A DNA stretch of 64,000 nucleotides, taken from IMG/VR virus record IMGVR_UViG_3300026488_000010. One strand, 5' to 3'. Positions 1-64,000 of the stretch are shown one piece after another. Under the pieces are notes generated by a model. That model ran no database searches and was not told the origin of the DNA. It saw only the letters and a list, made by a program, of their open reading frames with translations. The number at the start of each line of letters is the position of its first letter. The stretch's first letter is position 1. A program made the translations under genes and the position numbers. Source of the stretch: a virus.

Positions 1-126
1 ATTGGTAACACCTTGTTCCTGTAGTTTAGCTTTGAACTTAATTTTTTGTTCTCCACCAAACGTCGACTCTTCTAGTAACTCTACTTGAGGAATGTAAGCA
101 CTTTCGTGAATGATATTAAAATTCAT
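1..126 (-). CDS. Prohead core protease (T4 gp21-like), N-terminal part; gene runs off the window edge
   Basis: Not in the ORF track. ATG at 126 after an AAGGA RBS; I translate MNFNIIHESAYIPQVELLEESTFGGEQKIKFKAKLQEQGVTN, resembling the F-x-A-x-L-Q-x-x-x-V-x-N(xNGRxY) start of gp21-like proteases. Catalytic residues are outside the window. Confidence 0.55.
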   Translation of the reverse strand, partial: MNFNIIHESAYIPQVELLEESTFGGEQKIKFKAKLQEQGVTN

Positions 127-220
127 TTGAGTCCTTTGTTTGTTAGATCTGCAGATTTAACAGAGTTCGTAGATGTGATTTCTACTTAATTATTTGTTAC
201 TGCCGTTATTTTTTACAGTA

Positions 221-445
221 CTATATTACGTTTGTTTCGTGTTCATCGGATACTTTGAACGCATCGTCAGATTTTTTATTTTTATTTTTAGATAAAATAA
301 TATAATCTTTGATTGTATTTATGACTGTATTTTTGACTGTATTTATGACTGTATTTATCTGATTTTTTAAACAATCGTACATATATAAATATGCGTATTT
401 ATAATTAATACTAAACATATCAACCTCCTTTAAAAATATAAGCAT
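221..445 (-). CDS. Hypothetical protein with a short internal repeat
   Basis: ORF track; V(I/K)NT repeat; start may be the downstream MFSINY. Confidence 0.45.
   Translation of the reverse strand: MLIFLKEVDMFSINYKYAYLYMYDCLKNQINTVINTVKNTVINTIKDYIILSKNKNKKSDDAFKVSDEHETNVI
311..358. repeat. 12-bp tandem repeat x4 (ga(c/t)tgtattt(a/t)t)
   Basis: Read directly; in frame within 221..445. Confidence 0.9.
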
Positions 446-620
446 CTAAGTGATAAAATATAAATGCACCAACAACTTGCACCATAACTAAATGTAAGTA
501 TTCGTTTTTAATTTTTGTGAAGGTTTTAATCAAGTACAGGGGTACCATCATAACAAACGCTGACAATAACCATCGACCAACATACAAGGCGAAGTGCCAA
601 GATAAGTAATCATATTCCAT
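420..620 (-). CDS. Small membrane protein with two predicted TM helices (holin-like size)
   Basis: Two hydrophobic stretches in 66 aa; AAGG RBS. Confidence 0.55.
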   Translation of the reverse strand: MEYDYLSWHFALYVGRWLLSAFVMMVPLYLIKTFTKIKNEYLHLVMVQVVGAFIFYHLDAYIFKGG

Positions 621-639
621 TTATAACCTTTTATTGTTT

Positions 640-957
640 TTAGTTTCCAAAGTTTAAATATGCACCTGAATATTTAACAGAATAATCAGTATTGACTTTC
701 ATAAATTCTTCTTGTGTTATAACTTTGAGTTCATTGTATTTAACTTCTGATGTTGCATTATGTTTGAGTTTAATCAAATATGTTCCAACTTCAGAAAATG
801 TCTTTTCTATAGTATATAGAGAATCTCCTAAAAATATCTTAGGCTCTGTAATTTCTATAAATTCTGATGTCCCAGCAATCATATAATATAAAGTAAAGTC
901 AGGAGAATCTGATATGACTTTAAGATTTTGTGGGACGTTTTTTAACCAGAAACTCAT
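640..957 (-). CDS. Putative virion protein, small Ig-like domain (paralogue family)
   Basis: LYTIEKTFSEVGTYLIKL resembles the G-x-Y...G-x-Y-x-I pattern of neighbours. Confidence 0.5.
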   Translation of the reverse strand: MSFWLKNVPQNLKVISDSPDFTLYYMIAGTSEFIEITEPKIFLGDSLYTIEKTFSEVGTYLIKLKHNATSEVKYNELKVITQEEFMKVNTDYSVKYSGAYLNFGN

Positions 958-969
958 ATCTCTCTCCTA

Positions 970-1503
970 TTAAATAAATGACTTTTGTTTAGACTTATCT
1001 ATAATATCTTGGGTTGAATAATCAACAACTTCAATTGCGATTGGTGTATTCTGCATATTGATTGCTTTATTAGAAATCATAGCAGTATATAAACCAGTTG
1101 GTAAGTTCATTAGAACTTTATATATTCCAGTGTTTCCAACTTGTGTTACAGTATTACCTGATGTATGACCAGCAGACTCTTCTTTTGTTGTTAAAACATT
1201 TCCAACAATTGATTCAACATAATAATATGCAGAATCAATATTAATTACATCACCATCTTGAAATTGCGTCCCATCAGATACAGGAACAAACTTCGAACCC
1301 TGTGGGATATCGCCAGATAGTGTTGAAGTATTCCCATCAACAGTTAGCATAATCTCTGAGAATGTGTTAGAAATTATAGACGATGTACCATCAGCTTCAT
1401 TTATAACCATTCCTTTGAATTGAGCAGTTGGAATATTGTACATGTTACTTGTTGAACCAATTTTTAAATAAAAATCAGTATTTGCTTTTTTAGTTACTTG
1501 CAT
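970..1503 (-). CDS. Putative virion protein, Ig-like domain with inserted beta domain
   Basis: TGIYKVLMNLPTGLYTAMI; insert LSGDI..G...VPVSDG.QFQDGDVINI. Confidence 0.55.
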   Translation of the reverse strand: MQVTKKANTDFYLKIGSTSNMYNIPTAQFKGMVINEADGTSSIISNTFSEIMLTVDGNTSTLSGDIPQGSKFVPVSDGTQFQDGDVINIDSAYYYVESIVGNVLTTKEESAGHTSGNTVTQVGNTGIYKVLMNLPTGLYTAMISNKAINMQNTPIAIEVVDYSTQDIIDKSKQKSFI

Positions 1504-1512
1504 TTAATACTC

Positions 1513-2034
1513 CTATACTAGTACTTGAAAGTTCGTAGCCTGTGCTTTCGGACTCACAACTTTAATAGCATCTGTTCTCTGAAGACCAAATGCCGAATCT
1601 TTTGCCTTGATCATAAAAGTACCTTCATCAGGCATAGTTAAATTATAAAAATATAATCCTAGCGCTCCTGAACGATCAACAGTTGTATTTAAATCAACTG
1701 CTGTTTTTAAACCTTTATGAATACCTATTTCGTTGCCTGTACTATCAACAGATACAACTCTATATGTATCTCCTGTTGATAATAATATACGATCATTCAC
1801 ATTATAACCTGTAGTATCCAACACTTTAATACTTTGCATACCTAAATCTCTTGCTTCATCGATCGTTGTTTGTAGCGCAGTTATAGGCTCTGAACTTTCT
1901 TGCATCTGGAGATTCTGATAAACATAATCGCCAGTGTCCTGATTAAAAACATCTAATTTAAAATCAGCACCATAATAATTTAACGCAGATAAAGTTACTT
2001 TATCTTCTACATTTTTAATGAGTAAACCCTTCAT
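1513..2034 (-). CDS. Putative virion protein, paralogue of 970..1503
   Basis: LGLYFYNLTMPDEGTFMI; insert VLDTTGYNVNDRILL. Confidence 0.55.
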   Translation of the reverse strand: MKGLLIKNVEDKVTLSALNYYGADFKLDVFNQDTGDYVYQNLQMQESSEPITALQTTIDEARDLGMQSIKVLDTTGYNVNDRILLSTGDTYRVVSVDSTGNEIGIHKGLKTAVDLNTTVDRSGALGLYFYNLTMPDEGTFMIKAKDSAFGLQRTDAIKVVSPKAQATNFQVLV

Positions 2035-3428
2035 TATAGCTCCTTATTTACATCAGGGAAAATAAAATATATTTCCTCTAATTTAGCTTGTTCATAACTT
2101 TCATCAGAACACTCTGTTAATTCAATATCGAATTCAATTTCGTCGTTTGCGATACCATTCGGCTGATATACTAAATCATTAGCATTATCTCGAACTTCTA
2201 ATACCGTCTTATAATGACCATTTTGTGCAAATTCAATTTCTAAAGCATCTGTTAATGATATACCGTTATGATTATCTTCTTGAACTAAAGTCCATCCTGC
2301 TCCAAAAGGCATAAGCAAATATGTTTTATAATTTGCATCTGTGATTGAACCATCAACATCGGTTGTTAAATGATTAAATCTTTGAATTCTAGGAGTCAGC
2401 TGAGTTTTTGATAATTCAGTTATAGGTAATGTATTGGTTACTTCATGTGATTCTTTAATTGTAAATGATAAATCATTCCATCCATCATTCCAATGAACTA
2501 ACATTTCACCTTCAATTTTATTAAGAGCTGTGATGTTATGAGTAATTGTTACATCAGATGCATTAGCAGTGCTTGAATGATCTGTCGAATCAATTGTGCC
2601 ATTCTTCAATTTAAAATTGAGTTTAGTATCGATACCAGTTACTCTTGAATCTTCATCGTATCCTCCATAAGCATGGAAAAATACATCAATATCATCACCG
2701 TGATAAAATTTACTTAATATTCCGTCTGGACTAAATACTATATCAGGTAATGGTACATGATAATGAGATTTAACTGATTTATCACATATGTTAAATAAAC
2801 TGTAAGCGTTAGTTGCTTTATGTCTAGCAGTAAAATCAGCTATTGATGCATATGTGTGAATATTTGATGATTCAAATGTTCCTGAACTTTCAAAATCATA
2901 TTCATCAGTTATTAATCCTACTTGATCGAAGATTAACGTTGAGTAATATAATCGTCTATGATAAAAAGTGTTTTCATTATATATCCAAGAATCTTCATCA
3001 TCAGATAAAGGTGTGGCAGTATATGATTCATTAATCACTGGGTCAAGTTCGAATGACCAATCACAAGTTGGTACCATTTTAGGCATCAATTGTGGATCAA
3101 TAACATATATATTTGAAGTACCATCATGTACAATACTAAATGTTGTAAACCGCGTTTTTAAACCAGATGTGTTATCTGATGTGGAACCACCATCCAATTC
3201 ATCTTGCCATAGACAAATAATAACAACATCATTTGCTTTTAATTCACCAGTTTGTGATAAAGAATCTGCATCACCAGCGCTGAAGTTAAATTGTTGTTGA
3301 TCCGAGGTTCTGGTATTATTCCATACACCTTGTCGAACATAATATGCCTTATAATTACAATCGATAGGATTTTCATTTTCATCAACTATGGAATTTGCAT
3401 TACATGTGAATGTTACATTTAAAGCCAT
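2034..3428 (-). CDS. Putative virion structural protein, beta-rich with PKD/Ig-like repeats
   Basis: 464 aa; DVDGSIT and FAQNGHYKTVLEVRDN resemble PKD repeats. Confidence 0.5.
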   Translation of the reverse strand: MALNVTFTCNANSIVDENENPIDCNYKAYYVRQGVWNNTRTSDQQQFNFSAGDADSLSQTGELKANDVVIICLWQDELDGGSTSDNTSGLKTRFTTFSIVHDGTSNIYVIDPQLMPKMVPTCDWSFELDPVINESYTATPLSDDEDSWIYNENTFYHRRLYYSTLIFDQVGLITDEYDFESSGTFESSNIHTYASIADFTARHKATNAYSLFNICDKSVKSHYHVPLPDIVFSPDGILSKFYHGDDIDVFFHAYGGYDEDSRVTGIDTKLNFKLKNGTIDSTDHSSTANASDVTITHNITALNKIEGEMLVHWNDGWNDLSFTIKESHEVTNTLPITELSKTQLTPRIQRFNHLTTDVDGSITDANYKTYLLMPFGAGWTLVQEDNHNGISLTDALEIEFAQNGHYKTVLEVRDNANDLVYQPNGIANDEIEFDIELTECSDESYEQAKLEEIYFIFPDVNKEL

Positions 3429-3437
3429 CTAATCCTC

Positions 3438-4235
3438 CTATACAATTGACCAGTCATAGACTAGTTCTGAACCACTATAATTTTTTGTTTTAATCCAAAA
3501 ACCTATAATTTCATCATTATCTGTTGAGTCCACCATTTTAAGTGGAAAATTATGTTTCGTTAAAGGTGATGTTACACCTGGAATATATGATAAGAATTCC
3601 GATGATTGTGTATCAGTTGCTGGATAAGCATTGAACACTTCAAATATATCTGAACCAACTACTGAGTATTTATTTTCAATATATTGTACAAAATCTTCAT
3701 GTATCTTACCATCAACTGGAACAGCACATAACATCCATTTATCTTTTTGAAGTAAAATACTTCCAGATAAAGATCCAGCAACAGTTCCTAGATAAGGTAC
3801 TTGCATTAGATGACTTTCACCATCTATCATATAAATACTTAAACCTAAATCTGACGGTACATGATAATAAAAACCGTTTCCAAGTTCAGTTAAAGTTCCA
3901 GTTTCAACGATTGTACCATCATCTTTCATTCTTTCAATAGAGATAGTTTTTCCAGTTTTGCCATGATAGTGAATGAATTTTACTTCTGGTTGGCCAACAT
4001 TGAAGATTACCGGATATTCATTGAATTTACCCATAATGATACAATCTTCATCAGGTGTATCAATTAATGTTTTTTTGTGACCATTTCCAATATTTGAAAT
4101 CGTTGGAGATGCTGGACTAATATCAGTAAATGATAAATCATTGCCGAATTTATAAAGACTTAATCCTTCAGCTTCCGAAGATGTTGAAAATATAGGATAT
4201 TGTGAGTTACGATTTTTGAGCGCAGATGTTCTCAT
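3438..4235 (-). CDS. Putative virion structural protein
   Basis: 265 aa, AGGAG RBS; contains LTELGNGFYYH, like its neighbours. Confidence 0.55.
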   Translation of the reverse strand: MRTSALKNRNSQYPIFSTSSEAEGLSLYKFGNDLSFTDISPASPTISNIGNGHKKTLIDTPDEDCIIMGKFNEYPVIFNVGQPEVKFIHYHGKTGKTISIERMKDDGTIVETGTLTELGNGFYYHVPSDLGLSIYMIDGESHLMQVPYLGTVAGSLSGSILLQKDKWMLCAVPVDGKIHEDFVQYIENKYSVVGSDIFEVFNAYPATDTQSSEFLSYIPGVTSPLTKHNFPLKMVDSTDNDEIIGFWIKTKNYSGSELVYDWSIV

Positions 4236-4278
4236 ATAATCTCCTTTAATATTTGTTTCTTGTAAATGAAATTTATTA

Positions 4279-4323
4279 CATGAATTTTTGCATGAATTTT
4301 TGCATGAATTTTTGTATGAATTT
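4279..4323. repeat. 12-bp tandem repeat (catgaatttttg) x3.7, intergenic
   Basis: Read directly. Confidence 0.9.
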
Positions 4324-4335
4324 CACGACAAGAAA

Positions 4336-4365
4336 ATTCTATTGGAATAAAAATTCCAATAGAAT
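4336..4365 (-). terminator. Terminator-like hairpin after 4386..5390
   Basis: Perfect 13-bp stem attctattggaat/attccaatagaat, 4-nt loop, followed on minus by TTTCTTGTC. Confidence 0.8.
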
Positions 4366-4385
4366 ATAGTACTAAAAGTATTAGC

Positions 4386-5390
4386 TTACGCGAATACTTT
4401 AAATGAAGTAGCAGAACTACCAGCGTCAACTTTACCTTCAATAGTTAAAAGTTTAGCATCAACAGAATCAAAACGAGAAACAAGTTCAGTTTTAATTGCA
4501 ACAAGACCATTTGCAGCATCATTAAGAACATTAAGAATGTTTGTTTCACCATCAGTAACAGCTGTATTAACACCATCGATTAATGCTTTAAGTGCTGCAA
4601 GACCGAAGCCGGCATCTTCTAAAGTTGCCTTATTTGCATCAACAACAATTTGAAGAGCATCTGTTTTTCCAGTAATTACACCTTCAGATGTAGTGATTGC
4701 ATCAGTTACTGCTGTTTGCGCTGAACTAATATTACCTTGAAGAGTAACAAGAGCCGCAGCTAAGCTAGATTCTTTAGCAACACCTGGGTTAGTTGCATCA
4801 TAGAATGGATTAGCAGTTGTACCATCAGCTAAGAATTCTGTACCAAGAAGCATGTTCTCAATATCATCAGTATACCCTTCTAGTGCAGAAAGGCCTGAAC
4901 CAGAGTTAAGCGCATCATTAATTTGTGTAACAAAATCAAGTACTGTTGTAGCAGTACCAGAAGTATCACCATCATCAATTAGTGCAGAAATCGCTGCAAT
5001 ATCATTTTTAAGTGTTACAAGAGTATCACCATTAAGACCATCAACATCAGCAGCAACTGTTGCTAAAGTAGTAGTAAGATCATCAACAACAAGTTTAACA
5101 TCATCAATTGTAGCATCAACTACAACAACTGGGGCTTCGTGATTTCCCATACCAATTGTTGCATTATTGATTACGATAGTGTAATCACCTTTTGCCGCAA
5201 TAGTCGTTTCAACCATATAAAGACCTGCAGTATTTGCATCTTCTGTAAACGCGTTAGCGATGTCTGTTTTAGCACCTGTAGCATCATTAATATAGTAAGC
5301 GCTGAAGTTAGCAGCTTGACCTGTTAAATCTGCGTTTGTTCCGAGTTTTGTTTTGAAAGCAACTCCTGCTTTTTTTACTGAATAGCTCAT
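4386..5390 (-). CDS. Virion fibre-like protein: N-terminal Ig-like domain plus coiled coil
   Basis: AGLYMVETTIAAKGDYTIVI then Ala/Thr/Asp-rich heptads; strongly biased codon usage. Confidence 0.65.
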   Translation of the reverse strand: MSYSVKKAGVAFKTKLGTNADLTGQAANFSAYYINDATGAKTDIANAFTEDANTAGLYMVETTIAAKGDYTIVINNATIGMGNHEAPVVVVDATIDDVKLVVDDLTTTLATVAADVDGLNGDTLVTLKNDIAAISALIDDGDTSGTATTVLDFVTQINDALNSGSGLSALEGYTDDIENMLLGTEFLADGTTANPFYDATNPGVAKESSLAAALVTLQGNISSAQTAVTDAITTSEGVITGKTDALQIVVDANKATLEDAGFGLAALKALIDGVNTAVTDGETNILNVLNDAANGLVAIKTELVSRFDSVDAKLLTIEGKVDAGSSATSFKVFA

Positions 5391-5463
5391 ATAATTTCCT
5401 TTAATTTTATTTCCATAATAGTATTTTTGATATTAATTTGTTCGCTGCTTTTTACATTATATT

Positions 5464-6708
5464 CTAGATTGTAATTGTAAAACCAGTTTCTTGAATAAGT
5501 GTTTGGTTCTCATTAACTTCATCAACAACATTTGCGATTACTTGTCGTATACCAGAATCAATATTTGTCAATTTAGCAGATATTGCATCTTGTGCCTCAG
5601 TAATTCTTGCTAAGATTGCAGCGTCATCACAATTTCCCTCTGAGCTAACATCGTTAGAAATAAATAAAGGTATATCAATTAATGCTTTATCCATTTGAAA
5701 ACTTCTTGTCATACTAAGATTATCTTTTGTTATAGTCATGGTATATGGTGCAAGTGTTTCGTTGATGCCATTGCGTAAACTTTTATAATATGTTACTTTT
5801 TGGTCAATGCTTCCATATTGATTAGTTGTTTCATCAAATGCAATATCTCCATTTTTATCCCTAGCGATAATTCTTACACCTGCTAATCTAGAACCGTCAG
5901 ATGCACGACATATAGGGTTAAAAGTATATTGAATAAAAACATCAACGTTGTTTGATTCACGTTCAAATTCATAATTTCCCCTAATTTCAGAGTCTATAAA
6001 CTTTAAAGTATCTCCACCCGCATTTGATTCAATATATGCTAATTTATTATAACCATCGTATATTCCACCAATAATCGTTAGATTATTTGCAAACTCAGGG
6101 TTATGATAAACTGAACATTTAAATGATCCATCAACCTTCGAATCAAATACACTAAGATTTTGCATAGTTCTTAATTCGCCTTTTGGGCTAAGGATTCCAT
6201 ACTTACCATGACTCTGTTTAAATATTATATTTTTTAAAATAGAGTTCGTTCCAGCAATCCTTCCAAAACCATTGACGAAACAATCAATAACTTCAACATG
6301 ATTGGTTCCTTCAAAGAATCCCCAAAAACCGAAAACATCAATTGTTGAATTATATAAAAATAAATCGCCTGATGAGTTAATAGAGGTATGTCCGAAGCCA
6401 TACGCAATTTTTATGTTTGGTGCTTTAAGTGTACATGATCCATAAGTACTGCCATTTGAACGTTTGATACCTAATTTTAGATACGCACCTTTATATACTT
6501 GTATAAGATCACCTAAAATTGTTACATGTACTTCTGAATCTTCCACCGCACCTGATTCAATTATCAGATCATTTTTTAATTCATATGATGTACCTAAATT
6601 TTTTACATATGATGTTTTATTATTATCAACAGCATATTGATATATATCTGCAAATGTATATACATTATCAGTAATTTTTACTCTTGAACTTGTTATACTA
6701 ATTGCCAT
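5464..6708 (-). CDS. Putative virion protein, beta-helix-like body and C-terminal coiled coil
   Basis: 414 aa; repeated beta-strand pattern, Ig-like segment, short coiled coil. Confidence 0.5.
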   Translation of the reverse strand: MAISITSSRVKITDNVYTFADIYQYAVDNNKTSYVKNLGTSYELKNDLIIESGAVEDSEVHVTILGDLIQVYKGAYLKLGIKRSNGSTYGSCTLKAPNIKIAYGFGHTSINSSGDLFLYNSTIDVFGFWGFFEGTNHVEVIDCFVNGFGRIAGTNSILKNIIFKQSHGKYGILSPKGELRTMQNLSVFDSKVDGSFKCSVYHNPEFANNLTIIGGIYDGYNKLAYIESNAGGDTLKFIDSEIRGNYEFERESNNVDVFIQYTFNPICRASDGSRLAGVRIIARDKNGDIAFDETTNQYGSIDQKVTYYKSLRNGINETLAPYTMTITKDNLSMTRSFQMDKALIDIPLFISNDVSSEGNCDDAAILARITEAQDAISAKLTNIDSGIRQVIANVVDEVNENQTLIQETGFTITI

Positions 6709-6717
6709 ATATTCTCC

Positions 6718-7047
6718 TTATTTATTTAAAATTAGGTAATTGAGTTTATCATCTCGATGTATATCCATATATAATTGGATGATATTTACCAATTTATGAA
6801 TTTCTTGTGCATCTGTATATTTAATAAACAGTACCTTTTCATTAAACATTTGTTCTACGGATACATTATTATCATCTGTATCAAAACCAGCGAAGCAGTT
6901 AAAATTCTCAATATTATTTTCACTAATGATATTGAATAATTTATAATCTATAAATACAAAAACGTTCCCTGATATATCAAATAGTTGTTTATTTATTAGA
7001 CCATTCTGTAAAATATCTATTTTATTATTGTTACGAATTACATACAT
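6718..7047 (-). CDS. Hypothetical protein
   Basis: ORF track, AAGGA RBS. Confidence 0.6.
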   Translation of the reverse strand: MYVIRNNNKIDILQNGLINKQLFDISGNVFVFIDYKLFNIISENNIENFNCFAGFDTDDNNVSVEQMFNEKVLFIKYTDAQEIHKLVNIIQLYMDIHRDDKLNYLILNK

Positions 7048-7067
7048 AACTATCCTTTAAATTATGA

Positions 7068-7087
7068 GTAGACTCCGAAGAGTCTAC
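7068..7087 (-). terminator. Hairpin with UUCG tetraloop after 7109..8524
   Basis: gtagactc-cgaa-gagtctac (minus-strand loop TTCG). Confidence 0.8.
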
Positions 7088-7108
7088 CTTAATCTAAAAT
7101 CTTAACGA

Positions 7109-8524
7109 TTAAAGACCTCCACCTGCTGGTGCACCATCACATGTACTATCAGCTAAACCTAGAGCTTGTCTAAATTTATTACCAACTGCACAAATATCCA
7201 TTGAAGCCGCTTTTAAATCACGAGCATCTGAATATGCTTTAAGATCAGTATCAAGTTGAGCAATAGCTGCAACTGAAGACGCATCTAATGATACAATAGC
7301 ATCAGCATTATCTTGAACTTTAGATTTAAGACCTTTAACTAGGTCACCATTTCCATCAACACCATCATTGATGTCGCCTTCAACTACGTCTAAACGAGTT
7401 TCAACATCACCAAGTGATCCAGAACCACTTCCACCAAGAGCATCAATTTGATCTTGTAAAGACGTATCAGCTGCTGTACGAGCTGCTGTTTCTGCAATTA
7501 CTTTATTATCAACTACTACTGTTGCTGCAGTGTTTGCTTGCTCAGCGGCTGTTGCACGAGTAATCTCAGATGCTAGATCTGCAGCAATTGCTGAAGTTGC
7601 TGCTTCTGTTGCATCAATACGAGCACCAAGTGCTTGATCTGCTGCTTTAGATTTGCGAGCAACTTTACGAATTGCTTTACGAAATGTATTTGCATCACCT
7701 GCAACATCTTGAATATACTCTTCTAAAGTATCTGCACCATCTACTGGAGTAAATGAACCATCAGTGTTAAGACCAATAGCTGCTTGAGTTGCATCTAGTT
7801 CAGCTTGAGCAGCTGTAATAGCTGCTTCTGTAGCAACACCTGCAGTACCAAGAGCATCAATTTGTGTTTGAAGAGCTGCATCACCTGCTGCACTTACTAC
7901 ACCAGATGCATCAATTGCTTCTTGTTTAGCTGTAGCAATAGCTGCTGTTGCTGCACTAGCATTAGCTGCTTCTGCTGCTTGAGCTCTTGAAGTTTCTGTA
8001 GCAACTGCCGTTGAGATAGCTGCTGGAACTGCTGCGATATCAGTTTCGTTTTGAGTTACACGAGCATCTAATGCTGTGTCTGCTGCTTCTGAGGCTGACT
8101 TATTAGCCGCAACTGTTGTAGCTAAGTTTGATTGACCAGATTGAAGACTAGCAATATTTGTGTCTTGAGTTGCTTGAACTGCATCATTTGCAGTTTTATA
8201 ATCAGTAAGTTCAGTTTGAACTGCACCAATTGCTGTTGTATTAGCAGCAATACGATTAAGAACATCTGTTGCAAGATCACCATTTTCTGTAAAGATTGCA
8301 TTTAAAGCAATAACTTTTTCAGCTAATGTTTCTACGCCATCTGCACCATCAATAATATCAAGAGCGTCTAAACGAGCAGTGATTGCCGCTTTATCTGCAC
8401 CATAAGTTGTTAGGTCAAGAAAACCACCTTCTACATATTCCTTAACTGAAAGACCTAAACCTTCTGCTAAATCCTGTAATGCTGTTTCTAATTCCTGAGT
8501 TGTAACGTTTGAAGCCATTTTCAA
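7109..8524 (-). CDS. Long coiled-coil fibre or whisker-like virion protein
   Basis: Ala-rich heptads (AEITRATAAE, AETAARTAADTSL); RBS favours a start at ATG 8518. Confidence 0.65.
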   Translation of the reverse strand: MKMASNVTTQELETALQDLAEGLGLSVKEYVEGGFLDLTTYGADKAAITARLDALDIIDGADGVETLAEKVIALNAIFTENGDLATDVLNRIAANTTAIGAVQTELTDYKTANDAVQATQDTNIASLQSGQSNLATTVAANKSASEAADTALDARVTQNETDIAAVPAAISTAVATETSRAQAAEAANASAATAAIATAKQEAIDASGVVSAAGDAALQTQIDALGTAGVATEAAITAAQAELDATQAAIGLNTDGSFTPVDGADTLEEYIQDVAGDANTFRKAIRKVARKSKAADQALGARIDATEAATSAIAADLASEITRATAAEQANTAATVVVDNKVIAETAARTAADTSLQDQIDALGGSGSGSLGDVETRLDVVEGDINDGVDGNGDLVKGLKSKVQDNADAIVSLDASSVAAIAQLDTDLKAYSDARDLKAASMDICAVGNKFRQALGLADSTCDGAPAGGGL

Positions 8525-8550
8525 ATCCTTTATATATTATATATTATTCA

Positions 8551-8570
8551 GTTCAAATTCTCATTTGAAC
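8551..8570 (-). terminator. Small intergenic hairpin
   Basis: gttcaaat-tctc-atttgaac. Confidence 0.45.
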
Positions 8571-8601
8571 CCGCCTGCTGTTTTTGAAGTATAGTAATGA
8601 A

Positions 8602-9000
8602 CTAGTCATTTTCATTACTATATTTTGGTTTTGAGATTGTATAATACTCATACACTCCATGATTATTGCGTCTGTAATATTTCCATGTACTACCATGTTT
8701 ACATACAGTTTTGAATAGATCATGTTCGGTAAAAGATTTTAAACCTGATTTCTCAGGTTTAATTATTATCTTCTCTACGATAATTTGTTTAGGGGATTGT
8801 TTAATACTTTGCAAAGATTTTGTAGAAAAAATTCCATATATTAATGTAAGGATTAAAAGAACTATTAGTCCAAATGTACCTATAATTAATTTAATAGTTG
8901 AATATAATTCTGAATTAGTATGTTTTATTTTTTCATTTGTAGCTGAACCTATAATCTGCATTAACTCTTTCATATTTTTTTCGTCTATTTTTTCGTTCAT
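8602..9000 (-). CDS. Single-TM membrane protein
   Basis: IKLIIGTFGLIVLLILTLIYGIF hydrophobic helix. Confidence 0.6.
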   Translation of the reverse strand: MNEKIDEKNMKELMQIIGSATNEKIKHTNSELYSTIKLIIGTFGLIVLLILTLIYGIFSTKSLQSIKQSPKQIIVEKIIIKPEKSGLKSFTEHDLFKTVCKHGSTWKYYRRNNHGVYEYYTISKPKYSNEND

Positions 9001-9004
9001 TGTA

Positions 9005-9784
9005 TTATCCTATCTTTTTATTATACTCTTTTAAGAATTTTAATAATTCATGATCTTTAAAATTATCCCATGCTCGTATATCTTTATCCAAACACGCGCT
9101 AAAGTTTGAAGCATCTTTATCATTTGATTGACCATAACCTCTATATCCATCTAATCCTGATATAGAGTTTTCAGATGCTGGTATATTAGAAAGCATATTT
9201 GCAAGCTTTCTAGAATTACCTGTTTGATCTTGAATAAATTCCCAAAACATTAAATTATATGCTTGTTTGACATTTCGTAAATATTTAAAATCAATAGCTT
9301 CTTGTGCTGTACACATTTCATACTTAACTTTGTTATTAAATTCAAAATAGTGACCATACATTTTTCTAACAAAAGATGTATGTATAGCATCTCCACCAAG
9401 CACTATATACTTTGAATTTTTAAAATCTTCTGATGCTGTTGTAGCATTTAAAAATTCGGGTGAGATAACAATTTTTAATTTAGGGTATTTAGTATTCAGT
9501 ACTTCGAGGATCGTACTATTGATTACGATAACGCCTTCATATTTTTTATAAGAAAGAGTGTCCAATATTTTGATTAAAATTGATAGATCTTGACCATCAT
9601 CTGTTGTTGGTGTAGGTACAGCTACAAATATAATATCAGCTTTCATAGCATCATTTGATGTTGCACTATTAAATGTTTTAAGTTTAGGTGATTCATCAAA
9701 ACATAGAACTGAATTTAATAAACCATCTGATACACTATTATATATTGCTGAACCTACAACACCCATTCCTATAATTGCAATCAT
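9005..9784 (-). CDS. UDP-glucose/GDP-mannose dehydrogenase family protein, short form
   Basis: IIGMGVVG Rossmann motif, FVAVPTP, INSTI, SPEFL, catalytic-type ACLDKD; 259 aa, lacks the C-terminal UDP-binding domain. Confidence 0.85.
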   Translation of the reverse strand: MIAIIGMGVVGSAIYNSVSDGLLNSVLCFDESPKLKTFNSATSNDAMKADIIFVAVPTPTTDDGQDLSILIKILDTLSYKKYEGVIVINSTILEVLNTKYPKLKIVISPEFLNATTASEDFKNSKYIVLGGDAIHTSFVRKMYGHYFEFNNKVKYEMCTAQEAIDFKYLRNVKQAYNLMFWEFIQDQTGNSRKLANMLSNIPASENSISGLDGYRGYGQSNDKDASNFSACLDKDIRAWDNFKDHELLKFLKEYNKKIG

Positions 9785-10758
9785 TACTGTTCTCCTATAA
9801 TATGATCAAGAGATTCATTATAAGCCTCTTCACTTTCTAATACCTCTAATGGTCTAATATGATCTCTAATATTTTCAAGTATTTCTTGAACAGAATACAT
9901 CCCAATATCTGCATCAGTTCCTTCAAATTCTAAAATTCTATTTTTAATTATACCATTATCCTCATGCATTAGAGCATATTCAATATCAGTTTCGAATACA
10001 TCATTTATTAATTTTAACAGTGTTATGACATCAATAGTATTATCATCATTTTGTGAACCAATATTAAAACATTGTTTATTGTTAATATTATTTATAAGAT
10101 TAATTCCAATTGGTATTATTTGATCAATAGCATCTCTAATATCACAATAGTTTCTGATACCATTGTTTGTAATTACAACGTCTCTATTTTTAAGAGCAGC
10201 ATTAATGAATGTTGGTACAACCATTCCTGGTGTATTTTGACCCGGACCTACAACATTAAAAAATCTTACTACTGCTGATGGATATTGTCCGCTATGGAAT
10301 AGAAACTCTCCATGTACTTTTGCGGCAGCATATGACCATCTTGGTGAATCGGATGGTTTTTTAATACTAAAAGGTGTTTCATCATTAATTGATTGTTCAC
10401 CAAATACTTCAGATGATGATGCATATATGATTGGTGTATTGAATTTTCTACCAATGTAATCCAAGTTTGAATTAATTTTTGAACTAACTCTAAATGTATC
10501 TCCAGAATTTGCAATTATGTTTGATACACCAATAGGTGACGCTAAATGATATATCAGATCAAAATTTTTAAATATATCAATATCTTCTGAATACATGATA
10601 ATTAAATTAATTTTATGTATTTTAATATCTTTATTTATAATTGTTGAATCATCATTGATATCGCAACCTTCGACCATATGTCCTAAAGACGCTAATTTAT
10701 TTGCAAGATGTGATCCAATAAAACCATTAATTCCTGTTATAAAAATCTTTTTTTTCAT
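9784..10758 (-). CDS. Extended SDR epimerase/dehydratase (UDP-glucuronate decarboxylase/ArnA-like)
   Basis: TGINGFIGSHL, YASSSEVFG, PRWSYAAAK (YxxxK), RFFNVVGP. Confidence 0.85.
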   Translation of the reverse strand: MKKKIFITGINGFIGSHLANKLASLGHMVEGCDINDDSTIINKDIKIHKINLIIMYSEDIDIFKNFDLIYHLASPIGVSNIIANSGDTFRVSSKINSNLDYIGRKFNTPIIYASSSEVFGEQSINDETPFSIKKPSDSPRWSYAAAKVHGEFLFHSGQYPSAVVRFFNVVGPGQNTPGMVVPTFINAALKNRDVVITNNGIRNYCDIRDAIDQIIPIGINLINNINNKQCFNIGSQNDDNTIDVITLLKLINDVFETDIEYALMHEDNGIIKNRILEFEGTDADIGMYSVQEILENIRDHIRPLEVLESEEAYNESLDHIIGEQ

Positions 10759-10760
10759 AA

Positions 10761-11546
10761 TTATTCCTTTATGATATACTGCAACACTAGTGAACCTCTA
10801 GTTTGAAAACTAGGAGATAGTGCCATCAATTTTATAGTTTCCTTTTCTGTATTTCTAACAACTTCTACAACATTACTTAACTCATCAATTACCTCAAAAA
10901 CAACCTCACCTGGAAAGATTAATTGATTGATATCTCGTTTAAAATTAATAAATCCTGTTTCTAAACAATGCATTGATTTTAATTCATTATCTGGACAAGA
11001 ACACTGATTGGTTTTTTCTTTAATGAAATAATCAACTAATGATCTAACATCTTCAATTGCTTGTTCGAGTTCTCTAGAATTATTTAATGTTTGCATGCCA
11101 CTAAATTCATATGTAATACCAATCTTTCCATACTGATTAACATAGTCTTTTATAGTTCCACCTTTTGAAAAACGAGTTGCATACTCAACGCCTGACTCAT
11201 GACATATACTTGAAATTGTTGAACAATTTAAACCTTTATCGATTAAACAGAAGTTTGCACATCTATGAGAATTGTGAATATCTATAACGACATCAAATTC
11301 TGATACTTCTTCTTCGATTTTTTTGATACAATCATTATATGTTATTTCTTCGGTAAATGATCTATTTAAATCTTTTGTGTGAAGTTTTTGGACTTCTCGA
11401 GTGTTTGTCTCCAGTCCTGATTGGTTTAAAAATGGTATAACTTTTACATTTGGAGTATTTTCATAATATCCTTTTAAATATAAACCTGCTTCTACAGCCG
11501 AATGTTCATTTCCGTGAGTTCCCGAGATGATTAATACTTTTTTCAA
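10761..11546 (-). CDS. M14 succinylglutamate desuccinylase/aspartoacylase family deacylase
   Basis: GTHGNE (HxxE), DLNRSF, IDIHN, YEFSG; TTG start after AAGGA. Confidence 0.8.
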   Translation of the reverse strand: MKKVLIISGTHGNEHSAVEAGLYLKGYYENTPNVKVIPFLNQSGLETNTREVQKLHTKDLNRSFTEEITYNDCIKKIEEEVSEFDVVIDIHNSHRCANFCLIDKGLNCSTISSICHESGVEYATRFSKGGTIKDYVNQYGKIGITYEFSGMQTLNNSRELEQAIEDVRSLVDYFIKEKTNQCSCPDNELKSMHCLETGFINFKRDINQLIFPGEVVFEVIDELSNVVEVVRNTEKETIKLMALSPSFQTRGSLVLQYIIKE

Positions 11547-11772
11547 TTTGATTCCTTGTTATTATTGTTTTTTGTGATTCTTTTGTTATTGACCATTGAT
11601 CAATAAATTTCATTTGATTAGTCATGGGAAATGACAACTTTTTTAAAGTTGAACACATGTTCCATGATTCTTTTAATTCTTCATATATATCTTCAATATA
11701 TAATATTGAAGATTCGAATGCGCTAATATAATCTAAATCCAATTCCTGTCTTGGTATATTAATCGTAATCAT
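11506..11772 (-). CDS. Hypothetical protein
   Basis: ORF track; overlaps the next start by about 40 nt. Confidence 0.45.
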   Translation of the reverse strand: MITINIPRQELDLDYISAFESSILYIEDIYEELKESWNMCSTLKKLSFPMTNQMKFIDQWSITKESQKTIITRNQIEKSINHLGNSRK

Positions 11773-11781
11773 ATTAATAAT

Positions 11782-12540
11782 TTATGATACAGATGATGCG
11801 AAATCAATTGCTGCTTGTTTTGCTTCATCATCAGTATTGATAATGTACTCACCTTTACCATACTCTTCTGGATACTCGTACCAATGATTTGTATCATATG
11901 CTTCTCGACCTTCTTGTTTTCCGAAGAAATCTATTCTAGTAATAATATTGATTCCTAGAATAGTTGGATCAGGATCATGATATGTTTCTTCGAGCACTGA
12001 TGGTTCTGTTAAAGTTTTATCAGAAGCATCAGAAGTATCAGAATCTGGAACATCATTATCTCCATATGTGTAATACCCATCAGGATTTGGAACATCTTTA
12101 TTAATTGATTTGATTATATAGTTCGTACCATACTCATCATCTACACCAACATCATGTGATACCCAATCCATCATAGATGATTCAAAATTTTCTTTAGTGT
12201 CTGGATAATATCCTGAGTCTCCTTTTTGCACAGAGTCTCCAATTTCGAATCCATATATTGCTCGATGACTCCAACCATAATATTTACCATCATCTGATTT
12301 TCCAAGAGAATGTGTTATTAAATCATTGATTTGATATTTTAATAGGAAATTATATGTGTCGTGAATAATATCATCATTATCCACACAAAGATAATGATTA
12401 TCTTCTTTATGCATCCAGCACATACCAAAGTCTGTTCCATATGCATCTATATAATGCACTACCTCAAAATTCTTTTCAAAAATATTTTTTAATTGTTGAA
12501 TATTTTCTTTACGTTTCTTTTTCATATTGTTTCCTTTCAT
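11782..12540 (-). CDS. Hypothetical acidic phage protein
   Basis: YYGWSHRAIYGFEIGD and C-terminal EAKQAAIDFASSVS; RBS favours a start at ATG 12525. Confidence 0.7.
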   Translation of the reverse strand: MKGNNMKKKRKENIQQLKNIFEKNFEVVHYIDAYGTDFGMCWMHKEDNHYLCVDNDDIIHDTYNFLLKYQINDLITHSLGKSDDGKYYGWSHRAIYGFEIGDSVQKGDSGYYPDTKENFESSMMDWVSHDVGVDDEYGTNYIIKSINKDVPNPDGYYTYGDNDVPDSDTSDASDKTLTEPSVLEETYHDPDPTILGINIITRIDFFGKQEGREAYDTNHWYEYPEEYGKGEYIINTDDEAKQAAIDFASSVS

Positions 12541-12544
12541 TATA

Positions 12545-12607
12545 ATTTCTATACTAACTCACTTCTATCTTTATCGATAAGGATCGTTTTTGAGTTAGTA
12601 TAGAAAT
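12545..12607. promoter_or_regulatory. Palindromic element: 17-bp perfect inverted repeats around an ATCTTT..GAT core
   Basis: atttctatactaactca (12545-12561) and tgagttagtatagaaat (12591-12607). Confidence 0.75.
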
Positions 12608-12614
12608 AGGGTAA

Positions 12615-13202
12615 TTATAATATCCATTTCTTGATTTCATCGATACTTTTAATGTTTGAATTATTATAATTGTAACATATATTTTTTAATTTCATTGCTT
12701 TAAGAGTTTGGTGAATAAATTTATGTATTGTTAAATATACGATATTCTTTGAATCTAACGATTTTCCATCTTTTATAGCTTTAATTAGTCCATGATTTCG
12801 ATCTCTTGAATATACTCGAGGAATTAATAAACACACATATGATGCAGCACTATGCCGAACTTCAACTGTGCAATTCTTTTTTAATTGTTCATATCTATTT
12901 TTATGTTCCATCATAATACCTTTCGTTGATGCATAAATTAATTTTGCTTTTTGTTGATTGGCAAATGCTATACAATTTCTAGTTCCAATTTCCAAAGATT
13001 CTAATTTATGTAAATTTGAATCATTATTTGGGCTTCCGAAGTGAAAAATATAACTAAAATCGTGTTGAAAATATTTTTCAAAATTTAAAATATTTTCAAC
13101 AACTCCTTCAAATATCTCAACATCATAATCTTGAACAAGAATATCGAGCAAGTGACTACCTAAGTAACCTCTTGCTCCAATTAATAATATTCTATCTTTC
13201 AT
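12615..13202 (-). CDS. NAD-dependent epimerase/dehydratase (short SDR)
   Basis: LIGARGYLGSHL, YASTKG, YEQLK (YxxxK). Confidence 0.75.
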   Translation of the reverse strand: MKDRILLIGARGYLGSHLLDILVQDYDVEIFEGVVENILNFEKYFQHDFSYIFHFGSPNNDSNLHKLESLEIGTRNCIAFANQQKAKLIYASTKGIMMEHKNRYEQLKKNCTVEVRHSAASYVCLLIPRVYSRDRNHGLIKAIKDGKSLDSKNIVYLTIHKFIHQTLKAMKLKNICYNYNNSNIKSIDEIKKWIL

Positions 13203-13647
13203 AATCTTTACCTAACTCAATATAATATATTCCATTTTTATCATCTAAGTGATTAAGCAATCTTTCTAATTCTTCTAAATTTTTAGGTGCTAAAAATTCG
13301 ATGTTCAACATTCGACATATATCTTTATTGTTATCTATTGTGTGTCCTGCACCAAGCTTAGAATAGCCTATCTTACCCGCGTTAAAAATGATTATTTTAC
13401 CTTTATCAACAAAAGGCACACATGAATATTTTAATTGCTCTATACGATGCATTATGAAGCCTGCTACACCGTAAACGTATACTGACTCTCCTTGTGATGC
13501 TAGTCCACCTGCAATATTTAAAAGATTTGCTTCACCTAATCCAGTGTTTAATACTTTAGCATCTGTTGCAAATGCGTAAATATTAAACATATCTGCATGT
13601 AATAAGTAATCATTTTCTGTTAAATGTTCTGCTATATGTCTTCGCAT
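13192..13647 (-). CDS. Transketolase C-terminal (pyrimidine-binding) subunit, truncated
   Basis: LNTGLGEANLLNIAGGLA, RIEQLK, LGAGH. Confidence 0.8.
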   Translation of the reverse strand: MRRHIAEHLTENDYLLHADMFNIYAFATDAKVLNTGLGEANLLNIAGGLASQGESVYVYGVAGFIMHRIEQLKYSCVPFVDKGKIIIFNAGKIGYSKLGAGHTIDNNKDICRMLNIEFLAPKNLEELERLLNHLDDKNGIYYIELGKDYER

Positions 13648-14378
13648 AATGTTACCTCTCTAATATCTTCTAATTGTTTATAATGCCAATGTACTGGATC
13701 TTTTATCATTTCTATTACACCATCACCTTTGATAGTCTCAATTAAAAATACTATTGGTTTTTGCATATTATCTAATATGCTTTTAACGTTTGCAGCATTA
13801 AATTTTGATTCTTCAATCATAAATGGGATCCATCCAGCATTATAAAACATATCATATACACCATTTACAGTCATGCCTAAAATATCTGTCGTGTTTCCTG
13901 TGAGTTGTGTTCTATTATAATCAACTGTTAATACAATATTTTGTTTATGCTTACCAATATATTGTATTGCTTCTAATGTTGGCCCCATTTGAAGAGCAGC
14001 ATCTGATATATTACAATATGTTCGTTTCCCATTATAACTTATACCACTCGCAAACCCTAAAGCATTACCCAAAGTTTCTTCACCATAATCTACGAAGTCT
14101 ATTTCATCATGTTTGACACCATATGATAAGTTATCAATATTTAACATATAATAATAATGCCAAATGATATAATATGCTTGAGCTCCAAATGGTTTGCCGA
14201 TTACGATATTCCATTCATATGGTTCAATCACAGCGGAAGACCCTGAATCATCATATCTAAATAATTCATGTGTATAGTGAAGCATTGATAGTGCACTAGG
14301 TATATGACTCAACTTTTTATCTATAGAATATTGTAATACTCTATTTAATATTGTTTTTAATTCCATTTTATATTCCAT
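13632..14378 (-). CDS. Transketolase N-terminal (TPP-binding) subunit
   Basis: HIPSALS, TLGNALGFASG, SDAALQMG (GDG-like TPP motif), TIKGDG, WHY; start may be ATG 14366. Confidence 0.8.
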   Translation of the reverse strand: MEYKMELKTILNRVLQYSIDKKLSHIPSALSMLHYTHELFRYDDSGSSAVIEPYEWNIVIGKPFGAQAYYIIWHYYYMLNIDNLSYGVKHDEIDFVDYGEETLGNALGFASGISYNGKRTYCNISDAALQMGPTLEAIQYIGKHKQNIVLTVDYNRTQLTGNTTDILGMTVNGVYDMFYNAGWIPFMIEESKFNAANVKSILDNMQKPIVFLIETIKGDGVIEMIKDPVHWHYKQLEDIREVTLCEDI

Positions 14379-14463
14379 TATAATTTTTGTTTATATTTTT
14401 TGATTCTTCTTCGTTTTTAAAAAATATAGTGTAATCTTCATTATAGTTACATCTATTATTCAT
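14368..14463 (-). CDS. 31-aa small ORF below the track cut-off
   Basis: MNNRCNYNEDYTIFFKNEEESKNINKNYNGI; AAAGGA 5 nt upstream; exactly fills the gap between two genes. Confidence 0.4.
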   Translation of the reverse strand: MNNRCNYNEDYTIFFKNEEESKNINKNYNGI

Positions 14464-15250
14464 ATTCATCCTTTATCAATTCTAAAATTTCATCTAGGTC
14501 ATCTTCTATTTGGCACCATTCTTGTTCGTTTCTACCAATTTTATATCCAGCTAATGTTCTAGGATTTATATCTGTAAGTTTATGATGAAATTTTTGAGAC
14601 GTTGAGTATTCATATTCATAGTCATCAGCATTAAATTCAGTGTTGTCAAATAATGATTTATTTTTGAACCAACACGCTACTAGGTATTGTTTAGACTCAT
14701 CTAAAACGGCTTCACCTATCATCTTGAAATGCTCATTATAAAGCGGGCAATATGCGCATTCATATGAATATAATAGAATGTATTGACTCATATTTAAAGA
14801 GCTATAATCATTGTCTATGAGCTCTACACGAGGCACTATATAATCAAATTCTTTTTCAATATCTTTATACACTGAAAAATCTTTTATATCAAATCCAGTA
14901 ATTGAATAGATATATGTATATTTTGGATATAACTTTTTAAGTTGATGTATAATTGCTCTATTTGCAATTATAATTGAGTTGCCTTCTCTATGGTTATCTT
15001 TCAATACTTCGTGCGTTATACTATCGTTAAAATTGATTTTATAATTAGTTAAAGCGAAGCTAATGTTAATTCCACTGCTAGGTGAGTCAACAGTATTAAC
15101 TCGTCCACCGTTCCAAGAACTGCCAACAATACCATCATAAACTTTAATATCGATATCAAGCTCTTTTAATATTTTTCTATTTTTTAATTTCCATAACTTG
15201 TATTGTTTTATATATTTAAAATATGGTACTTCAATGATTAAACTGCTCAT
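14456..15250 (-). CDS. U32 peptidase-like Fe-S protein
   Basis: WNGGR near the N-terminus, YECAYCPLYNEHF, GYKIGRN (FKIEGR-like). Confidence 0.6.
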   Translation of the reverse strand: MSSLIIEVPYFKYIKQYKLWKLKNRKILKELDIDIKVYDGIVGSSWNGGRVNTVDSPSSGINISFALTNYKINFNDSITHEVLKDNHREGNSIIIANRAIIHQLKKLYPKYTYIYSITGFDIKDFSVYKDIEKEFDYIVPRVELIDNDYSSLNMSQYILLYSYECAYCPLYNEHFKMIGEAVLDESKQYLVACWFKNKSLFDNTEFNADDYEYEYSTSQKFHHKLTDINPRTLAGYKIGRNEQEWCQIEDDLDEILELIKDEYE

Positions 15251-16092
15251 ATGAGATCCTTATAATTTTCGCGCATATATTTAGAAACGTTTTCAAAAAA
15301 CCAATAAGAGTAATATAAGTACTCAGCTGCTTCATTTGAAATATCATTATCTTTTAATCTATAAATAATTTCTTTGGGCCTAGTTTTAACTTTCATATAC
15401 ATTTTAATAAAATCTTCTTCGCTTTGTATATGTACTAAATCTTCATTATCCGCGAGTATATAGAACATATCTACATCATACGCATAAAACTGTTCAAGAG
15501 TCTTATCGTAGCGTATACTGTAGTTATTGAAGTTGTTTAGCCATAGTCCTTTATTATAACACTCAATAAGAAATTTTATAAATGATTGGATTATAAAATC
15601 ATCAAACACTAAGTTGTTGAGTTTTGATATAGTATATGGTTTAACATAAATATATTTATCATCTTGCCTATATGTTCCAAACTTCATACAAATATAGTTA
15701 TAATAATTGTCATAACCTCTTTTGTTTTTAACTTTAACATACTCGCCATCGTTATTAAAATAATTATACTCATAGTTGAAGTAATTTAATTCTTTTGTTT
15801 TGTATCCATTTTTAAAGAAATGTATCTTATCTAATGCTGTTTGTTTTTGACTGTAGTTATAAAAATTAAAACCATCTTTATATGAATCCAAATAGAAATC
15901 ATCTATTGGATCAACATTTTCTAAACGCAATGAAACTGATTGAATTAAAAATTTTTTAATGTTACTATTCAAACACATTCCTAAAACGTTCTGACAAAAT
16001 ATTGTATGATCATCAGGTATTATTTGTACCTTTTTTATTTCCATTATTTTTTCCATTTTAAACCTTTTTGATCTTTTTGTATTTATCTCCAT
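15247..16092 (-). CDS. Hypothetical protein, possibly degenerate kinase-like fold
   Basis: GLWLNNFNNYSI...FYAYDVD loosely resembles kinase catalytic and metal loops. Confidence 0.35.
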   Translation of the reverse strand: MEINTKRSKRFKMEKIMEIKKVQIIPDDHTIFCQNVLGMCLNSNIKKFLIQSVSLRLENVDPIDDFYLDSYKDGFNFYNYSQKQTALDKIHFFKNGYKTKELNYFNYEYNYFNNDGEYVKVKNKRGYDNYYNYICMKFGTYRQDDKYIYVKPYTISKLNNLVFDDFIIQSFIKFLIECYNKGLWLNNFNNYSIRYDKTLEQFYAYDVDMFYILADNEDLVHIQSEEDFIKMYMKVKTRPKEIIYRLKDNDISNEAAEYLYYSYWFFENVSKYMRENYKDLI

Positions 16093-17077
16093 AATATATG
16101 CTACAGAATTTATGATTACATGTTAAGCAATCTTTGAATTGTGTAATAGGATCAAGTGATAGATTAACATCAAACATTACATCTCTATCATATAAAAAAT
16201 CCATATCACATCTATAGACTTTTCCATTTGGTGCAAGTAGTAAAGTGTTTTTACCAGCTGAGCATTCATAACCTTTAAAGTTTAAATATCCATGCATTGT
16301 TATATATTCAAATGATACCGATTTATCACCTGTTGAATCTGTTAGGATAAATGGTGTCTCATCTGGATCAACTGTTATATATTTATAATATTTTGAACTT
16401 AAGAACCATTCTGATTCTTGCAAGATGGTTCTAACATATAAAGGAACTTCTAAACTATTAAACATCTTTATTGTTTTAACATGTTCATCAATACCTTCAC
16501 GCGTAATCATATAAGTCATTACATCCATAACTCTTAATTTCTTTAAGAAGTTTATTCTTTTAACTATACCAGCCATTTTAGTAAATTCTTTATGATATGA
16601 GAATGATATAACATATTCACAACCAGCTTCTGTTAGCTCGTCATGGTTCTTTTGGTACTCATGTAAATCCCATTTCATACCATTTGATTGGATAAGAGTT
16701 CTTACCTTCTTTGTGGGATATAATTGATTAATTTTTATAATCATCTCTGTTAGCTTAGGATGCATTGTTGGTTCACCACCATATACAAATAAGAATATTT
16801 CATCCTTTTCATCTGTTCCAAACTTATCTAACATTTTTAAATATTTATCAAATGTTTCATCTGATATATGTTTAGTACTATTATCATGGAAGCAACAATA
16901 AGAACAATCGAAGTTGCAATTATCTGTAGGTTTAAATTCAATTATAAACTTATCAGTGTACTCCAAAGGTTTTAAATAATCAAAATCTTTTACGGTAAAC
17001 TGATTTTCTATAAAGTTTACAAATACTGCATCATCTTTGTTGTCTCCGCTAAATTTATCATATAGGCTCATGGTCAA
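16058..17077 (-). CDS. Radical SAM protein with twitch/SPASM-like C-terminus
   Basis: CNFDCSYC, YGGEPTMHP, CSAG..L.LAPNGKVYRC, CLTCNHKFC. Confidence 0.9.
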   Translation of the reverse strand: MTMSLYDKFSGDNKDDAVFVNFIENQFTVKDFDYLKPLEYTDKFIIEFKPTDNCNFDCSYCCFHDNSTKHISDETFDKYLKMLDKFGTDEKDEIFLFVYGGEPTMHPKLTEMIIKINQLYPTKKVRTLIQSNGMKWDLHEYQKNHDELTEAGCEYVISFSYHKEFTKMAGIVKRINFLKKLRVMDVMTYMITREGIDEHVKTIKMFNSLEVPLYVRTILQESEWFLSSKYYKYITVDPDETPFILTDSTGDKSVSFEYITMHGYLNFKGYECSAGKNTLLLAPNGKVYRCDMDFLYDRDVMFDVNLSLDPITQFKDCLTCNHKFCSIYYGDKYKKIKKV

Positions 17078-18041
17078 TCCTTAAATCATCACAATAAGAA
17101 CATTGCTCACACATACCACCACAATTTCTGATATATGATTTCCATTTTAGTAAATTGATTGGTCCAATTTTCTGTAATATTTTATAATCCTCATCAACTA
17201 TATCATTCATGTAATATATATTTTCTATTATGTTCATTGCTTCTTTAAAGTTTCCAGCAGTGTTTCTACCCTGCAATTTAAATATATCTAATAGTGTATT
17301 ATATTTTTTATACTCACTAAGGAATCCAGGAATTGAATTCCTTTTCATTAATAATTCCATAGGTTGATATTTGGTAGTTGGACAAAAAAGGTTCCCATCA
17401 TAATTATCTTTTTTAACAAGATTATAATGTTTTAATTTGAATGGACAAAACGTTGTACAATCAACATAGTTTGTAACTGTGCCAAATTTTCTAGAACCTT
17501 TTATATTTTGATATTTATCGAAGTTATGAATCACTTCATCATGTATATAAATCATGTCATAATCATCATATTCACCGTTTGATATCTCTTCAAATGTTGG
17601 TAAATTTATAACAGTGTTTTTTACCATAAACTTAAATTGTTTTTTGGATTCAACCAACCATTTTTTATTTGGAACAACTATTATATCAATAAGATCCTGA
17701 TATAATTCTAATGCTCTAAAAGCATGTTCTCTATCGCTTTCAGTAAGTTCAGTATCATTAAAAACTACACATATTTTAATATCTAATTTCTTTACAGCAT
17801 ATAGAAAATTAATTACTGTTGTATTATCAAAGTAATTGTGAGCATTCTCACCGTTCATATCTTTAAATTTTAACATCATAAAATCACTTGAAATATATAT
17901 CTCGTTTATTAATGTTTTGTATTTATTTAACCATTCTATATTGCAACTTTTCTTTACAAAAAACTCTTGTATGTTTATTGGGAAAGAAAATTTTTTGTAA
18001 AATGGGTTTTTTCTAATATTTTTTCCAGTATTGGTCGTCAT
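17058..18041 (-). CDS. U32 peptidase-like Fe-S protein
   Basis: NYVDCTTFCPFKLKHY, FCP, IFKLQGRN, C-terminal CGGMCEQCSYC. Confidence 0.7.
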   Translation of the reverse strand: MTTNTGKNIRKNPFYKKFSFPINIQEFFVKKSCNIEWLNKYKTLINEIYISSDFMMLKFKDMNGENAHNYFDNTTVINFLYAVKKLDIKICVVFNDTELTESDREHAFRALELYQDLIDIIVVPNKKWLVESKKQFKFMVKNTVINLPTFEEISNGEYDDYDMIYIHDEVIHNFDKYQNIKGSRKFGTVTNYVDCTTFCPFKLKHYNLVKKDNYDGNLFCPTTKYQPMELLMKRNSIPGFLSEYKKYNTLLDIFKLQGRNTAGNFKEAMNIIENIYYMNDIVDEDYKILQKIGPINLLKWKSYIRNCGGMCEQCSYCDDLRIDHEPI

Positions 18042-18759
18042 TGTTTATCTCCATTTGTAATACACTTTCTATGAATATTTTATATTTTTTATATAATTTA
18101 TGATCTGTGTTTTTTAACTTATAAAATGATCCTGAGTCTATCATACCATCATAATGAAATAATAATGAATCATTAAGAATGTGTTTTGGATAATATGCAC
18201 CCTTTGTTTGATCAACTAAATCAGTCATCTTTGATAATCTTCTAGAAACTTCTATATCCGAATCTTTTAAATGTTTGAATCTTAAATAGTCCATATCATA
18301 TAACCATCTATTATTTATAGTTACCATCTGGTACCAATTATAATATAGTGTATGGTTTGGTATATCAATATATTCTTTTTCTTTTTCTAGAATATGTTTA
18401 GGTACTTCTTCAATATAAATACAATCTTTATATAATGTATCTAATTTATCCAAAACTATAACATCTATATCAATATATAAAAATTCTTCTAAAATTCTGC
18501 TAAAATAATGCATAGTATAATTTCGTAAAAAATAATTTATTGAATTAGTTGTTACATTAAATTTTAAACTTTCTATAATATTAACATTATATTTTTGTAA
18601 TAATGCTTTTGTTTTTGAACTTATTTTTCTATTAGTGAATATCCCGCAATATATATTTGCAGATGGATTAGTATCTCTAATACTCTTTGCTAATAGTATT
18701 GCCATCTTTTCATAATTTGGTTCATAATCTGATGCCTCAACGCTAAATACTATATTCAT
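18013..18759 (-). CDS. GT-A glycosyltransferase (GT8-like)
   Basis: ILLAKSIR, FLYIDIDVIV (DxD), LFHYDG. Confidence 0.7.
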   Translation of the reverse strand: MNIVFSVEASDYEPNYEKMAILLAKSIRDTNPSANIYCGIFTNRKISSKTKALLQKYNVNIIESLKFNVTTNSINYFLRNYTMHYFSRILEEFLYIDIDVIVLDKLDTLYKDCIYIEEVPKHILEKEKEYIDIPNHTLYYNWYQMVTINNRWLYDMDYLRFKHLKDSDIEVSRRLSKMTDLVDQTKGAYYPKHILNDSLLFHYDGMIDSGSFYKLKNTDHKLYKKYKIFIESVLQMEINNDDQYWKKY

Positions 18760-18768
18760 ACAATTCCT

Positions 18769-19641
18769 TTAAAAATTAAAAATGTCAAATAATCTGTCAT
18801 GTGCTTTATAATTAACATTAACTGTTGCCCCATTAATAAACATAACTGATTTTTGTAGCGCTGCTATCAATTCTTTATCTATTATTTCATCAAAGATTGG
18901 TACAAGTAATTCAAAATGATCATCATACAAATTTAATAGTTTTGTATCAATTTTTGGAATTTTTAATCTAAATAAAAGCCCTGTATGATCAATGATTTTT
19001 AATTTACCATCAATTAACAATACGTTACCTTTTATATTTGAAATCCACATATACATAATAGGTGATCCAATATCATATGATGCTAATTGTTTATATAATT
19101 TTTGTAATAAATTTTTGAATCGTGGTTTAGTTAGATCGTTAAATGTTACATCAGGACCTTGTAAATTTTCTGATATGAAATAACCGTTTTTATATTCTAA
19201 ATTATTTACAACAGGGCTTGAATTTGATAATTTTAATAGTTCTGATATATATAATTGATATTCAGTTTCCCATGAAACACCAATTTTTGATACTGCAAGT
19301 TTTTTCCACTCATAAAACGTATCAATAATAAATGATAAATCAATGTCTCGTTTTTTTTCTAATTTTTTTAATCTTTTGATGGGATTGTGTATCCAAGTAT
19401 CTAATATACTTTCTATGCACCCTTCAGAAATTGCGTTAATTCGTTGTTTATTATAATGATCAATAATATATTCTTCTGATTTATAAATATTGTTTTGATA
19501 CACAAAATAATTGCTTGTAGTGTTCTCCAATATTTCAATATTATGAACATCTTCGTCTTTTAGATCAAAAGCATCCATGAATCTCTTTAATTCTACTCGT
19601 AATTTAATATCTTCAATTTTTTTAGATTCTGTTAAAATCAT
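18769..19641 (-). CDS. Kinase-like (APH/RIO-type) fold protein with atypical catalytic loop
   Basis: YFISENLQG, SNIKGNVLL, LKIIDH. Confidence 0.45.
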   Translation of the reverse strand: MILTESKKIEDIKLRVELKRFMDAFDLKDEDVHNIEILENTTSNYFVYQNNIYKSEEYIIDHYNKQRINAISEGCIESILDTWIHNPIKRLKKLEKKRDIDLSFIIDTFYEWKKLAVSKIGVSWETEYQLYISELLKLSNSSPVVNNLEYKNGYFISENLQGPDVTFNDLTKPRFKNLLQKLYKQLASYDIGSPIMYMWISNIKGNVLLIDGKLKIIDHTGLLFRLKIPKIDTKLLNLYDDHFELLVPIFDEIIDKELIAALQKSVMFINGATVNVNYKAHDRLFDIFNF

Positions 19642-19716
19642 TTAATTTCCTTTATGTTTAGTGCTTTTCTAGAATTGTCTACGTTACCTTTTTCTTTTTC
19701 GTACTTCTACCGATAT

Positions 19717-19747
19717 TTGTCCGTTCTATTCTATACAGAACGGACAA
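19717..19747 (-). terminator. Hairpin overlapping the radical SAM relic
   Basis: ttgtccgttct / agaacggacaa, 11-bp stem. Confidence 0.6.
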
Positions 19748-19824
19748 TTTTTATCACATTTACTTGTAATTCATCATTTATAGTTATATATTATTGGATC
19801 AAAATTTATTAGAACGTACACCAT
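19726..19824 (-). pseudogene. Radical SAM gene relic
   Basis: One frame reads MVYVLINFDPIIYNYK**ITSKCDKNCPFCIE*; an intact CxxxCxFC between stop codons. Confidence 0.45.
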
Positions 19825-19857
19825 ATTGTATTTTTTAAAAAATTTTTTGAATATATA

Positions 19858-20691
19858 TTAATCATTGTGAATCCAATTTTCCATTCCAAAATAACAGTAC
19901 TCATATATGCATTGAATAATTTTTGGTTCATATTTATAGTCAGATAAATATGAACCATCTATATCTCTAATCATTGATACAAAGCAGTCATATACTTTAT
20001 TATTTTGTATATGTAATGTATTGAATTGTGTCTTACATAAATAATTTTTTGAAGACATGTTATCTTTCCATATATCATAATTTGATAATTTGTCCGGCTG
20101 CTCATTATGTTGTTTTTTAAAATGATAGTCTTGTTTGATGTCGTCAAATATTTTTTGATGTTCTAATGTTCTCAAATGTTTTGTACTAGGAGCAGATGAT
20201 GTGCTAGAATTGATGATTGGGCAAAATTGAACATTTTTAAATATTTTTTTTAATTTAAAATATTCAGAATAGTCCGCATCTTCGTGACCCATATATGCTA
20301 TCTCATTCACAAGTTTTGATGACACATTTTTTACAAATTCTTTTAAAGTTGTTGATTGGGAATGATATGAATAATTGATTTTGCAATGATCATATACGGG
20401 ACTATTGAAAACTTCTGGATTTGATCCATTTGTTTGAATAATAATCTTAACTTTTGATTGCTTATATTGCTTTAAATGTTTTACAATTGAATCCAATCCT
20501 GGATATAATGTTGGTTCTCCACCATATATAAATACTTCATTATCTCGCTGATTGTGGTTATATAACTCATTTAATAAATTATCTAAACCAATCATATCAA
20601 AAGCTAATAACGCTTTTGAATTATCATGCATATCTGTACAGTAATTACAATTATAATTACAAGTTTCATTTAATCGTATTTCTATTCTCAT
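19858..20691 (-). CDS. Radical SAM protein with twitch-like C-terminus
   Basis: CNYNCNYC, YGGEPTLYP, QTNGS, CIYEYC. Confidence 0.9.
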   Translation of the reverse strand: MRIEIRLNETCNYNCNYCTDMHDNSKALLAFDMIGLDNLLNELYNHNQRDNEVFIYGGEPTLYPGLDSIVKHLKQYKQSKVKIIIQTNGSNPEVFNSPVYDHCKINYSYHSQSTTLKEFVKNVSSKLVNEIAYMGHEDADYSEYFKLKKIFKNVQFCPIINSSTSSAPSTKHLRTLEHQKIFDDIKQDYHFKKQHNEQPDKLSNYDIWKDNMSSKNYLCKTQFNTLHIQNNKVYDCFVSMIRDIDGSYLSDYKYEPKIIQCIYEYCYFGMENWIHND

Positions 20692-20705
20692 AATGTTACT
20701 AGTCC

Positions 20706-21635
20706 TTATTTTTCTTTTTTTATTTTTAATAATCCATCACATGAACAATAATCGAATGGGCATCTTTTAGGTTCAATGCTATCAATATTCTGAAAATATT
20801 TTTTAATTGGATGTTTTTCCGTATCAAAGCATAATTGACCAACTCTGCAATCCAAACCTATTTCATAATTATTATTCCAACATTTCCAGTCTTTAAACAT
20901 GTTGATTTTACTTTCAAATATTTCTGTATCTGTTTTATAAAATTCTTTTCTATCTTTATCGATAAAGATAAACTCTTTATAATCTCGTTCTTTTAAGTAC
21001 TCAAATTCTTTATAGAACTCTTTAGAATAACGAACATTCTTGTGCTGATCAATATAAATATAATGTGGATGAACTTCAATATTATCATATCTATCTAACA
21101 TCATTATCATCCGTTGAATACGTTTCCAGTACTCTTTTTTTGGATGCAACATAACATTGACTTTGATACGATAACCTTTATTTTGCATTATTAATATATT
21201 TTTGAGAAAAGTTTTATCAGATTCGTCATCAGCATATTCAACATGGTAACTAAACAGTGTATACATTTTAGAGTTAGATTTTTGACAATCTTCGAAAAAG
21301 TTTTGCTTCGAACCATTAGTTGTTATATATAATCTAGAATCTTTATGAGTTAAAACTTTTTCTTCTATCAATTTTATCAATTTATGATATCTATGATGTG
21401 ATGTTGGTTCTCCACCCAATAGTCCTAGAAATATTGGAAGTTTTGCTTTTGATAATTCTTCAATAACTTCTAACTGTTTTGTCCAATTCCCTGGACGCAT
21501 CCATGAATCTTTATACTGTTCAGTTGCATAACAATAAGAACATTTATATTCACATACTGTTGTTATATCCCAATGAATATATAATCGTTGAACTTTGTGT
21601 CCTTCTCCCAGTTGTTTTATAAACATATTTTCCAT
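20706..21635 (-). CDS. Radical SAM protein with twitch-like C-terminus
   Basis: WDITTVCEYKCSYC, LGGEPT, TTNGS, CPFDYCSCDG. Confidence 0.9.
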   Translation of the reverse strand: MENMFIKQLGEGHKVQRLYIHWDITTVCEYKCSYCYATEQYKDSWMRPGNWTKQLEVIEELSKAKLPIFLGLLGGEPTSHHRYHKLIKLIEEKVLTHKDSRLYITTNGSKQNFFEDCQKSNSKMYTLFSYHVEYADDESDKTFLKNILIMQNKGYRIKVNVMLHPKKEYWKRIQRMIMMLDRYDNIEVHPHYIYIDQHKNVRYSKEFYKEFEYLKERDYKEFIFIDKDRKEFYKTDTEIFESKINMFKDWKCWNNNYEIGLDCRVGQLCFDTEKHPIKKYFQNIDSIEPKRCPFDYCSCDGLLKIKKEK

Positions 21636-22228
21636 CTTAAATCCTTGTTCAGACTCGCATCTGATATATTATCTTTACCATCTTTAGTCTGAACCCAACA
21701 ATATTTTTTAATTAATTTTGATGATTTCATATTTTGAATAATTTCAAGATACAAATTATAATCATTATCTAACGCGTTCCCTGTTGGAAATTTGGTCACT
21801 GTAGATCTCTTAAAAAATAATTGTGATAATTGAAAAGTACTATTTATTTTTGGTAACATAAACTCTTTTTTTCTCTCTTCAATAGCCTCTAAAGTATTCG
21901 ATAATTTAAAGTTTAAAAAATTAAGATCTTTTTCAAAATCAATATCGTCCCAAAAATCTAAACTAAAATCATCATCTTCCAAATACCAGACATATTTAGA
22001 TGATGATTTATCAAATAAATATTTATAAATAATAGATAAATCATCAGATTTTATATACGAATATTCTATATATAAATCTGTTAATATCTCTTCTATATCA
22101 TCACTATCATTATTAACATAAATTTTTACTTCTGCTCTTAGATGGTCAGGTATTGTATTAATTAAAGATGAAATACATCTCTTAAATAAATGTGGTCGAT
22201 TATGTGTTAGTATTAAAATATCAATCAT
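21617..22228 (-). CDS. Family 2 glycosyltransferase
   Basis: ILILTHNRPHLFKRCISSL, YVWYLEDDD, DNDY. Confidence 0.75.
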   Translation of the reverse strand: MIDILILTHNRPHLFKRCISSLINTIPDHLRAEVKIYVNNDSDDIEEILTDLYIEYSYIKSDDLSIIYKYLFDKSSSKYVWYLEDDDFSLDFWDDIDFEKDLNFLNFKLSNTLEAIEERKKEFMLPKINSTFQLSQLFFKRSTVTKFPTGNALDNDYNLYLEIIQNMKSSKLIKKYCWVQTKDGKDNISDASLNKDLRWKICL

Positions 22229-23226
22229 GAATTAACCTTATAATGTAAAACATTTTTATATTTTATATCATCCTTTGGTACTAGCACAGCATCAACATTA
22301 TTAAATTCAACACCATCACAAATATATAAATCAGAACATTTAAAACATTCTGCTTTTTTTACATATGTTACTAATCTGTTATTTTTCGCGATATCAAAAA
22401 GTTCTTCCTTTGATGGAATACTCTTTGGGACACCATTAAATGTTGAAATATTCCAATCACTATCATCAAATATTTGCTGATATGTTCCATAACAATATTG
22501 TTCATAACCTCTCATAAAACATAAAGGTATATATCGAACATTAATTTTAATATCATATTTTTTTATTATATCAATAAAAGATTTTATTGCAATCGATGTT
22601 TCTAAATAATTGATATGCTCATTAGCATCTGACCATGAATTTACAGGTAATATATTTATCTGATCAGGCATTGTATCTATAATAAACTTTGAATAATTAA
22701 TCATATCATCTAAAAATAATTCATTCACTGTACAATTTATTCGAACTTCCATTTGTAATTGTTGTGCATTCTTAATGGCTTTTTTAATCTTGCAAAAAGC
22801 ATTCTTTGACTGTACAATCTCATCATGTTTATCTTCAAGATTGTGGACACTAAATAATATATCAGTCAATCCCATAAAATTCGATTTGATTATAAACTCT
22901 TCGTTGCTGAACATTGATCCATTCGTAACTGTAGATATTTTCATATGCTTTGGAATATAGTTTAATATATCAAACCAGTTAGTATGTATTGATGATTCTC
23001 CACCTGATAATTCAATCTCTGTAAATCCAGCAAGTACTATGGAATCTATATCATTTTTAATATCTTCAAAAGATTTTTTTAAATGTAATTGATCTATATA
23101 ATAACAAAAAGAACATTTATAATTACAGTTTGTACCTGTATTTAATTTTGCTCTTTTATTATGGATAAGTGCTGGTGATTCTTTAGCATCAGGTAAAAAC
23201 ATTTTATTATATAACATATTAATCAT
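22225..23226 (-). CDS. Radical SAM protein (HxsC-like C-terminal Cys cluster)
   Basis: CNYKCSFC, SGGES, VTNGS, CFKCSDLYICDG. Confidence 0.9.
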   Translation of the reverse strand: MINMLYNKMFLPDAKESPALIHNKRAKLNTGTNCNYKCSFCYYIDQLHLKKSFEDIKNDIDSIVLAGFTEIELSGGESSIHTNWFDILNYIPKHMKISTVTNGSMFSNEEFIIKSNFMGLTDILFSVHNLEDKHDEIVQSKNAFCKIKKAIKNAQQLQMEVRINCTVNELFLDDMINYSKFIIDTMPDQINILPVNSWSDANEHINYLETSIAIKSFIDIIKKYDIKINVRYIPLCFMRGYEQYCYGTYQQIFDDSDWNISTFNGVPKSIPSKEELFDIAKNNRLVTYVKKAECFKCSDLYICDGVEFNNVDAVLVPKDDIKYKNVLHYKVNS

Positions 23227-24115
23227 TTAAAATATCCTTTATAATATTAATTATTTTATCATCATCTTGTAATTGTAAATCTGTATGTTCTAAATCTAAA
23301 ATACGATTTCGTAAACCTAAATCAATATCTAAATAATCTATAACTTCTTGAGTGTATTGAACATCAATTCCAAAATATTTACATTCAACAATAAATCTAG
23401 GAGAACAATCCCATTTCGCATCTATCGGTGTGTAAACATATTTATTAAATCTTTCAAATAAATTATCAACAGGTGCTCTAAGATTTTCGACATTTTTATA
23501 GTTTCCAAAATTTGATATAACTATTTTATCACCTGGAATACGATCAATAGACTCTTGACTAATATATCGACAATTTTCAGTAGCATATATTAATGTTTTA
23601 TTATCATGTCGTGTCGGCTTCTTCAATCTTTTAAGATCAATCATCTTAATATAATTTATATGTTTAGATGTTTGATATGCACTCTGGTCTAATAGAATAT
23701 GGTAGTTTGGTTTATCAATATCTATAACCTTTTTATCCCCACATGCAAACATAAAAACATTATCCATTAATAATGTACAATGTTTTTGAATATTGGTTAT
23801 CGCACCATCTGTAAAAAATATATTAGTGCCTCTCAATAATTTTGGCGAATCTAAAAAAATGGTGTTTGATAATAGTTCTTCTAATTCATTATCAGATATC
23901 AGGTACTTATCAAGTATTGCTTTTGTAAATGTTTTTTTATCTAAATCGCACATCAATATTGCAACAGAAATGTGCTTTTTCAAAAGGTTATAATAATCAA
24001 TAACTTCAAAAGTGTGCCCACATATACCGTGCTTAACGGTGCTCCAGGAATATGTTAAATATAAATTATATTCATTTAAAGTTTGTATGCTTGATTTCAT
24101 GCTTGATTTTTTCAT
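23219..24115 (-). CDS. GT-B-fold glycosyltransferase-like protein
   Basis: DCSPRFIVECKYFGIDV resembles the GT-B nucleotide-sugar binding motif; paralogue of 24702..25502. Confidence 0.45.
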   Translation of the reverse strand: MKKSSMKSSIQTLNEYNLYLTYSWSTVKHGICGHTFEVIDYYNLLKKHISVAILMCDLDKKTFTKAILDKYLISDNELEELLSNTIFLDSPKLLRGTNIFFTDGAITNIQKHCTLLMDNVFMFACGDKKVIDIDKPNYHILLDQSAYQTSKHINYIKMIDLKRLKKPTRHDNKTLIYATENCRYISQESIDRIPGDKIVISNFGNYKNVENLRAPVDNLFERFNKYVYTPIDAKWDCSPRFIVECKYFGIDVQYTQEVIDYLDIDLGLRNRILDLEHTDLQLQDDDKIINIIKDILND

Positions 24116-24702
24116 ATTATCTCCGAATTAAATATGTCATTTGTGTCACCAATTAAATGTTTTATATCTTGTGGTCGTATATATCGTTTATATTCTTTTA
24201 AGATTTTAAATATATTTTTTTTACTTAAAAAACTTTTTGATCCAATATTTAATGCTGCGTCTAATCGCACATAAATGTTTTTAGATGCAGCAAAATTAAT
24301 AAAGGTTTCTAGATTTTTGATATTGTTATTATCTATTACTACAGTGTATTGTACTTTATGATCAGGATCGTCAACAATATCAACATCTATTAAATTTTCA
24401 GAACAGTGATAAATATATGAATCAATTAAATGATAATATATATTATATCTTTTAAGGAACATACCATTAGTTGTAACATTTATTATACTTTTTTTATCAA
24501 TCAATATATCAAATATTTTTCGCATTTGAGTATCATCTACTAAACCAGGTTCCCCACCTGTAATCGTAACTTTTGAATATTCTTTAATACTTTTTAATGA
24601 ATTGAGAACTTCATTATCATTGATTGATCGCTTATTGTGTGTGTCAACTATACAATACTGACACTTCCAGTTGCATTCAAATGTGATAGGAACACAATAC
24701 AT
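24112..24702 (-). CDS. Short radical SAM protein (196 aa)
   Basis: CNWKCQYC, TGGEPG, TTNG. Confidence 0.85.
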   Translation of the reverse strand: MYCVPITFECNWKCQYCIVDTHNKRSINDNEVLNSLKSIKEYSKVTITGGEPGLVDDTQMRKIFDILIDKKSIINVTTNGMFLKRYNIYYHLIDSYIYHCSENLIDVDIVDDPDHKVQYTVVIDNNNIKNLETFINFAASKNIYVRLDAALNIGSKSFLSKKNIFKILKEYKRYIRPQDIKHLIGDTNDIFNSEII

Positions 24703-25502
24703 TAGGTGCTCCTAGCAGTCATAGCAACTATCATTTTATCTGATTCATCTATTGTATAATCTTTTAGACCATTTCTTTTAATATCATTATATCTGATTAT
24801 AGTTGAGTCAATAATATCTGTTTCATTCTCTATTATTAATTTAGTATCATAATAAAATGCTTCTGGAATTATTCTATTATTTGTATCGAGCATCTGATGA
24901 ACATATAATATAGTGCAGCATTCTTCAAATATTGATATTGATTTATCAAGATGTTTTAATATAACATTTTTTAAATTATATTTTTTTGTGTACTCTTTAA
25001 TATTTAATTGTTCTGGTACTCGACTAGATATGAATGTTTTAGTTCCCGATGATTGAATATCTTTCATAATATCAAAATTTAACTTTAACTTACATTTAAT
25101 ATCAAAATCTTGATAATCATATTCACCATAAAATATTACTTGTTGTTTCTTCGGCATCATATAACTATGAGACTCATTACTATACACATGCATAGGGCAT
25201 TGTAAAAAACAATATACCTCGTGATATGTTCTGAGATCTAATATTAATGCTTTATTTATTCTGATATTATATAAAGATGTTGTCGTAGTACTTTTGAACT
25301 TTTTAAATAAGTGCTCAATGTTTTTATATTTATTAGAAAACGATCTTTTAAGATCGTTTAGATCTTGATCATTTATATTTACTAATAAAAATTCTAAGTC
25401 TGGATCGTTTTGTGATAAATATGCAAAATATTCAAAAGCATAATAGACTGAACCATTATACTTTTGATGAACATACCATTTGTATATTACTACATTTTTC
25501 AT
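24702..25502 (-). CDS. GT-B-fold glycosyltransferase-like protein
   Basis: DTNNRIIPEAFYYD; N-terminal NGSVYYAFEYF matches CGHTFEVIDYY of 23219..24115. Confidence 0.45.
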   Translation of the reverse strand: MKNVVIYKWYVHQKYNGSVYYAFEYFAYLSQNDPDLEFLLVNINDQDLNDLKRSFSNKYKNIEHLFKKFKSTTTTSLYNIRINKALILDLRTYHEVYCFLQCPMHVYSNESHSYMMPKKQQVIFYGEYDYQDFDIKCKLKLNFDIMKDIQSSGTKTFISSRVPEQLNIKEYTKKYNLKNVILKHLDKSISIFEECCTILYVHQMLDTNNRIIPEAFYYDTKLIIENETDIIDSTIIRYNDIKRNGLKDYTIDESDKMIVAMTARST

Positions 25503-25514
25503 TTTTTTATTTTT

Positions 25515-26120
25515 TTATTTTGAAGACGTTAACGTCTTAATGATTTCAGAATAAATCTCCAGGACCTGTTCTTGTGATGTTGCATCTTTCATATCTCTAT
25601 AAAAAGTCATGTATAACTCTTCTAAATAAGAGCTACGAGCAATAACATCACGAGCATTTAAATATTCTTCAAGTTTATCAATTAACAATTCATCTTCTGT
25701 TTCCAAGATTTGCAGATAAACTTCTTCTTTATTATCATCATGGATAAAATAACCTTTATCACATAAAGTATTATTAATATTAATATATTGATACATCATG
25801 AGACCAGAAGTGTTTGCTTGTTGGTGCGATACCATTTGGCGAGCTTTTTTCATATATATCATTTTCTGAGATGATAGATCATCAGTATCTGGTTCAATGA
25901 TAATTAAATCATGTTCCTGTACATCAATACCCTGATAATCCGAAACGATTCTTACAAGTTTATTAGCATTCATTGCGATTCTAATAGCGACATCTGCTGT
26001 TTGACTCAAACCTAAGAATCTATTATTTTTTTCAAAATCTTGTGTTAAAGAGCTACTAATATACTCAACTTCATAATATTTGCCGTGGTCAATTACCGCA
26101 GCTACACTGTATACCATCAT
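25515..26120 (-). CDS. Hypothetical protein cotranscribed with the Cys-repeat gene
   Basis: ORF track, AAGGA RBS. Confidence 0.7.
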   Translation of the reverse strand: MMVYSVAAVIDHGKYYEVEYISSSLTQDFEKNNRFLGLSQTADVAIRIAMNANKLVRIVSDYQGIDVQEHDLIIIEPDTDDLSSQKMIYMKKARQMVSHQQANTSGLMMYQYININNTLCDKGYFIHDDNKEEVYLQILETEDELLIDKLEEYLNARDVIARSSYLEELYMTFYRDMKDATSQEQVLEIYSEIIKTLTSSK

Positions 26121-26130
26121 TTTTTATTCC

Positions 26131-26976
26131 TTAAAAATCTAATAGATCTTTTAATAGATCATATCTTACACCGTAAAAACCAGTTACTGTTTCTACAACA
26201 TATTCTGCTAATCCTAATTCAATTAGCTCTTGAGCCATTACCCCAACTTGTTTACCAGAATCTAAAATTAATTCTGAATATTCATCTTTATATTCATACT
26301 CGTAGATTGGAACATATTTACCATCAAGTTTTCTAGTACATATATATGTAATATTTTTCTTTAATCTCATATCAGAGTAATGACACCCACAATCAGTATT
26401 ACACACACATTGAGAATTACATGAACAATCAGAATTACATAAACATTGTTTGGATATTTGTTCAAACTTTGTAATGATTTCATTGTGATAAGACATTTTA
26501 ATTTTTGTATTTCTATCAATACTTGATACATTCGATGTTACAGACATATATGTATTTAAAGTATTGATAACTTCAGCAACCGCTTGCCAATGTGATAACG
26601 ATATCTTTGAACCACTTGTTGCATTAAATGATGCTACTGTTGCATAAAAGTTGCCATTACCACCAGACATTGACCAATTCTCTTGTAAAGAATTTACTGC
26701 AAATTTTAAAGCATTAATATCTTTATGACTAATTTTGATATTAGTTCCAGATGCAAAAGATAATGAAGGCCAACCTGTGGTATTTGTACCATGATGTTGA
26801 GTACATGTAATATTAACTTCATATGTATCCTCAACATAGTTTGTACCATGTCCTTTAGTTACAGTCCAAGCTGATGCGGGACTTACTCTCCCAGCATCAA
26901 CCCTTCCTGTAACCGCACTAGGTGTTTTTGTATGTGTCGGTGTACTTGTACTTGTAATACCATCATTAAATCCCAT
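26131..26976 (-). CDS. Virion-type protein with (CxCNxx)4 repeat and C-terminal peptidase S74 intramolecular chaperone
   Basis: CLCNSDCSCNSQCVCNTDCGCHY followed by SDMRLKKNI...IYEYEY...GVMAQE...VRY. Confidence 0.85.
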   Translation of the reverse strand: MGFNDGITSTSTPTHTKTPSAVTGRVDAGRVSPASAWTVTKGHGTNYVEDTYEVNITCTQHHGTNTTGWPSLSFASGTNIKISHKDINALKFAVNSLQENWSMSGGNGNFYATVASFNATSGSKISLSHWQAVAEVINTLNTYMSVTSNVSSIDRNTKIKMSYHNEIITKFEQISKQCLCNSDCSCNSQCVCNTDCGCHYSDMRLKKNITYICTRKLDGKYVPIYEYEYKDEYSELILDSGKQVGVMAQELIELGLAEYVVETVTGFYGVRYDLLKDLLDF

Positions 26977-26986
26977 TATAATTCCT

Positions 26987-28117
26987 TTATTTTCGTAGTT
27001 TTAAATATCTTTGAACAGTTCTATCAATTAAACCAAAAAGTTTATACACTTCACATAAATCATCTTTAGGATCATGATAAGCTTCTTCATAACTTTTATC
27101 AGATACTTCAACATTTATAATTGGGCATTGATAACATACAGTAGCTGAACAGCCTTTACAATGTTCGGGTAATATCAATAATTCTTTATGTTTTTTGTGA
27201 GAAGTCATTACAGACTCAGCAATATTATCAACACTACCAATTATGAATTCTTCTTTTTTATCTACATATAGTGCACCATGACATACTAACATATTACCAT
27301 CTAAATCAATATTTGCAATATTGATTCCAGCTGTACACATTGCTCGATCACCTGTACCAAACCATGTGAATAAAAATTTACCATTTTCTTCAAAGTATTT
27401 AATTTCTCTTTTTGCCAATTCTGTAAAATCTTTTTCTAATTTATCTAATAACTTTTGTTCTATTAAATATTTGTTAGTGTATTCTATAGTAGGTGACCAT
27501 GAGATCCAAGGTAATTCTTTAGATAATTCATAATAATGTTCCCAATGTTTAACAATATTTGGTAACTCTTCAACAGGTAAAGTTCCTTTAATTGAGAAAT
27601 TAATTTCTGGAAAATTCGAACTTAAATATTTAATTGAGGACAATACTCGTTGTTGAGTGCCTTTACCTGAATGGTCCACTCGATACTTATCATGACCAAT
27701 ACCATCATAAGATACTTGAAATGAAAATCTCGAATCATCTATACCATATTCTCGAAATTTATAAATTATTGATGATATAGTTAAAGCATTTAATCCATTA
27801 GTGTAAAAAAAGAAATCAATAGGGTCATTTTTATATGCTTCCAATACTTCAAATATTAATTTTGTATTTAGAGTAGGTTCCCCACCCCAGAAGTCCAATG
27901 TTATTCCATTATATTCTTTTTGGAACTCTGCATCAATGAGCAAATCATTAATTATTTTAATAATATCTAGATCTTGTTTTTTTGTGTTTTGAAGTTCTTC
28001 TCCTTCAAAACAATAAGTACATGCCATATCACATTTCTGAGTAGTTGTGACTTCGAGTGCAAAATATTTTTTTGTAGGCAATGGTCCTGCTTTATTTATC
28101 ATAGGATCATTTATCAT
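26987..28117 (-). CDS. Radical SAM/SPASM maturase-like protein
   Basis: CDMACTYC, FWGGEP, CTAG...DLDGNMLVCH, CKGCSATVCYQCP, LCEVY. Confidence 0.9.
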   Translation of the reverse strand: MINDPMINKAGPLPTKKYFALEVTTTQKCDMACTYCFEGEELQNTKKQDLDIIKIINDLLIDAEFQKEYNGITLDFWGGEPTLNTKLIFEVLEAYKNDPIDFFFYTNGLNALTISSIIYKFREYGIDDSRFSFQVSYDGIGHDKYRVDHSGKGTQQRVLSSIKYLSSNFPEINFSIKGTLPVEELPNIVKHWEHYYELSKELPWISWSPTIEYTNKYLIEQKLLDKLEKDFTELAKREIKYFEENGKFLFTWFGTGDRAMCTAGINIANIDLDGNMLVCHGALYVDKKEEFIIGSVDNIAESVMTSHKKHKELLILPEHCKGCSATVCYQCPIINVEVSDKSYEEAYHDPKDDLCEVYKLFGLIDRTVQRYLKLRK

Positions 28118-28377
28118 TATTGTTCACCAAAAATATTAGCTAAAATTGTATCATATGTTTTATCATCTAATTTTGTTTTATCAATTGCTGCATTGTTTGC
28201 AGACACAGTTAATGTTTTAAATGCCTCTGTTGTAAAATTTAAAATATTTTTTGATGTTTGTTCAAACCCGGCAGCCTTAAATAATAAACCGGCCTCTAAT
28301 ACATGTTGTATCGCACCCTGAATCAACTGCTCATGAGTTACTTCTACTTCTTCTACTTCTTCTATCTCATCATTCAT
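28117..28377 (-). CDS. Small acidic helical protein
   Basis: ORF track; EEVEEVEV start. Confidence 0.65.
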   Translation of the reverse strand: MNDEIEEVEEVEVTHEQLIQGAIQHVLEAGLLFKAAGFEQTSKNILNFTTEAFKTLTVSANNAAIDKTKLDDKTYDTILANIFGEQ

Positions 28378-28913
28378 TATATTTTTCCTCTTAATGTTTC
28401 TTGTATTAAATCTAAAGTGTATTTATCTTGTTTAATTATTATATGTTGTATATCATTAATTTCTAAGAATTGTTTAATCTTATTATCTAATTCTTTCGCT
28501 TCAACAATATCTTGACTTCTACCACCTTCAAAGAATCCATATAATGCTGAACGTTCTAAAAAAATATTTAAATTGTTATATCTATTATATTGTTCAATCA
28601 TAAAATCATTGAATTCAACATGTGCAATATGATTAGCATCACAATAATTTAGTCCCATGACAAATGGTGAATCATGAACTGCTACTTCAACGCAACGATC
28701 CAATCTCTTCATACGACGATGTTGCTCACCTGCAACATGTAACTGATCATTTAATAATTCATATGATTCATCATATATTAACTCTTTAGCATATTCTTGG
28801 GTCATATCAGCATCTATACCTTTCTTTTTTAATAAAGATGTTAACTCCATTGCAAGTGTGGATTTACCAACACCTGGACCGGCAAAGAAATTTATATGTA
28901 ACGCATTTTTCAT
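28377..28913 (-). CDS. P-loop NTPase/nucleotide kinase (NadR/AAA_28-like)
   Basis: GPGVGKST Walker A, EYAKEL, HDSP. Confidence 0.8.
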   Translation of the reverse strand: MKNALHINFFAGPGVGKSTLAMELTSLLKKKGIDADMTQEYAKELIYDESYELLNDQLHVAGEQHRRMKRLDRCVEVAVHDSPFVMGLNYCDANHIAHVEFNDFMIEQYNRYNNLNIFLERSALYGFFEGGRSQDIVEAKELDNKIKQFLEINDIQHIIIKQDKYTLDLIQETLRGKI

Positions 28914-28922
28914 TATTTATCC

Positions 28923-28958
28923 TTCTACTATCTTTTACTATCTTTTACTATCTTCTAC
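28923..28958. repeat. 10-bp tandem repeat (tt(c/t)tactatc) x3.6 across a stop codon
   Basis: Read directly; includes the stop of 28938..29945. Confidence 0.85.
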
Positions 28959-29945
28959 AAATAGTTTAATTAAATGTGTGCCTGTTTCTTTTAATAGTAA
29001 TTTTAACTCAGCATCAATACCTTTATATATTGTACATAATTCCGAAATTACTCCACCATTTTTTACTTGTTCAAAAATACATCCTTTATGACATGTGTTT
29101 TTAATTTTACACGAATTGCATTGATCTAAATAATCATTTCCAAAATTCTTTTTAAATTTTAAATAAACACTATCATCTCTTAAAAATCTTTCACATGGTA
29201 TTATATCTTTACTCTTTGGAGAAATCGCAAAATATTTAATACCTGCTTGACAATTAGTTTTTTGATACCCAGTATAAGAATATTCAATTATTGGACTAAG
29301 ATATGTTTTAATTAATCCAGGTAATTGATTATAAGTTGTGCATTGCTTGATCATTGGTATCATATAATTAATATAATTTCGAAAATCAATTATAAAATAT
29401 TCTGATTGTAAAGCATTCCATGTACCCATGTCACGGACAAGTGTTACATCAATAGTTAATAATTCTGAATCAAACATCTTTTGAAAACTTTTTTCTAAGT
29501 TTATAAGATAATTACTATGCAATTTAAAATCACCACCAACAACCATACAATGTATTCTAGCATTATGTGATAGATATTCTTTAGCAAAAACTTTTTTTGT
29601 ACCTCTATGAACTTCTTGATTTTCACCATCATGCGATATTGTTATATTTACTTTAGGATTATTTATTATATCAATAACCCTAGAATTATAAATTGTACCA
29701 TTTGATGTTATATTTATTTTTTTACAATTATCAATTTGTAATTTCTTGATGATATATTCAACATCATCCAAATTTAAAAATGGTTCCCCACCAAATATAT
29801 CAAATACAAATTCTTCATGTTTAATTGATAATAATAATTCATCAAAATCTGATAACGATATTTTATTTTTATTATTCACATCAATATCACAATATGTACA
29901 ATTCATATTACACTGCTCAGATAAAACATAATGATACGTCTTCAT
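28938..29945 (-). CDS. Radical SAM/SPASM maturase-like protein
   Basis: CNMNCTYC, FGGEP, CQAG...IIPCERF, CNSCKIKNTCHKGC, LCTIY. Confidence 0.9.
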   Translation of the reverse strand: MKTYHYVLSEQCNMNCTYCDIDVNNKNKISLSDFDELLLSIKHEEFVFDIFGGEPFLNLDDVEYIIKKLQIDNCKKINITSNGTIYNSRVIDIINNPKVNITISHDGENQEVHRGTKKVFAKEYLSHNARIHCMVVGGDFKLHSNYLINLEKSFQKMFDSELLTIDVTLVRDMGTWNALQSEYFIIDFRNYINYMIPMIKQCTTYNQLPGLIKTYLSPIIEYSYTGYQKTNCQAGIKYFAISPKSKDIIPCERFLRDDSVYLKFKKNFGNDYLDQCNSCKIKNTCHKGCIFEQVKNGGVISELCTIYKGIDAELKLLLKETGTHLIKLFVEDSKR

Positions 29946-29964
29946 GACTTTCCTTTTACTTATT

Positions 29965-30119
29965 ATTTCTATATTAACTCAAAACGATCTTTAAAGATCG
30001 TTGTATTTCTATGCTAACTTTTCTATCTTTAAAGATCATTTTGTAAACTGTCGATATACTAACGATATACAACACTATCTGAACTATAGATTTTAAAACG
30101 ATCTTTAAAGATCGTTTTA
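29965..30119. promoter_or_regulatory. Cluster of the palindromic element (three cores, two ATTTCTAT modules)
   Basis: atttctatattaactc + aaaacgatctttaaagatcgtt; atttctatgctaact + ttctatctttaaagatc; perfect 26-bp palindrome at 30094-30119. Confidence 0.8.
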
Positions 30120-30139
30120 TTTGAAATCAAGGACAAGAA

Positions 30140-30162
30140 TATAAGACGCTTAGCGTCTTATA
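30140..30162 (-). terminator. Terminator hairpin at the end of 30158..32233
   Basis: tataagacgc-tta-gcgtcttata, then TTCTTGTCCTT on minus. Confidence 0.8.
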
Positions 30163-32233
30163 CTTTTACTTCTACTTCGTTACAGAATTCATCTTCTATT
30201 GAATTAGATAATGCAACTCCAACCAAATCCATTCTTTTATCAAGACTTAATTGTTTTAATTGTTTTTTATTTATACCAATAACATAACCTAGATCATCAT
30301 CATCTGGAAATATATAATCACCTTTTGATATAAATTGTTTTGTTTTAACAGGTACTCTTCCAGATAAAGCTATAAAAATATACCCATGATCTTTGAATCC
30401 ATCCCCAAACGATGTTTTATCATTAAGTTCTAAACCTGGGTTTGTACTAACAATACCAGCTAAAGGTAAATCTGGATCATACAACGTAACTTCTTTATCT
30501 CCACCAAGAGATAATAATGTTCCAGGTGCATAATCTAAATCACTTAAATAATTTTCAGCAACATCGCCATAATATGCAGATGTTGCTACACCGTTAAATT
30601 TATCAGCGGTCATTTCATAACCACCAGCATCAACATCACAATTGATATCTAATCGTGTACCATTAATTGTTTGAGACCCTGTACTAGAACCAAGAGTATT
30701 AGCCCCTTTAAGATTAGCGCCACCCTTTGATGTTAGATAACCTGTTAAATTTGTCTCATCAGTAACTGTTAACACACCTGTTACATCTAAATTACCATCA
30801 ACTGTTAAAACATCTGTAACTGTTAAGTTACCGTTTGCTGTATGATTTTGTGTCCCAGTAGTCGCAGCATCACCATATGTTATCTCACCATGCAATTCAA
30901 TGTTTCCATATACCGTTAAATTTTGTGCATCATCAGTTGCACCAATAACAACAGGCCCACCTAATAAATCAGCACCATCATCTTTAACTATGAGTTTTTT
31001 ATCAAATGTACCAGAACCCTTTACAACTAGATTCCCATCATCGGTTGTAATATCACCTTTTTTGGTATATATTGCACCCTCTGTTGTAATATTTAATCCA
31101 CCATTTTTTGTTTGGAATCCAGAATCAACAAAACAATGACCGCTTGATGAATCAATGTCTCCTGTAACTTTTAAATAACCATTTTGTGTTTCAAAATTAC
31201 CAATAGTTGCGAAATATCCAGTTGCGTCTGTATGATAACCTGCAGTACATGATATAGACCCATTTGCTGTTTCAATGTTACCAACAGTTGTTTTAATTAT
31301 ACCGTCGCCTGTTGTGATACTACCAGTATCAGCGCTAAAACCTACAGATGTTGTATGAACTCCTGTACTTGCATTAACGTGTCCGCTATCAATTTCAAGT
31401 GAACCACTAGTGCTATGAATATCCAAAGTACATTCTAATCCACCACTTGCTGTATCAAAGTCACCTGATGTTGCTTTATATCCACCACTGTCAGTGATAT
31501 ACCCAATCTTGACCGTGCTTTTACCTGCGGTGCTCACAAAGTTACCATTAATAGTTAAAGAATTTTCTGTATTAGAACTAGACGTTATTTTAGCAACACC
31601 GTTCTTAACTTCAAAATCTGTCTGTACTGTTAAATCACCTGTACAATAAACCTTCTGATAAAGATTAGAATCACCTAAAACAATAGAAGTCTTTGGAGCA
31701 TCCAAAGATAACATTGTACCATTTAAATAATTATATGATGCGTTATCATCTACAATATAAACCCATGGTCTTTCAGCTAATGTGTTTGCACCTGAATAAC
31801 CAGTTTTAAATCCTGACACACTATCAATTACAGGTGTATAAATAGGACCAGTAAAATATGATAAATATTGTAATCTTTCATTATCTATTTGATCTCTAAT
31901 AAACTGATCATTTCTTTTATAATCTTTTGTTAATGTTCCAATAACATGATAGTTATTAGCGAGCTCTGAAAATGCAAATGATTTTAGATTATCAACATCA
32001 ACTTGTGTCTTAACACTTTGAACTTTAAGCTCTTCAACTTCATCGGCAATTTCAGATTGCAATGTGTTTAATTTAATCGATAACGTTGCCTCATTGTTTT
32101 GGATAGATGCTCTTGATTCTTCCAAATTTCTATCTGTACTTAATTCTAATTCATATAAATTAACTTTAAGTTCTGCAGCATTAAAGCTTTTTGCATTTAA
32201 TGTTGCGATCTCTTGTAATATTGATTTTGCCAT
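30158..32233 (-). CDS. Tail fibre/spike with C-terminal peptidase G2-like intramolecular chaperone
   Basis: Coiled-coil N-terminus, Gly/Thr beta repeats, ATSAYYGDVAENYLSDLDYAPGT...GIVSTNPG...IALSGRVPVK. Confidence 0.75.
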   Translation of the reverse strand: MAKSILQEIATLNAKSFNAAELKVNLYELELSTDRNLEESRASIQNNEATLSIKLNTLQSEIADEVEELKVQSVKTQVDVDNLKSFAFSELANNYHVIGTLTKDYKRNDQFIRDQIDNERLQYLSYFTGPIYTPVIDSVSGFKTGYSGANTLAERPWVYIVDDNASYNYLNGTMLSLDAPKTSIVLGDSNLYQKVYCTGDLTVQTDFEVKNGVAKITSSSNTENSLTINGNFVSTAGKSTVKIGYITDSGGYKATSGDFDTASGGLECTLDIHSTSGSLEIDSGHVNASTGVHTTSVGFSADTGSITTGDGIIKTTVGNIETANGSISCTAGYHTDATGYFATIGNFETQNGYLKVTGDIDSSSGHCFVDSGFQTKNGGLNITTEGAIYTKKGDITTDDGNLVVKGSGTFDKKLIVKDDGADLLGGPVVIGATDDAQNLTVYGNIELHGEITYGDAATTGTQNHTANGNLTVTDVLTVDGNLDVTGVLTVTDETNLTGYLTSKGGANLKGANTLGSSTGSQTINGTRLDINCDVDAGGYEMTADKFNGVATSAYYGDVAENYLSDLDYAPGTLLSLGGDKEVTLYDPDLPLAGIVSTNPGLELNDKTSFGDGFKDHGYIFIALSGRVPVKTKQFISKGDYIFPDDDDLGYVIGINKKQLKQLSLDKRMDLVGVALSNSIEDEFCNEVEVKV

Positions 32234-32241
32234 TTGATCTC

Positions 32242-32706
32242 CTATAATCCATATGTTTTTATAACATCATTAATATTTTCAATGATGATTCTTACACTTT
32301 TGGGTGATGTTATATCAACCCGAACTTTATTTGAATCTATAATAGTTATAGGAGCAATTGAATTTTGCCAACCTATATCTTCTTCGATCCATACATCAAT
32401 TTTTAAAAATTCCGAATCAAAATTATGTATGAATGTGTGTGACAATGCTGCAACACCTTCATACACCTTTGTTCTATCATTAATTGAATTAATTGTTCTA
32501 TCTAAAGACTCTTCAGATGTTCCAACAACTCCTCCAACCAACACATCAATTTTATCTAAGGCATCACTTAAATTGAGTGCACCTTCTAAATTACCATTGT
32601 AATTTTTTATATTAATTGTTGACGATGATTGTGTTTTAAATAATAAATCAGCAGCTAATACATTTTGCGTAATACCTTCTGATGTAATAACGTCTATATA
32701 CTTCAT
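32242..32706 (-). CDS. Putative virion protein
   Basis: HTFIHNFDS...IDSNKVRV, a beta motif seen in tail proteins. Confidence 0.55.
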   Translation of the reverse strand: MKYIDVITSEGITQNVLAADLLFKTQSSSTINIKNYNGNLEGALNLSDALDKIDVLVGGVVGTSEESLDRTINSINDRTKVYEGVAALSHTFIHNFDSEFLKIDVWIEEDIGWQNSIAPITIIDSNKVRVDITSPKSVRIIIENINDVIKTYGL

Positions 32707-33149
32707 ACATCCTCCTCAGGCAACAAACTTTCCTCTAGGTATGGATTAGTATTAAACGCTACATAATCGATCGTTATATGTGAGTATTGAGTGATTCTAT
32801 CTAACGGAACATTAGTACCAGTAATATCAAAAAATAATATATTATCAGTTGATATTGATAATTGGATATCTGTCGGCAATGCAACATCACCAACAGATAA
32901 AAAATACATATTTGATAAGTATACCATTTTTGGTAAAGGTATACTTAATATATTATTTTCTAAGGTTACTCCTGTAACAACACGTTCTCTTTTAAATATC
33001 AAATTAAATTCATCATTAAAGAGTTTAAATAACTCTTTAATTGATTTTCCTTGAAGTTGATGAGAATTTCTAGAGATGATTGTTCCATCATCTATTGCTG
33101 AAACAATAGTCTTAACTATTGTTTCATAATTATCTATAATTACACTCAT
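32703..33149 (-). CDS. Hypothetical protein
   Basis: ORF track, AGGAG RBS, ATGA overlap. Confidence 0.65.
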   Translation of the reverse strand: MSVIIDNYETIVKTIVSAIDDGTIISRNSHQLQGKSIKELFKLFNDEFNLIFKRERVVTGVTLENNILSIPLPKMVYLSNMYFLSVGDVALPTDIQLSISTDNILFFDITGTNVPLDRITQYSHITIDYVAFNTNPYLEESLLPEEDV

Positions 33150-33158
33150 CTAATTCTC

Positions 33159-36100
33159 CTAAGTAATAATAATTTTCACTTTACCAATTGCGACTGCACC
33201 TGATTCATCAATAATTTTATACTCGAAATTATCAATACCAGTGTATCCAGCATTTGGTGTGTATCGTAATACTCCTGGTTCATAAGTTCCAGGGTTTGCA
33301 TCACCTTCTAAGATTGTAATACTTCCTCTAGCGGGTTCAATTAAACCATCTCTATTAGAAATTATAGCAATTCTTTCAGATGCTGTATGTCCATCATTAA
33401 CTAACACGTCTAAAGAAACGTCAGATGAATCTTTAATCACAGTAAACGTGTCAGGAGTTGTATATGGACCCGTAACAACAACATTAACTGATCCAGTTGC
33501 AATTTGACCATTATCATCGATAATAGTATATACAAATAAATCAATACCTGCATAATTAGGCTCAGGTGTAAAGAATACTTTTGCTGTAATAGCTTTTGTA
33601 TATCCACTTGCAATATCAGAGCCAAATGTCGAATTGATCGCAACTCTATATCCAGCAGGATTGATACTCGAAACATCAAATATAATATCTTTACCATTAA
33701 CAGATTTTGGAACATCTATAAAGTTTCCAGATGTATCTACTAACACATATGCACTTATATCTTCATCAAATGCATGATAATAAACAATTGATGATGCTTC
33801 TAATCTAACTGACCCATGCTGAGGCTGAGAAACATTGTGTATATAAATATTTTCACCACGTGAATGAGAATCGTTGCCTATCACATCAATTTCACTTTCA
33901 TTATAATTTTTAGGAATTATAATTGAATCATTTGATGTATATGGACCACACGGACTTGAAATGAGATTTGAACTTAATGAACCATAAGTTGTTTCATAGT
34001 CGTCACAACCATATCTATATGCTCCAATTTTCTGATTACTATAACTCAATTCATCAAAGAATAGATCACCTTCTGTAACAGGTGCTTCACCTAATGTGAA
34101 TACTCTAATTCTATTATACTCTGCAGTGTAGTTTGAAATCAAGTTATTATTTGATTGTATAAAGTTCTCGAGTCTATTAACTTCTTCAAGAGCAGTTATC
34201 TTATCGATAATAGTTGAATCAGGATTATTGATGATAGTATTATATGTCGTCTGAGCTCTTAATAAATCATCAGATAATGTATTAACCATTGATAATCGTT
34301 TTCTTAATCTATCTGTAATATATGTATAGTTAAAGATTGTTCGTTGATGATCATCCATTAAGAATATATCAAGTTTTAACGAATCAGAATTTAAAACATT
34401 AGCTGCAGCATTATCTCTTGTTAAAGTATTTGCTAATATTTGATTGGCATTAGTAATTTTTTCAATACTTGCATCAGTTCTAACAATATTCATTCTATCA
34501 ACCATTGATTCCATAATGTCAATATATACTTGGATGTTTGCACCCATACTTTTTAAAGTATTGATGTAACCAACATCAGTTGTATATTGTTCAAGATTTG
34601 CTTGAGCATTTGCTTCTTCTGATTCAATAGCAGTTTTTAATAAACTAATCTTTGCACTAAATGTTTGCGCATCATTAATAATTAAATCAACATTTTCAAA
34701 ATATTCAACATTTTCAAAATCATCACCAATTTCAAATCTTGCAATTTGTAATTTGTAAGCATTTATCTTTAAAAAAGTTTCTTTTTGTGTATCTTTAAAT
34801 GTTGATAAATACGTTGATAAAAATGTAAATTTTTGAGCATAAACACTATCAATTAAAATTTTTAACTTAACAAGCATCAAACTGATATCTCTAAATGTTC
34901 TAAAATTTAATGAAACATCTGTTATAAAATTTGCACGCTTACCTGAATCAATCTGAGATAGTTCTTCATTTGAATTTATATTTAGTGCAGTTCCCCATAT
35001 GTCTTCAGCACGCGTACCATTCTTAAACCAACGAGGCAGAATTTTATATAATATCATCATTAAAATTTCTGGATCAGATGTGTAATAGTTAGGATTCGTA
35101 GCTGAATTTGTATTATATAATAAACCAATTTCTGCGGAATGATTAATATCTGAGCCATCAGGATTTGTTCCTAATTTTTCTTCATAATCTGCAACTTTTA
35201 ATTCTAAATCTAAATTGCGTTTTTCAAGATACTCGTTTGCTGTGTCCATATTAATAACTGTATCATTAGCTGTATATTCTCTTTCATATTCTTCAGCTGT
35301 ACCAAATAATGATAAAAGATTATTAGTCTGTATCTCATTAGCATGTTCAATGGAGAGTACTAGTTGATTACATGCAGTTGCAAATCCAACTCGCACAGCA
35401 CTTGGATAATATCTAGAACTAATTTGTCCACTAGAATCAGTTAAGATATAATTTTCAATTGTTCTTGTTTGATTATTAGTATCAAATAATGTATTAGCAT
35501 CTTGTAAGAAATAATGAGAACCAGTGTTCATCGTTAATAACGTATGATCTGCTGGTAAGTTGTGTTTCTCAGCATTTAATGTTATTACACCACCTGTATA
35601 AATTAAATGATTACCTTCATTATATTCATTTAAATATAATCCAACTACTTTTGAAAAGTGTTGTTGTGATGCTTCAGATCGTTTATATAGACCAGTTTCT
35701 TCATCAAGATAACACATATCTCCAGATCTTAAATCAGTTTCAGGATCACCAATCTTATATAGTTGCTCTTCTGCAACTGCAAAGAAGTTTGCATTAGTCA
35801 TACCCATTGATGAATATATTGCTCTAGATTGATCACCAAAATATTCAAATAATAGTTTATAGTTTTGAATATATAATTTACTTAAATATTGTGGATCAAT
35901 ACCATAAACATGATCACCAATTACTGGAGGATTCGATTGTATGATCTTACCAGCATCTTGAGCATATGCAGTATTTGGAACATCTTCTGCAACTTTAAAT
36001 GTTGCAATCAGTAAACCAGGTTTACCCGAGAATTCTATAGTTGAATTGACACCATCTAAAGATGTGTCAATATAATCACAAGTTACTACTGATTGATCTT

Positions 36101-36572
36101 CAGCTCTTGGGAAGTGTAATGCATCATAATCAATAAATCGAATACGAGCAATATTATCTGCGCGTTGTTCAATATAATCATACTCAATTACAACACCATA
36201 TTTTAAACCCGCTAATAGTTCAGTCTCTTCAAAGATATAATAAGTGTCTTCATAGATATCAATTAATTGATTATCTATCATACAAGCACCAGATTTGATC
36301 TTAAAAATATTATATGTTTTATTTTGAATTAACCAATCAACTTCTACAGGTATCTCTTCATCATTAACTGTAACTTCAAAACCATGAATATAACTTACAA
36401 CCGTTTCTTCTGCAGGCGTCTTTCTAAAACTTGAAAAAGTTCTAGCAACCATTCGAAGATAATCTGTAGGTTTTCTATCAGATGGTTTTAAACCGTGTTT
36501 TTGATATGTGCTTAGTTCTGAAACGGTAGGATCAATATTAACTATTTTACCACCTACTAATACTTTTGGCAT
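33159..36572 (-). CDS. Large virion protein with coiled coil and two C-terminal Ig-like (Big_9/cadherin-like) domains
   Basis: FTPEPNYAGIDLFVYTIIDDNG and YTPNAGYTGIDNFEYKIIDESG. Confidence 0.75.
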   Translation of the reverse strand: MPKVLVGGKIVNIDPTVSELSTYQKHGLKPSDRKPTDYLRMVARTFSSFRKTPAEETVVSYIHGFEVTVNDEEIPVEVDWLIQNKTYNIFKIKSGACMIDNQLIDIYEDTYYIFEETELLAGLKYGVVIEYDYIEQRADNIARIRFIDYDALHFPRAEDQSVVTCDYIDTSLDGVNSTIEFSGKPGLLIATFKVAEDVPNTAYAQDAGKIIQSNPPVIGDHVYGIDPQYLSKLYIQNYKLLFEYFGDQSRAIYSSMGMTNANFFAVAEEQLYKIGDPETDLRSGDMCYLDEETGLYKRSEASQQHFSKVVGLYLNEYNEGNHLIYTGGVITLNAEKHNLPADHTLLTMNTGSHYFLQDANTLFDTNNQTRTIENYILTDSSGQISSRYYPSAVRVGFATACNQLVLSIEHANEIQTNNLLSLFGTAEEYEREYTANDTVINMDTANEYLEKRNLDLELKVADYEEKLGTNPDGSDINHSAEIGLLYNTNSATNPNYYTSDPEILMMILYKILPRWFKNGTRAEDIWGTALNINSNEELSQIDSGKRANFITDVSLNFRTFRDISLMLVKLKILIDSVYAQKFTFLSTYLSTFKDTQKETFLKINAYKLQIARFEIGDDFENVEYFENVDLIINDAQTFSAKISLLKTAIESEEANAQANLEQYTTDVGYINTLKSMGANIQVYIDIMESMVDRMNIVRTDASIEKITNANQILANTLTRDNAAANVLNSDSLKLDIFLMDDHQRTIFNYTYITDRLRKRLSMVNTLSDDLLRAQTTYNTIINNPDSTIIDKITALEEVNRLENFIQSNNNLISNYTAEYNRIRVFTLGEAPVTEGDLFFDELSYSNQKIGAYRYGCDDYETTYGSLSSNLISSPCGPYTSNDSIIIPKNYNESEIDVIGNDSHSRGENIYIHNVSQPQHGSVRLEASSIVYYHAFDEDISAYVLVDTSGNFIDVPKSVNGKDIIFDVSSINPAGYRVAINSTFGSDIASGYTKAITAKVFFTPEPNYAGIDLFVYTIIDDNGQIATGSVNVVVTGPYTTPDTFTVIKDSSDVSLDVLVNDGHTASERIAIISNRDGLIEPARGSITILEGDANPGTYEPGVLRYTPNAGYTGIDNFEYKIIDESGAVAIGKVKIIIT

Positions 36573-36582
36573 CTAAGCTCCT

Positions 36583-37086
36583 TTATTCTTTTATTTGTTT
36601 TTGTAATGATGAATCATATACTTGTAGAACATCTATAAGTTCTAATTCAATCTGTCCCAAAATTTTATAAACTGTTGATGTAGCAATGCTAAATATTAAT
36701 TCATTTAACACATCTAAATATTGACCATAATGATTTAATTTTGATATTAGATCTAATGATTCAGCATTTCCATCATTCTTAATATTGTCTTGAAGGATAG
36801 TTATCTTTGATGATAAATCAGATAATTTATCATATAATACAAACTGTAAGAATTTATCTTCAGTTCCTTCTAATTCAAACATTAGATTCTCTTCAGGTGA
36901 TAGCTCCGGTTCTGGTTGCTCTTGACCTTCTTGTTCCTCTTGACCCTCTTGTTCAGACCTTTGATTAGGATCCTCTTTAGACGCATCAGGTTCATCATCA
37001 GAGTTTATTTCCTCTGCTTCTAATAGAAGAAATAAAGGTAAGTTTGTTTCTTCTAAAATTTGTCGTTGTCTATCTGTGAGTATCAT
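36583..37086 (-). CDS. Acidic putative head protein
   Basis: ILEE/LLLEA motifs, Glu/Gln linker, next to the portal gene. Confidence 0.5.
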   Translation of the reverse strand: MILTDRQRQILEETNLPLFLLLEAEEINSDDEPDASKEDPNQRSEQEGQEEQEGQEQPEPELSPEENLMFELEGTEDKFLQFVLYDKLSDLSSKITILQDNIKNDGNAESLDLISKLNHYGQYLDVLNELIFSIATSTVYKILGQIELELIDVLQVYDSSLQKQIKE

Positions 37087-37115
37087 TATATCTCCTTTTG
37101 TTCAGGCACGTGAGG

Positions 37116-39335
37116 TTAGAAACCACCTCCGCCACCATCTTCTGGTTGAGCCATTAATTGCTCTTTCGCTTGTTTCTTGATGAATGAGTCACCAGTTTTC
37201 ATAAGATCTGCCCAATTCATTTGTGGGATATATAATCTTAATAATTCTTCAGGATCTATCACAACCTCTGCAGATTTTAACATTCCAATAATATTAGTAA
37301 CAGAACTTACTAATGCCTCATTTGCTTGCACTGTAAGAACCAATGGAGGATTTAATCCAAATTGGTAGTAATTACTTAAGAGAAAATCAGATGAATCATA
37401 GTTATTATTTTCAAGAACTATATTAAAAATCGAGTTAATAAGTTGTCCCAAAGCATCATCAATATTTGCTTGATAACTTGAAATAGTAGTTGCAAATGAT
37501 GTATTAAGATTAACTAATGTTTCTCTTAAATCAACTTGATCTCCAATATTTAAATAAACTGAAGGTATACCAGTTGCCGCTATAAGTTCATTACGAAGAT
37601 CTTGCATATCATTCAATGGTAAAGATCTATCACCCATAGGCATAACTTCCATATCAATAAATCTTTGCCCATTTACTTGTATAGTTGCTAAGTCACGGAA
37701 ATCTGTAATAACTTTACTAATATTTTTAACATTAGATAAACTATCAAAAGAGATTGATTTATTACTAATATCTTTTTTAACCTTAGCTATAATCTCTGCA
37801 TGATTCTTTTTATTACCTGCTTCAACTGTCCATTTACGAACTACTGATGCTCTTGATAATCTAGAAACGATACTTGACATCAAAGCTAATGTGTACATTT
37901 TTACTGGTTGAATAATTGGATCAAATATAGATGTACCATATGGCCCAAATTTATCAACATTTGTGCTAAAGTTAACTAACTTATTAGCTGGAACATATCT
38001 GAACTTTAATTTTGATTTCTCTTTAATTTTATGATATAAAATTACTTTGATACTTGACGCAACAGTTTCCGATAAATCTAAATCATTTAGATTCTTTGAG
38101 TGTGAGTTTACAATAGTTTCATTAAGTTTTTTGATTACACCTTTCGACATATTCTCTATAACTTTATTAGTAATATCTTCTTCTGATGATTTATTTGTAC
38201 TTCCACTACTATTTTCTTGTTGTGTAAATCTTTTAAATACATCAATCTCTTCGCCATTTTGTTGAGCAAGTTCTTCAACAATTAAGTACCCATATAGAAT
38301 TGAATCTTTTTCAACAATAATTGTTTGTGATGGTGAAATATTTTTAATATAAATATCTTGAATTGAATCAAATTCTAATTCAACAATATCGTCAAACTTA
38401 TATTCAGCATCTTCTGATAATACATCAGAATAATAACCTATTGAATCTTCTTGAATTAAAGATGGACCCATTGATTTTAAAATATTTTTGAATTGTTGAG
38501 TAATATCGGTTTTATCTTCTGATTCAGTAACTATTTCACCAGTCTCGGGTAATGGTACAACATCTGTTTCAAATATACAATAACCTAGATCTTGAGACTT
38601 TGGAATAGTTGTACCTAAAGCGTATGATTCTGTAATTAATTCAGTCTTTGATGCTATATCAGAAACTGATTTTAGGTTTAAAATCTCTATAAAAGAGTTA
38701 CCATATTTTAGCATATCCGGAACGATCTTAGTCTTTAATTTCTTTTGTAAATCAAAATATACAGTAGCAGTCTTTAAAAAGTTCTCATAATGTTTACCAA
38801 CATCTTCTTTAATTGTTTGAAGAAAGTTAACATTATTTGGATTAGGATTAATATTAATAAATTGTTTTGTTTGAACATTCTTGATAAGAATGTTATCAAG
38901 ATATACTTTAAGCATTCGATATGCAATAAAGTTCATGTTTGGAATTTCTTCATAAAATTGATAACGTTTTTTACGTTCTGTTGGGACGGATACATCCGAT
39001 AGGTTACCAAGTATGTCATTATTTGTTGAATTTAATAATCTTTCGATATCTTTTTCAATTTTTTGTTCTTCTGGTAATTCATCTTCAGTTGGAATATCCG
39101 TTCTCTTAGAATTTAACTGTTTAGATAGTTCTTGAACTTCAATTGTTTGCATCTTAGATGAATATGTGTTATATGTGTTAAGATTACCAACAATGCTATT
39201 ATATAATTTATCAAATTGATCATCAATATTCATTAATGCTTGAGCGGGCTCAATTATACTTCGTCCAGTTTGTGCTTGTTCTGCTTGTTCTTCAGGAACT
39301 TCTTGTTCCTCGTTATTATTTCCCCATAAACCCAT
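37116..39335 (-). CDS. Portal protein (T4 gp20-like)
   Basis: YGTSIFDP, SRLSRASVVRKWTVEAGN and DLRNELIAATGIPSVYL follow the gp20 pattern. Confidence 0.8.
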   Translation of the reverse strand: MGLWGNNNEEQEVPEEQAEQAQTGRSIIEPAQALMNIDDQFDKLYNSIVGNLNTYNTYSSKMQTIEVQELSKQLNSKRTDIPTEDELPEEQKIEKDIERLLNSTNNDILGNLSDVSVPTERKKRYQFYEEIPNMNFIAYRMLKVYLDNILIKNVQTKQFININPNPNNVNFLQTIKEDVGKHYENFLKTATVYFDLQKKLKTKIVPDMLKYGNSFIEILNLKSVSDIASKTELITESYALGTTIPKSQDLGYCIFETDVVPLPETGEIVTESEDKTDITQQFKNILKSMGPSLIQEDSIGYYSDVLSEDAEYKFDDIVELEFDSIQDIYIKNISPSQTIIVEKDSILYGYLIVEELAQQNGEEIDVFKRFTQQENSSGSTNKSSEEDITNKVIENMSKGVIKKLNETIVNSHSKNLNDLDLSETVASSIKVILYHKIKEKSKLKFRYVPANKLVNFSTNVDKFGPYGTSIFDPIIQPVKMYTLALMSSIVSRLSRASVVRKWTVEAGNKKNHAEIIAKVKKDISNKSISFDSLSNVKNISKVITDFRDLATIQVNGQRFIDMEVMPMGDRSLPLNDMQDLRNELIAATGIPSVYLNIGDQVDLRETLVNLNTSFATTISSYQANIDDALGQLINSIFNIVLENNNYDSSDFLLSNYYQFGLNPPLVLTVQANEALVSSVTNIIGMLKSAEVVIDPEELLRLYIPQMNWADLMKTGDSFIKKQAKEQLMAQPEDGGGGGF

Positions 39336-39344
39336 AGTTGCCTC

Positions 39345-39860
39345 CTATCCGTAAATTGCTTGCATAGTATTTCTATTCATACTATCAACTGTATTTGATT
39401 GTTCACCATTCTTAAATTTAATATTAGCATCATTGAATAATCTTAAAAATGATTGATGAATATATAGTTCAATCCCTTTTTGTGAAAAGACCTTTAACAA
39501 TCTTTCTTTTTGTTTATTATGTAATGTGCTGGATACATCTAGATAGAAATCGTTTTTGAATTTCTTAATATCTTTTTTATCAATTTCTTTATCACTGGCA
39601 AAGTTTGCCATAAAATGAACATTTAAATAATATTTAAACTTTACTAGAATTAACTCGTTAAGAAATTCAAAAACCTCTTTTGATTCTTTGATTGGTAAAT
39701 CTGATTCAACATAAGCATTGAATGCCTTTTTTGTATTTTTTAAATTTGTATTTGTATCAGTATTTCGTTTTAAAAATACAACAAATAATGTAAAAAATAT
39801 AGTATTTGTAATCATCAACACTCCAATGAGTGTTGATGATAATTCTTCTGAAAATTCCAT
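39345..39860 (-). CDS. N-terminally membrane-anchored protein
   Basis: TLIGVLMITNTIFFTLFVVFL. Confidence 0.65.
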   Translation of the reverse strand: MEFSEELSSTLIGVLMITNTIFFTLFVVFLKRNTDTNTNLKNTKKAFNAYVESDLPIKESKEVFEFLNELILVKFKYYLNVHFMANFASDKEIDKKDIKKFKNDFYLDVSSTLHNKQKERLLKVFSQKGIELYIHQSFLRLFNDANIKFKNGEQSNTVDSMNRNTMQAIYG

Positions 39861-39872
39861 TTTAATAATTCC

Positions 39873-40097
39873 TTATAATAACGACTCTAAATTTATATGA
39901 GAAGGTTTAATTTTTATACCCTCTTCTAATACTGGTCGATTGCTTAATGATTCGTTCTCTGCTTGAAAAACTGAAGCTAGCGAAGAACTAGCACCTTCTG
40001 AAATATTGTTCATCACATTCGTATCTATCGTCTGAACAGAGGGAGCATTAAGTTTTTCGATCGTATTATGTTCTGCTTGTTCTTTTTTTGTTCTCAT
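39873..40097 (-). CDS. Hypothetical protein
   Basis: ORF track, AAGGA RBS. Confidence 0.6.
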   Translation of the reverse strand: MRTKKEQAEHNTIEKLNAPSVQTIDTNVMNNISEGASSSLASVFQAENESLSNRPVLEEGIKIKPSHINLESLL

Positions 40098-40108
40098 AAA
40101 ATAATTCC

Positions 40109-41236
40109 TTATAATTTTATTGTTTTATATTTTGCATCATCATCTGTTAATGTTTCATCAGCTTTAAATGAATCTCTTAACATTTTTGGATTTGTAACTA
40201 AAAAGTGTTCCAAATCTTCTGCTTTTAATTTATTATTTTCTATAATTGGTGTTGCATATCCATTTACTAATGGATCAATTGTAATTCTAACATCAACATT
40301 TAATGGCTGGTTAAATCTGTTAAATTGTGTTTCGTTACCACCACGAGTTATAGTCATATTACTGATTACACCTAATTTTATATTCATCATACCTTCCGCC
40401 TTGACATCAAATATTGGTGGGTAACCATAAGTTATACCATTAAATGTTATCGGTGCAGTCATCATTATTAAAAATTGCATAGGTTTTAATATATATTCTT
40501 TAATTGATGCTGGATCGCCTGCAGGTGATACTAATTTGATCATTAATTGTAAAGAGTTTGTATATGATGATGATTTCCATTCTTTAGGTAAAGATGTTTG
40601 AATACCTAAAGTCTTACCAGCGATAAGATTCAAAAACTGATTCTTTTCAATTAATGCATCACTTGTATCATCAGTTGCGCCTAATAATTTTAGACCTGCT
40701 TGAGAATCAAAAGTGACTCCTTTTTTAACTGTTTGTATAGTCTGACCAATTGAAGTGTTACCCAATTTATTTGATAATTCTTCAATTGTTGACATACCAT
40801 ATTCATTACCAAATGCTTCAGTCATTGTAGAATCATTTGTACATAATATTTCCATTTGATCAACAGTGCGTGTTTTATCATTTGTATCTGGATATGAACT
40901 ATGAACGATTTGATGCCAAAATTCTAAAGCATTTTTAGTACCAAATAATCCTGAACTTTTTTTTGGACCAATTTGGTATAATTCTGTTACATCTTTTGTT
41001 AATTTGCCATTTGCAGCATCATCTGCAACATTTGCAGCAGATGATGCAGCATCTGCTCCAATACCTTTTGGTAAGTCTCCAAATAATATATTATAACCAG
41101 TTGGTGTTAATATTACTCGAGTCAAGTTATTTTTAAGTCTCTCACTATATTGTGGAGCTTTTTTTGAAGAAGCAGATCCTTGAATTTTATGATTATATCC
41201 TGGAATTTTTCCAATTACTAATCTATCATTTGCCAT
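40109..41236 (-). CDS. Tail-tube initiator or baseplate cap-like protein
   Basis: C-terminal YPPIFDV...GVISNMTITRGG...PLNVDVRITI; directly after the tape measure gene. Confidence 0.5.
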   Translation of the reverse strand: MANDRLVIGKIPGYNHKIQGSASSKKAPQYSERLKNNLTRVILTPTGYNILFGDLPKGIGADAASSAANVADDAANGKLTKDVTELYQIGPKKSSGLFGTKNALEFWHQIVHSSYPDTNDKTRTVDQMEILCTNDSTMTEAFGNEYGMSTIEELSNKLGNTSIGQTIQTVKKGVTFDSQAGLKLLGATDDTSDALIEKNQFLNLIAGKTLGIQTSLPKEWKSSSYTNSLQLMIKLVSPAGDPASIKEYILKPMQFLIMMTAPITFNGITYGYPPIFDVKAEGMMNIKLGVISNMTITRGGNETQFNRFNQPLNVDVRITIDPLVNGYATPIIENNKLKAEDLEHFLVTNPKMLRDSFKADETLTDDDAKYKTIKL

Positions 41237-41245
41237 TTCATTCCT

Positions 41246-44200
41246 TTAAAAATTTTGAGAAACAGGTTTAATTTTTAAGATTGCAGCTAATGTTGATTCA
41301 CCATCCTCAGCTGTAATTCTATTTATAGAAATCCCTGTTTTATTATTAGCGTTAATCGCTGTCCCTTGCATTACAGCTTTAATTAGTAAATCTAATTGTT
41401 GAGTCTGCATTTTAATCTGCTCTAATTGTTCTTTATTATTCGTTGACTTTGCGATATTAATTAAGTTATGTTTAATTGCCTGCATCTCATTAGATGTTAA
41501 TACACCATCTGATTCTGCCATTGCTTTTGTCATTCTATCATTAGCACTTAATCTTGCCGCGATAACCTTTTTAGCTTTAGATTCTTTTAAATTTTTAGCA
41601 ATAATTGCCTCATCACGCTCTTTCTCTTTCTGAGTTAAAACATGTTTTGGTTTTCGTTGAGAATCTTTAAAATTTGCTACACCTTTGGTTCTGATTCCTT
41701 TTCGATCAATGCCTGTTGGTTCAATATGCCATCCTTCACCTTTAACAGGAGTGTGGAATCCATATTTTTTCATTAGTCCATCATTCTTTGCAGAATCAAT
41801 ATCTGCAGAATCAATGTCAACTGCTAGTCCATAATTATGCATTGAATTACCAGGTCTTGCCGCCATACCAGGTTTCATTGTTTTAAATAATCTGTCTTGT
41901 TCAGCAAAACTTCTAAATGCTGAATTAAGATGCATTTTCTTACCATGCTTTTGATAATATTCCCATCCCATAGCTTTCAAATTATATAATACAGTCGGAT
42001 CTAAATCATCAGTATTGATTTTCATATTATCTAAAATAAACATATCTGTTATACTATATGAATCAATATCTGTTGCGCCATCTAATGCCCCGTGCATCTG
42101 CTCACCCATCTTGCGAGGTTTTAATTGTGATGTTTCTAATTTACGAGTTTCAGAATCAATCTGTTTCTTCCAATCTTTCATAATTGTAGCGTCACCATTA
42201 TCGTGACCCCAATTATTTTGTGCATCACGATATGCTTGTTTCTTACCTTTTAAAGATAAATTTGAAAATACTTTTTCACCACCATCTTCATAACCAGTAG
42301 CCGTTAAAACGGTTGCAACATCAACATAATCTGGATGAAGTTTTCGTTCTTTTAAAACAATTGCTATTGCTTCTTGCAATATACCATCAGTTTCATTTAA
42401 CTCTGCCATACCAATTAATGTTGAATCAGGATATACACCCTTATTGCTAAGTATTTGTACTAGTTTTTTAGTATTCATACCTGCAGTGCGAGCCATAGTT
42501 TCAACACGTTCTAAACGGTGTCCAAATTTCTTATCTTGAGATTCTAGATGATTATCTTCGCCCTTCTCAACATCAGATTTATTTGTAATCCAATCAAAGA
42601 TGTCTTGTGAGTATTCATATACAGCATAAGCACCAACAGCGACTGCTGTTGCTCCTAATACATACGGATTAGCAAAAACTGGTCCTAAGAATGGAATCAT
42701 GCGAATTAAAGTAGACATACCTAACCATAAACCTTTACCACCCTTTTTAAGGTTTTCAATAGAGAATAGTTTTTTCCATCCACCTTTAGTAAAAAAGTGT
42801 GATACTTTTTTCATTAATGATGCTTTAGGTGCTTTTGTTGTTTTTGTCGTAGGTGTCTTAGAATTTTTAGAAGCTGTTTCTAAATTCATTCCAGGCATTC
42901 CAGTATAATCAACATCACCAAACATTGACGCACCAGCAGCACCAGCAGCACCAGCAGCACCTTTTGAATAACTTCTTTTTTTGCCTGATCCACAACCTGG
43001 TCCAGAACAACATACACAATCTCTGATATCTTCTAATAATAAAATTTGCTTATCAGAGTTTGACATTTGATGTTCACGACGATCTTCTTCTTTCTGTACA
43101 TTCTGACCATCTTGTACAGAAGTTTTTGATTGGTATCTACTGGCAGTTGAACCATCTGACTCAGAATCAATTCCTTGTTCCAAGACCGTTTGTAAAAATG
43201 GATTCTTTTTTACAGCTTCATCAATTTGATCACCCAATATTTCATCTTCATTTTTATCAATGAACCATTGTGAAAATCTTCCCATTACAGGATTAAGATT
43301 CATCATTTGATCTTCAATCTTATCAGCAATACTTTGATCTTTTTTATCATGATATGCTTTGTTTCCAAACACACCATCATAACGATTAAGAGTTAACGTT
43401 TCACCTTCTGTTCGAGCAATTGGTCCAACCATTGCTGCCAATGATTCCATTTGATGTCTGTTATATTTAAGCAGTAGTTCAAATCTATCAGGATATGCTT
43501 TACCTAAATAATTTTGCATTAACTCTGCAGGCCCAAGTTCAACTGCTCCAACAGCTGCTCGTAATTCTGATTCAGAGTTTAATGTTTTGTTTTTAGCATC
43601 TTCTGATATCCAATCACTAAAAACTTTACCCATTGTTCGTTTTTCTTTACGACCAGTAATCTCTCCAGTGTATTCGTCGCGTATTGCTTCACCTTTGATC
43701 ATATCACCGAGCCATGACTCAGCTCTAGATGCAGCCTTAAAAGCATTTGATATAGAAGCTACACCTGGCAAATAACCAACCATCTCATCCATACCGCGAA
43801 GCCAATCATTATAGAATGAATAATCCATTGCTTGTTTTTCTTCTTCTTCTGCTCTTAGTTCGGCTAAATAACCATGAGATGAACCATGAGTAATGCCGAA
43901 ACCATCTTTACGAATCTTTAATAATTCTGATCCTGATAGTTGAGTAGTCGTAAAGATTCCACCGAGCATTGCAAGCATCTTAGCGTCATATGAATCAACA
44001 CCAGCAATTAATTGCGCCGCAGATTGATTTAATACTTGAGTATGGGATAATGATACACCCATTGTCTCTGAATATTTCTTTTCAGCTGCTAATGGATCTT
44101 CTAATTTGGTTCTATCATTTGCTTCATTATATAAAGCAACTGATGATTTACCATCTAATAAATTTGAAAACTGTCCACCTAAATCCATAATAGCATTTAA

Positions 44201-45259
44201 GTTTGCTGACCCTTGTTCCAATCCTCCAAAAATCTTTTGAAATAATCCACGCTTAGTTAACCCGGATGTTACAACCTGATCTGAACCGTCTGATCCAAAT
44301 AATTCATCTAGTAAATTTTGAGCAGTGTTTCCACCCTCTTTTTCTTTTCTAGATACTTCATTAAGTTGCTCTGCAGCCATTAATGGTAACACTGCAGTAT
44401 TTGTTTCAATTGCAGTCATAATATTTGCAAGTAAAGCTTCAGCTGGAGATAATTGCCCTAGTGATTGCATTACTAATATGCGCTGGCCAAATATAGATGC
44501 CATACCATATTGTTCTTTTAATTCACCAGCACCTAACGGTTTTGTTATCGTCCATTTGCGATCCATTTGATTCTTAGTGCTACTATCATTATTGAATACT
44601 TCAAAAAGTTTTTTACCACCTTTCTGCATAGCCATCATTGTCATCATACCAGCAACAACTGGGTTCATCCCAGCCATTGCTGTTGTAATTCCCGAGCCTG
44701 CTCCCATCATTCCAGCCATAGATGCAGCTGCACCTGTAGCTGCCCCACCTAATCCACCAACTCCACCAGCCATAGTACTGGCTAATCCACCTGTACCCAT
44801 ACCCATAGATGTTAGTGCTCCTGGATCGAAGCCTCCAAGCAATGAAAGGGCTGAACCTTTCATTGCTGCTGATTTTAAATTAGCTGCCGTATTGGCGGCT
44901 GATGCTCTCACATCACCCATTCCAGTACCATGACCAGACTCTTGCATCTGACGTCTAAACATTGCTTCATTAAGTTTTTGATTAGTTTGTTTAGCTGAAG
45001 GAGCAGCTCCAAAGGCAACCATTCCACCTGAACCATATGTAATCATATCATTGATTGCATCTGAGCCTAAGCCAAGTGATTCCCCACCACCCATCACACC
45101 TGTAAGTTTTGTTGCCATTGAGGCCATACGAAGTTTTTTAGTTAGTGGATTATTCAATGCTTGATTCAATCCGCTAGTGTTTCCGAACTTTGCTGCTGAG
45201 TCTAATGTCCCACCAAATCGGTCACGTAACATTGATTGTATATAATCTTGTGTTGCCAT
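41246..45259 (-). CDS. Tape-measure-like protein with M15 (VanY-like) D,D-peptidase domain
   Basis: 1337 aa, helical, Gly/Ala/Met-rich; SAFRS..EQ..L, ARPGNSMHNYGLAVD, EGWHIE. Confidence 0.8.
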   Translation of the reverse strand: MATQDYIQSMLRDRFGGTLDSAAKFGNTSGLNQALNNPLTKKLRMASMATKLTGVMGGGESLGLGSDAINDMITYGSGGMVAFGAAPSAKQTNQKLNEAMFRRQMQESGHGTGMGDVRASAANTAANLKSAAMKGSALSLLGGFDPGALTSMGMGTGGLASTMAGGVGGLGGAATGAAASMAGMMGAGSGITTAMAGMNPVVAGMMTMMAMQKGGKKLFEVFNNDSSTKNQMDRKWTITKPLGAGELKEQYGMASIFGQRILVMQSLGQLSPAEALLANIMTAIETNTAVLPLMAAEQLNEVSRKEKEGGNTAQNLLDELFGSDGSDQVVTSGLTKRGLFQKIFGGLEQGSANLNAIMDLGGQFSNLLDGKSSVALYNEANDRTKLEDPLAAEKKYSETMGVSLSHTQVLNQSAAQLIAGVDSYDAKMLAMLGGIFTTTQLSGSELLKIRKDGFGITHGSSHGYLAELRAEEEEKQAMDYSFYNDWLRGMDEMVGYLPGVASISNAFKAASRAESWLGDMIKGEAIRDEYTGEITGRKEKRTMGKVFSDWISEDAKNKTLNSESELRAAVGAVELGPAELMQNYLGKAYPDRFELLLKYNRHQMESLAAMVGPIARTEGETLTLNRYDGVFGNKAYHDKKDQSIADKIEDQMMNLNPVMGRFSQWFIDKNEDEILGDQIDEAVKKNPFLQTVLEQGIDSESDGSTASRYQSKTSVQDGQNVQKEEDRREHQMSNSDKQILLLEDIRDCVCCSGPGCGSGKKRSYSKGAAGAAGAAGASMFGDVDYTGMPGMNLETASKNSKTPTTKTTKAPKASLMKKVSHFFTKGGWKKLFSIENLKKGGKGLWLGMSTLIRMIPFLGPVFANPYVLGATAVAVGAYAVYEYSQDIFDWITNKSDVEKGEDNHLESQDKKFGHRLERVETMARTAGMNTKKLVQILSNKGVYPDSTLIGMAELNETDGILQEAIAIVLKERKLHPDYVDVATVLTATGYEDGGEKVFSNLSLKGKKQAYRDAQNNWGHDNGDATIMKDWKKQIDSETRKLETSQLKPRKMGEQMHGALDGATDIDSYSITDMFILDNMKINTDDLDPTVLYNLKAMGWEYYQKHGKKMHLNSAFRSFAEQDRLFKTMKPGMAARPGNSMHNYGLAVDIDSADIDSAKNDGLMKKYGFHTPVKGEGWHIEPTGIDRKGIRTKGVANFKDSQRKPKHVLTQKEKERDEAIIAKNLKESKAKKVIAARLSANDRMTKAMAESDGVLTSNEMQAIKHNLINIAKSTNNKEQLEQIKMQTQQLDLLIKAVMQGTAINANNKTGISINRITAEDGESTLAAILKIKPVSQNF

Positions 45260-45312
45260 GAACTCTCCTTTTATTTTAGTATTTGTTCATTCCGTGGATC
45301 GAAGGACAAGAA

Positions 45313-45340
45313 ATTTAATAGGGCTACAACCCTATTAAAT
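45313..45340 (-). terminator. Terminator hairpin at the end of terL
   Basis: atttaataggg-ctacaa-ccctattaaat, then TTCTTGTCCTT on minus. Confidence 0.8.
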
Positions 45341-47336
45341 AATCTCCTATATCTAATTCTTCAGTCTTTTTCTTTTTATCAGATTGAAATATAAATCCAG
45401 AATCATTAATATCTTGATCCATCCATGATTTATCGTGAGATGTATTAGATCCTGTCCCTATTGACAAATCAATAAAATCCATCATTCTAGAAGGAGTCAA
45501 TGCAAATGCCTGTATTTCACCCTCGATTGATAAATCGCCTGATTTAATCATAAGTTTTCTAACATATAAACAAAAGTTAAAAGCCATTGTAACATCATCA
45601 TGTTGTCCACGCATCGCTTCTATTCTACCATTAACCTTTTGCTCCAAGTTTCTAAGTTCATCTATTAACTCATCAGAGTGAAATAATTCTGGATGAGCAT
45701 TAACTTGATTCATAAGTTCTGAGAACATTTGATCACGTTTACCTGCTCCCATCTTACCCGCATTTGATGTATATAAACCATATACAAATTCACCAGTAGG
45801 CATACCTTTCGCAGTCTTAATTTCTTCTTGCCAAACATATGACTCATAATCAAAATCATCAATTAAGGGGTCATTATAAATCAATTCTTCTACAGTTTCT
45901 TTACCGATCGAGTTACGCTCAATGATTACTCTGAGGAACTCTTCATCGATGTTATAGAGCATGTTAAGCGCCTTTATAGCAGCTTTAACAACTGATGCTA
46001 ATCTTTTAACGATACTGAACTTACCTTTCCATACACCAACCTCTTGACCAGAAGATGCATGAATTAAAGACATTGCTGAATAATCCGAATTGACACCAGC
46101 AGACATTGCTGTATCTACACCTAAGAAATATAATTCATTCGGTAATAGTTTACTAAATAACTGCATTTCTTGACCAAACGGTAATTGTAGAGTTTCCCAA
46201 GCTTTTTTTGGGATCAGTTTTGAAATAATATCATCATTAAAAATACTTGTAGAGCTTCCTAAAAATACTAGATCCAGCTCTTGATTGATCTTACGTTGGT
46301 TAAAGTTAAGTTCTTTACATTGCTTATTATACCATGCTTGATCACGATGGGTATTATTCCATAAAATTTTCATACTAATAAAAGCATTCTTTTCAGGGTC
46401 TTCCATAACCTTTTCATAACCGTCATATAATGTTTTAGTTTCATAATCATATATATCATCAAACTTAACAGATCTTTGTAAAATATTATAGAACCAGTTT
46501 CCACCTGCACCATTAGGTGTTGATACCGCGATCATACATGTTGGATAACCATTTTGTTTTGCAAATATTTTTGCAGTCGATATAGATGGTTGCATAGCAC
46601 TATAAACTATATCCATATGTTTAATAAAGGCTGCTTCATCTAGAATAATGATTGATCCTGAAAGACCACGACCTAGAGTATCAGGATCAATAGAACCACT
46701 AACAAACATTGTATCAAACATTGATTTATTTTCTAAGTGAAAGAATGTTGTACGTTCAGCTTTACCTTTCATAGGAACTTGCATCCACTTTGGAAGTTTT
46801 GACATCATTTCTTTTAAACGAGATACTGCATCCTTACCACGATTACTATCTAGTGTAAGGAATGCTATCTTGATTCCAGGAAAGAAAATCATACAATGTA
46901 ATGCATATAATAATGCTAAAGTTGTTTTACCAATTTGTCGAGAACTAATAAAACTAACATTATCTTGTAACTCAAATAATTTAAACAATAGTCTAAATTT
47001 ATTTGTACTCTGCCATTGCTCTGATGAACCCATATGAATGAATCCACCTGTTACTGGAGTATATGCAAATTTTTCTACCCAATACAATGGTGACATTTTA
47101 CACTTCATCCATTCAATCATCTGTTCATTTGCAGACATTTCATTATTATAATAATCTTCACCTAAGTATTCTGGAACCTTGATGCGAGGAGTTTTTACTA
47201 ACTCAGCTTTTACTAAATTATCTGCTTCCTTGATTATCTCTTTAACTGATTCAGGTGTATCCTTAACGGTAACATCTTTCTCTTCAACAGTATATTGTTC
47301 TCCTGAAAATTGCGGCTTTGTTATAGACCAACTCAT
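45324..47336 (-). CDS. terL: Terminase large subunit
   Basis: SSRQIGKTT Walker A, IILDEAAF Walker B, VSTPNG, nuclease GVDTA and HDDVTMA. Confidence 0.93.
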   Translation of the reverse strand: MSWSITKPQFSGEQYTVEEKDVTVKDTPESVKEIIKEADNLVKAELVKTPRIKVPEYLGEDYYNNEMSANEQMIEWMKCKMSPLYWVEKFAYTPVTGGFIHMGSSEQWQSTNKFRLLFKLFELQDNVSFISSRQIGKTTLALLYALHCMIFFPGIKIAFLTLDSNRGKDAVSRLKEMMSKLPKWMQVPMKGKAERTTFFHLENKSMFDTMFVSGSIDPDTLGRGLSGSIIILDEAAFIKHMDIVYSAMQPSISTAKIFAKQNGYPTCMIAVSTPNGAGGNWFYNILQRSVKFDDIYDYETKTLYDGYEKVMEDPEKNAFISMKILWNNTHRDQAWYNKQCKELNFNQRKINQELDLVFLGSSTSIFNDDIISKLIPKKAWETLQLPFGQEMQLFSKLLPNELYFLGVDTAMSAGVNSDYSAMSLIHASSGQEVGVWKGKFSIVKRLASVVKAAIKALNMLYNIDEEFLRVIIERNSIGKETVEELIYNDPLIDDFDYESYVWQEEIKTAKGMPTGEFVYGLYTSNAGKMGAGKRDQMFSELMNQVNAHPELFHSDELIDELRNLEQKVNGRIEAMRGQHDDVTMAFNFCLYVRKLMIKSGDLSIEGEIQAFALTPSRMMDFIDLSIGTGSNTSHDKSWMDQDINDSGFIFQSDKKKKTEELDIGDYLIGL

Positions 47337-47375
47337 ATTATATTCCTTAATAAATTATTTTTTTGTTTTTGATAA

Positions 47376-47530
47376 AACTATCTTTAAAGATCGTTTCGAA
47401 GTTAGTATAGAAATTAATTTAATTTATTTCTATACTAACTAAAACGATCTTTAAAGATAGAAAAATATGCCAAGAAAACGATCTTTAAAGATAGAAATGT
47501 TTTTACCAAAACGATCTTTAAAGATAGAAA
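47376..47530. repeat. Array of the palindromic element upstream of terL
   Basis: aaaacgatctttaaagatagaaa at 47441, 47475 and 47508; inverted copy at 47378; agttagtatagaaat/atttctatactaact pair at 47400 and 47426. Confidence 0.9.
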
Positions 47531-47541
47531 TTACTTCTTGC

Positions 47542-47823
47542 TTAACTTCTTGATTGTTCTTGAGCTTTCTGTAACTCCGTTTTTACGACTCCACCTACAT
47601 TTTGTTGTAAATGATTAGATAAGTGATTATGTGCCGAATTTGCAGACTCTTTTCTAAAGCCACTCATAGCGTTAAATGTTGTGTCTGCTGTTTCGTTATT
47701 ATTATCTGAGCCTTGAAGGAACGCTGTTTTTTGTTGAGCCAATGGATCAGCACTTTCAAAGAGACCCAAAATAGGTCCCTTATCTATTAAATATTTCATA
47801 ATATAATCCTTATGCTTTAACAA
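47542..47823 (-). CDS. Small putative head protein
   Basis: ORF track; LFESA motif. Confidence 0.55.
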   Translation of the reverse strand: MLKHKDYIMKYLIDKGPILGLFESADPLAQQKTAFLQGSDNNNETADTTFNAMSGFRKESANSAHNHLSNHLQQNVGGVVKTELQKAQEQSRS

Positions 47824-48814
47824 CTAAATCTTTTTTAAAGTTTAAGATAAGTTGTTCTAAACGCTCTTGATCATCTCTAGAGATATTAGGTGCATCAAAT
47901 AAACTTGATTTATAATTAGCACTAATGATATAAGCTATCATCTCATCAAATGTTCCATTCATTGCTGCTTTAGAACCTTCACCAACCAATGTTGTGAATT
48001 CAGTCATAAATGCAGACTCTGTAATATTACATACACCTGCTTTTGTTAATAGTGTTGCAGCATTTCTAAAATCTTTATAATCATTTGGTTTAATCTCTTG
48101 AAGAAATTTAATCTCTTCTGCGCCATATAAACGGCTTAGTTTTGCTAATACCGTTTGTGCTGATTGTTCTGTGAAGTTACGAGCAAAGATATAATCCAAA
48201 ACAATATCCATTTTCTGCTTATTTTCACCCTCAACTTTAACATGAGCTTTTGATAATATTTTTATAACAATAGCTTTAAAAACTGCGTATGCGCTTTCAA
48301 AAATCTTGTTCTTACCATTACCTTTTAGACCAATACTTGCTAATACATTTACAAATAAATAATAATAAACATCAACTAAAGCAAAATAATCAATACTTTC
48401 TATTAAATCATCAAACATGTCAGCAATTGACTTATCCAAGGTTTTAAGTTGTATTGCTGATGTATCAGTAATTGTTGACTTAACTCTTGATAACTCTTTG
48501 TTAGCTTTTTCAATATCTTTTACTTTTTTAGACATATCTTGTAAATCAGCTTTATCAACAACTTGACTAATATCTGCTGCTAATCCTGATAATTTATTAC
48601 CAGATAAGTATGGTGCACCGTACTGAACAGTTTTTGTTTTAGATATATCAGTTATACCATATCCAATATATAATGCTTCTTGAGCAATTAATTTATGAAT
48701 AGCTTTTGTTTTATGGCTTGAGCCAATCTTTTGTAACACTATTGAAATCTTTTTTAGAAATTTCTTCTGAACCTCAGGGTTTTGTTTTAAATTTATTTTA
48801 TTAATTGTTACCAT
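47810..48814 (-). CDS. Hypothetical helical protein, probably virion
   Basis: 334 aa, AAGGA RBS. Confidence 0.7.
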   Translation of the reverse strand: MVTINKINLKQNPEVQKKFLKKISIVLQKIGSSHKTKAIHKLIAQEALYIGYGITDISKTKTVQYGAPYLSGNKLSGLAADISQVVDKADLQDMSKKVKDIEKANKELSRVKSTITDTSAIQLKTLDKSIADMFDDLIESIDYFALVDVYYYLFVNVLASIGLKGNGKNKIFESAYAVFKAIVIKILSKAHVKVEGENKQKMDIVLDYIFARNFTEQSAQTVLAKLSRLYGAEEIKFLQEIKPNDYKDFRNAATLLTKAGVCNITESAFMTEFTTLVGEGSKAAMNGTFDEMIAYIISANYKSSLFDAPNISRDDQERLEQLILNFKKDLVVKA

Positions 48815-48892
48815 TTACGATCCTTTAAATTTTATATCAACACAATGCTTATTGCACAGGTAACGTGTCAATATTATAAGAATTATTCTTAT

Positions 48893-49210
48893 TTATATTT
48901 GAAATACTTTTTGAATTACTTCTGATTTTAACATCTTGATTTGATTATTATATTCAGATGGTACAAATTGAAAAAGTGTTCCTATATTGTTAGCGGCTAA
49001 TATTAATGGGTAATAAGATTCGTGTCCATAATATTGTTTTGCAACTCTCTCTGGGCGATATTTATAAGTGTCTGGGACATATATAACTACTAGATTTTTT
49101 GGATCTTGTATATAATGTATTTTATCATTTATAAGATTACCTAGTATTTGAGGCTCAAGGTACTGGTCAAGGATAGTTGTATCCATATTTTTATTGTATA
49201 ATAAATCCAT
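48893..49210 (-). CDS. LysM-like baseplate protein (gp53/tail X-like)
   Basis: YRPERVAKQYYGHESYYPLILAANN. Confidence 0.7.
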   Translation of the reverse strand: MDLLYNKNMDTTILDQYLEPQILGNLINDKIHYIQDPKNLVVIYVPDTYKYRPERVAKQYYGHESYYPLILAANNIGTLFQFVPSEYNNQIKMLKSEVIQKVFQI

Positions 49211-49222
49211 TATATACCTCCA

Positions 49223-49885
49223 TTATCTTCTATTGTTTTTGATAAAATTAATACCTCTACTTTTAAGACCATTACCAACAAACTGTTTATTGTCTAGTTT
49301 TAAGGCTATTTCACCTGCCCCTAGTTTAGGAACAGTTCCCATTCTACTAGGATTATATTGTTTAATTTTTCCAGCATTTCTTAACGCGACACCTAAACCA
49401 GACTTATCTTGATTTGGAGTATTCTTTTGAATTTCACTAAAGCTTCTTAAATCCGAAGATTCATTAAAACCTGTCAATCCTGAAGCATGTTTTGCTTGGT
49501 TATTTTCAACAGTTCTTGGGCCTTCTTCTTTATTGGTAATACCTTCTTTTGCAAGTTTAGATTGTTTACCAAAAGATTTTTTAGATATACCCTTTGTTAT
49601 AGAAGCAGACGCAGATGCAAAAGGTTCACCTTTTATATATGCGTCTCGTTTTCTTATTATTGATTCTTCAAAATTTTGAAATTGTTGTTCTTGATCTTTA
49701 ATCTTTTCAACATTATCTGCACCTAGTTCATCTTTAGCTGCTTCCATTTTTTCTAATTCGACTTCTGTTTTCTGTTTACGATATTCACCGACATTTTTTA
49801 ATTTGCCAAGTACTTGTTGAATATCTCCTCGGACAGCATCCATTATTTCACTTTCGATAATATATTGTTTAATTTGTATCTTCAT
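49223..49885 (-). CDS. Charged putative internal head protein
   Basis: AGGAGG RBS places the start at MKIQIKQYIIESE (49885), not 49951. Confidence 0.6.
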   Translation of the reverse strand: MKIQIKQYIIESEIMDAVRGDIQQVLGKLKNVGEYRKQKTEVELEKMEAAKDELGADNVEKIKDQEQQFQNFEESIIRKRDAYIKGEPFASASASITKGISKKSFGKQSKLAKEGITNKEEGPRTVENNQAKHASGLTGFNESSDLRSFSEIQKNTPNQDKSGLGVALRNAGKIKQYNPSRMGTVPKLGAGEIALKLDNKQFVGNGLKSRGINFIKNNRR

Positions 49886-49886
49886 A

Positions 49887-50150
49887 TTATCCTCCTGTTG
49901 GACATATAAGTTCTCCGGTTGTCTCTGCAAATATAACTGCTTTCTGACCAAATCTTCTTTTTGATTTTCGTTGTATTTTAATTAAATCACCATCTTCTGT
50001 TTGATCATCATGAATTATTTTAGTGCCCTCAGCTGTAAATATTTTTACACTCTTTTTATTAACAGGTGCGCCTGATTGTGGAAAATATCCACATACAACA
50101 TATCCTTGAGAACTATATAATGTTTTTAAAAAGTCATCTGATGCACTCAT
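49887..50150 (-). CDS. Hypothetical protein
   Basis: ORF track. Confidence 0.6.
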   Translation of the reverse strand: MSASDDFLKTLYSSQGYVVCGYFPQSGAPVNKKSVKIFTAEGTKIIHDDQTEDGDLIKIQRKSKRRFGQKAVIFAETTGELICPTGG

Positions 50151-50152
50151 TA

Positions 50153-50479
50153 TTAATCCTTTTGTTTTTTTGATTTTTTTAAATAATCTTTTCTAAGGTC
50201 CAATAATAATATATAATTTCGCATAGACCATAATTTAAATCTCTGATAGTTATCAATCATTATCAATCCAGAATCCATATCAATTAAATAATATTTTTTA
50301 TTATCAATTTCAACAACTGCTGCTTGATATGGTATAAACTCTGGCTTTTGTTGAACTTTTGGGATAGGTGTATGGACGTGATTAATTTCTTTTTTAATAA
50401 TAATTTCTTTTTCAGCACAAGCACTTAGAAACATGACCATGAATAGGCTAGTGCCCAATATTAAGAATAGCTTCTTCAT
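50153..50479 (-). CDS. Lipoprotein, putative o-spanin
   Basis: MKK + hydrophobic core + lipobox LSAC, Pro-rich segment. Confidence 0.7.
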   Translation of the reverse strand: MKKLFLILGTSLFMVMFLSACAEKEIIIKKEINHVHTPIPKVQQKPEFIPYQAAVVEIDNKKYYLIDMDSGLIMIDNYQRFKLWSMRNYILLLDLRKDYLKKSKKQKD

Positions 50480-50903
50480 TATCTGTCTCCATAATTTCTT
50501 TTATTTTTATTGAACAATCTTTTAAAATTATTTTATCTTTAAATACTACTTTACGATGCATTCTCAATTTTTTAATTGTTAAAATTAATGATTGTATTTG
50601 ATTATCTCTCGATTCAACATTACTTGAATAATAACCTTCTAGAGCAGTTATTGAATCAGAGTATGATTCTAATTCAATAACATTCTGAGCATTTGTTTTT
50701 TTAAATTCTTTAATATCTTTTACCAACTGGACATTTGTAGATGTTAGTTTTAAATTCTTTGATGTTAAATCATTAATAGTATACTGTAGCATATTAATCT
50801 TATAGAAGACGATTATAGCTGCGATCGTCAAACCAGCAGCTAGTACTACATATTTATTAGTTAATGCTTTATATAGCATTGTATACATTATATTAACCTC
50901 CAC
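50448..50903 (-). CDS. Putative i-spanin
   Basis: N-terminal TM (YVVLAAGLTIAAIIVFY) then coiled coil; overlaps the lipoprotein gene. Confidence 0.65.
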   Translation of the reverse strand: MEVNIMYTMLYKALTNKYVVLAAGLTIAAIIVFYKINMLQYTINDLTSKNLKLTSTNVQLVKDIKEFKKTNAQNVIELESYSDSITALEGYYSSNVESRDNQIQSLILTIKKLRMHRKVVFKDKIILKDCSIKIKEIMETDNEEAILNIGH

Positions 50904-52297
50904 TCAGTTCCAGTGAATATTAATTTATGTTCACCTGATGTACTTAGAACTGATGTTGCTGAACCATTGATATTATTTGCACCATCTAAGGTTACATTAT
51001 TAACTGTAAAATCACCTATTGATAATATAGTTATAGTAGCATATTTTTTAGGACTTGGTAACGTCAATGTAATTGCTGAAGTATTATCAACTAAGTAGTA
51101 CATATCAGCATTCAATGTTGATGTATCAGTAATTGTTGCATGTGTAGCTGTTTTTGGTTCAAAAACTTTTTGAGTATCAATACTAACATTAAAACCCGTT
51201 CCAGGTTTAGCAGTTAAACTTAATGTTGAACCATCGTCTAATACAGCAACTGCTGTACCAGCACCATTACTGATAGTTAATGAATCTTGTAATGCTGATG
51301 ATAGTGTTTCATCTAATTTGACTCGAGGTGTTCGAATATTTGAAGTACCACCTGCTGATCCAAAAGAATAACCATTTCCACCTACTGATGTCATTCCAAA
51401 AATATATCCAGCTATCCAAACATATTCAGCTAAATCATCAATTGTATATATATCATCAAGTAATGCAAAATTTGGAGTGCCTGCAGGCGACTCAGGATAT
51501 ACAGCAACTGCATGTAATGGATAATTGTTCGGGTTCCTATTTATAATATTATTTAATCGTTCCACAAAATCCCAATTTGATGACATACCGTTTGAATCAA
51601 TTCCAAAATTCTCAACTAAGAATGCATCATCAGCATTTCTAGGAAGTGTCGTATTATTTGGATTATATGTTGTAAAATTTGAACGTCTCCAATCATCAGC
51701 AGCCCATTCAGCCGGTAGATTAGTATCAATATCAATACTAAAATCTTCCCATATCCAAGCATTTGCTATATATTTTAAAGATTTAGAATGTGTATAATTT
51801 GCTAAAGTTACTTGTCTATCTCGAGTAGTTTCATAATCGAATCCAAACTCATCCATAAATATTCCAGTAACTCCTAAAGTATTCCAATCATCAATTGCTG
51901 TCTCTAACGTTGATATTGAACGGTTTTCTGAATTTACACCTAATGGTATGTATCCATATACTTCTACACCCTTAGCTAGTAAACCGCTAATAATTGCAGT
52001 GGTTGAAGCATATTCAGCATGTGCAGGATCTTGATAATAATCTCCACAAACCCATACATCATAATTACTTGCAATTGAATCCACTACTTTTTGAGCATCC
52101 CATAATCCTTCAAATGATATAGGATAACCATAATATATTAATAATGATTTTGGAGATCGATCAACCTTTTTAAATAATTCACTCATTAATGCATTTTCTT
52201 TTTCAAAAAGTTTTCCATCAGATAATATAATCCCATTATCTGGAACATTGACTAAATCTGCTTCATTATCTAGAGTGTATACTAATCTTTTTTTCAT
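50888..52297 (-). CDS. Glycoside hydrolase-like TIM barrel (spherulin-4/GH135 or GH114-like) with fibre-type C-terminus
   Basis: VYGYIPLG, WNTLGVTGIFMDEFG, FLVEN; C-terminal YLVDNTSAITLTLP. Confidence 0.65.
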   Translation of the reverse strand: MKKRLVYTLDNEADLVNVPDNGIILSDGKLFEKENALMSELFKKVDRSPKSLLIYYGYPISFEGLWDAQKVVDSIASNYDVWVCGDYYQDPAHAEYASTTAIISGLLAKGVEVYGYIPLGVNSENRSISTLETAIDDWNTLGVTGIFMDEFGFDYETTRDRQVTLANYTHSKSLKYIANAWIWEDFSIDIDTNLPAEWAADDWRRSNFTTYNPNNTTLPRNADDAFLVENFGIDSNGMSSNWDFVERLNNIINRNPNNYPLHAVAVYPESPAGTPNFALLDDIYTIDDLAEYVWIAGYIFGMTSVGGNGYSFGSAGGTSNIRTPRVKLDETLSSALQDSLTISNGAGTAVAVLDDGSTLSLTAKPGTGFNVSIDTQKVFEPKTATHATITDTSTLNADMYYLVDNTSAITLTLPSPKKYATITILSIGDFTVNNVTLDGANNINGSATSVLSTSGEHKLIFTGTEWRLI

Positions 52298-52312
52298 GAG
52301 TATTCCTTTGTT

Positions 52313-52672
52313 TTATAATAATCTAAACACAACTTTTTCACCAGCACTTAATGCTGTATCTAAGGTTATAGTTGTTGACGAATCTTCAGTGTACTCATCA
52401 GTTAGTAATTGAACAATACCTTCTACACATACTAATAATTCATGTGAACCAACAACATATGATTTTGAATTAGGTATAGTGATTGTAGTTTCACCTCCCG
52501 ATGCCGTAAACACTTCATTAAATCGTTGTTTAATAACTGCTATACCACCAGCAGTTGAACCATCGCCGATATATAATTTCTTTTCATCAGTTGTATATAT
52601 CAATTCGCCAGATGATGGTGTAATACTTGATCTATCAGCTTCTAAACCTCTGTTGATTTGAATCTTGCTCAT
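52313..52672 (-). CDS. Small fibre adaptor with Mtd_N/hyaluronidase-like N-terminal domain
   Basis: IQINRG...GELIYTTDEKKLYIGDG; C-terminal VCVEGIVQ..EY.E. Confidence 0.75.
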   Translation of the reverse strand: MSKIQINRGLEADRSSITPSSGELIYTTDEKKLYIGDGSTAGGIAVIKQRFNEVFTASGGETTITIPNSKSYVVGSHELLVCVEGIVQLLTDEYTEDSSTTITLDTALSAGEKVVFRLL

Positions 52673-52732
52673 ATGTTTTCCTTTTCATTATTTATCTTAT
52701 CTTTAATTATATATTTTGAGTTGAATATATAA

Positions 52733-52760
52733 TTAAAGATAAGCTTTCGCTTATCTTTAA
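52733..52760 (-). terminator. GNRA-loop hairpin after 52775..54637, overlapping an alternative 20-bp stem
   Basis: ttaaagataagc-tttc-gcttatctttaa; second stem 52696-52715/52724-52743. Confidence 0.75.
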
Positions 52761-52774
52761 GAATCTAAGAATTA

Positions 52775-54637
52775 TTAGAATGTTCCACCATCGATATTAG
52801 CAACTAATTCTTCTACTTTAGTACTTGAATATACTGTACTTGTACTTGCAGTTGTATCATCAATAGATACACCAGCACCACCAACTAATGAATAAATTTT
52901 ATCAGCTGATAAAGTTTTAGTAACATTATCATCTGCATCAACAATCGTATCATCAATCAGAGCTGTAATTTCTGTTTGAACTTTATCCAATGACCAAGTT
53001 TTAGTTGAACTGGTAGTTAATGAATCATCAATTTCTGTTTTAGAATCAATTGCTGATTTAGTTTGAGAAACTGACCATACTTTATCAGTTGCGGTTGTAC
53101 TTGCATCATCAATTAAACCAGTTACATCTGTATCAATTGCTGATTTAGTTTGAGAAACTGACCATACTTTATCAGTTGCGGTTGTACTTGCATCATCAAT
53201 TAAACCAGTTACAGCTGTATCAATAACTGTATCAGTTTGTGAACTTGAATACACTTTATCTGTAGCAGGGGTTGCATCATCAATTAAACCTGATACTGCT
53301 GTACCGATATTTGAATCGATTTTATCACTTGAATATGTTGTTGTAGTAGCAGATGTAGTATCATCGATAATATCTGTACCACCGACTAATGAATCGATTT
53401 TATCACTTGAATATGTTGTTGTAGTGGCAGATGTAGTATCATCGATAATATCTGTACCTGTTGCAGCACGTAAATCACCAGTTTGAATATTGTTATCATC
53501 CCATGTAGCTGAACCTTCAGCTTTTGTTTGAAGACCAATTGTAAGAACACCTGTTGCAGAATCATACGCATCAGCAGCAGCATTTCTTTGAGTACCAGCG
53601 CCCGTTGAACCTGTTGAACCAGTTGAACCTGTTGAACCTTGAGCACCACGAATATCAATTGTTGTATATCCTAGACCATCATCAGATTCAAATACTAGTT
53701 TATGTGTTTGACCTTGAACAGCACTTTCTGTTCCTGCACCAGAATCAGAACCTTCAGTTAATACAGAAACACCTGTCCAACCAGCAGACACAGCACCTAA
53801 TTCATTTTTAATTTTATCTACTGACCAAGTTACAATTGTAGATGTGCTTTGAGCATCATCAATTTTACCATCTGCATATGCTTTAGTTTTTGAACTTGAC
53901 CATAGAGTATCAGTTGCAACAGCAGCATCATCAATAGCAGCAGCAACAGATGAATCACCACCCTCAGCAGCAATTGAATAAATCTTATCAGCAGATAATG
54001 TTTTATCTGTGATATTATCAGCATCAACAATTGTATCATCAATCAGTGCTGTAATTTCAGTTGCAATTTTATTCGCTGACCATGTTTCATTTGTAGCTGA
54101 GCTTGCATCATTAATTAATGCTTCTAATCTAGTTGTTGTGAAGTATAAATTTGTAGTACCTTCAGCAACATCATCAGTAGTTAAAGTAATTGCGCCTGTT
54201 TTAGTGTTAACACTTGTTACAACATCAGTTGGTGTTGCAAGCACAGTCCAATCTGTTACATCACCAGCAGAACCACCATTATGTACAAAAGTTTGACTAA
54301 GATCTGTACGAATTGCTACATCACCTTCTTCAGCAGTTAATGCAGTCATTGCAGCTTCATCAGCAACAGCAGTTACAGCAGTTAATGCTAATGCTGGTAA
54401 TTGTGCAGTAGGAATGAGTCCACCAGCATCAAGTTCAGCTACACCACCTGCAGCGCCTTTAGCAGTTGTTAATATATAATCACCTGTTGCTGCAGCGGTT
54501 GCTGATACACCACCAGCTGTTGAGCCATCACCGATAAATAATTTCTTTTCGTCTGTTGTCCATATTAACTCACCATTTGCTGGTGTTATATTTAAACGAT
54601 CTGCTTCGAGACCTCTTCTAATCTGAATTTTACCCAT
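52775..54637 (-). CDS. Tail fibre with Mtd_N-like N-terminus and IDD..ST.TWS..KI repeats
   Basis: IQIRRG...GELIWTTDEKKLFIGDG; VTSVNTKTGAITL; ends IDGGTF. Confidence 0.8.
   Translation of the reverse strand: MGKIQIRRGLEADRLNITPANGELIWTTDEKKLFIGDGSTAGGVSATAAATGDYILTTAKGAAGGVAELDAGGLIPTAQLPALALTAVTAVADEAAMTALTAEEGDVAIRTDLSQTFVHNGGSAGDVTDWTVLATPTDVVTSVNTKTGAITLTTDDVAEGTTNLYFTTTRLEALINDASSATNETWSANKIATEITALIDDTIVDADNITDKTLSADKIYSIAAEGGDSSVAAAIDDAAVATDTLWSSSKTKAYADGKIDDAQSTSTIVTWSVDKIKNELGAVSAGWTGVSVLTEGSDSGAGTESAVQGQTHKLVFESDDGLGYTTIDIRGAQGSTGSTGSTGSTGAGTQRNAAADAYDSATGVLTIGLQTKAEGSATWDDNNIQTGDLRAATGTDIIDDTTSATTTTYSSDKIDSLVGGTDIIDDTTSATTTTYSSDKIDSNIGTAVSGLIDDATPATDKVYSSSQTDTVIDTAVTGLIDDASTTATDKVWSVSQTKSAIDTDVTGLIDDASTTATDKVWSVSQTKSAIDSKTEIDDSLTTSSTKTWSLDKVQTEITALIDDTIVDADDNVTKTLSADKIYSLVGGAGVSIDDTTASTSTVYSSTKVEELVANIDGGTF
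53045..53460. repeat. Near-identical in-frame duplications of 87 bp and 78 bp
   Basis: Copies start at 53045/53132 and about 53314/53392. Confidence 0.8.
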
Positions 54638-54668
54638 TTTATTTCCTTATTTTTTATAATTATTTGTT

Positions 54669-54691
54669 AGAGTGCGACTTAATCGCACTCT
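54669..54691 (-). terminator. Hairpin after 54692..58435
   Basis: agagtgcga-cttaa-tcgcactct. Confidence 0.75.
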
Positions 54692-57600
54692 TTAAAAGGT
54701 TCCAAGATCTATTAATCCTAATTCAATATCTAATATTCTAAATAATGTGTCATCATTTTTAAAGTCTTGTATAGTTGACGTTTCCGTCATGCCTGTGTTA
54801 GCAATCTTAATTAATTGTTCCATTTTGGAATTTATATTACTTTTAATTACAATAACGTTTCCAATTGGTACAATATCAATACCTGTCGAATTGTAATTGT
54901 CAAAGAACGTAAAAGATGATGAAGAAGATTCTAATGTATCTAATCTATCAGTAATTCCAGAAACATCAGATATTCTTTGAGCATACTCCGAATCAATTCG
55001 TGTACTTAATGAATTATCTGATGCTATTCTTGCATCTTCCTCTGCTGATATTGAAGTCGTTTGAATATCTGTTATGCGATCGTTTAATGATGTAACATCA
55101 TATTCTCTAGCTGTTTGTTCATTATCAATATTGTCTTGTAATGTTATATCAGCAGCAACTCTTTCGTCGTGCTCAGTAGCGACTGATTCTAATTGCAGAG
55201 CAGCTAAATCATCAGTGTTTGTTTGAACTTGATCACTAAGATCTTTTAGAGGTGTGCCATTTTTAGTTAATAATACCTGTGCATCTAGATTAGCAATACT
55301 GTTTCGTAATAAATCATCAGCATCTGTTCTATCTGTTATCTCTGTTCCGAGGTCAGTATTTTGAACAGCATCTTCAACAGCAGTTATTCGATTTAACATA
55401 TTTGAATGTTCATTTGAATTTGACGAGGTTAAAGAACTAATTGCATCAACTCTTGCTGTAACTTCATCATCAATCTGTTGTTGAAATCCACCAGAATCTA
55501 TTGAGTCCATACGTGTTTCAATAATATCCATTCTAGAATTGGTAGCAACATTGAGATCTTGCAGAACTTCTAAATCATGTGTAGTTGCATATTGCAAAAC
55601 TTTTTCAAATTCCCAAACATATACAGCATTACCAGTAATTAGATTAAACGTATCATCATGGTATGTTATATCAACTACTTGAGCATTAAGTGCTATCTTA
55701 TCAATTAATACATTATTTCTAGTATAAACATTACATAAAAACTTATTATCAGCATTGAATACTATTTCAATCACATAATTTGTAGTTTTAAACATTTCTA
55801 AGAATGACGGATAAATAATAGATGTTGTCTTTTCAGTTGCTGTTGCATTTACAAAATCAATATCATATTGTAACTGTCCAACGTTTGTTTCAATAATTAA
55901 AATACTATCAACTATTTGGAAGTCAAAAACTGTGCCGTTTGCAATATCAATATTAATAACATCATCATTTGTAAAGTTCATAATATTGATTCCACGATGA
56001 TCTGAATCCATATGAACAACATATACTATCGCATATATAACAATTGTTGCATAAAATTTATTAACAACTATATCTGTGCTGATCTTTTGACCTTGAACTT
56101 CTTTTTCATTAAATGTATTTAATAATCCAACATATGAATTTTTTTCATAATCTTCTGAACCCGTTTCAACATATCTATAATAAATAAGATTATCAACAAC
56201 TACTATAAAATCAGTGTAATCATTGTATTTGTCGAATGTTTGATATTCTGTATAATTATTATTCAATAGAGATATTCGACCAACAACATAACGATTGTAT
56301 CTATTTGTAACGTCTGATGGGTCATGTAAATATGTACCAGCAATATGCAATATATTATCATATACAAAACATGTCTCAAAACTAAAATAAGCATATGGTA
56401 AATCACATATGTACTTGTTTTTGAAAAATACTTGTTGTTTAAGAGTATGCTCATTATAACGAACATCAAAGTATGGATCGTTAGATGTATTATATGTTTT
56501 AATCAAATCTAAAAACGTTTTTTTAGGAATTGTTGATACATTATCATCCATGAATCTTTTTGTAATTAGTGATTGATCAGTTTTTGGTTGGTATTTATCA
56601 ATTGCGTATGGATTGTATTGTGATACATCAGGTGATCTAATATCGTCAACAGTATTTATCTTGAATATTCTATTACCATCAATTGCTACTAAATAGTTTT
56701 GATATTTAAACAATGTATAAATTTTAGATTCTAATGGTAATGTTTGAAAATGTACTAAATCAATAGTTGAATATATAACTAGAGCTTCGCTGTATGATAT
56801 ATATAATAAATCATCGTATACATAAAAATCTTTAATTGATCCATTGAATGATACGGAATCGTATTTGTATTTTGTCTCGATAGCATTTAAAAAATTACCA
56901 TCTTTAAATAATGCTATAAAGTTCGAAGAGGCATACATTGTAGTTGTATCATCAATCTTAAATAATACTTTTCTTACTGTACTTGCTTCAAATGGAATAG
57001 TGTCATCAGTAAAACCATAAGTATAATCAATAATATTGAGGTTAATAGATTGATTAAAATCTGAAAACGTTACATAGTTATTGAACATCGACATCTTAAT
57101 ACTTGAAACATCAGCTCCTGTGATATCAGCATTATCTATAAATGCTTGGTGAATGTCGATTGCAACATAACTGTTTAAACTATAATTGATCATCTCAAAT
57201 AAAGTTCCATCAAATATTAGGATATATGATTCATGAAATTCAACAGTAAATTTAGTATTAATAGAAATTGTTGTGCTAAATGAACCCTCTTCTGTTAAAG
57301 TATATTTATTTAATTCATCATTAAACGATTTTGTAAACATTTTTACAACACATGTTCCAGCATTGTCTGTTATAATAAAATATAAACCATTTTTTTCATA
57401 TACATATTTAATTGGTTCAGGATGAGCAACATCATACGTTGCTCTTAATGGATCCATTTTTAATTCAGATGTTCCAGATATTTGATCAAAATAATTTAAT
57501 TTTCCAATATCAGAATAAGCTTTAGAACTTGATAATAAAACATTTGGTGATTTACCATAATTTGAATATGTTGTGTAATCGAAAGCGTTGGCTGCTAATT

Positions 57601-58435
57601 TAACAAAATCAACTTGCTTCTTAGTTTTCTTGGTTTGGTTATCTATATCAGCAATTTTACCTTTAGTTATATTAACAGATGCTTCTGCATCTGCAATTAA
57701 TGCTTCTTCTTCTGGTGTTAAAATACCATCAGCCAATGCCAATGTTACAATTCTATTATATTCAATATAATCATTTTCTAATTGATGTGCAGCATCAATA
57801 GTTGCTTGTTCAGCAGCAGTAATTTTACCATCTAAAGCAGCTTCGGATTCTATACGCTCAGTAATTGCAACTATACGTTTTTGTTCTTCTGCTAATATTG
57901 CTGCAGTACGTGCTGCTTCCTCATCGGTAATTCGACCATCTGCATTAGCCGCAGCTATACTTGCGCTAGACGCTTCAGTACTTGCAGCTAATATATCTGT
58001 TCCCATATTTGATAATCTCGCGTTATTCGCGTCTATAAATGATCTAGATAAAGTAATTAATGCTTCTTCTTCATCTGTTAAAACACCATCAGCCATTGCT
58101 TTAAGAACAACGTTTTGATATTCTTTATATGCAGCCGTTATATCAGCTGCCGCTTCAATTTGGGCCTGCTCAAACTGCGTAACAATGCCATCAGATTTTG
58201 CAGATGCAATTATTTGAGCTTCTTGTTGTGTAGCTAATTGCACTTCTAATTGAACTGCTCTTGCTATCGAAGCTTGCTCAAATTGATCAATCTTACCATC
58301 AAGATTAGCTGCCTCTAATATTTGGTCAGCTAATAATGTCTGTGTCTCTAGATTAGACGATTCTAGTGCTCTAAAGTTATCATCTAATTCAGCAAACGAT
58401 AATGGTCTGTCGATGTCCATACGATAATTAATCAT
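54692..58435 (-). CDS. Large tail fibre/receptor-binding protein: coiled coil, propeller-like core, coiled coil
   Basis: RPLSFAELDDNF anchor-type start, ADG(V/I)LT.EEE repeats, aromatic beta-rich centre; ends IDLGTF. Confidence 0.65.
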   Translation of the reverse strand: MINYRMDIDRPLSFAELDDNFRALESSNLETQTLLADQILEAANLDGKIDQFEQASIARAVQLEVQLATQQEAQIIASAKSDGIVTQFEQAQIEAAADITAAYKEYQNVVLKAMADGVLTDEEEALITLSRSFIDANNARLSNMGTDILAASTEASSASIAAANADGRITDEEAARTAAILAEEQKRIVAITERIESEAALDGKITAAEQATIDAAHQLENDYIEYNRIVTLALADGILTPEEEALIADAEASVNITKGKIADIDNQTKKTKKQVDFVKLAANAFDYTTYSNYGKSPNVLLSSSKAYSDIGKLNYFDQISGTSELKMDPLRATYDVAHPEPIKYVYEKNGLYFIITDNAGTCVVKMFTKSFNDELNKYTLTEEGSFSTTISINTKFTVEFHESYILIFDGTLFEMINYSLNSYVAIDIHQAFIDNADITGADVSSIKMSMFNNYVTFSDFNQSINLNIIDYTYGFTDDTIPFEASTVRKVLFKIDDTTTMYASSNFIALFKDGNFLNAIETKYKYDSVSFNGSIKDFYVYDDLLYISYSEALVIYSTIDLVHFQTLPLESKIYTLFKYQNYLVAIDGNRIFKINTVDDIRSPDVSQYNPYAIDKYQPKTDQSLITKRFMDDNVSTIPKKTFLDLIKTYNTSNDPYFDVRYNEHTLKQQVFFKNKYICDLPYAYFSFETCFVYDNILHIAGTYLHDPSDVTNRYNRYVVGRISLLNNNYTEYQTFDKYNDYTDFIVVVDNLIYYRYVETGSEDYEKNSYVGLLNTFNEKEVQGQKISTDIVVNKFYATIVIYAIVYVVHMDSDHRGINIMNFTNDDVINIDIANGTVFDFQIVDSILIIETNVGQLQYDIDFVNATATEKTTSIIYPSFLEMFKTTNYVIEIVFNADNKFLCNVYTRNNVLIDKIALNAQVVDITYHDDTFNLITGNAVYVWEFEKVLQYATTHDLEVLQDLNVATNSRMDIIETRMDSIDSGGFQQQIDDEVTARVDAISSLTSSNSNEHSNMLNRITAVEDAVQNTDLGTEITDRTDADDLLRNSIANLDAQVLLTKNGTPLKDLSDQVQTNTDDLAALQLESVATEHDERVAADITLQDNIDNEQTAREYDVTSLNDRITDIQTTSISAEEDARIASDNSLSTRIDSEYAQRISDVSGITDRLDTLESSSSSFTFFDNYNSTGIDIVPIGNVIVIKSNINSKMEQLIKIANTGMTETSTIQDFKNDDTLFRILDIELGLIDLGTF

Positions 58436-58444
58436 AGATATCCT

Positions 58445-59872
58445 TTATTTTTGTTCTAATTTTTTTAAACGTTTTTCAATATTTATAATAAATTGTGACA
58501 TATTTTTATTTGCATCTTTATTTTTAACATCTCTTAATTCATTTCTTAAACTAATAATTTCATTATTCAATTGTTTTAATTTGAACTCGCTTCTCTCATC
58601 AATACTTGCAAACGTTTCTTGTACTTCATTATAATTTATTTGAATTTCGTTGCGAATAGTTCTACGAATAACAACCATTTGATCTTCGATGGATTGAACA
58701 TTGTTGACATTTAAATCTTTAAATTTTAACATTAGAGATTGTTCTAATTTTTCTGCCATTGTATCAAATGTATCTGATGATACATATGTATCATCAAAAC
58801 CAATTTCTTTGATACGTTCATCTAAGGTTTTTAACAACTTTGCTTCAAATGATACAGCGTGTGTTTTAAATAATGAATCAATATGTTTTAATCTAGAATC
58901 GATAGCAGTTCTAAAACTTTTCATTTCTTGCTCATATTTTAAAAGTTCTGATTCTTTATCATCATTAAACTTTTTAAATTCTTGTTCTAATTGATCTTTA
59001 GTTGATTTTAATTCTGTATCTAAAGTATTCAATAAAATATCGTTATTTGATTCAAGTACTTGTTGTTGGGTAGAAATGAAAGATAATATATCTTTTTTAT
59101 TTTTAGATACAATATGTTGCATTGTGCTAAAATTATCTTTAGATTCATCCATTAATTTAATTAATTGTGTTGATAAATCATAAAACGCTTTATTGTACTC
59201 TGATGTTTTTGAATCAATAATTGCAGTCATTGATGAATCAATGTCAGTATTAATCGAATCAATAAATTCTCTAATTTCTTTTGAGAATATATCTATTTGA
59301 TCATTAAATGATATTAATATTTTATTATGAATATCTGTTTTTAATGCTTCTATTTCTAAATCATGTTCTAATGATATATCATCTGCTTCAGCAAGCATTG
59401 TTTGAACAATCCCAAAAGCTTTTTCTAATTCAAATAATTTAACATTAAATACTTCTTCCAATTCATGTCGAGCATCAGTATTCTCAGATATTAATGTTCT
59501 AATTTCAATATTATCATTAATTAATTTCTTAATCTTTTTATTTAATGGAGCTGCTGGTAATCGAGCATCTCTCCATTCAGAAAATTTACCATTTTTATTA
59601 TCACGATGCATTGGTAATATATCCAAATCTATTGATACTATCTGTTGATAAGTTATTGAACCTTTTAATTGAGTATATAAAGTTCCGTGAATTATCTCGA
59701 TAGGGATATTTAACCATCCTTTACCTATTTCAAAAGTATTTGTATTTTTAAGATAATTAGCATTTAAATCATCTTCTTTAATTATAGTAATTCTTGGATC
59801 AAAATCTAAACTCTCTAATTTATTTTGTTTATTTTGTTTAACATTAACATTCTGTAATGGAAATTTGGGCAT
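58445..59872 (-). CDS. Long coiled-coil protein
   Basis: About 350 aa of heptads rich in E/K/L/I. Confidence 0.7.
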   Translation of the reverse strand: MPKFPLQNVNVKQNKQNKLESLDFDPRITIIKEDDLNANYLKNTNTFEIGKGWLNIPIEIIHGTLYTQLKGSITYQQIVSIDLDILPMHRDNKNGKFSEWRDARLPAAPLNKKIKKLINDNIEIRTLISENTDARHELEEVFNVKLFELEKAFGIVQTMLAEADDISLEHDLEIEALKTDIHNKILISFNDQIDIFSKEIREFIDSINTDIDSSMTAIIDSKTSEYNKAFYDLSTQLIKLMDESKDNFSTMQHIVSKNKKDILSFISTQQQVLESNNDILLNTLDTELKSTKDQLEQEFKKFNDDKESELLKYEQEMKSFRTAIDSRLKHIDSLFKTHAVSFEAKLLKTLDERIKEIGFDDTYVSSDTFDTMAEKLEQSLMLKFKDLNVNNVQSIEDQMVVIRRTIRNEIQINYNEVQETFASIDERSEFKLKQLNNEIISLRNELRDVKNKDANKNMSQFIINIEKRLKKLEQK

Positions 59873-59921
59873 AATATACTCCTTTACTAATTTGTTATCT
59901 ATGAATCAAAGCACAAGAAAG

Positions 59922-59948
59922 TTCCTAGAGATACTATATCTCTAGGAA
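59922..59948 (-). terminator. Terminator hairpin
   Basis: ttcctagagata-cta-tatctctaggaa, then CTTTCTTGTGCTT on minus. Confidence 0.8.
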
Positions 59949-59976
59949 AACGATCTTTATCGATAAAGATCGTTTT
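59947..59976. repeat. Perfect 30-bp palindrome of the dispersed element
   Basis: aaaacgatctttatcgataaagatcgtttt. Confidence 0.9.
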
Positions 59977-60023
59977 ACAATTTTACTTTTTTAGGAGCTT
60001 CCCATTTTTCATTTGAACATGTA

Positions 60024-60051
60024 AATGTGCTAATGTGCTAATGTGCTAATG
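60024..60051. repeat. 8-bp tandem repeat (aatgtgct) x3 that creates a stop codon
   Basis: Read directly; the TAG at 60030-60032 lies in the repeat. Confidence 0.9.
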
Positions 60052-61112
60052 ATTTCATCGGTTTCATCATCACGTAATGCTTGAATGCATGATCCCATTG
60101 TATTGTCTTCTAATGCAACAACAGTATGTGATGCTTTTCCTCCAGCTTTTGTAGGAGAGAATTTTTGATCACTATATGAACCTCCAGTACCTGAAGATGA
60201 AGATGAAGACGAAGACGAAGATGAATTTTCACCCTCTGCATGTGAACCGTAACCAATTGCCTCATTACCTTTACCCTCAGCATGTGATGCGAAACCCAGA
60301 GCTTTAGTGTTATAACCCTCTGCATGAGATGATACACCTAATGCTAAAGTGTCATGACCAAATGCTTGTGAGTTTTTACCACTCGCATCAACATTTAATC
60401 CAACTGCAATATTGTTTGATGTGGTTAAGTCTTTTTCTATAATATTAGCTGCGAGATTATATTCAACAACTGCTAAACCATTCTTTTTTTCAACTTTACT
60501 TATACAAAAATATAATTCATTTACAGGATCGTCTAAACCTTGAAAAACCAATACATATGTTTTGTTTGTTTCAGAATCATTTGTTACAATACCTTGCTCA
60601 GACCATTCGTATGTATTCTCACCAAAATCTGTATTAACTTTAAAATTATAATCAAATGATTGATTATAACTAAGCTCAGCATTAACTTGTTCAACATTAT
60701 ATATATTAACAACAATATCTTGAGTGCTCACAGATGCATCTAAACCTGATGATGCCATAATAAATAATTGTTCTGTTGGTGCGAGCATTATTTCTTGTGT
60801 TAAAATCATAACGCCATTTGGTGCAGCGCTAGTAACATGAAGTTTTTGATCATATGGTATATTATATTGATCATAAGATTCCTGATAATATTGTGTAATT
60901 AATCCTGCTCTAGCATCTAGTCCAATTGCGATGTTATTATTTTCATCAGGTTTGAATGCATCACCTAAATTTGACCAAACTATCTCTGATCGGCTATTTA
61001 ACCAACCATGTTCACCAGTATCAGTTGCGAAAACAATTTCACCTTCCAATGGTGGTAAAGTCTCTAATATTCCTTTTGTGTTTCTTCTAAATAATACGCC
61101 TGTACCAGCCAT
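60030..61112 (-). CDS. Fibre with shared N-terminal anchor and YadA-head-like (SHAEG) repeats
   Basis: MAGTGVLFRR...GEIVFATDTGE; ALG..SHAEG x3; poly-Ser linker. Confidence 0.75.
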   Translation of the reverse strand: MAGTGVLFRRNTKGILETLPPLEGEIVFATDTGEHGWLNSRSEIVWSNLGDAFKPDENNNIAIGLDARAGLITQYYQESYDQYNIPYDQKLHVTSAAPNGVMILTQEIMLAPTEQLFIMASSGLDASVSTQDIVVNIYNVEQVNAELSYNQSFDYNFKVNTDFGENTYEWSEQGIVTNDSETNKTYVLVFQGLDDPVNELYFCISKVEKKNGLAVVEYNLAANIIEKDLTTSNNIAVGLNVDASGKNSQAFGHDTLALGVSSHAEGYNTKALGFASHAEGKGNEAIGYGSHAEGENSSSSSSSSSSSGTGGSYSDQKFSPTKAGGKASHTVVALEDNTMGSCIQALRDDETDEIISTLAH

Positions 61113-61138
61113 TTTATTAATTATTATAAAGATTAAGT

Positions 61139-61169
61139 TTATTGTGAGGTTATTGTGAGGTTATTGTGA
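61139..61169. repeat. 11-bp tandem repeat (ttattgtgagg) x2.8 including a stop codon
   Basis: Read directly. Confidence 0.9.
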
Positions 61170-62699
61170 TATTTTTACAAAACCGTTATCAATATATAAT
61201 CGTCCAGGATTTGCAGGATCAGCAGTAGGTAAACTACTAAAATCAACATCTTGTAAATCTTGAGTAACCCAACTTACACCATCAAATATCAATGCGTGTC
61301 CGTACTGAGGAGAAGTTGTTAAATCAACATCGCCTAAATCACCAATTGATGTTGCATTGAATGCATCCATATCTTTAAAATTTGTATGTGTCCAATCTGC
61401 ACCATCAAACATCATAAGATCACCTGTCTGTGGCGAATTAAGAGTTACATCACCTAAATCACCAATTGATGTTGCATCCAACGCATTAAGGTCAGCGAAC
61501 TTACCAACCTGCCAAGAACCTGCTCCATCATTCATTAATATATCACCTTGATTACCAGATGGTAAACCTCCGGATCCAGCATTATCGATCTCTGATCTAA
61601 TCTTATCAGATGACCATGTAGTTGTTGATGCTTGATTTAAATCATCTAATTGTGATTCTATTGCAATTGTTCTCTCTGATACAATCTTATCAGATGACCA
61701 TGTAGTTGTTGATGCTTGATTTAAATCATCTATTGATACACCAACAGCATTATCAATCTCTGATACAATCTTATCAGATGACCATGTAGTTGTTGATGCT
61801 TGATTTAAATCATCTATTGATACACCAACAACATTATCAATCTCTGATACAATCTTATCAGATGACCATGTAGTTGTTGATGCTTGATTTAAATCATCCA
61901 ATTGTGATTCTATTGCAATTGTTCTCTCTGATACAATCTTATCAGATGACCATGTAGTTGTTGATGCTTGATTTAAATCATCTAATTGTGATTCTATTGC
62001 AATTGTTCTCTCTGATACAATCTTATCAGATGACCATGTAGTTGTTGATGCTTGATTTAAATCATCTATTGATACACCAACAGCATTATCAATCTCTGAT
62101 ACAATCTTATCAGATGACCATGTAGTTGTTGATGCTTGATTTAAATCATCTATTGATACACCAACAACATTATCAATCTCTGATACAATCTTATCAGATG
62201 ACCATGTAGTTGTTGATGCTTGATTTAAATCATCTATATCAGCACCAGAACCCGACGGGTTCGCAACATTATTTGCAGCAATAGCATTGTTGATTGATGT
62301 TGATGTTTTTGATGAACTCCAAACAGAATTTGAATTAATAGCACCATCATTGATACTTGCACCCGGTTGAATATTATTCAACAGTGTTGTAACTTGTTGT
62401 GAACTAAAAACTTTTGTATTTGATATATTAAGATCATCTACTTCCGCAAAGTCCAGTGAGTTATTATATGTTGCAAATGAGTTATTTATATATCCAACAA
62501 TTTTATTAGCTGACCACGTGTTAGGTCCTTGAATGTTATCATCCATATTTCCTAATAAATCATTCCATATAACTTGTCCATTTACAAGCCAACCATATTT
62601 TTCAGTATCTGTCGCAAATACCAATTCGCCTTGAACAGGTGGATTAAATGTAAAATAATCCTGTATTTCTCTTCGTAATAATATTCCAGTACTAGCCAT
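61161..62699 (-). CDS. Fibre with shared N-terminal anchor and eight 28-aa repeats
   Basis: MASTGILLRR...GELVFATDTEK; (I/L)DDLNQASTTTWSSDKIVSE x8; IGDLGDV...G..L.FDG..W x2. Confidence 0.8.
   Translation of the reverse strand: MASTGILLRREIQDYFTFNPPVQGELVFATDTEKYGWLVNGQVIWNDLLGNMDDNIQGPNTWSANKIVGYINNSFATYNNSLDFAEVDDLNISNTKVFSSQQVTTLLNNIQPGASINDGAINSNSVWSSSKTSTSINNAIAANNVANPSGSGADIDDLNQASTTTWSSDKIVSEIDNVVGVSIDDLNQASTTTWSSDKIVSEIDNAVGVSIDDLNQASTTTWSSDKIVSERTIAIESQLDDLNQASTTTWSSDKIVSERTIAIESQLDDLNQASTTTWSSDKIVSEIDNVVGVSIDDLNQASTTTWSSDKIVSEIDNAVGVSIDDLNQASTTTWSSDKIVSERTIAIESQLDDLNQASTTTWSSDKIRSEIDNAGSGGLPSGNQGDILMNDGAGSWQVGKFADLNALDATSIGDLGDVTLNSPQTGDLMMFDGADWTHTNFKDMDAFNATSIGDLGDVDLTTSPQYGHALIFDGVSWVTQDLQDVDFSSLPTADPANPGRLYIDNGFVKISQ
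61590..62237. repeat. 84-bp in-frame tandem array, 8 units
   Basis: atcttatcagatgaccatgtagttgttgatgcttgatttaaatcatc recurs every 84 bp. Confidence 0.9.
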
Positions 62700-63046
62700 T
62701 AGTAATCTCCATTTAATTCATCTAAATTATTTTGTATTTCACTATTATTTGAATCTATTTTTTTCTTAACTGATTGAGCAGCACCATATACACCAGCACC
62801 TGCAGTTCCAATCGCACCTGCAATAATTAAAGGTTTTAAAACAGATTCTTGTAAAATAGGTTTAGGTTTTATATCTTTTAACCCTTTTGTTATTCTACTT
62901 GAACCACCATATTGCACTTGAGCTGTAGAACCGGAGGCATTAGAAACACCGCCAATTCCTCCAGTGATACCTCCAGCACCTGAAAATGCACCATCCTCTA
63001 AAATTGTTTTTATCAATTGTTTATTTACTTTAAGTATCATTATCAA
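62699..63046 (-). CDS. Small Gly-rich protein, possible internal/ejected head protein
   Basis: GAFSGAGGITGGIGG and IIAGAIGTAGAGVYG; ILED/LQES motifs. Confidence 0.55.
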   Translation of the reverse strand: MIMILKVNKQLIKTILEDGAFSGAGGITGGIGGVSNASGSTAQVQYGGSSRITKGLKDIKPKPILQESVLKPLIIAGAIGTAGAGVYGAAQSVKKKIDSNNSEIQNNLDELNGDY

Positions 63047-63645
63047 CCACCAGGTGTAAATGCATTAGTTGTTAAACCATATGTGTTAGGTTCTTGAGAA
63101 TATTCAATCCATCCATCAATAATAAAATAATCATCTGCATCGATATACTCACCTGTTTCATATACTGTAAATTGTCTAAGTTTAATTAAATATTTATCTA
63201 ATGTTGCATTCAATTCAATACTCATTCTAAATTGCATCTTATCATCAGAGTATGCTCCACCAATAAATCTTATCTTTTTATCAAGTGATTGAAATGTATC
63301 ATCCATTGCTGGTATAATTACTCTACCTGATTGTGAATCTATTTTACCATCAGCATGGTCTTTTCTCCATCCTCTAATCATAATAAAATCATATGATAAT
63401 CTTGTAGAATTTGTGGGTATCTCAGCAATTGTAAACTCTTGAGAGTTATCACCTGTACCATTTGTATCGATGCTTACATTAATTTTTTGAGGTTTAACTT
63501 CAAAGTTTCCCCAAATAATATCCGAACCTTTTAATCTTCCAAACTCATCAGTGTCTATTGCATAAACCATTTCACCATCAACAGGTGGATCAATTATAAA
63601 ATCCGCCTTATTTGCTCTTCTAAAAAGTATTCCTGTACTTGCCAT
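63043..63645 (-). CDS. Fibre adaptor with shared N-terminal anchor
   Basis: MASTGILFRR...GEMVYAIDTDE. Confidence 0.75.
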   Translation of the reverse strand: MASTGILFRRANKADFIIDPPVDGEMVYAIDTDEFGRLKGSDIIWGNFEVKPQKINVSIDTNGTGDNSQEFTIAEIPTNSTRLSYDFIMIRGWRKDHADGKIDSQSGRVIIPAMDDTFQSLDKKIRFIGGAYSDDKMQFRMSIELNATLDKYLIKLRQFTVYETGEYIDADDYFIIDGWIEYSQEPNTYGLTTNAFTPGG

Positions 63646-63656
63646 ATTTTTTCCTT

Positions 63657-64000
63657 TTATTTATTTAACCATGAACCTAATAAAAGGTCCTGCATAATTG
63701 TCCCATTTGGACCAAACTCATCAGTGCTTATTATATATGGATTAATACATATATTCCATAATTTAACTGCTGATCCTGCTGATCCAAAATTATAATTTTC
63801 TAATATATTAGAAAATTATAATTCTCTGCACCATAAAAACCATTGTGCAATCTTATAGTGTATGGACCATATTTTTCAACATATTCAACACAGCATATTT
63901 TGAATTCAGAATCTACAAATTCTTTTGTTTTTAAGTTATCAATTGATTGTTTAGCAATCATATCTGCGTCAACGTACCAAGCATTTGTAACTTCTTTCAT
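63657..64000 (-). pseudogene. Gene entering from beyond the window, apparently frameshifted by a palindromic 26-nt duplication
   Basis: Frame 1 stops at 63800 (ENYNFLIY*); another frame is open from ENYNFGSAGSAVKLW to TAA at 63657, just before the next RBS. Confidence 0.45.

Follow-up and report, generated by a model that had tools for sequence, protein, structure and literature searches.

A radical-SAM-rich island among phage tail-fiber genes, with a putative role in maturation of a cysteine-repeat fiber protein

A 287-kb uncultured phage carries, among its tail-fiber genes, a 21-kb block of seven radical SAM (rSAM) enzymes, sugar-making enzymes and predicted glycosyltransferases built around a small cysteine-repeat fiber-type protein. 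The block occupies positions 9005-29945 of the analyzed window, a 64,000-nucleotide stretch of the viral DNA. The most favored reading, held with evenly balanced confidence, is the enzymatic maturation of a virion fiber protein by thioether stapling plus glycosylation, which would explain the long-puzzling rSAM gene clusters of Campylobacter and marine phages. The new elements are the island-level synteny, the predicted GT-B and U32 folds and the link to the virion.

Gene content of the island

The observation made in the sequence-only reading, a co-oriented modification island with seven rSAM genes inside the virion gene region, is confirmed. The island consists of 27 minus-strand ORFs filling 9005-29945, and in 15 of 26 junctions the stop and start codons overlap or abut. 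Only three gaps exceed 50 bp (12541-12614, 14379-14455 and 19642-19857). The island is AT-richer than its flanks, with a GC content of 0.271 against 0.324 and 0.313. Seven proteins pass Pfam Radical_SAM above the gathering score and show an intact CX3CX2C motif near the N-terminus, and six of the seven contain 4 to 7 further cysteines in the last 110 residues. The features are as follows, from the right flank to the left.

30158-32233, minus strand: 691-aa tail-fiber-type protein, the right flank just upstream of the island, with C-terminal hits to tail-fiber PHROGs; an orthologue sits next to the island in G001 and G003 (G001 to G003 being three related IMG/VR phage contigs) and in L026 and L027 (L numbers denoting further contexts outside the window).
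29946-30157, no strand: 212-bp gap upstream of the first island gene, holding palindromes with flanking inverted repeats, found by reading and a motif scan.
28938-29945, minus strand: 335-aa rSAM/SPASM enzyme, a core gene (Pfam 1.4e-10), aligning over its whole length to the PapB model at 65 bits, below cut-off, with CX3CX2C at residue 12 and a CX2CX5CX3C cluster at 276-289; conserved in G001-G003, L022, L026 and L027.
28377-28913, minus strand: 178-aa P-loop AAA_28 kinase-like accessory protein (Pfam 2.5e-9), present in G001 and absent in G002 and G003.
28117-28377, minus strand: 86-aa acidic core protein between the two SPASM enzymes, without a Pfam hit or known family; an 81-92-aa counterpart occupies the same slot in G001-G003, the ENA contig ERZ21982217, L020 and L027.
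26987-28117, minus strand: 376-aa CteB/PapB-like rSAM/SPASM core enzyme without an RRE domain (NCBIfam PapB 5.8e-27, 94.8 bits against a cut-off of 340); the best solved relative is CteB 5wgg (4.4e-14, aligned from CteB residue 103), and the family has 114 representative clusters at E<=1e-30.
26131-26976, minus strand: 281-aa cysteine-repeat fiber-type protein with an eight-Cys (CxCNxx)x4 block at residues 178-200, then an S74 self-cleaving chaperone from Ser201 (Pfam Peptidase_S74 1.6e-8 on residues 201-259).
25515-26120, minus strand: 201-aa conserved core protein of unknown fold, hitting only an unknown-function PHROG; orthologues follow the Cys-repeat gene in G001-G003, L019, L020, L022 and L027.
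24702-25502, minus strand: 266-aa compact GT-B-like glycosyltransferase, a core gene without a Pfam hit, whose ESM Atlas model matches GT4/GT1 clusters (TM 0.61-0.69 over residues 1-262).
24112-24702, minus strand: 196-aa minimal rSAM protein (Pfam 2.1e-8), with four tandem paralogues in G001.
23219-24115, minus strand: 298-aa predicted GT-B fold glycosyltransferase, a core gene (AF2 pLDDT 90.6); all 50 best matches in a VIA structure search are GT-B enzymes (Z up to 14.8, about 250 residues aligned), as are the strongest Foldseek matches; more than 244 unannotated homologues exist, and CP220 gp184 is 35% identical and lies next to an rSAM.
22225-23226, minus strand: 333-aa rSAM core protein, HxsC/viperin/MoaA-like only in its core (Pfam 8.1e-14; NCBIfam HxsC 64 bits against a cut-off of 268); orthologues in G001-G003, L019, L020 and L026.
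21617-22228, minus strand: 203-aa GT2 (GT-A) glycosyltransferase (Pfam 6.8e-7, 29.8 bits against a cut-off of 23.3); orthologues in G002 and G003.
19858-21635, minus strand: two paralogous rSAM genes with Pfam hits, 20706-21635 (309 aa) and 19858-20691 (277 aa), both paralogous to 16058-17077; the family is expanded in G002 and G003.
19642-19857, no strand: 216-bp gap with a GC-rich hairpin read in the sequence, a probable operon break.
18769-19641, minus strand: 290-aa protein without a hit in Pfam, PHROGs, NCBIfam or PADLOC.
18013-18759, minus strand: 248-aa protein, possibly GT-A/GT8-like from a DxD-type motif read in the sequence only; an unknown-function PHROG is its sole hit, with no Pfam or PDB sequence match.
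17058-18041, minus strand: 327-aa Cys-rich protein, an unconfirmed U32-like candidate, with a weak hhalign to the 14456 family (E 0.062) in which the CxxCP..H motif is aligned, a C-terminal CX3CX2C at residue 307 and no Pfam hit.
16058-17077, minus strand: 339-aa rSAM protein (Pfam 4e-12).
15247-16092, minus strand: 281-aa protein without hits in Pfam, PHROGs, NCBIfam or PADLOC.
14456-15250, minus strand: 264-aa TIM-barrel protein with a predicted U32-like fold (AF2 pLDDT 89.8) and invariant C165, C168, H174 and C193; the VIA top match is U32 peptidase 5d88 (Z 13.8, 205 aligned), the next match scores 11.7, and 46 unannotated homologues exist, although Pfam returns nothing.
12615-14378, minus strand: split transketolase-like pair, 13632-14378 and 13192-13647 (Transketolase_N 4.5e-4 and NCBIfam transketolase 1.1e-10; Transket_pyr 0.071 and DXS 3.9e-4), plus a short SDR, 12615-13202 (Epimerase 3.7e-4); the trio is conserved in G002 at 54-56% and 29% identity.
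12541-12614, no strand: 74-bp gap with a palindrome and inverted repeats, at the point where synteny with G001 breaks.
11782-12540, minus strand: 252-aa Tad6-family protein (Thoeris-inhibitor family; Pfam PF25188 4.5e-18, 66 bits against a cut-off of 27), probably not part of the pathway; orthologue in G001.
11506-11772, minus strand: 88-aa ORF without profile hits.
10761-11546, minus strand: 261-aa AstE/AspA-fold deacylase/amidase (Pfam 6.3e-12), with a 60% identical orthologue in G001.
9005-10758, minus strand: UXS/ArnA-like SDR (9784-10758; Epimerase 6.3e-28) and truncated NDP-sugar dehydrogenase, N-part (9005-9784; UDPG_MGDP_dh_N 1.1e-11), the distal end of the island, with NCBIfam UDP-xylose-synthase-like and NDP-sugDHase hits below cut-offs; orthologues in G001 and G003, and the same Pfam families in L022 and ERZ21982217.
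7109-8524, minus strand: 471-aa Ala/Thr-rich, coiled-coil-looking protein, the left flank, fiber-like only by composition and without HMM hits; 32% identity over 120 aa to a G001 neighbor.

Compared with the gene inventory of the sequence-only reading, all seven rSAM genes and the deacylase hold, whereas three of the four claimed glycosyltransferase-like genes, one of the two U32-like genes and one kinase are supported; a second kinase was not confirmed. The sugar-nucleotide genes are confirmed at the family level only, all below NCBIfam equivalog cut-offs. Of the two flanking genes claimed as fibers, the right one is supported by profile hits, and the left one is fiber-like only by composition.

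Conservation of the core in related phages

The island is syntenic in every relative found and not scattered cargo. G001, G002 and G003 carry 10, 11 and 9 rSAM genes, respectively, all inside one 12-20 kb stretch beside the orthologous fiber gene. ERZ21982217 shows the same order with 11 rSAMs plus an IscA-like Fe-S assembly gene. Nucleotide-sugar genes, GT2, U32-like Fe-S proteins and arrays of rSAM paralogues vary around the core. In G002, the transketolase, SDR, U32 and GT2 genes are nested between core genes, and nucleotide-sugar genes accompany the core in all seven contexts long enough to judge (the window, G001, G002, G003, ERZ21982217, L022 and L026).

In 11 sampled contexts outside the window (G001-G003, ERZ21982217, L020, L022, L023, L026, L027, the SRR29082275 contig and CP220), including one TAG-recoded phage and with the 376-aa enzyme from 57% down to 26% identical, a neighboring gene sits in the Cys-repeat slot; the repeat itself was read in nine of these, which leaves out the ENA and SRR29082275 contigs. 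The gene directly follows the enzyme in most contexts, precedes it in L023 and lies 2.2 kb upstream in CP220. Most contexts keep the order SPASM rSAM, a protein of about 85 aa, CteB/PapB-like SPASM rSAM, cysteine-repeat protein, a protein of about 200 aa, two GT-B glycosyltransferases and rSAM.

Residues C178, C180, N181, S182, D183, C184, C190, C192, C196, C198 and Y200 of the repeat protein are invariant in nine homologues, two of which end there, while the rest of the protein drops to 19-30% identity. The block ends within one residue of the S74 start or of the stop codon. The homologue in Campylobacter phage IBB_35 (534 aa, 60,317 Da, 35 Cys) equals gene 3-9, listed at 60,318 Da and found by mass spectrometry in purified particles, although this detection rests on 2.6% coverage. 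The statement in the sequence-only reading that rSAM-rich regions with largely unassigned substrates occur in Campylobacter group II phages is correct, as homologues sit in CP220 and IBB_35 without an assigned function in the literature (PMC2853527).

Proposed maturation of a virion fiber protein

The interpretation given in the sequence-only reading, a pathway decorating the virion or infected-cell surface with an unusual glycan plus Fe-S chemistry, is partly supported. The likely target is refined to a specific cysteine-repeat virion protein, and at least two of the rSAMs resemble peptide or protein thioether maturases rather than sugar enzymes. In the proposed model, the island is a conserved but plastic locus whose fixed core operon follows a tail-fiber gene. 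The SPASM enzymes would install thioether cross-links of the sactionine or ranthionine type in the invariant eight-cysteine block (CxCNSDC...CxC...CxC[NH]Y). The S74 domain would then trimerize the protein and cut itself off at Ser201, leaving the stapled block as the C-terminal tip, a step inferred from the family and supported by the orthologues that simply stop there. The GT-B and GT-A transferases would use sugars made by the island's own NDP-sugar enzymes (Ugd-like, UXS/ArnA-like SDR, transketolase-like pair, short SDR and deacylase) to glycosylate this protein or a neighboring virion protein. More speculatively, the extra rSAM paralogues and the U32-like Fe-S proteins tailor further residues or the sugar. 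No transmembrane segment occurs in any of the 27 proteins, so the chemistry would be cytoplasmic, and variation of the accessory genes between relatives would in this view diversify the fiber surface.

The thioether step is suggested by the relationship to the thioether synthase CteB and by the best NCBIfam models, which are PapB, CXXX-repeat and SCIFF maturases. As a precedent, the SPASM enzyme CrpC installs ranthionine links on a whole Cys-rich protein (PMC13692751). On the other hand, the SPASM enzymes score far below every curated equivalog cut-off and lack an RRE domain, the GT-B fold does not reveal the acceptor, and five of the seven rSAMs have no assignable subfamily, so that their substrates could be sugars or small molecules. 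The embedded Tad6-family anti-defense gene indicates that not everything in the island serves one pathway. The layout, synteny, family and fold assignments and invariant cysteine block come from the sequences, models and their comparison, whereas cross-linking, cleavage, production of any glycan, its placement on the virion and a common substrate for all seven rSAMs are at most inferred, without a biochemical datum for any member of these families. That the island is a real, syntenic and functionally linked locus is very likely; action of the SPASM enzymes on the Cys-repeat protein is somewhat more likely than not, and action of the transferases on a virion protein remains tentative.

Alternative readings

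A host-surface remodeling island, in which the sugar enzymes and transferases feed the host's LPS or capsule machinery to block superinfection and the rSAMs tailor the sugars, is possible but doubtful. A hypervariable island inside the structural module of T4-like marine phages, with fibers, GT8-type and other transferases, UDP-glucose dehydrogenase and rSAM cassettes, has been read in this way for the glycosyltransferase-rich host recognition cluster of pelagimyophages (PMC7029224), and Ugd-like, UXS/ArnA-like, GT2 and split-transketolase genes are typical of O-antigen and capsule loci. However, besides the absence of membrane segments, profile searches of the island show no flippase, polymerase, ligase or polyprenyl-phosphate transferase, the two GT-B genes are locked to the Cys-repeat fiber gene across distant phages and not to the sugar genes, and the SPASM enzymes resemble peptide maturases. 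Equally doubtful is a mosaic of unrelated cargo, in which only the SPASM enzymes and the Cys-repeat protein form a system and the remaining rSAM paralogues, U32-like proteins, sugar genes, deacylase, kinase and Tad6 are independent accessory or anti-defense genes accumulating in a recombination-tolerant hypervariable region. The middle part, 12615-22228, is replaced wholesale in G001 and has the lowest GC content, palindromic elements sit at module junctions, the Tad6-family gene is embedded, one rSAM scores on prokaryotic-viperin models, and the five-rSAM region of CP220 has been called an interchangeable module (PMC2853527). This is countered by the confinement of all rSAM genes of three relatives to this one locus, the nesting of accessory genes in G002, the co-occurrence of sugar genes with the core and the stop and start overlaps, which imply co-translation.

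DNA hypermodification, the alternative raised in the sequence-only reading, gains no support from the island's gene content and is very unlikely. T4 alpha- and beta-glucosyltransferases are among the GT-B matches at lower rank, a P-loop kinase is present, some thymidine hypermodification clusters contain rSAMs, and Campylobacter phages have modified DNA. Nevertheless, no nucleotide-metabolism, DNA-binding, TGT/DpdA or ThyA-type family occurs in the island, and no TGT/DpdA or ThyA-family genes were found in three related contigs, which are incomplete genomes; the invariant partner of the enzymes is a fiber-type protein, and the kinase is dispensable in G002 and G003. It is also unlikely, though possible, that the cysteine block is a metal- or Fe-S-binding knot of the fiber tip without enzymatic cross-links, with the neighboring rSAMs acting in sugar chemistry or cofactor delivery. 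The CxC spacing is metallothionein-like, conserved Cys/His motifs also occur near the N-terminus, metal ions are found in T4 fiber tips, and the IscA-like gene of ERZ21982217 adjoins the core. Against this stands the retained position of the Cys-repeat gene beside a CteB/PapB-type SPASM enzyme down to 26% enzyme identity, the genomic signature of maturase-substrate pairs, with CrpC/CrpA showing the same logic on a protein.

Gene content of the island and predicted folds of its products

The island at 9005-29945 holds 27 minus-strand ORFs that fill about 99% of the stretch. In 15 of 26 junctions the stop and start overlap or abut, and only three gaps exceed 50 bp. Seven of the encoded proteins belong to the radical SAM (rSAM) superfamily (PF04055), with Pfam scores of 35 to 52.6 bits against a gathering cut-off of 29.5 and a CX3CX2C motif near the N-terminus, at residues 10 to 54. 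Six of the seven have 4 to 7 extra cysteines in the last 110 residues. By pairwise BLAST these proteins fall into five groups, namely, the 335-aa, the 376-aa, the 196-aa, and the 333-aa proteins and a paralogous trio of 309, 277, and 339 aa. The other products that received a family-level, fold-level, or motif-level reading are as follows.

Other island genes with a family, fold, or motif reading
28377-28913, minus strand: AAA_28 P-loop protein
26131-26976, minus strand: 281-aa cysteine-repeat protein with a Peptidase_S74 chaperone domain
24702-25502, minus strand: 266-aa protein, predicted GT-B-like glycosyltransferase
23219-24115, minus strand: 298-aa protein, predicted GT-B glycosyltransferase
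21617-22228, minus strand: GT2 glycosyltransferase
18013-18759, minus strand: candidate glycosyltransferase, motif only
17058-18041, minus strand: second U32-like candidate, motif only
14456-15250, minus strand: 264-aa protein, predicted U32-like TIM barrel
13632-14378 and 13192-13647, minus strand: split transketolase-like pair
12615-13202, minus strand: short SDR
11782-12540, minus strand: 252-aa Tad6-family protein
10761-11546, minus strand: AstE/AspA-fold deacylase
9784-10758, minus strand: UXS/ArnA-like SDR
9005-9784, minus strand: truncated NDP-sugar dehydrogenase

All sugar enzymes and all radical SAM proteins score below the curated NCBIfam equivalog cut-offs, so only family-level names are justified. 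The GT2 protein (PF00535) reaches 29.8 bits against a cut-off of 23.3, with the match covering the N-terminal half only. The NDP-sugar dehydrogenase homologue is consistently short (243 to 272 aa) in the window and in the relatives L016, L022, and the ENA contig ERZ21982217; it keeps the NAD-binding and central domains but lacks the C-terminal UDP-binding domain of Ugd enzymes. The Tad6-family protein (type I Thoeris inhibitor family; 66 bits against a cut-off of 27) has an acidic insertion, lies inside the conserved distal end of the island, and has an orthologue in the closest relative; it is probably an anti-defense gene riding in the island rather than part of the pathway. No island protein has a predicted membrane segment. 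The island is AT-richer (GC 0.271) than its flanks (0.324 and 0.313).

The window belongs to a 286,633-bp contig of an uncultured myovirus whose large terminase is at most 27% identical to that of any isolate. A megablast search of the whole island against 50,697 phage records gave no match, and a tblastn search with the 334-aa protein at 4386-5390, left of the island, also returned none. Upstream of the island lie a fiber-type protein with tail-fiber PHROG hits, further large proteins, a tail-lysin-like protein, and the terminase. The left neighbor (7109-8524) looks like an Ala/Thr-rich coiled coil but has no HMM support.

The observation made in the sequence-only reading, an island of about 21 kb with seven radical SAM genes among fiber genes, holds, whereas its individual family calls are borne out to different degrees. 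The 298-aa protein has more than 244 unannotated homologues and yields a predicted structure with a pLDDT of 90.6; all 50 best VIA matches of this model are GT-B glycosyltransferases, with Z up to 14.8 and about 250 residues aligned, and the strongest Foldseek matches are GT-B as well. For the 266-aa protein, the ESM Atlas model matches GT4/GT1 clusters at a TM of 0.61 to 0.69. Neither protein has a Pfam hit at E≤10, and the assignment rests on the fold, without indicating donor or acceptor. The 264-aa protein has 46 unannotated homologues with invariant C165, C168, H174, and C193 and a predicted structure with a pLDDT of 89.8. Its top VIA match is the U32 peptidase Mk0906 (5d88; Z 13.8, rmsd 3.5, 205 residues aligned), two units above ordinary TIM barrels, which score 11.7 and below, but Foldseek gave only generic TIM barrels, and no match to the U32/UbiU-UbiV-TrhP-RlhA family (PF01136) was found with Pfam or NCBIfam even at E≤10 or in a profile search of the PDB. 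The name "U32-like" therefore rests on the fold comparison only. The second U32 candidate and the fourth glycosyltransferase candidate of the sequence-only reading remain motif-level guesses. Alignment of the two U32-like candidates with hhalign was weak (E 0.062), as was that of the two GT-B candidates (E 0.011), and neither pair is claimed to be paralogous.

Among ten unassigned proteins, a Pfam search at E≤10 gave nothing usable. PDB sequence or profile searches with the U32-like family, the proteins at 18013-18759 and 17058-18041, and the family of the conserved 201-aa protein returned only noise, and the ESM Atlas had nothing for the 201-aa protein. For the 333-aa radical SAM protein, PADLOC hit only generic pVip models. 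Membership in the viperins was rejected because the NCBIfam viperin model scores 57 bits against a cut-off of 180, and HxsC membership was rejected likewise (64 against 268).

Synteny and the conserved core

The closest relative, IMGVR_UViG_3300024260_000002 (G001), with a terminase 80% identical to that of the window, has an island at the same place. Its ends, corresponding to 9005-12540 and 22225-29945, and the flanking fiber gene are orthologous, but the middle part, 12615-22228, is replaced: G001 instead has a DegT-like fragment, unknown genes, three paralogous radical SAM genes, and four copies of the small radical SAM gene. Two more distant contigs, G002 and G003, in which the SPASM enzyme is 37 to 39% identical, again keep the core order and carry homologues of the GT2, the 309-aa radical SAM family, the U32-like protein, the transketolase-like pair with its short SDR, the SDR324, and the Ugd-like gene in other arrangements. 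A Pfam scan of the three contigs finds 10, 11, and 9 radical SAM genes, every one of them inside this single 12- to 20-kb locus. The contig ERZ21982217 shows the same order with 11 radical SAM genes, a Ugd-like gene, DegT, and an IscA-like Fe-S assembly gene. The sequence-only reading had named scattered, nonsyntenic singletons in relatives as evidence against it; this is not what is found.

The gene order of the core, in the direction of transcription, is as follows.

Core gene order
1. Fiber gene
2. SPASM-type radical SAM protein (335 aa)
3. Kinase (present only in some)
4. Acidic protein of about 85 aa
5. SPASM-type radical SAM protein (376 aa)
6. Cys-repeat protein
7. Protein of about 200 aa
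8. GT-B-like protein (194 to 282 aa)
9. GT-B protein (about 298 aa)
10. Radical SAM protein (333 aa)

The SPASM/twitch subfamily is marked by a C-terminal auxiliary-cluster cysteine motif of the CX2CX5CX3C type. The 335- and 376-aa proteins align over the whole PapB model and have 6 or 7 C-terminal cysteines; a Pfam SPASM match was not reported for the window proteins but is on record for the relatives P0281 and P0294. The 376-aa enzyme heads a large family with 114 representative clusters at E≤1e-30. Its best solved relative is the thioether synthase CteB (4.4e-14), with the alignment starting at CteB residue 103 and query residue 17, that is, without the N-terminal RiPP recognition element (RRE), for which the separate 86-aa protein might conceivably substitute. 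The best NCBIfam models are PapB, CXXX-repeat, SCIFF, and QhpD maturases, all far below cut-off: the 376- and 335-aa proteins reach 94.8 and 65 bits with the PapB model (NF047865) against a cut-off of 340, and the SCIFF score is 57.9 against 425.

Contexts were sampled down to 26% identity of this enzyme. In the nine of eleven contexts outside the window in which the DNA was read, a Cys-repeat ORF lies beside the enzyme; in Campylobacter phage CP220 it lies 2.2 kb upstream. The nine include a relative (L026, Logan contig SRR21576090) that needs TAG read as Gln and has an uncalled 190-aa Cys-block gene (6139-6711) directly after its SPASM enzyme, so the cassette also occurs in stop-codon-recoded phages. 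Fe-S support genes sit next to the core in ERZ21982217 and L022 (3016-3437), comprising an IscA/HesB-like Fe-S_biosyn gene, a BFD-like ferredoxin (weak hit), and a thioredoxin, which is consistent with a heavy Fe-S cluster demand from 9 to 11 radical SAM enzymes.

Palindromes of the AAAACGATCTTT/AAAGATCGTTTT type, flanked by inverted TAGTATAGAAAT-like repeats, sit upstream of the first island gene (29946-30157), at the exact synteny break with G001 (12541-12614), and upstream of the terminase (47337-47540). These may be regulatory sites or recombination joints, although the TAGTATAGAAAT-type flanking motif alone is not above chance. A scan for sigma-70 promoters and terminators is at shuffle level in this AT-rich DNA, and the T4 late-promoter motif TATAAATA is not enriched upstream of island genes.

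The Cys-repeat protein and its putative maturation

The S74 domain (PF13884) of the window protein scores 35.1 bits against a cut-off of 22 on residues 201 to 259. Nine homologues align with C-x-C-N-S-D-C, C-x-C, and C-x-C-[NH]-Y invariant, while overall identity falls to 19 to 30%; in seven of them the next residues are the S74 start SDxRLK, whereas in two the protein stops right there. The G002, G003, and L027 orthologues end at ...CNY[SA], which is only indirect evidence for an autocleavage that releases the chaperone. Other lineages use a heptad variant, CTC[ND]CNY in CP220, L022, and L023 and CTC[NQ]CNYS in L027, which again ends at CNYS. The mature C-terminus is thus predicted to be the cysteine block itself, on the inference that the S74 chaperone releases itself by cleavage. 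In L023 (JGI contig 3300035181, 3234-3974) the heptad repeat protein precedes the SPASM enzymes and continues into a domain that begins at a Cys and ends in ...SHN, which gene callers split into two wrong-frame ORFs. This may be a Hint-type self-cleaving module in the place of S74, but the Intein_splicing hit is subthreshold (E 0.016) and is kept only as a lead. A second conserved Cys/His motif lies near the N-terminus of the repeat protein, at residues about 40 to 70 (consensus T-C-x-x-H-R-x-x-C-x-x-N-R-P; C58 invariant), and is expanded into C-x-G-H-[ST] repeats in L027 and L022. It could be a second modification or metal site, conceivably for the HxsC-like 333-aa radical SAM protein.

S74 chaperone domains occur in phage fibers and spikes, and the only tblastn hits of the window protein in isolates are the S74 ends of cyanophage fiber proteins. 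In Campylobacter phage IBB_35 the homologue of CP220 gp140 is AEF56812, a protein of 534 aa with 35 Cys and a computed mass of 60,317 Da. Table S2 of PMC3322345 lists gene 3-9, a hypothetical protein of 60,318 Da, among 38 proteins identified by mass spectrometry in purified virions, and gene order confirms that AEF56812 is gene 3-9. This is the only experimental datum that bears on the family, and with 2.6% coverage it is thin.

A maturase-type SPASM enzyme fixed next to a Cys-rich ORF is the genomic signature of sactipeptide and ranthipeptide systems, and in 2026 CrpC of Methanococcus voltae was shown to install ranthionine links on a whole Cys-rich protein, CrpA (PMC13692751). The core is therefore read as a system that would staple the cysteine block of a fiber-type protein, which S74-assisted trimerization and self-cleavage would then expose. 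The two GT-B genes are as tightly linked to the repeat gene as the radical SAM genes are, nucleotide-sugar genes accompany the core in all seven contexts long enough to judge, the sugar, U32, and GT2 genes are nested between core genes in G002, and all proteins are predicted to be soluble. These points favor glycosylation of a cytoplasmic acceptor, most simply the same protein, which has Ser/Thr-rich stretches near its N-terminus. The gene content, the synteny, the recurrent pairing of enzyme and repeat ORF, and the invariant cysteines are read directly from the sequences, whereas every chemical step, including thioether formation, autocleavage, and sugar transfer, is inference, and the roles of the five other radical SAM enzymes and of the U32-like proteins are speculation. 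The proposal of the sequence-only reading, that the pathway decorates the virion or infected-cell surface with an unusual glycan plus Fe-S chemistry, is thus partly supported.

A more far-reaching reading is possible but less likely than not. In this view, a widespread group of large phages (this lineage, many uncultured aquatic phages, and Campylobacter group II phages) encodes a complete protein-tailoring factory for one fiber protein: several radical SAM enzymes would staple an invariant cysteine block exposed at the C-terminus by self-cleavage, dedicated GT-B transferases would add a phage-made, possibly branched or pentose-type sugar, and swapping of accessory radical SAM, U32, and sugar genes would diversify the fiber tip. 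This would be the first virus-encoded RiPP-like maturation of a structural protein and would assign a function to phage radical SAM clusters unexplained since 2010.

Alternative readings and related systems

Remodeling of the host LPS or capsule is the published reading of the analogous host recognition cluster of pelagimyophages (PMC7029224) and remains possible for the sugar part, but it is weakened by the absence of any membrane-bound assembly enzyme and by the linkage of the GT-B genes to the fiber protein. A mosaic of unrelated cargo would fit the wholesale replacement of the middle part, the low GC, the palindromes at module junctions, and the embedded Tad6 gene, but it is weakened by the confinement of all radical SAM genes of the three related contigs to this locus. 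DNA hypermodification, the alternative offered in the sequence-only reading, finds no supporting genes: no dNMP hydroxymethylase/ThyA-like, TGT/DpdA, or 7-deazaguanine genes occur in the island, and PF01702 and PF00303 are absent from G001 to G003, although those contigs are 35 to 68% complete. A purely metal-binding role for the cysteine block cannot be excluded.

The radical SAM-rich regions of the Campylobacter group II phages (Firehammervirus: CP220, CPt10, and IBB_35; PMC2853527, PMC3322345) belong to T4-like myoviruses with 11 or 12 radical SAM genes. CP220 gp136 is 28% identical to the 376-aa enzyme, gp184 is 35% identical to the 298-aa GT-B protein and is followed by a radical SAM gene, and gp140 carries a (CTCDCNY)x6 repeat. 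In contrast to the 21-kb block described here, the genes of CP220 are dispersed over several loci, the repeat protein is 534 aa long with further CxC motifs and without an S74 hit, and no transketolase-like pair or Ugd/UXS pair was seen beside them. The host recognition cluster of pelagimyophages and cyanomyophages likewise is a hypervariable island inside the structural module, among tail-fiber genes, in which glycosyltransferases, UDP-glucose dehydrogenase, and radical SAM cassettes come and go between close relatives. The authors of PMC7029224 describe that region only at annotation level, interpret it as O-antigen modification, and report no Cys-repeat protein or SPASM pairing.

CrpC/CrpA and the ranthipeptide/SCIFF maturases PapB and CteB share with the island a SPASM-type radical SAM enzyme encoded next to a Cys-rich protein, in the island a putative substrate, and CrpC shows that the chemistry works on a whole protein. 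The phage enzymes differ in lacking the RRE and scoring far below the family cut-offs; the putative substrate is a fiber-type virion protein, presumably trimeric, with a putatively self-cleaving chaperone, and several radical SAM enzymes and two predicted GT-B enzymes belong to the same cassette. In mycobacteriophage capsid and tail glycosylation and in chlorovirus Vp54, virus-encoded transferases and sugar-nucleotide enzymes decorate the virus's own structural proteins in the cytoplasm, but these systems are not known to include radical SAM enzymes or a Cys-repeat target.

Radical SAM-rich regions in Campylobacter phages (2010) and radical SAM cassettes in the fiber islands of marine T4-like phages (2020) have been noted but never explained, and no paper was found that links them to a Cys-repeat virion protein or to SPASM maturase logic. 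The island shows that they are organized around one conserved substrate candidate, a Cys-repeat, putatively self-cleaving, virion-type protein, together with two dedicated predicted glycosyltransferases. This turns a vague label of auxiliary metabolism into a directly testable hypothesis with a cultured proxy (gp140, gp136, and gp184 of CP220/IBB_35). If true, it extends RiPP-type thioether chemistry to viral structural proteins and points to a new way in which phages harden or diversify receptor-binding fibers, which matters for host-range biology and for enzyme discovery. What is added to the known genomic phenomenon is the island-level picture of a fixed core, swappable accessory modules, and 7 to 11 radical SAM genes always in one locus, the predicted GT-B fold of two core proteins, a fold-level match for one U32-like protein, and the mass-matched virion detection in IBB_35.

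A further resemblance to the Campylobacter phages lies outside the island. The 1337-aa protein at 41246-45259, with a C-terminal endolysin-PHROG match, resembles in size and position the 1159-aa "endolysin" gp135 that follows the SPASM gene in CP220 (9242-12721 of the CP220 sequence L017). Together with a 49%-identical hit labeled as an Epsilonproteobacteria MAG (P0051), this hints at a link to Campylobacterota phages.

Follow-up and report, generated by a model that had tools for sequence, protein, structure and literature searches.

The window analysed here, 64,000 nucleotides of IMG/VR virus record IMGVR_UViG_3300026488_000010, belongs to a jumbo phage that encodes in one operon a small Cys-array protein and two radical SAM (rSAM) enzymes of the cysteine-stapling kind (Table 1). 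The product of the array gene is probably particle-associated. The upstream gene order is rSAM-A, kinase, small protein and rSAM-B, and a promoter scan gave a result equal to the shuffled background.

Table 1. Positions of the features discussed, counted from the first letter of the window.
Feature	Position	Strand	Basis or remark
Cys-array protein, presumed substrate	26131..26976	-	281 aa
Three helical units, residues 81–175	26452..26736	-	Predicted helices; homology outside Cys tract
Cys array 178–198 and His199-Tyr200	26377..26445	-	Four CxC pairs; putative acceptors +3 from each Cys
Cys58-x-x-His61	26794..26805	-	Conserved; remnant of the family's N-terminal Cys/His motif
S74 intramolecular chaperone/autoprotease, 9.5 kDa, Ser201/Lys206 dyad	26134..26376	-	Pfam and dyad; optional in family
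rSAM-B, radical SAM/SPASM, 376 aa, no N-terminal RRE	26987..28117	-	Profile and CteB alignment
Small acidic helical protein, 86 aa	28117..28377	-	Conserved in hexad loci, where it separates rSAM-A from rSAM-B; matched no family
P-loop kinase (AAA_28), passenger	28377..28913	-	Only one other locus has it
rSAM-A, radical SAM, canonical seven-Cys SPASM, 335 aa, no RRE	28938..29945	-	First gene of unit
Terminator-like hairpin	30138..30164	-	Ends upstream structural gene; palindromes between hairpin and rSAM-A
Conserved 201-aa partner, beta N-domain and helical C-domain	25515..26120	-	Nearly always adjoins Cys gene; homologue CP220 CPT_0015
GT-B-type protein 1	24702..25502	-	Paralogue of GT-B-type protein 2
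GT-B-type protein 2	23219..24115	-	GT4-like predicted fold
Co-transcribed accessory genes	19858..24702	-	Radical SAMs and GT2
Short radical SAMs	24112–24702, 22225–23226, 20706–21635, 19858–20691	-	Accessory genes
GT2	21617–22228	-	Accessory gene
Variable tailoring region	9005..19641	-	Related clusters accompany core elsewhere
Another radical SAM	16058–17071	-	Within variable tailoring region

The Cys array and the S74 domain

The three helical repeats pointed out by an earlier sequence-only reading were present in the Cys-array protein, the quoted motifs beginning at residues 81, 124 and 158 and each being followed by a predicted helix (84–102, 127–144 and 161–175). Its eight Cys within 21 residues were also found (Cys178–Cys198, 26383–26445), a run expected anywhere with a chance of approximately 2e-7 at a Cys content of 0.95% in the window proteome. 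The claimed fourfold CxCNxx repeat holds for three units, the fourth being C-G-C-H-Y. The four units have drifted apart at the codon level, indicating that the array is not a DNA tandem duplication. Fold searches with the protein returned only generic helical bundles (best Z 6.4) and no clear match to a known fibre fold, and the apo model left the array without structure (pLDDT under 50).

Across 86 distinct hexad arrays, N, H, D, Y or F stood at +3 from the first Cys of a pair in 343 of 344 cases, and D, V, N, I, Q, H or Y at +3 from the second Cys in 258 of 258. The +3 residue was never Gly, Ala or Ser, and Gly occurred 97 times at spacer positions. This pattern fits acceptors of Cys-to-C-beta thioethers; Val and Ile, which occur at one acceptor position, are not classical acceptors. 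Residue 199 was N, H, D or F in 90/91 sequences and residue 177 was D or N in 68/91. An acceptor-first (NxxC) register, which was also considered, leaves residue 199 unexplained and requires residue 177; the Cys-first register is thus preferred as the more probable one.

The presence of an S74 domain, claimed from the sequence alone, was supported by a match to Pfam Peptidase_S74 (PF13884) at residues 201–259 (E 1.6e-8; 35.1 bits against a gathering score of 22). The claimed Ser/Lys(+5) dyad, Ser201 and Lys206, has the same spacing as S911/K916 of endoNF and S587/K592 of MyRF (PMC8326128). In 16 homologues the chain stops with C-[NH]-Y, exactly where S74 is predicted to cut, and the mature Cys-array protein is predicted to comprise residues 2–200 (21.5 kDa). 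Tyr200 was conserved in 90/91 sequences, also where S74 has been lost, and is not always C-terminal.

Gene linkage and the enzymes

The Cys-array protein is a member of a large unannotated family with hexad (CxCxxx) and heptad arrays, whose helical units, compared without the Cys tract, are homologous across both classes, including CPT_0180 of phage CP220. Dozens of phages have the same gene set, as do chromosomes of predatory Halobacteriovorax, suggesting that the array is probably cross-linked enzymatically. The earlier reading would have been refuted by homologues mostly without rSAM neighbours, which was not the case: all 14 IMG/VR loci with a homologue had rSAM-B immediately upstream, 13/14 had rSAM-A, and a Cys array was found within 7 kb in 58 of 64 non-identical rSAM-B loci (34 within 100 bp). 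A quick rSAM-B tree, built from array-bearing rows of at least 330 aa, split hexad from heptad arrays with 2 label changes compared to a shuffled mean of 19.7; both this split and the linkage counts are inflated because array-linked loci were the source of the enzyme profile and related sequences carry the same labels. Three related large phages carried rSAM-B with no array found.

Across the family, S74 is fused, split off as a separate gene or lost, and its state switches at least 15 times on the rSAM-B tree (a count without a shuffle baseline). S74 is thus not a required follower, contrary to the earlier proposal that the enzymes need it as a RiPP follower peptide. The kinase, also proposed as part of the system, was found in two loci only, and was therefore regarded as a passenger rather than core. 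What stands of that interpretation is the co-occurrence, the ranthisynthase CteB as the closest solved enzyme, and the ends of the homologues.

Each enzyme carries CxxxCxxC and seven invariant C-terminal Cys that align to the SPASM domain of CteB, in agreement with the claim of two full rSAM/SPASM genes, although the Pfam SPASM model gave no match; the spacing in rSAM-B is non-canonical (CX2CX4CX2C). CteB was the best solved relative of both enzyme profiles (E 1e-26 and 4e-36), followed by anSME, TigE-like and ChlB entries. The best NCBIfam model was PapB (94.8 and 65 bits, below the cut-off of 340), and SCIFF (58/34 against 425), TIGR04463 (39 against 525) and anSME (52 against 349) were far below their cut-offs. 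Three of six catalytic-site proximity residues in each enzyme were identical to those of CteB, the active-site residues of rSAM-B being F, W, Y, S, H and G compared to F, F, T, S, H and Q in CteB. Similarity in SPASM does not fix chemistry (PMC10288494). With the first cluster Cys at residues 29 and 12, neither enzyme has an N-terminal RRE; the small protein matched no PqqD/RRE model that would make it a stand-alone PqqD-like RRE, and the predicted model of the 201-aa partner gave no RRE match in fold comparison.

These results suggest, with a probability of roughly 0.6, that the two rSAM enzymes staple the Cys array. The same linkage would hold if the pair acted on the array with other chemistry, namely anSME-like conversion of Cys to aldehyde, linkage to the terminal Tyr or its decarboxylation, epimerisation, or the activation of sites for GT-B attachment of an rSAM-built sugar. 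The conservation of Tyr200 without S74, the rank of anSME, TigE-like and ChlB after CteB, and the presence of GT-B genes in 39/64 rSAM-B loci and of an often adjacent UDP-sugar dehydrogenase-like gene are in line with such chemistry. However, the residue after the AuxI Cys is His (CteB His363) in 31/31 rSAM-B sequences, where anSME has Asp, C-beta acceptors account more simply for the +3 pattern, and Tyr200 is not the C-terminus in every homologue, making these alternatives unlikely. No sulfatase gene was seen as a neighbour.

Less likely still is that the array is an unmodified metal, Fe–S or disulfide tract, comparable to fibre-axis HxH sites or metallothionein, with the rSAM pair serving a neighbouring sugar or small-molecule pathway. 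CxC repeats and N-terminal Cys/His motifs resemble metal sites, the disordered apo model and the many other rSAM and sugar genes nearby are compatible with this idea, and Fe–S assembly genes flank one cellular copy, but the idea does not account for the place of rSAM-B immediately next to the array gene or for its match to array type while accessory genes vary, nor for the occurrence of Tyr/Phe and the absence of Gly at +3. Metal binding after partial modification is a conceivable variant.

The sequence-only reading missed the 201-aa partner, the two GT-B proteins and a variable rSAM/sugar cluster downstream, which also holds sugar-nucleotide dehydrogenase-like and epimerase-like genes and an AstE-like hydrolase. 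The core includes the partner and both GT-B proteins. The partner, which may be a chaperone or adaptor, has no Pfam match; fold searches with it gave generic helical proteins and a weak Foldseek match to the Pam3 fibre complex (E 0.17) that was absent on a second look, and a Tfa-like role in tail-fibre assembly is a lead. The predicted model of GT-B-type protein 2 matched GT4 clusters (TM 0.60–0.66) and GT-B-type protein 1 is its paralogue (probability 98.3); both are thus assigned a GT-B fold, with putative glycosyltransferase activity. T4 DNA glucosyltransferases have this fold. This weak feature match and the nucleotide-kinase-like gene would suit a cluster that hypermodifies phage DNA with the Cys protein as a bystander, but the kinase is not conserved, the enzymes are of peptide-maturase type, and the genes are strictly linked to the array and kept in bacterial chromosomes, rendering this explanation very improbable.

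Proposed maturation and location of the product

Considering these results, we propose the following scenario for a portable protein-maturation cassette. The Cys-array protein would fold, aided here by S74, which would trimerise and detach itself by a cut before Ser201; the remaining product, 200 residues long, would have the Cys array and Tyr200 at its end. rSAM-A and rSAM-B would abstract C-beta hydrogens, forming Cys-S-to-C-beta (ranthionine-type) links. Going by the conservation pattern, these would join residues i and i+3 in two interleaved registers (178–181, 184–187, 190–193 and 196–199; 180–183, 186–189 and 192–195), giving up to seven links or −14 Da, and each enzyme may make one of the registers. 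As RREs are lacking, the enzymes may read the folded helical domain and use the small protein, the 201-aa partner or both as adaptor, and the GT-B pair and variable rSAM/sugar genes may decorate the product further. S74 autocleavage and SPASM thioethers on Cys-repeat proteins are established by precedent in other systems; the array as substrate, the chemistry, register, location and any glycosylation are what we infer.

CP220 homologues, reached through the enzymes and partner, were CPT_0184 for rSAM-B (28%), CPT_0023 for rSAM-A (22%), CPT_0015 for the partner and CPT_0180 for the Cys protein; tblastn of the window's Cys-array protein against cultured phages matched S74 only. In the Campylobacter phages CP220, CPt10 and IBB_35, unlike in the window, the genes are dispersed and the array, of heptad type, sits within a 534-aa protein that lacks S74. 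This distant homologue in IBB_35, 3-9, whose homology holds outside the Cys tract, is listed in the virion MS table with 2.6% coverage (PMC3322345 Table S2). Intact cassettes without S74 were found in six Halobacteriovorax-type chromosomes, five adjoining chorismate-pathway genes; in one such genome read widely, no phage genes lay within approximately 18 kb. The Cys-array protein is thus not virion-only. It is likely a minor particle protein in phages and probably a surface protein in Halobacteriovorax. The tip of a trimeric virion fibre, where the sequence-only reading placed the array, is a possible location, with S74 and the weak proteomics record in its favour and the phage-free chromosomal copies and the lack of a match to a fibre fold against it.

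A modified product that is not structural, such as a RiPP-like effector, soluble or released, or a metal-handling protein, with S74 as a folding aid gained and lost, is compatible with stapling and is a lesser but appreciable possibility. The S74-less chromosomal cassettes, the small size and the lack of a fibre fold in the searches favour it. Against it, in both phages and Bdellovibrio S74 is a mark of trimeric fibres on the surface (PMC10769870), 3-9 occurs in virions, and the core has no protease or exporter. Stapling of a particle or cell-surface protein can be extended to a widespread phage-borne, predator-domesticated pathway in which an RRE-less SPASM pair builds an interleaved thioether ladder on that protein. 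The protein would then be decorated by the GT-B pair together with a swappable rSAM/sugar module, so that host contact would be made by a variable tip built by enzymes; in this full form the idea is rather doubtful.

Comparison with known systems

In Methanococcus voltae, the SPASM radical SAM enzyme CrpC (TIGR04463) lies beside CrpA, whose C-terminus carries a Cys repeat, and installs ranthionines on its C-X-X-Q/D motifs (PMC13692751). That system is archaeal and has an RRE, one enzyme, a 17-residue repeat and demonstrated thioethers, whereas the present one has two RRE-less enzymes, CxC hexads, an optional S74, a partner and GT-Bs. The ranthipeptide maturases and relatives CteB/CteA (SCIFF), PapB/PapA (freyrasin), NxxcB and QhpD/QhpC include the closest solved structure and profile and share the seven-Cys SPASM, the His of rSAM-B, Cys with Asn/Asp nearby, and an adjacent Cys-rich gene with acceptor residues. 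PapB, CteB, QhpD and CrpC use an RRE; here, there is no RRE or leader peptide, the substrate would be a folded protein, and the predicted spacing is +3 instead of the +4 of PapB. S74-processed fibres (endoNF, T5 pb1 and Bdellovibrio MAT proteins) share the C-terminal S74 and SDxxxK dyad but, unlike the present protein, do not have a Cys array in place of a beta-helix before the site, and S74 here is often split or absent.

The radical SAM genes of Firehammervirus CP220, CPt10 and IBB_35 have been published as unexplained or metabolic, with no substrate proposed (PMC2853527; PMC3322345). Searches on phage, radical SAM/SPASM and Cys-rich fibre and on the motifs, which covered few subscription papers, found nothing relevant; we found no paper on the system and no description of enzymatic cross-linking of such an array for any virus. 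If correct, stapling would mean that phages mature one of their own proteins by RiPP-type radical chemistry, a use that we found reported nowhere. It would also explain what part of the radical SAM set of Campylobacter group II phages acts on and is for, a set that was called highly unusual in 2010 and is still without explanation in the papers found, add an RRE-independent two-enzyme maturase family for a folded protein, and tie phage particles to predatory-bacterium surfaces. It is testable in CP220, CPt10, IBB_35 and the Halobacteriovorax isolates CON-3 and GB3.

The CXXX-repeat system (TIGR04114–04119) likewise combines a pair of maturase genes with a small accompanying protein and a target containing Cys repeats; the Cys of that target stand at every fourth residue, compared to a spacing of 2/4 or 2/2/3 here. 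Membership was rejected: the target model matched 0/76 and 0/7 arrays, the small-protein model 0/18, and the rSAM model scored 62.4 bits against 350. One Atlas cluster carries a TIGR04114-type Pfam at 13%.

The Cys protein and its gene neighbourhood

The window comes from an AT-rich jumbo phage whose longest contig measures 286,633 bp, and nearly all of the window's genes are carried on the minus strand. The 281-aa Cys protein holds eight Cys at residues 178-198, a run with a chance of about 2e-7 over the proteome of the window; at the DNA level the array is no tandem repeat. S74, a C-terminal chaperone/autoprotease, was matched at residues 201-259 (Pfam), and the spacing of Ser201 and Lys206 is that of the dyads of endoNF and MyRF (PMC8326128). 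The Cys tract and Ser/Lys dyad of the sequence-only reading are thus real, as are its two upstream enzyme genes, rSAM-A and rSAM-B, both radical SAM with seven invariant C-terminal Cys each. In the AlphaFold model of the Cys protein, built from 76 homologues (mean pLDDT 81), three helices follow the motifs quoted in that reading, the Cys tract is unresolved and the chaperone part has the S74 fold. Fold searches gave no significant structural relative for the helical part, and no clear one for the 201-aa partner, the predicted fold of which is confident (pLDDT 92).

Past the terminator, genes are nearly gap-free from 29945 down to 19858. Downstream of the GT-B pair lie short radical SAMs, a GT2 and sugar-pathway genes, a set that varies between loci, and we conjecture that these accessory genes may target the Cys protein as well.

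Features of the window
Feature	Position	Strand	Remark
Terminase	45324-47336		
Terminator	30138-30164		terminator-like hairpin, precedes operon
24-bp palindrome	29946-30157		several copies, upstream of rSAM-A
rSAM-A	28938-29945	-	radical SAM/SPASM
Kinase	28377-28913		P-loop
Small protein	28117-28377		
rSAM-B	26987-28117	-	radical SAM/SPASM
Cys protein	26131-26976	-	helical units, eight-Cys array, S74
201-aa partner	25515-26120	-	
Related palindrome	~25335-25370		inside the open GT-B gene 24702-25502
GT-B paralogues	24702-25502; 23219-24115	-	GT4-like GT-B fold, predicted
Cys-containing proteins	17058-18041; 14456-15250		accessory region; no Pfam match

Linkage of the enzymes and the array

The Cys protein led to 14 IMG/VR loci: every one of them has an rSAM-B homologue directly upstream of the Cys gene, and 13 have rSAM-A as well. 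In the reverse direction, 64 non-identical rSAM-B loci had sufficient flanking sequence; in 58 of them a Cys array lies no more than 7 kb away, and in 34 no more than 100 bp. Of these 64 loci, 48 have rSAM-A, 48 the 201-aa partner and 39 GT-B genes. The linkage counts in both directions are inflated by kinship among loci and by an enzyme profile built from array-linked loci. The co-occurrence of array and SPASM genes that the sequence-only reading proposed to score is thus borne out. The P-loop kinase recurs in only one other locus and, contrary to that reading, drops out of the system. Three of the six array-less loci are short fragments and three are related large phages, in which no array was found nearby or by pattern. 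The latter (L108, L110 and L111) measure 168-357 kb, and their rSAM-B homologues 450-480 aa.

The profile search recovered 249 family representatives at E <= 1e-10, and 114 of the 155 proteins read have the array. Arrays fall into two classes, the hexad class of the window (CxCxxx) and a heptad class. Because a Cys-free profile of the hexad helical region matches 40/76 heptad proteins at E < 1e-3, the two classes form one family; CP220 CPT_0180 is among the matches, with 18.7 bits against 10.0 for the highest-scoring of 1,520 decoys. Heptad loci, found by DNA pattern, contain the same enzymes, often plus a third. A quick IQ-TREE tree of rSAM-B, subject to the same inflation, shows two changes of array class, against a mean of 19.7 for shuffled labels, and 15 changes in the presence of S74. 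Arrays of 52-80 Cys adjoin these enzymes in six loci (L091-L094, L034 and L043), and a C-H-S-N tetrad repeat replaces the array in L137.

The Campylobacter phages CP220, CPt10 and IBB_35 encode homologues of rSAM-B, rSAM-A and the 201-aa partner, with a heptad protein gene four genes from rSAM-B. The 11-12 radical SAM genes of these phages have been described as highly unusual, with a presumed role in metabolism (PMC2853527). An amidinotransferase-like gene reported in the interchangeable five-rSAM module of CP220/CPt10 also occurs in the accessory clusters of three loci (L011:19330-20367, L021:11351-12436 and L239:3666-4760). The system is real and conserved, and is undescribed in the literature searchable here. 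The enzymes probably act on the array, whatever the chemistry.

Predicted chemistry of the array

The ranthisynthase CteB ranked first among solved structures for both enzyme profiles, and PapB was the first NCBIfam match of both, far under cut-off. Neither enzyme has room for an N-terminal RRE; with the RRE absent and scores under the cut-offs, the system is a member of no curated family. At six active-site proximity residues (PMC10288494), rSAM-B has F,W,Y,S,H,G and rSAM-A D,F,T,S,E,R, each matching CteB (F,F,T,S,H,Q) at three. The His of rSAM-B is invariant; anSME has Asp at that place.

Across 86 distinct hexad arrays, the residue at +3 of the first Cys per pair is N, H, D, Y or F in 343/344 cases, and that of the second is D, V, N, I, Q, H or Y in 258/258. 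Gly, Ala and Ser never occur at these positions, and Gly occurs 97 times in spacers. A turn requirement would allow Gly at +3, where it is absent, and metal ligation would not allow Tyr, Phe or Val, all of which occur. The pattern would instead fit acceptors that must supply a C-beta hydrogen for abstraction, and it predicts that at most seven thioethers link the array, each from i to i+3 and interleaved as two registers. A precedent is CrpC, which builds ranthionine links in a protein whose Cys repeats bear C-X-X-Q/D motifs; the paper on it does not mention phage (PMC13692751). CrpC/CrpA shares with the present system a Cys-repeat protein beside a maturase, but here the RRE is absent. In its mode of action the system most likely resembles CrpC/CrpA or ranthipeptide systems, with a folded protein as substrate, and we put the probability that the array is cross-linked by thioether stapling at roughly 0.6.

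Fate of S74, probable virion location and chromosomal copies

Of the 114 array proteins, 96 run on into S74-type SDxxxK sequence and 16 end no more than eight residues beyond their final Cys, as a rule with C-[NH]-Y as their terminus. Stubs make up 31 of the S74-type tails, 30 of them exactly 12 residues long with Ser and Lys retained, and in five loci read the remainder of S74, conserved motif included, is a separate gene directly behind the stub-bearing Cys gene. S74 can therefore be fused, split off or missing, yet the predicted mature end, C-x-C-[NH]-Y, stays the same, which speaks against S74 as a required follower peptide; the sequence-only reading had the chaperone act as follower. Split loci include L113:8156-8713, L101, L084, L046, L109 and L136. 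In one locus four stub-bearing paralogues precede an S74-like gene; such a single gene behind four tandem paralogues (L136/L037) suggests S74 action in trans.

In phages as well as in Bdellovibrio, S74 is characteristic of trimeric fibres on the surface (PMC10769870). The IBB_35 heptad protein, gene 3-9, is listed with 2.6% coverage among the proteins detected by MS in virions (PMC3322345), weak but direct support for a particle location, and the Cys protein is likely to be located in the virion. However, a virion-only role is disfavoured because the intact cassette, without S74, sits in bacterial chromosomes. In Halobacteriovorax sp. CON-3 it lies whole in a housekeeping neighbourhood, where no gene within about 18 kb was recognised as a phage gene, and it is intact and S74-free in five further similar genomes of that phylum; with a rearranged Bdellovibrionales copy, 7 of the 401 genomes searched have the cassette. 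The bacterial rSAM-B nests inside the phage hexad clade (quick IQ-TREE), which suggests a possible capture from phages.

Complete Halobacteriovorax-type cassettes (L145, L226, L227 and L237-L241) are accompanied by accessory rSAM, DegT, epimerase and deacetylase genes; a variable gene of 170-220 aa precedes rSAM-A, and chorismate-pathway genes adjoin most. The CON-3 cluster contains a prepilin-type gene, and suf-type Fe-S assembly genes adjoin the Bdellovibrionales copy, L228 (G002 C15).
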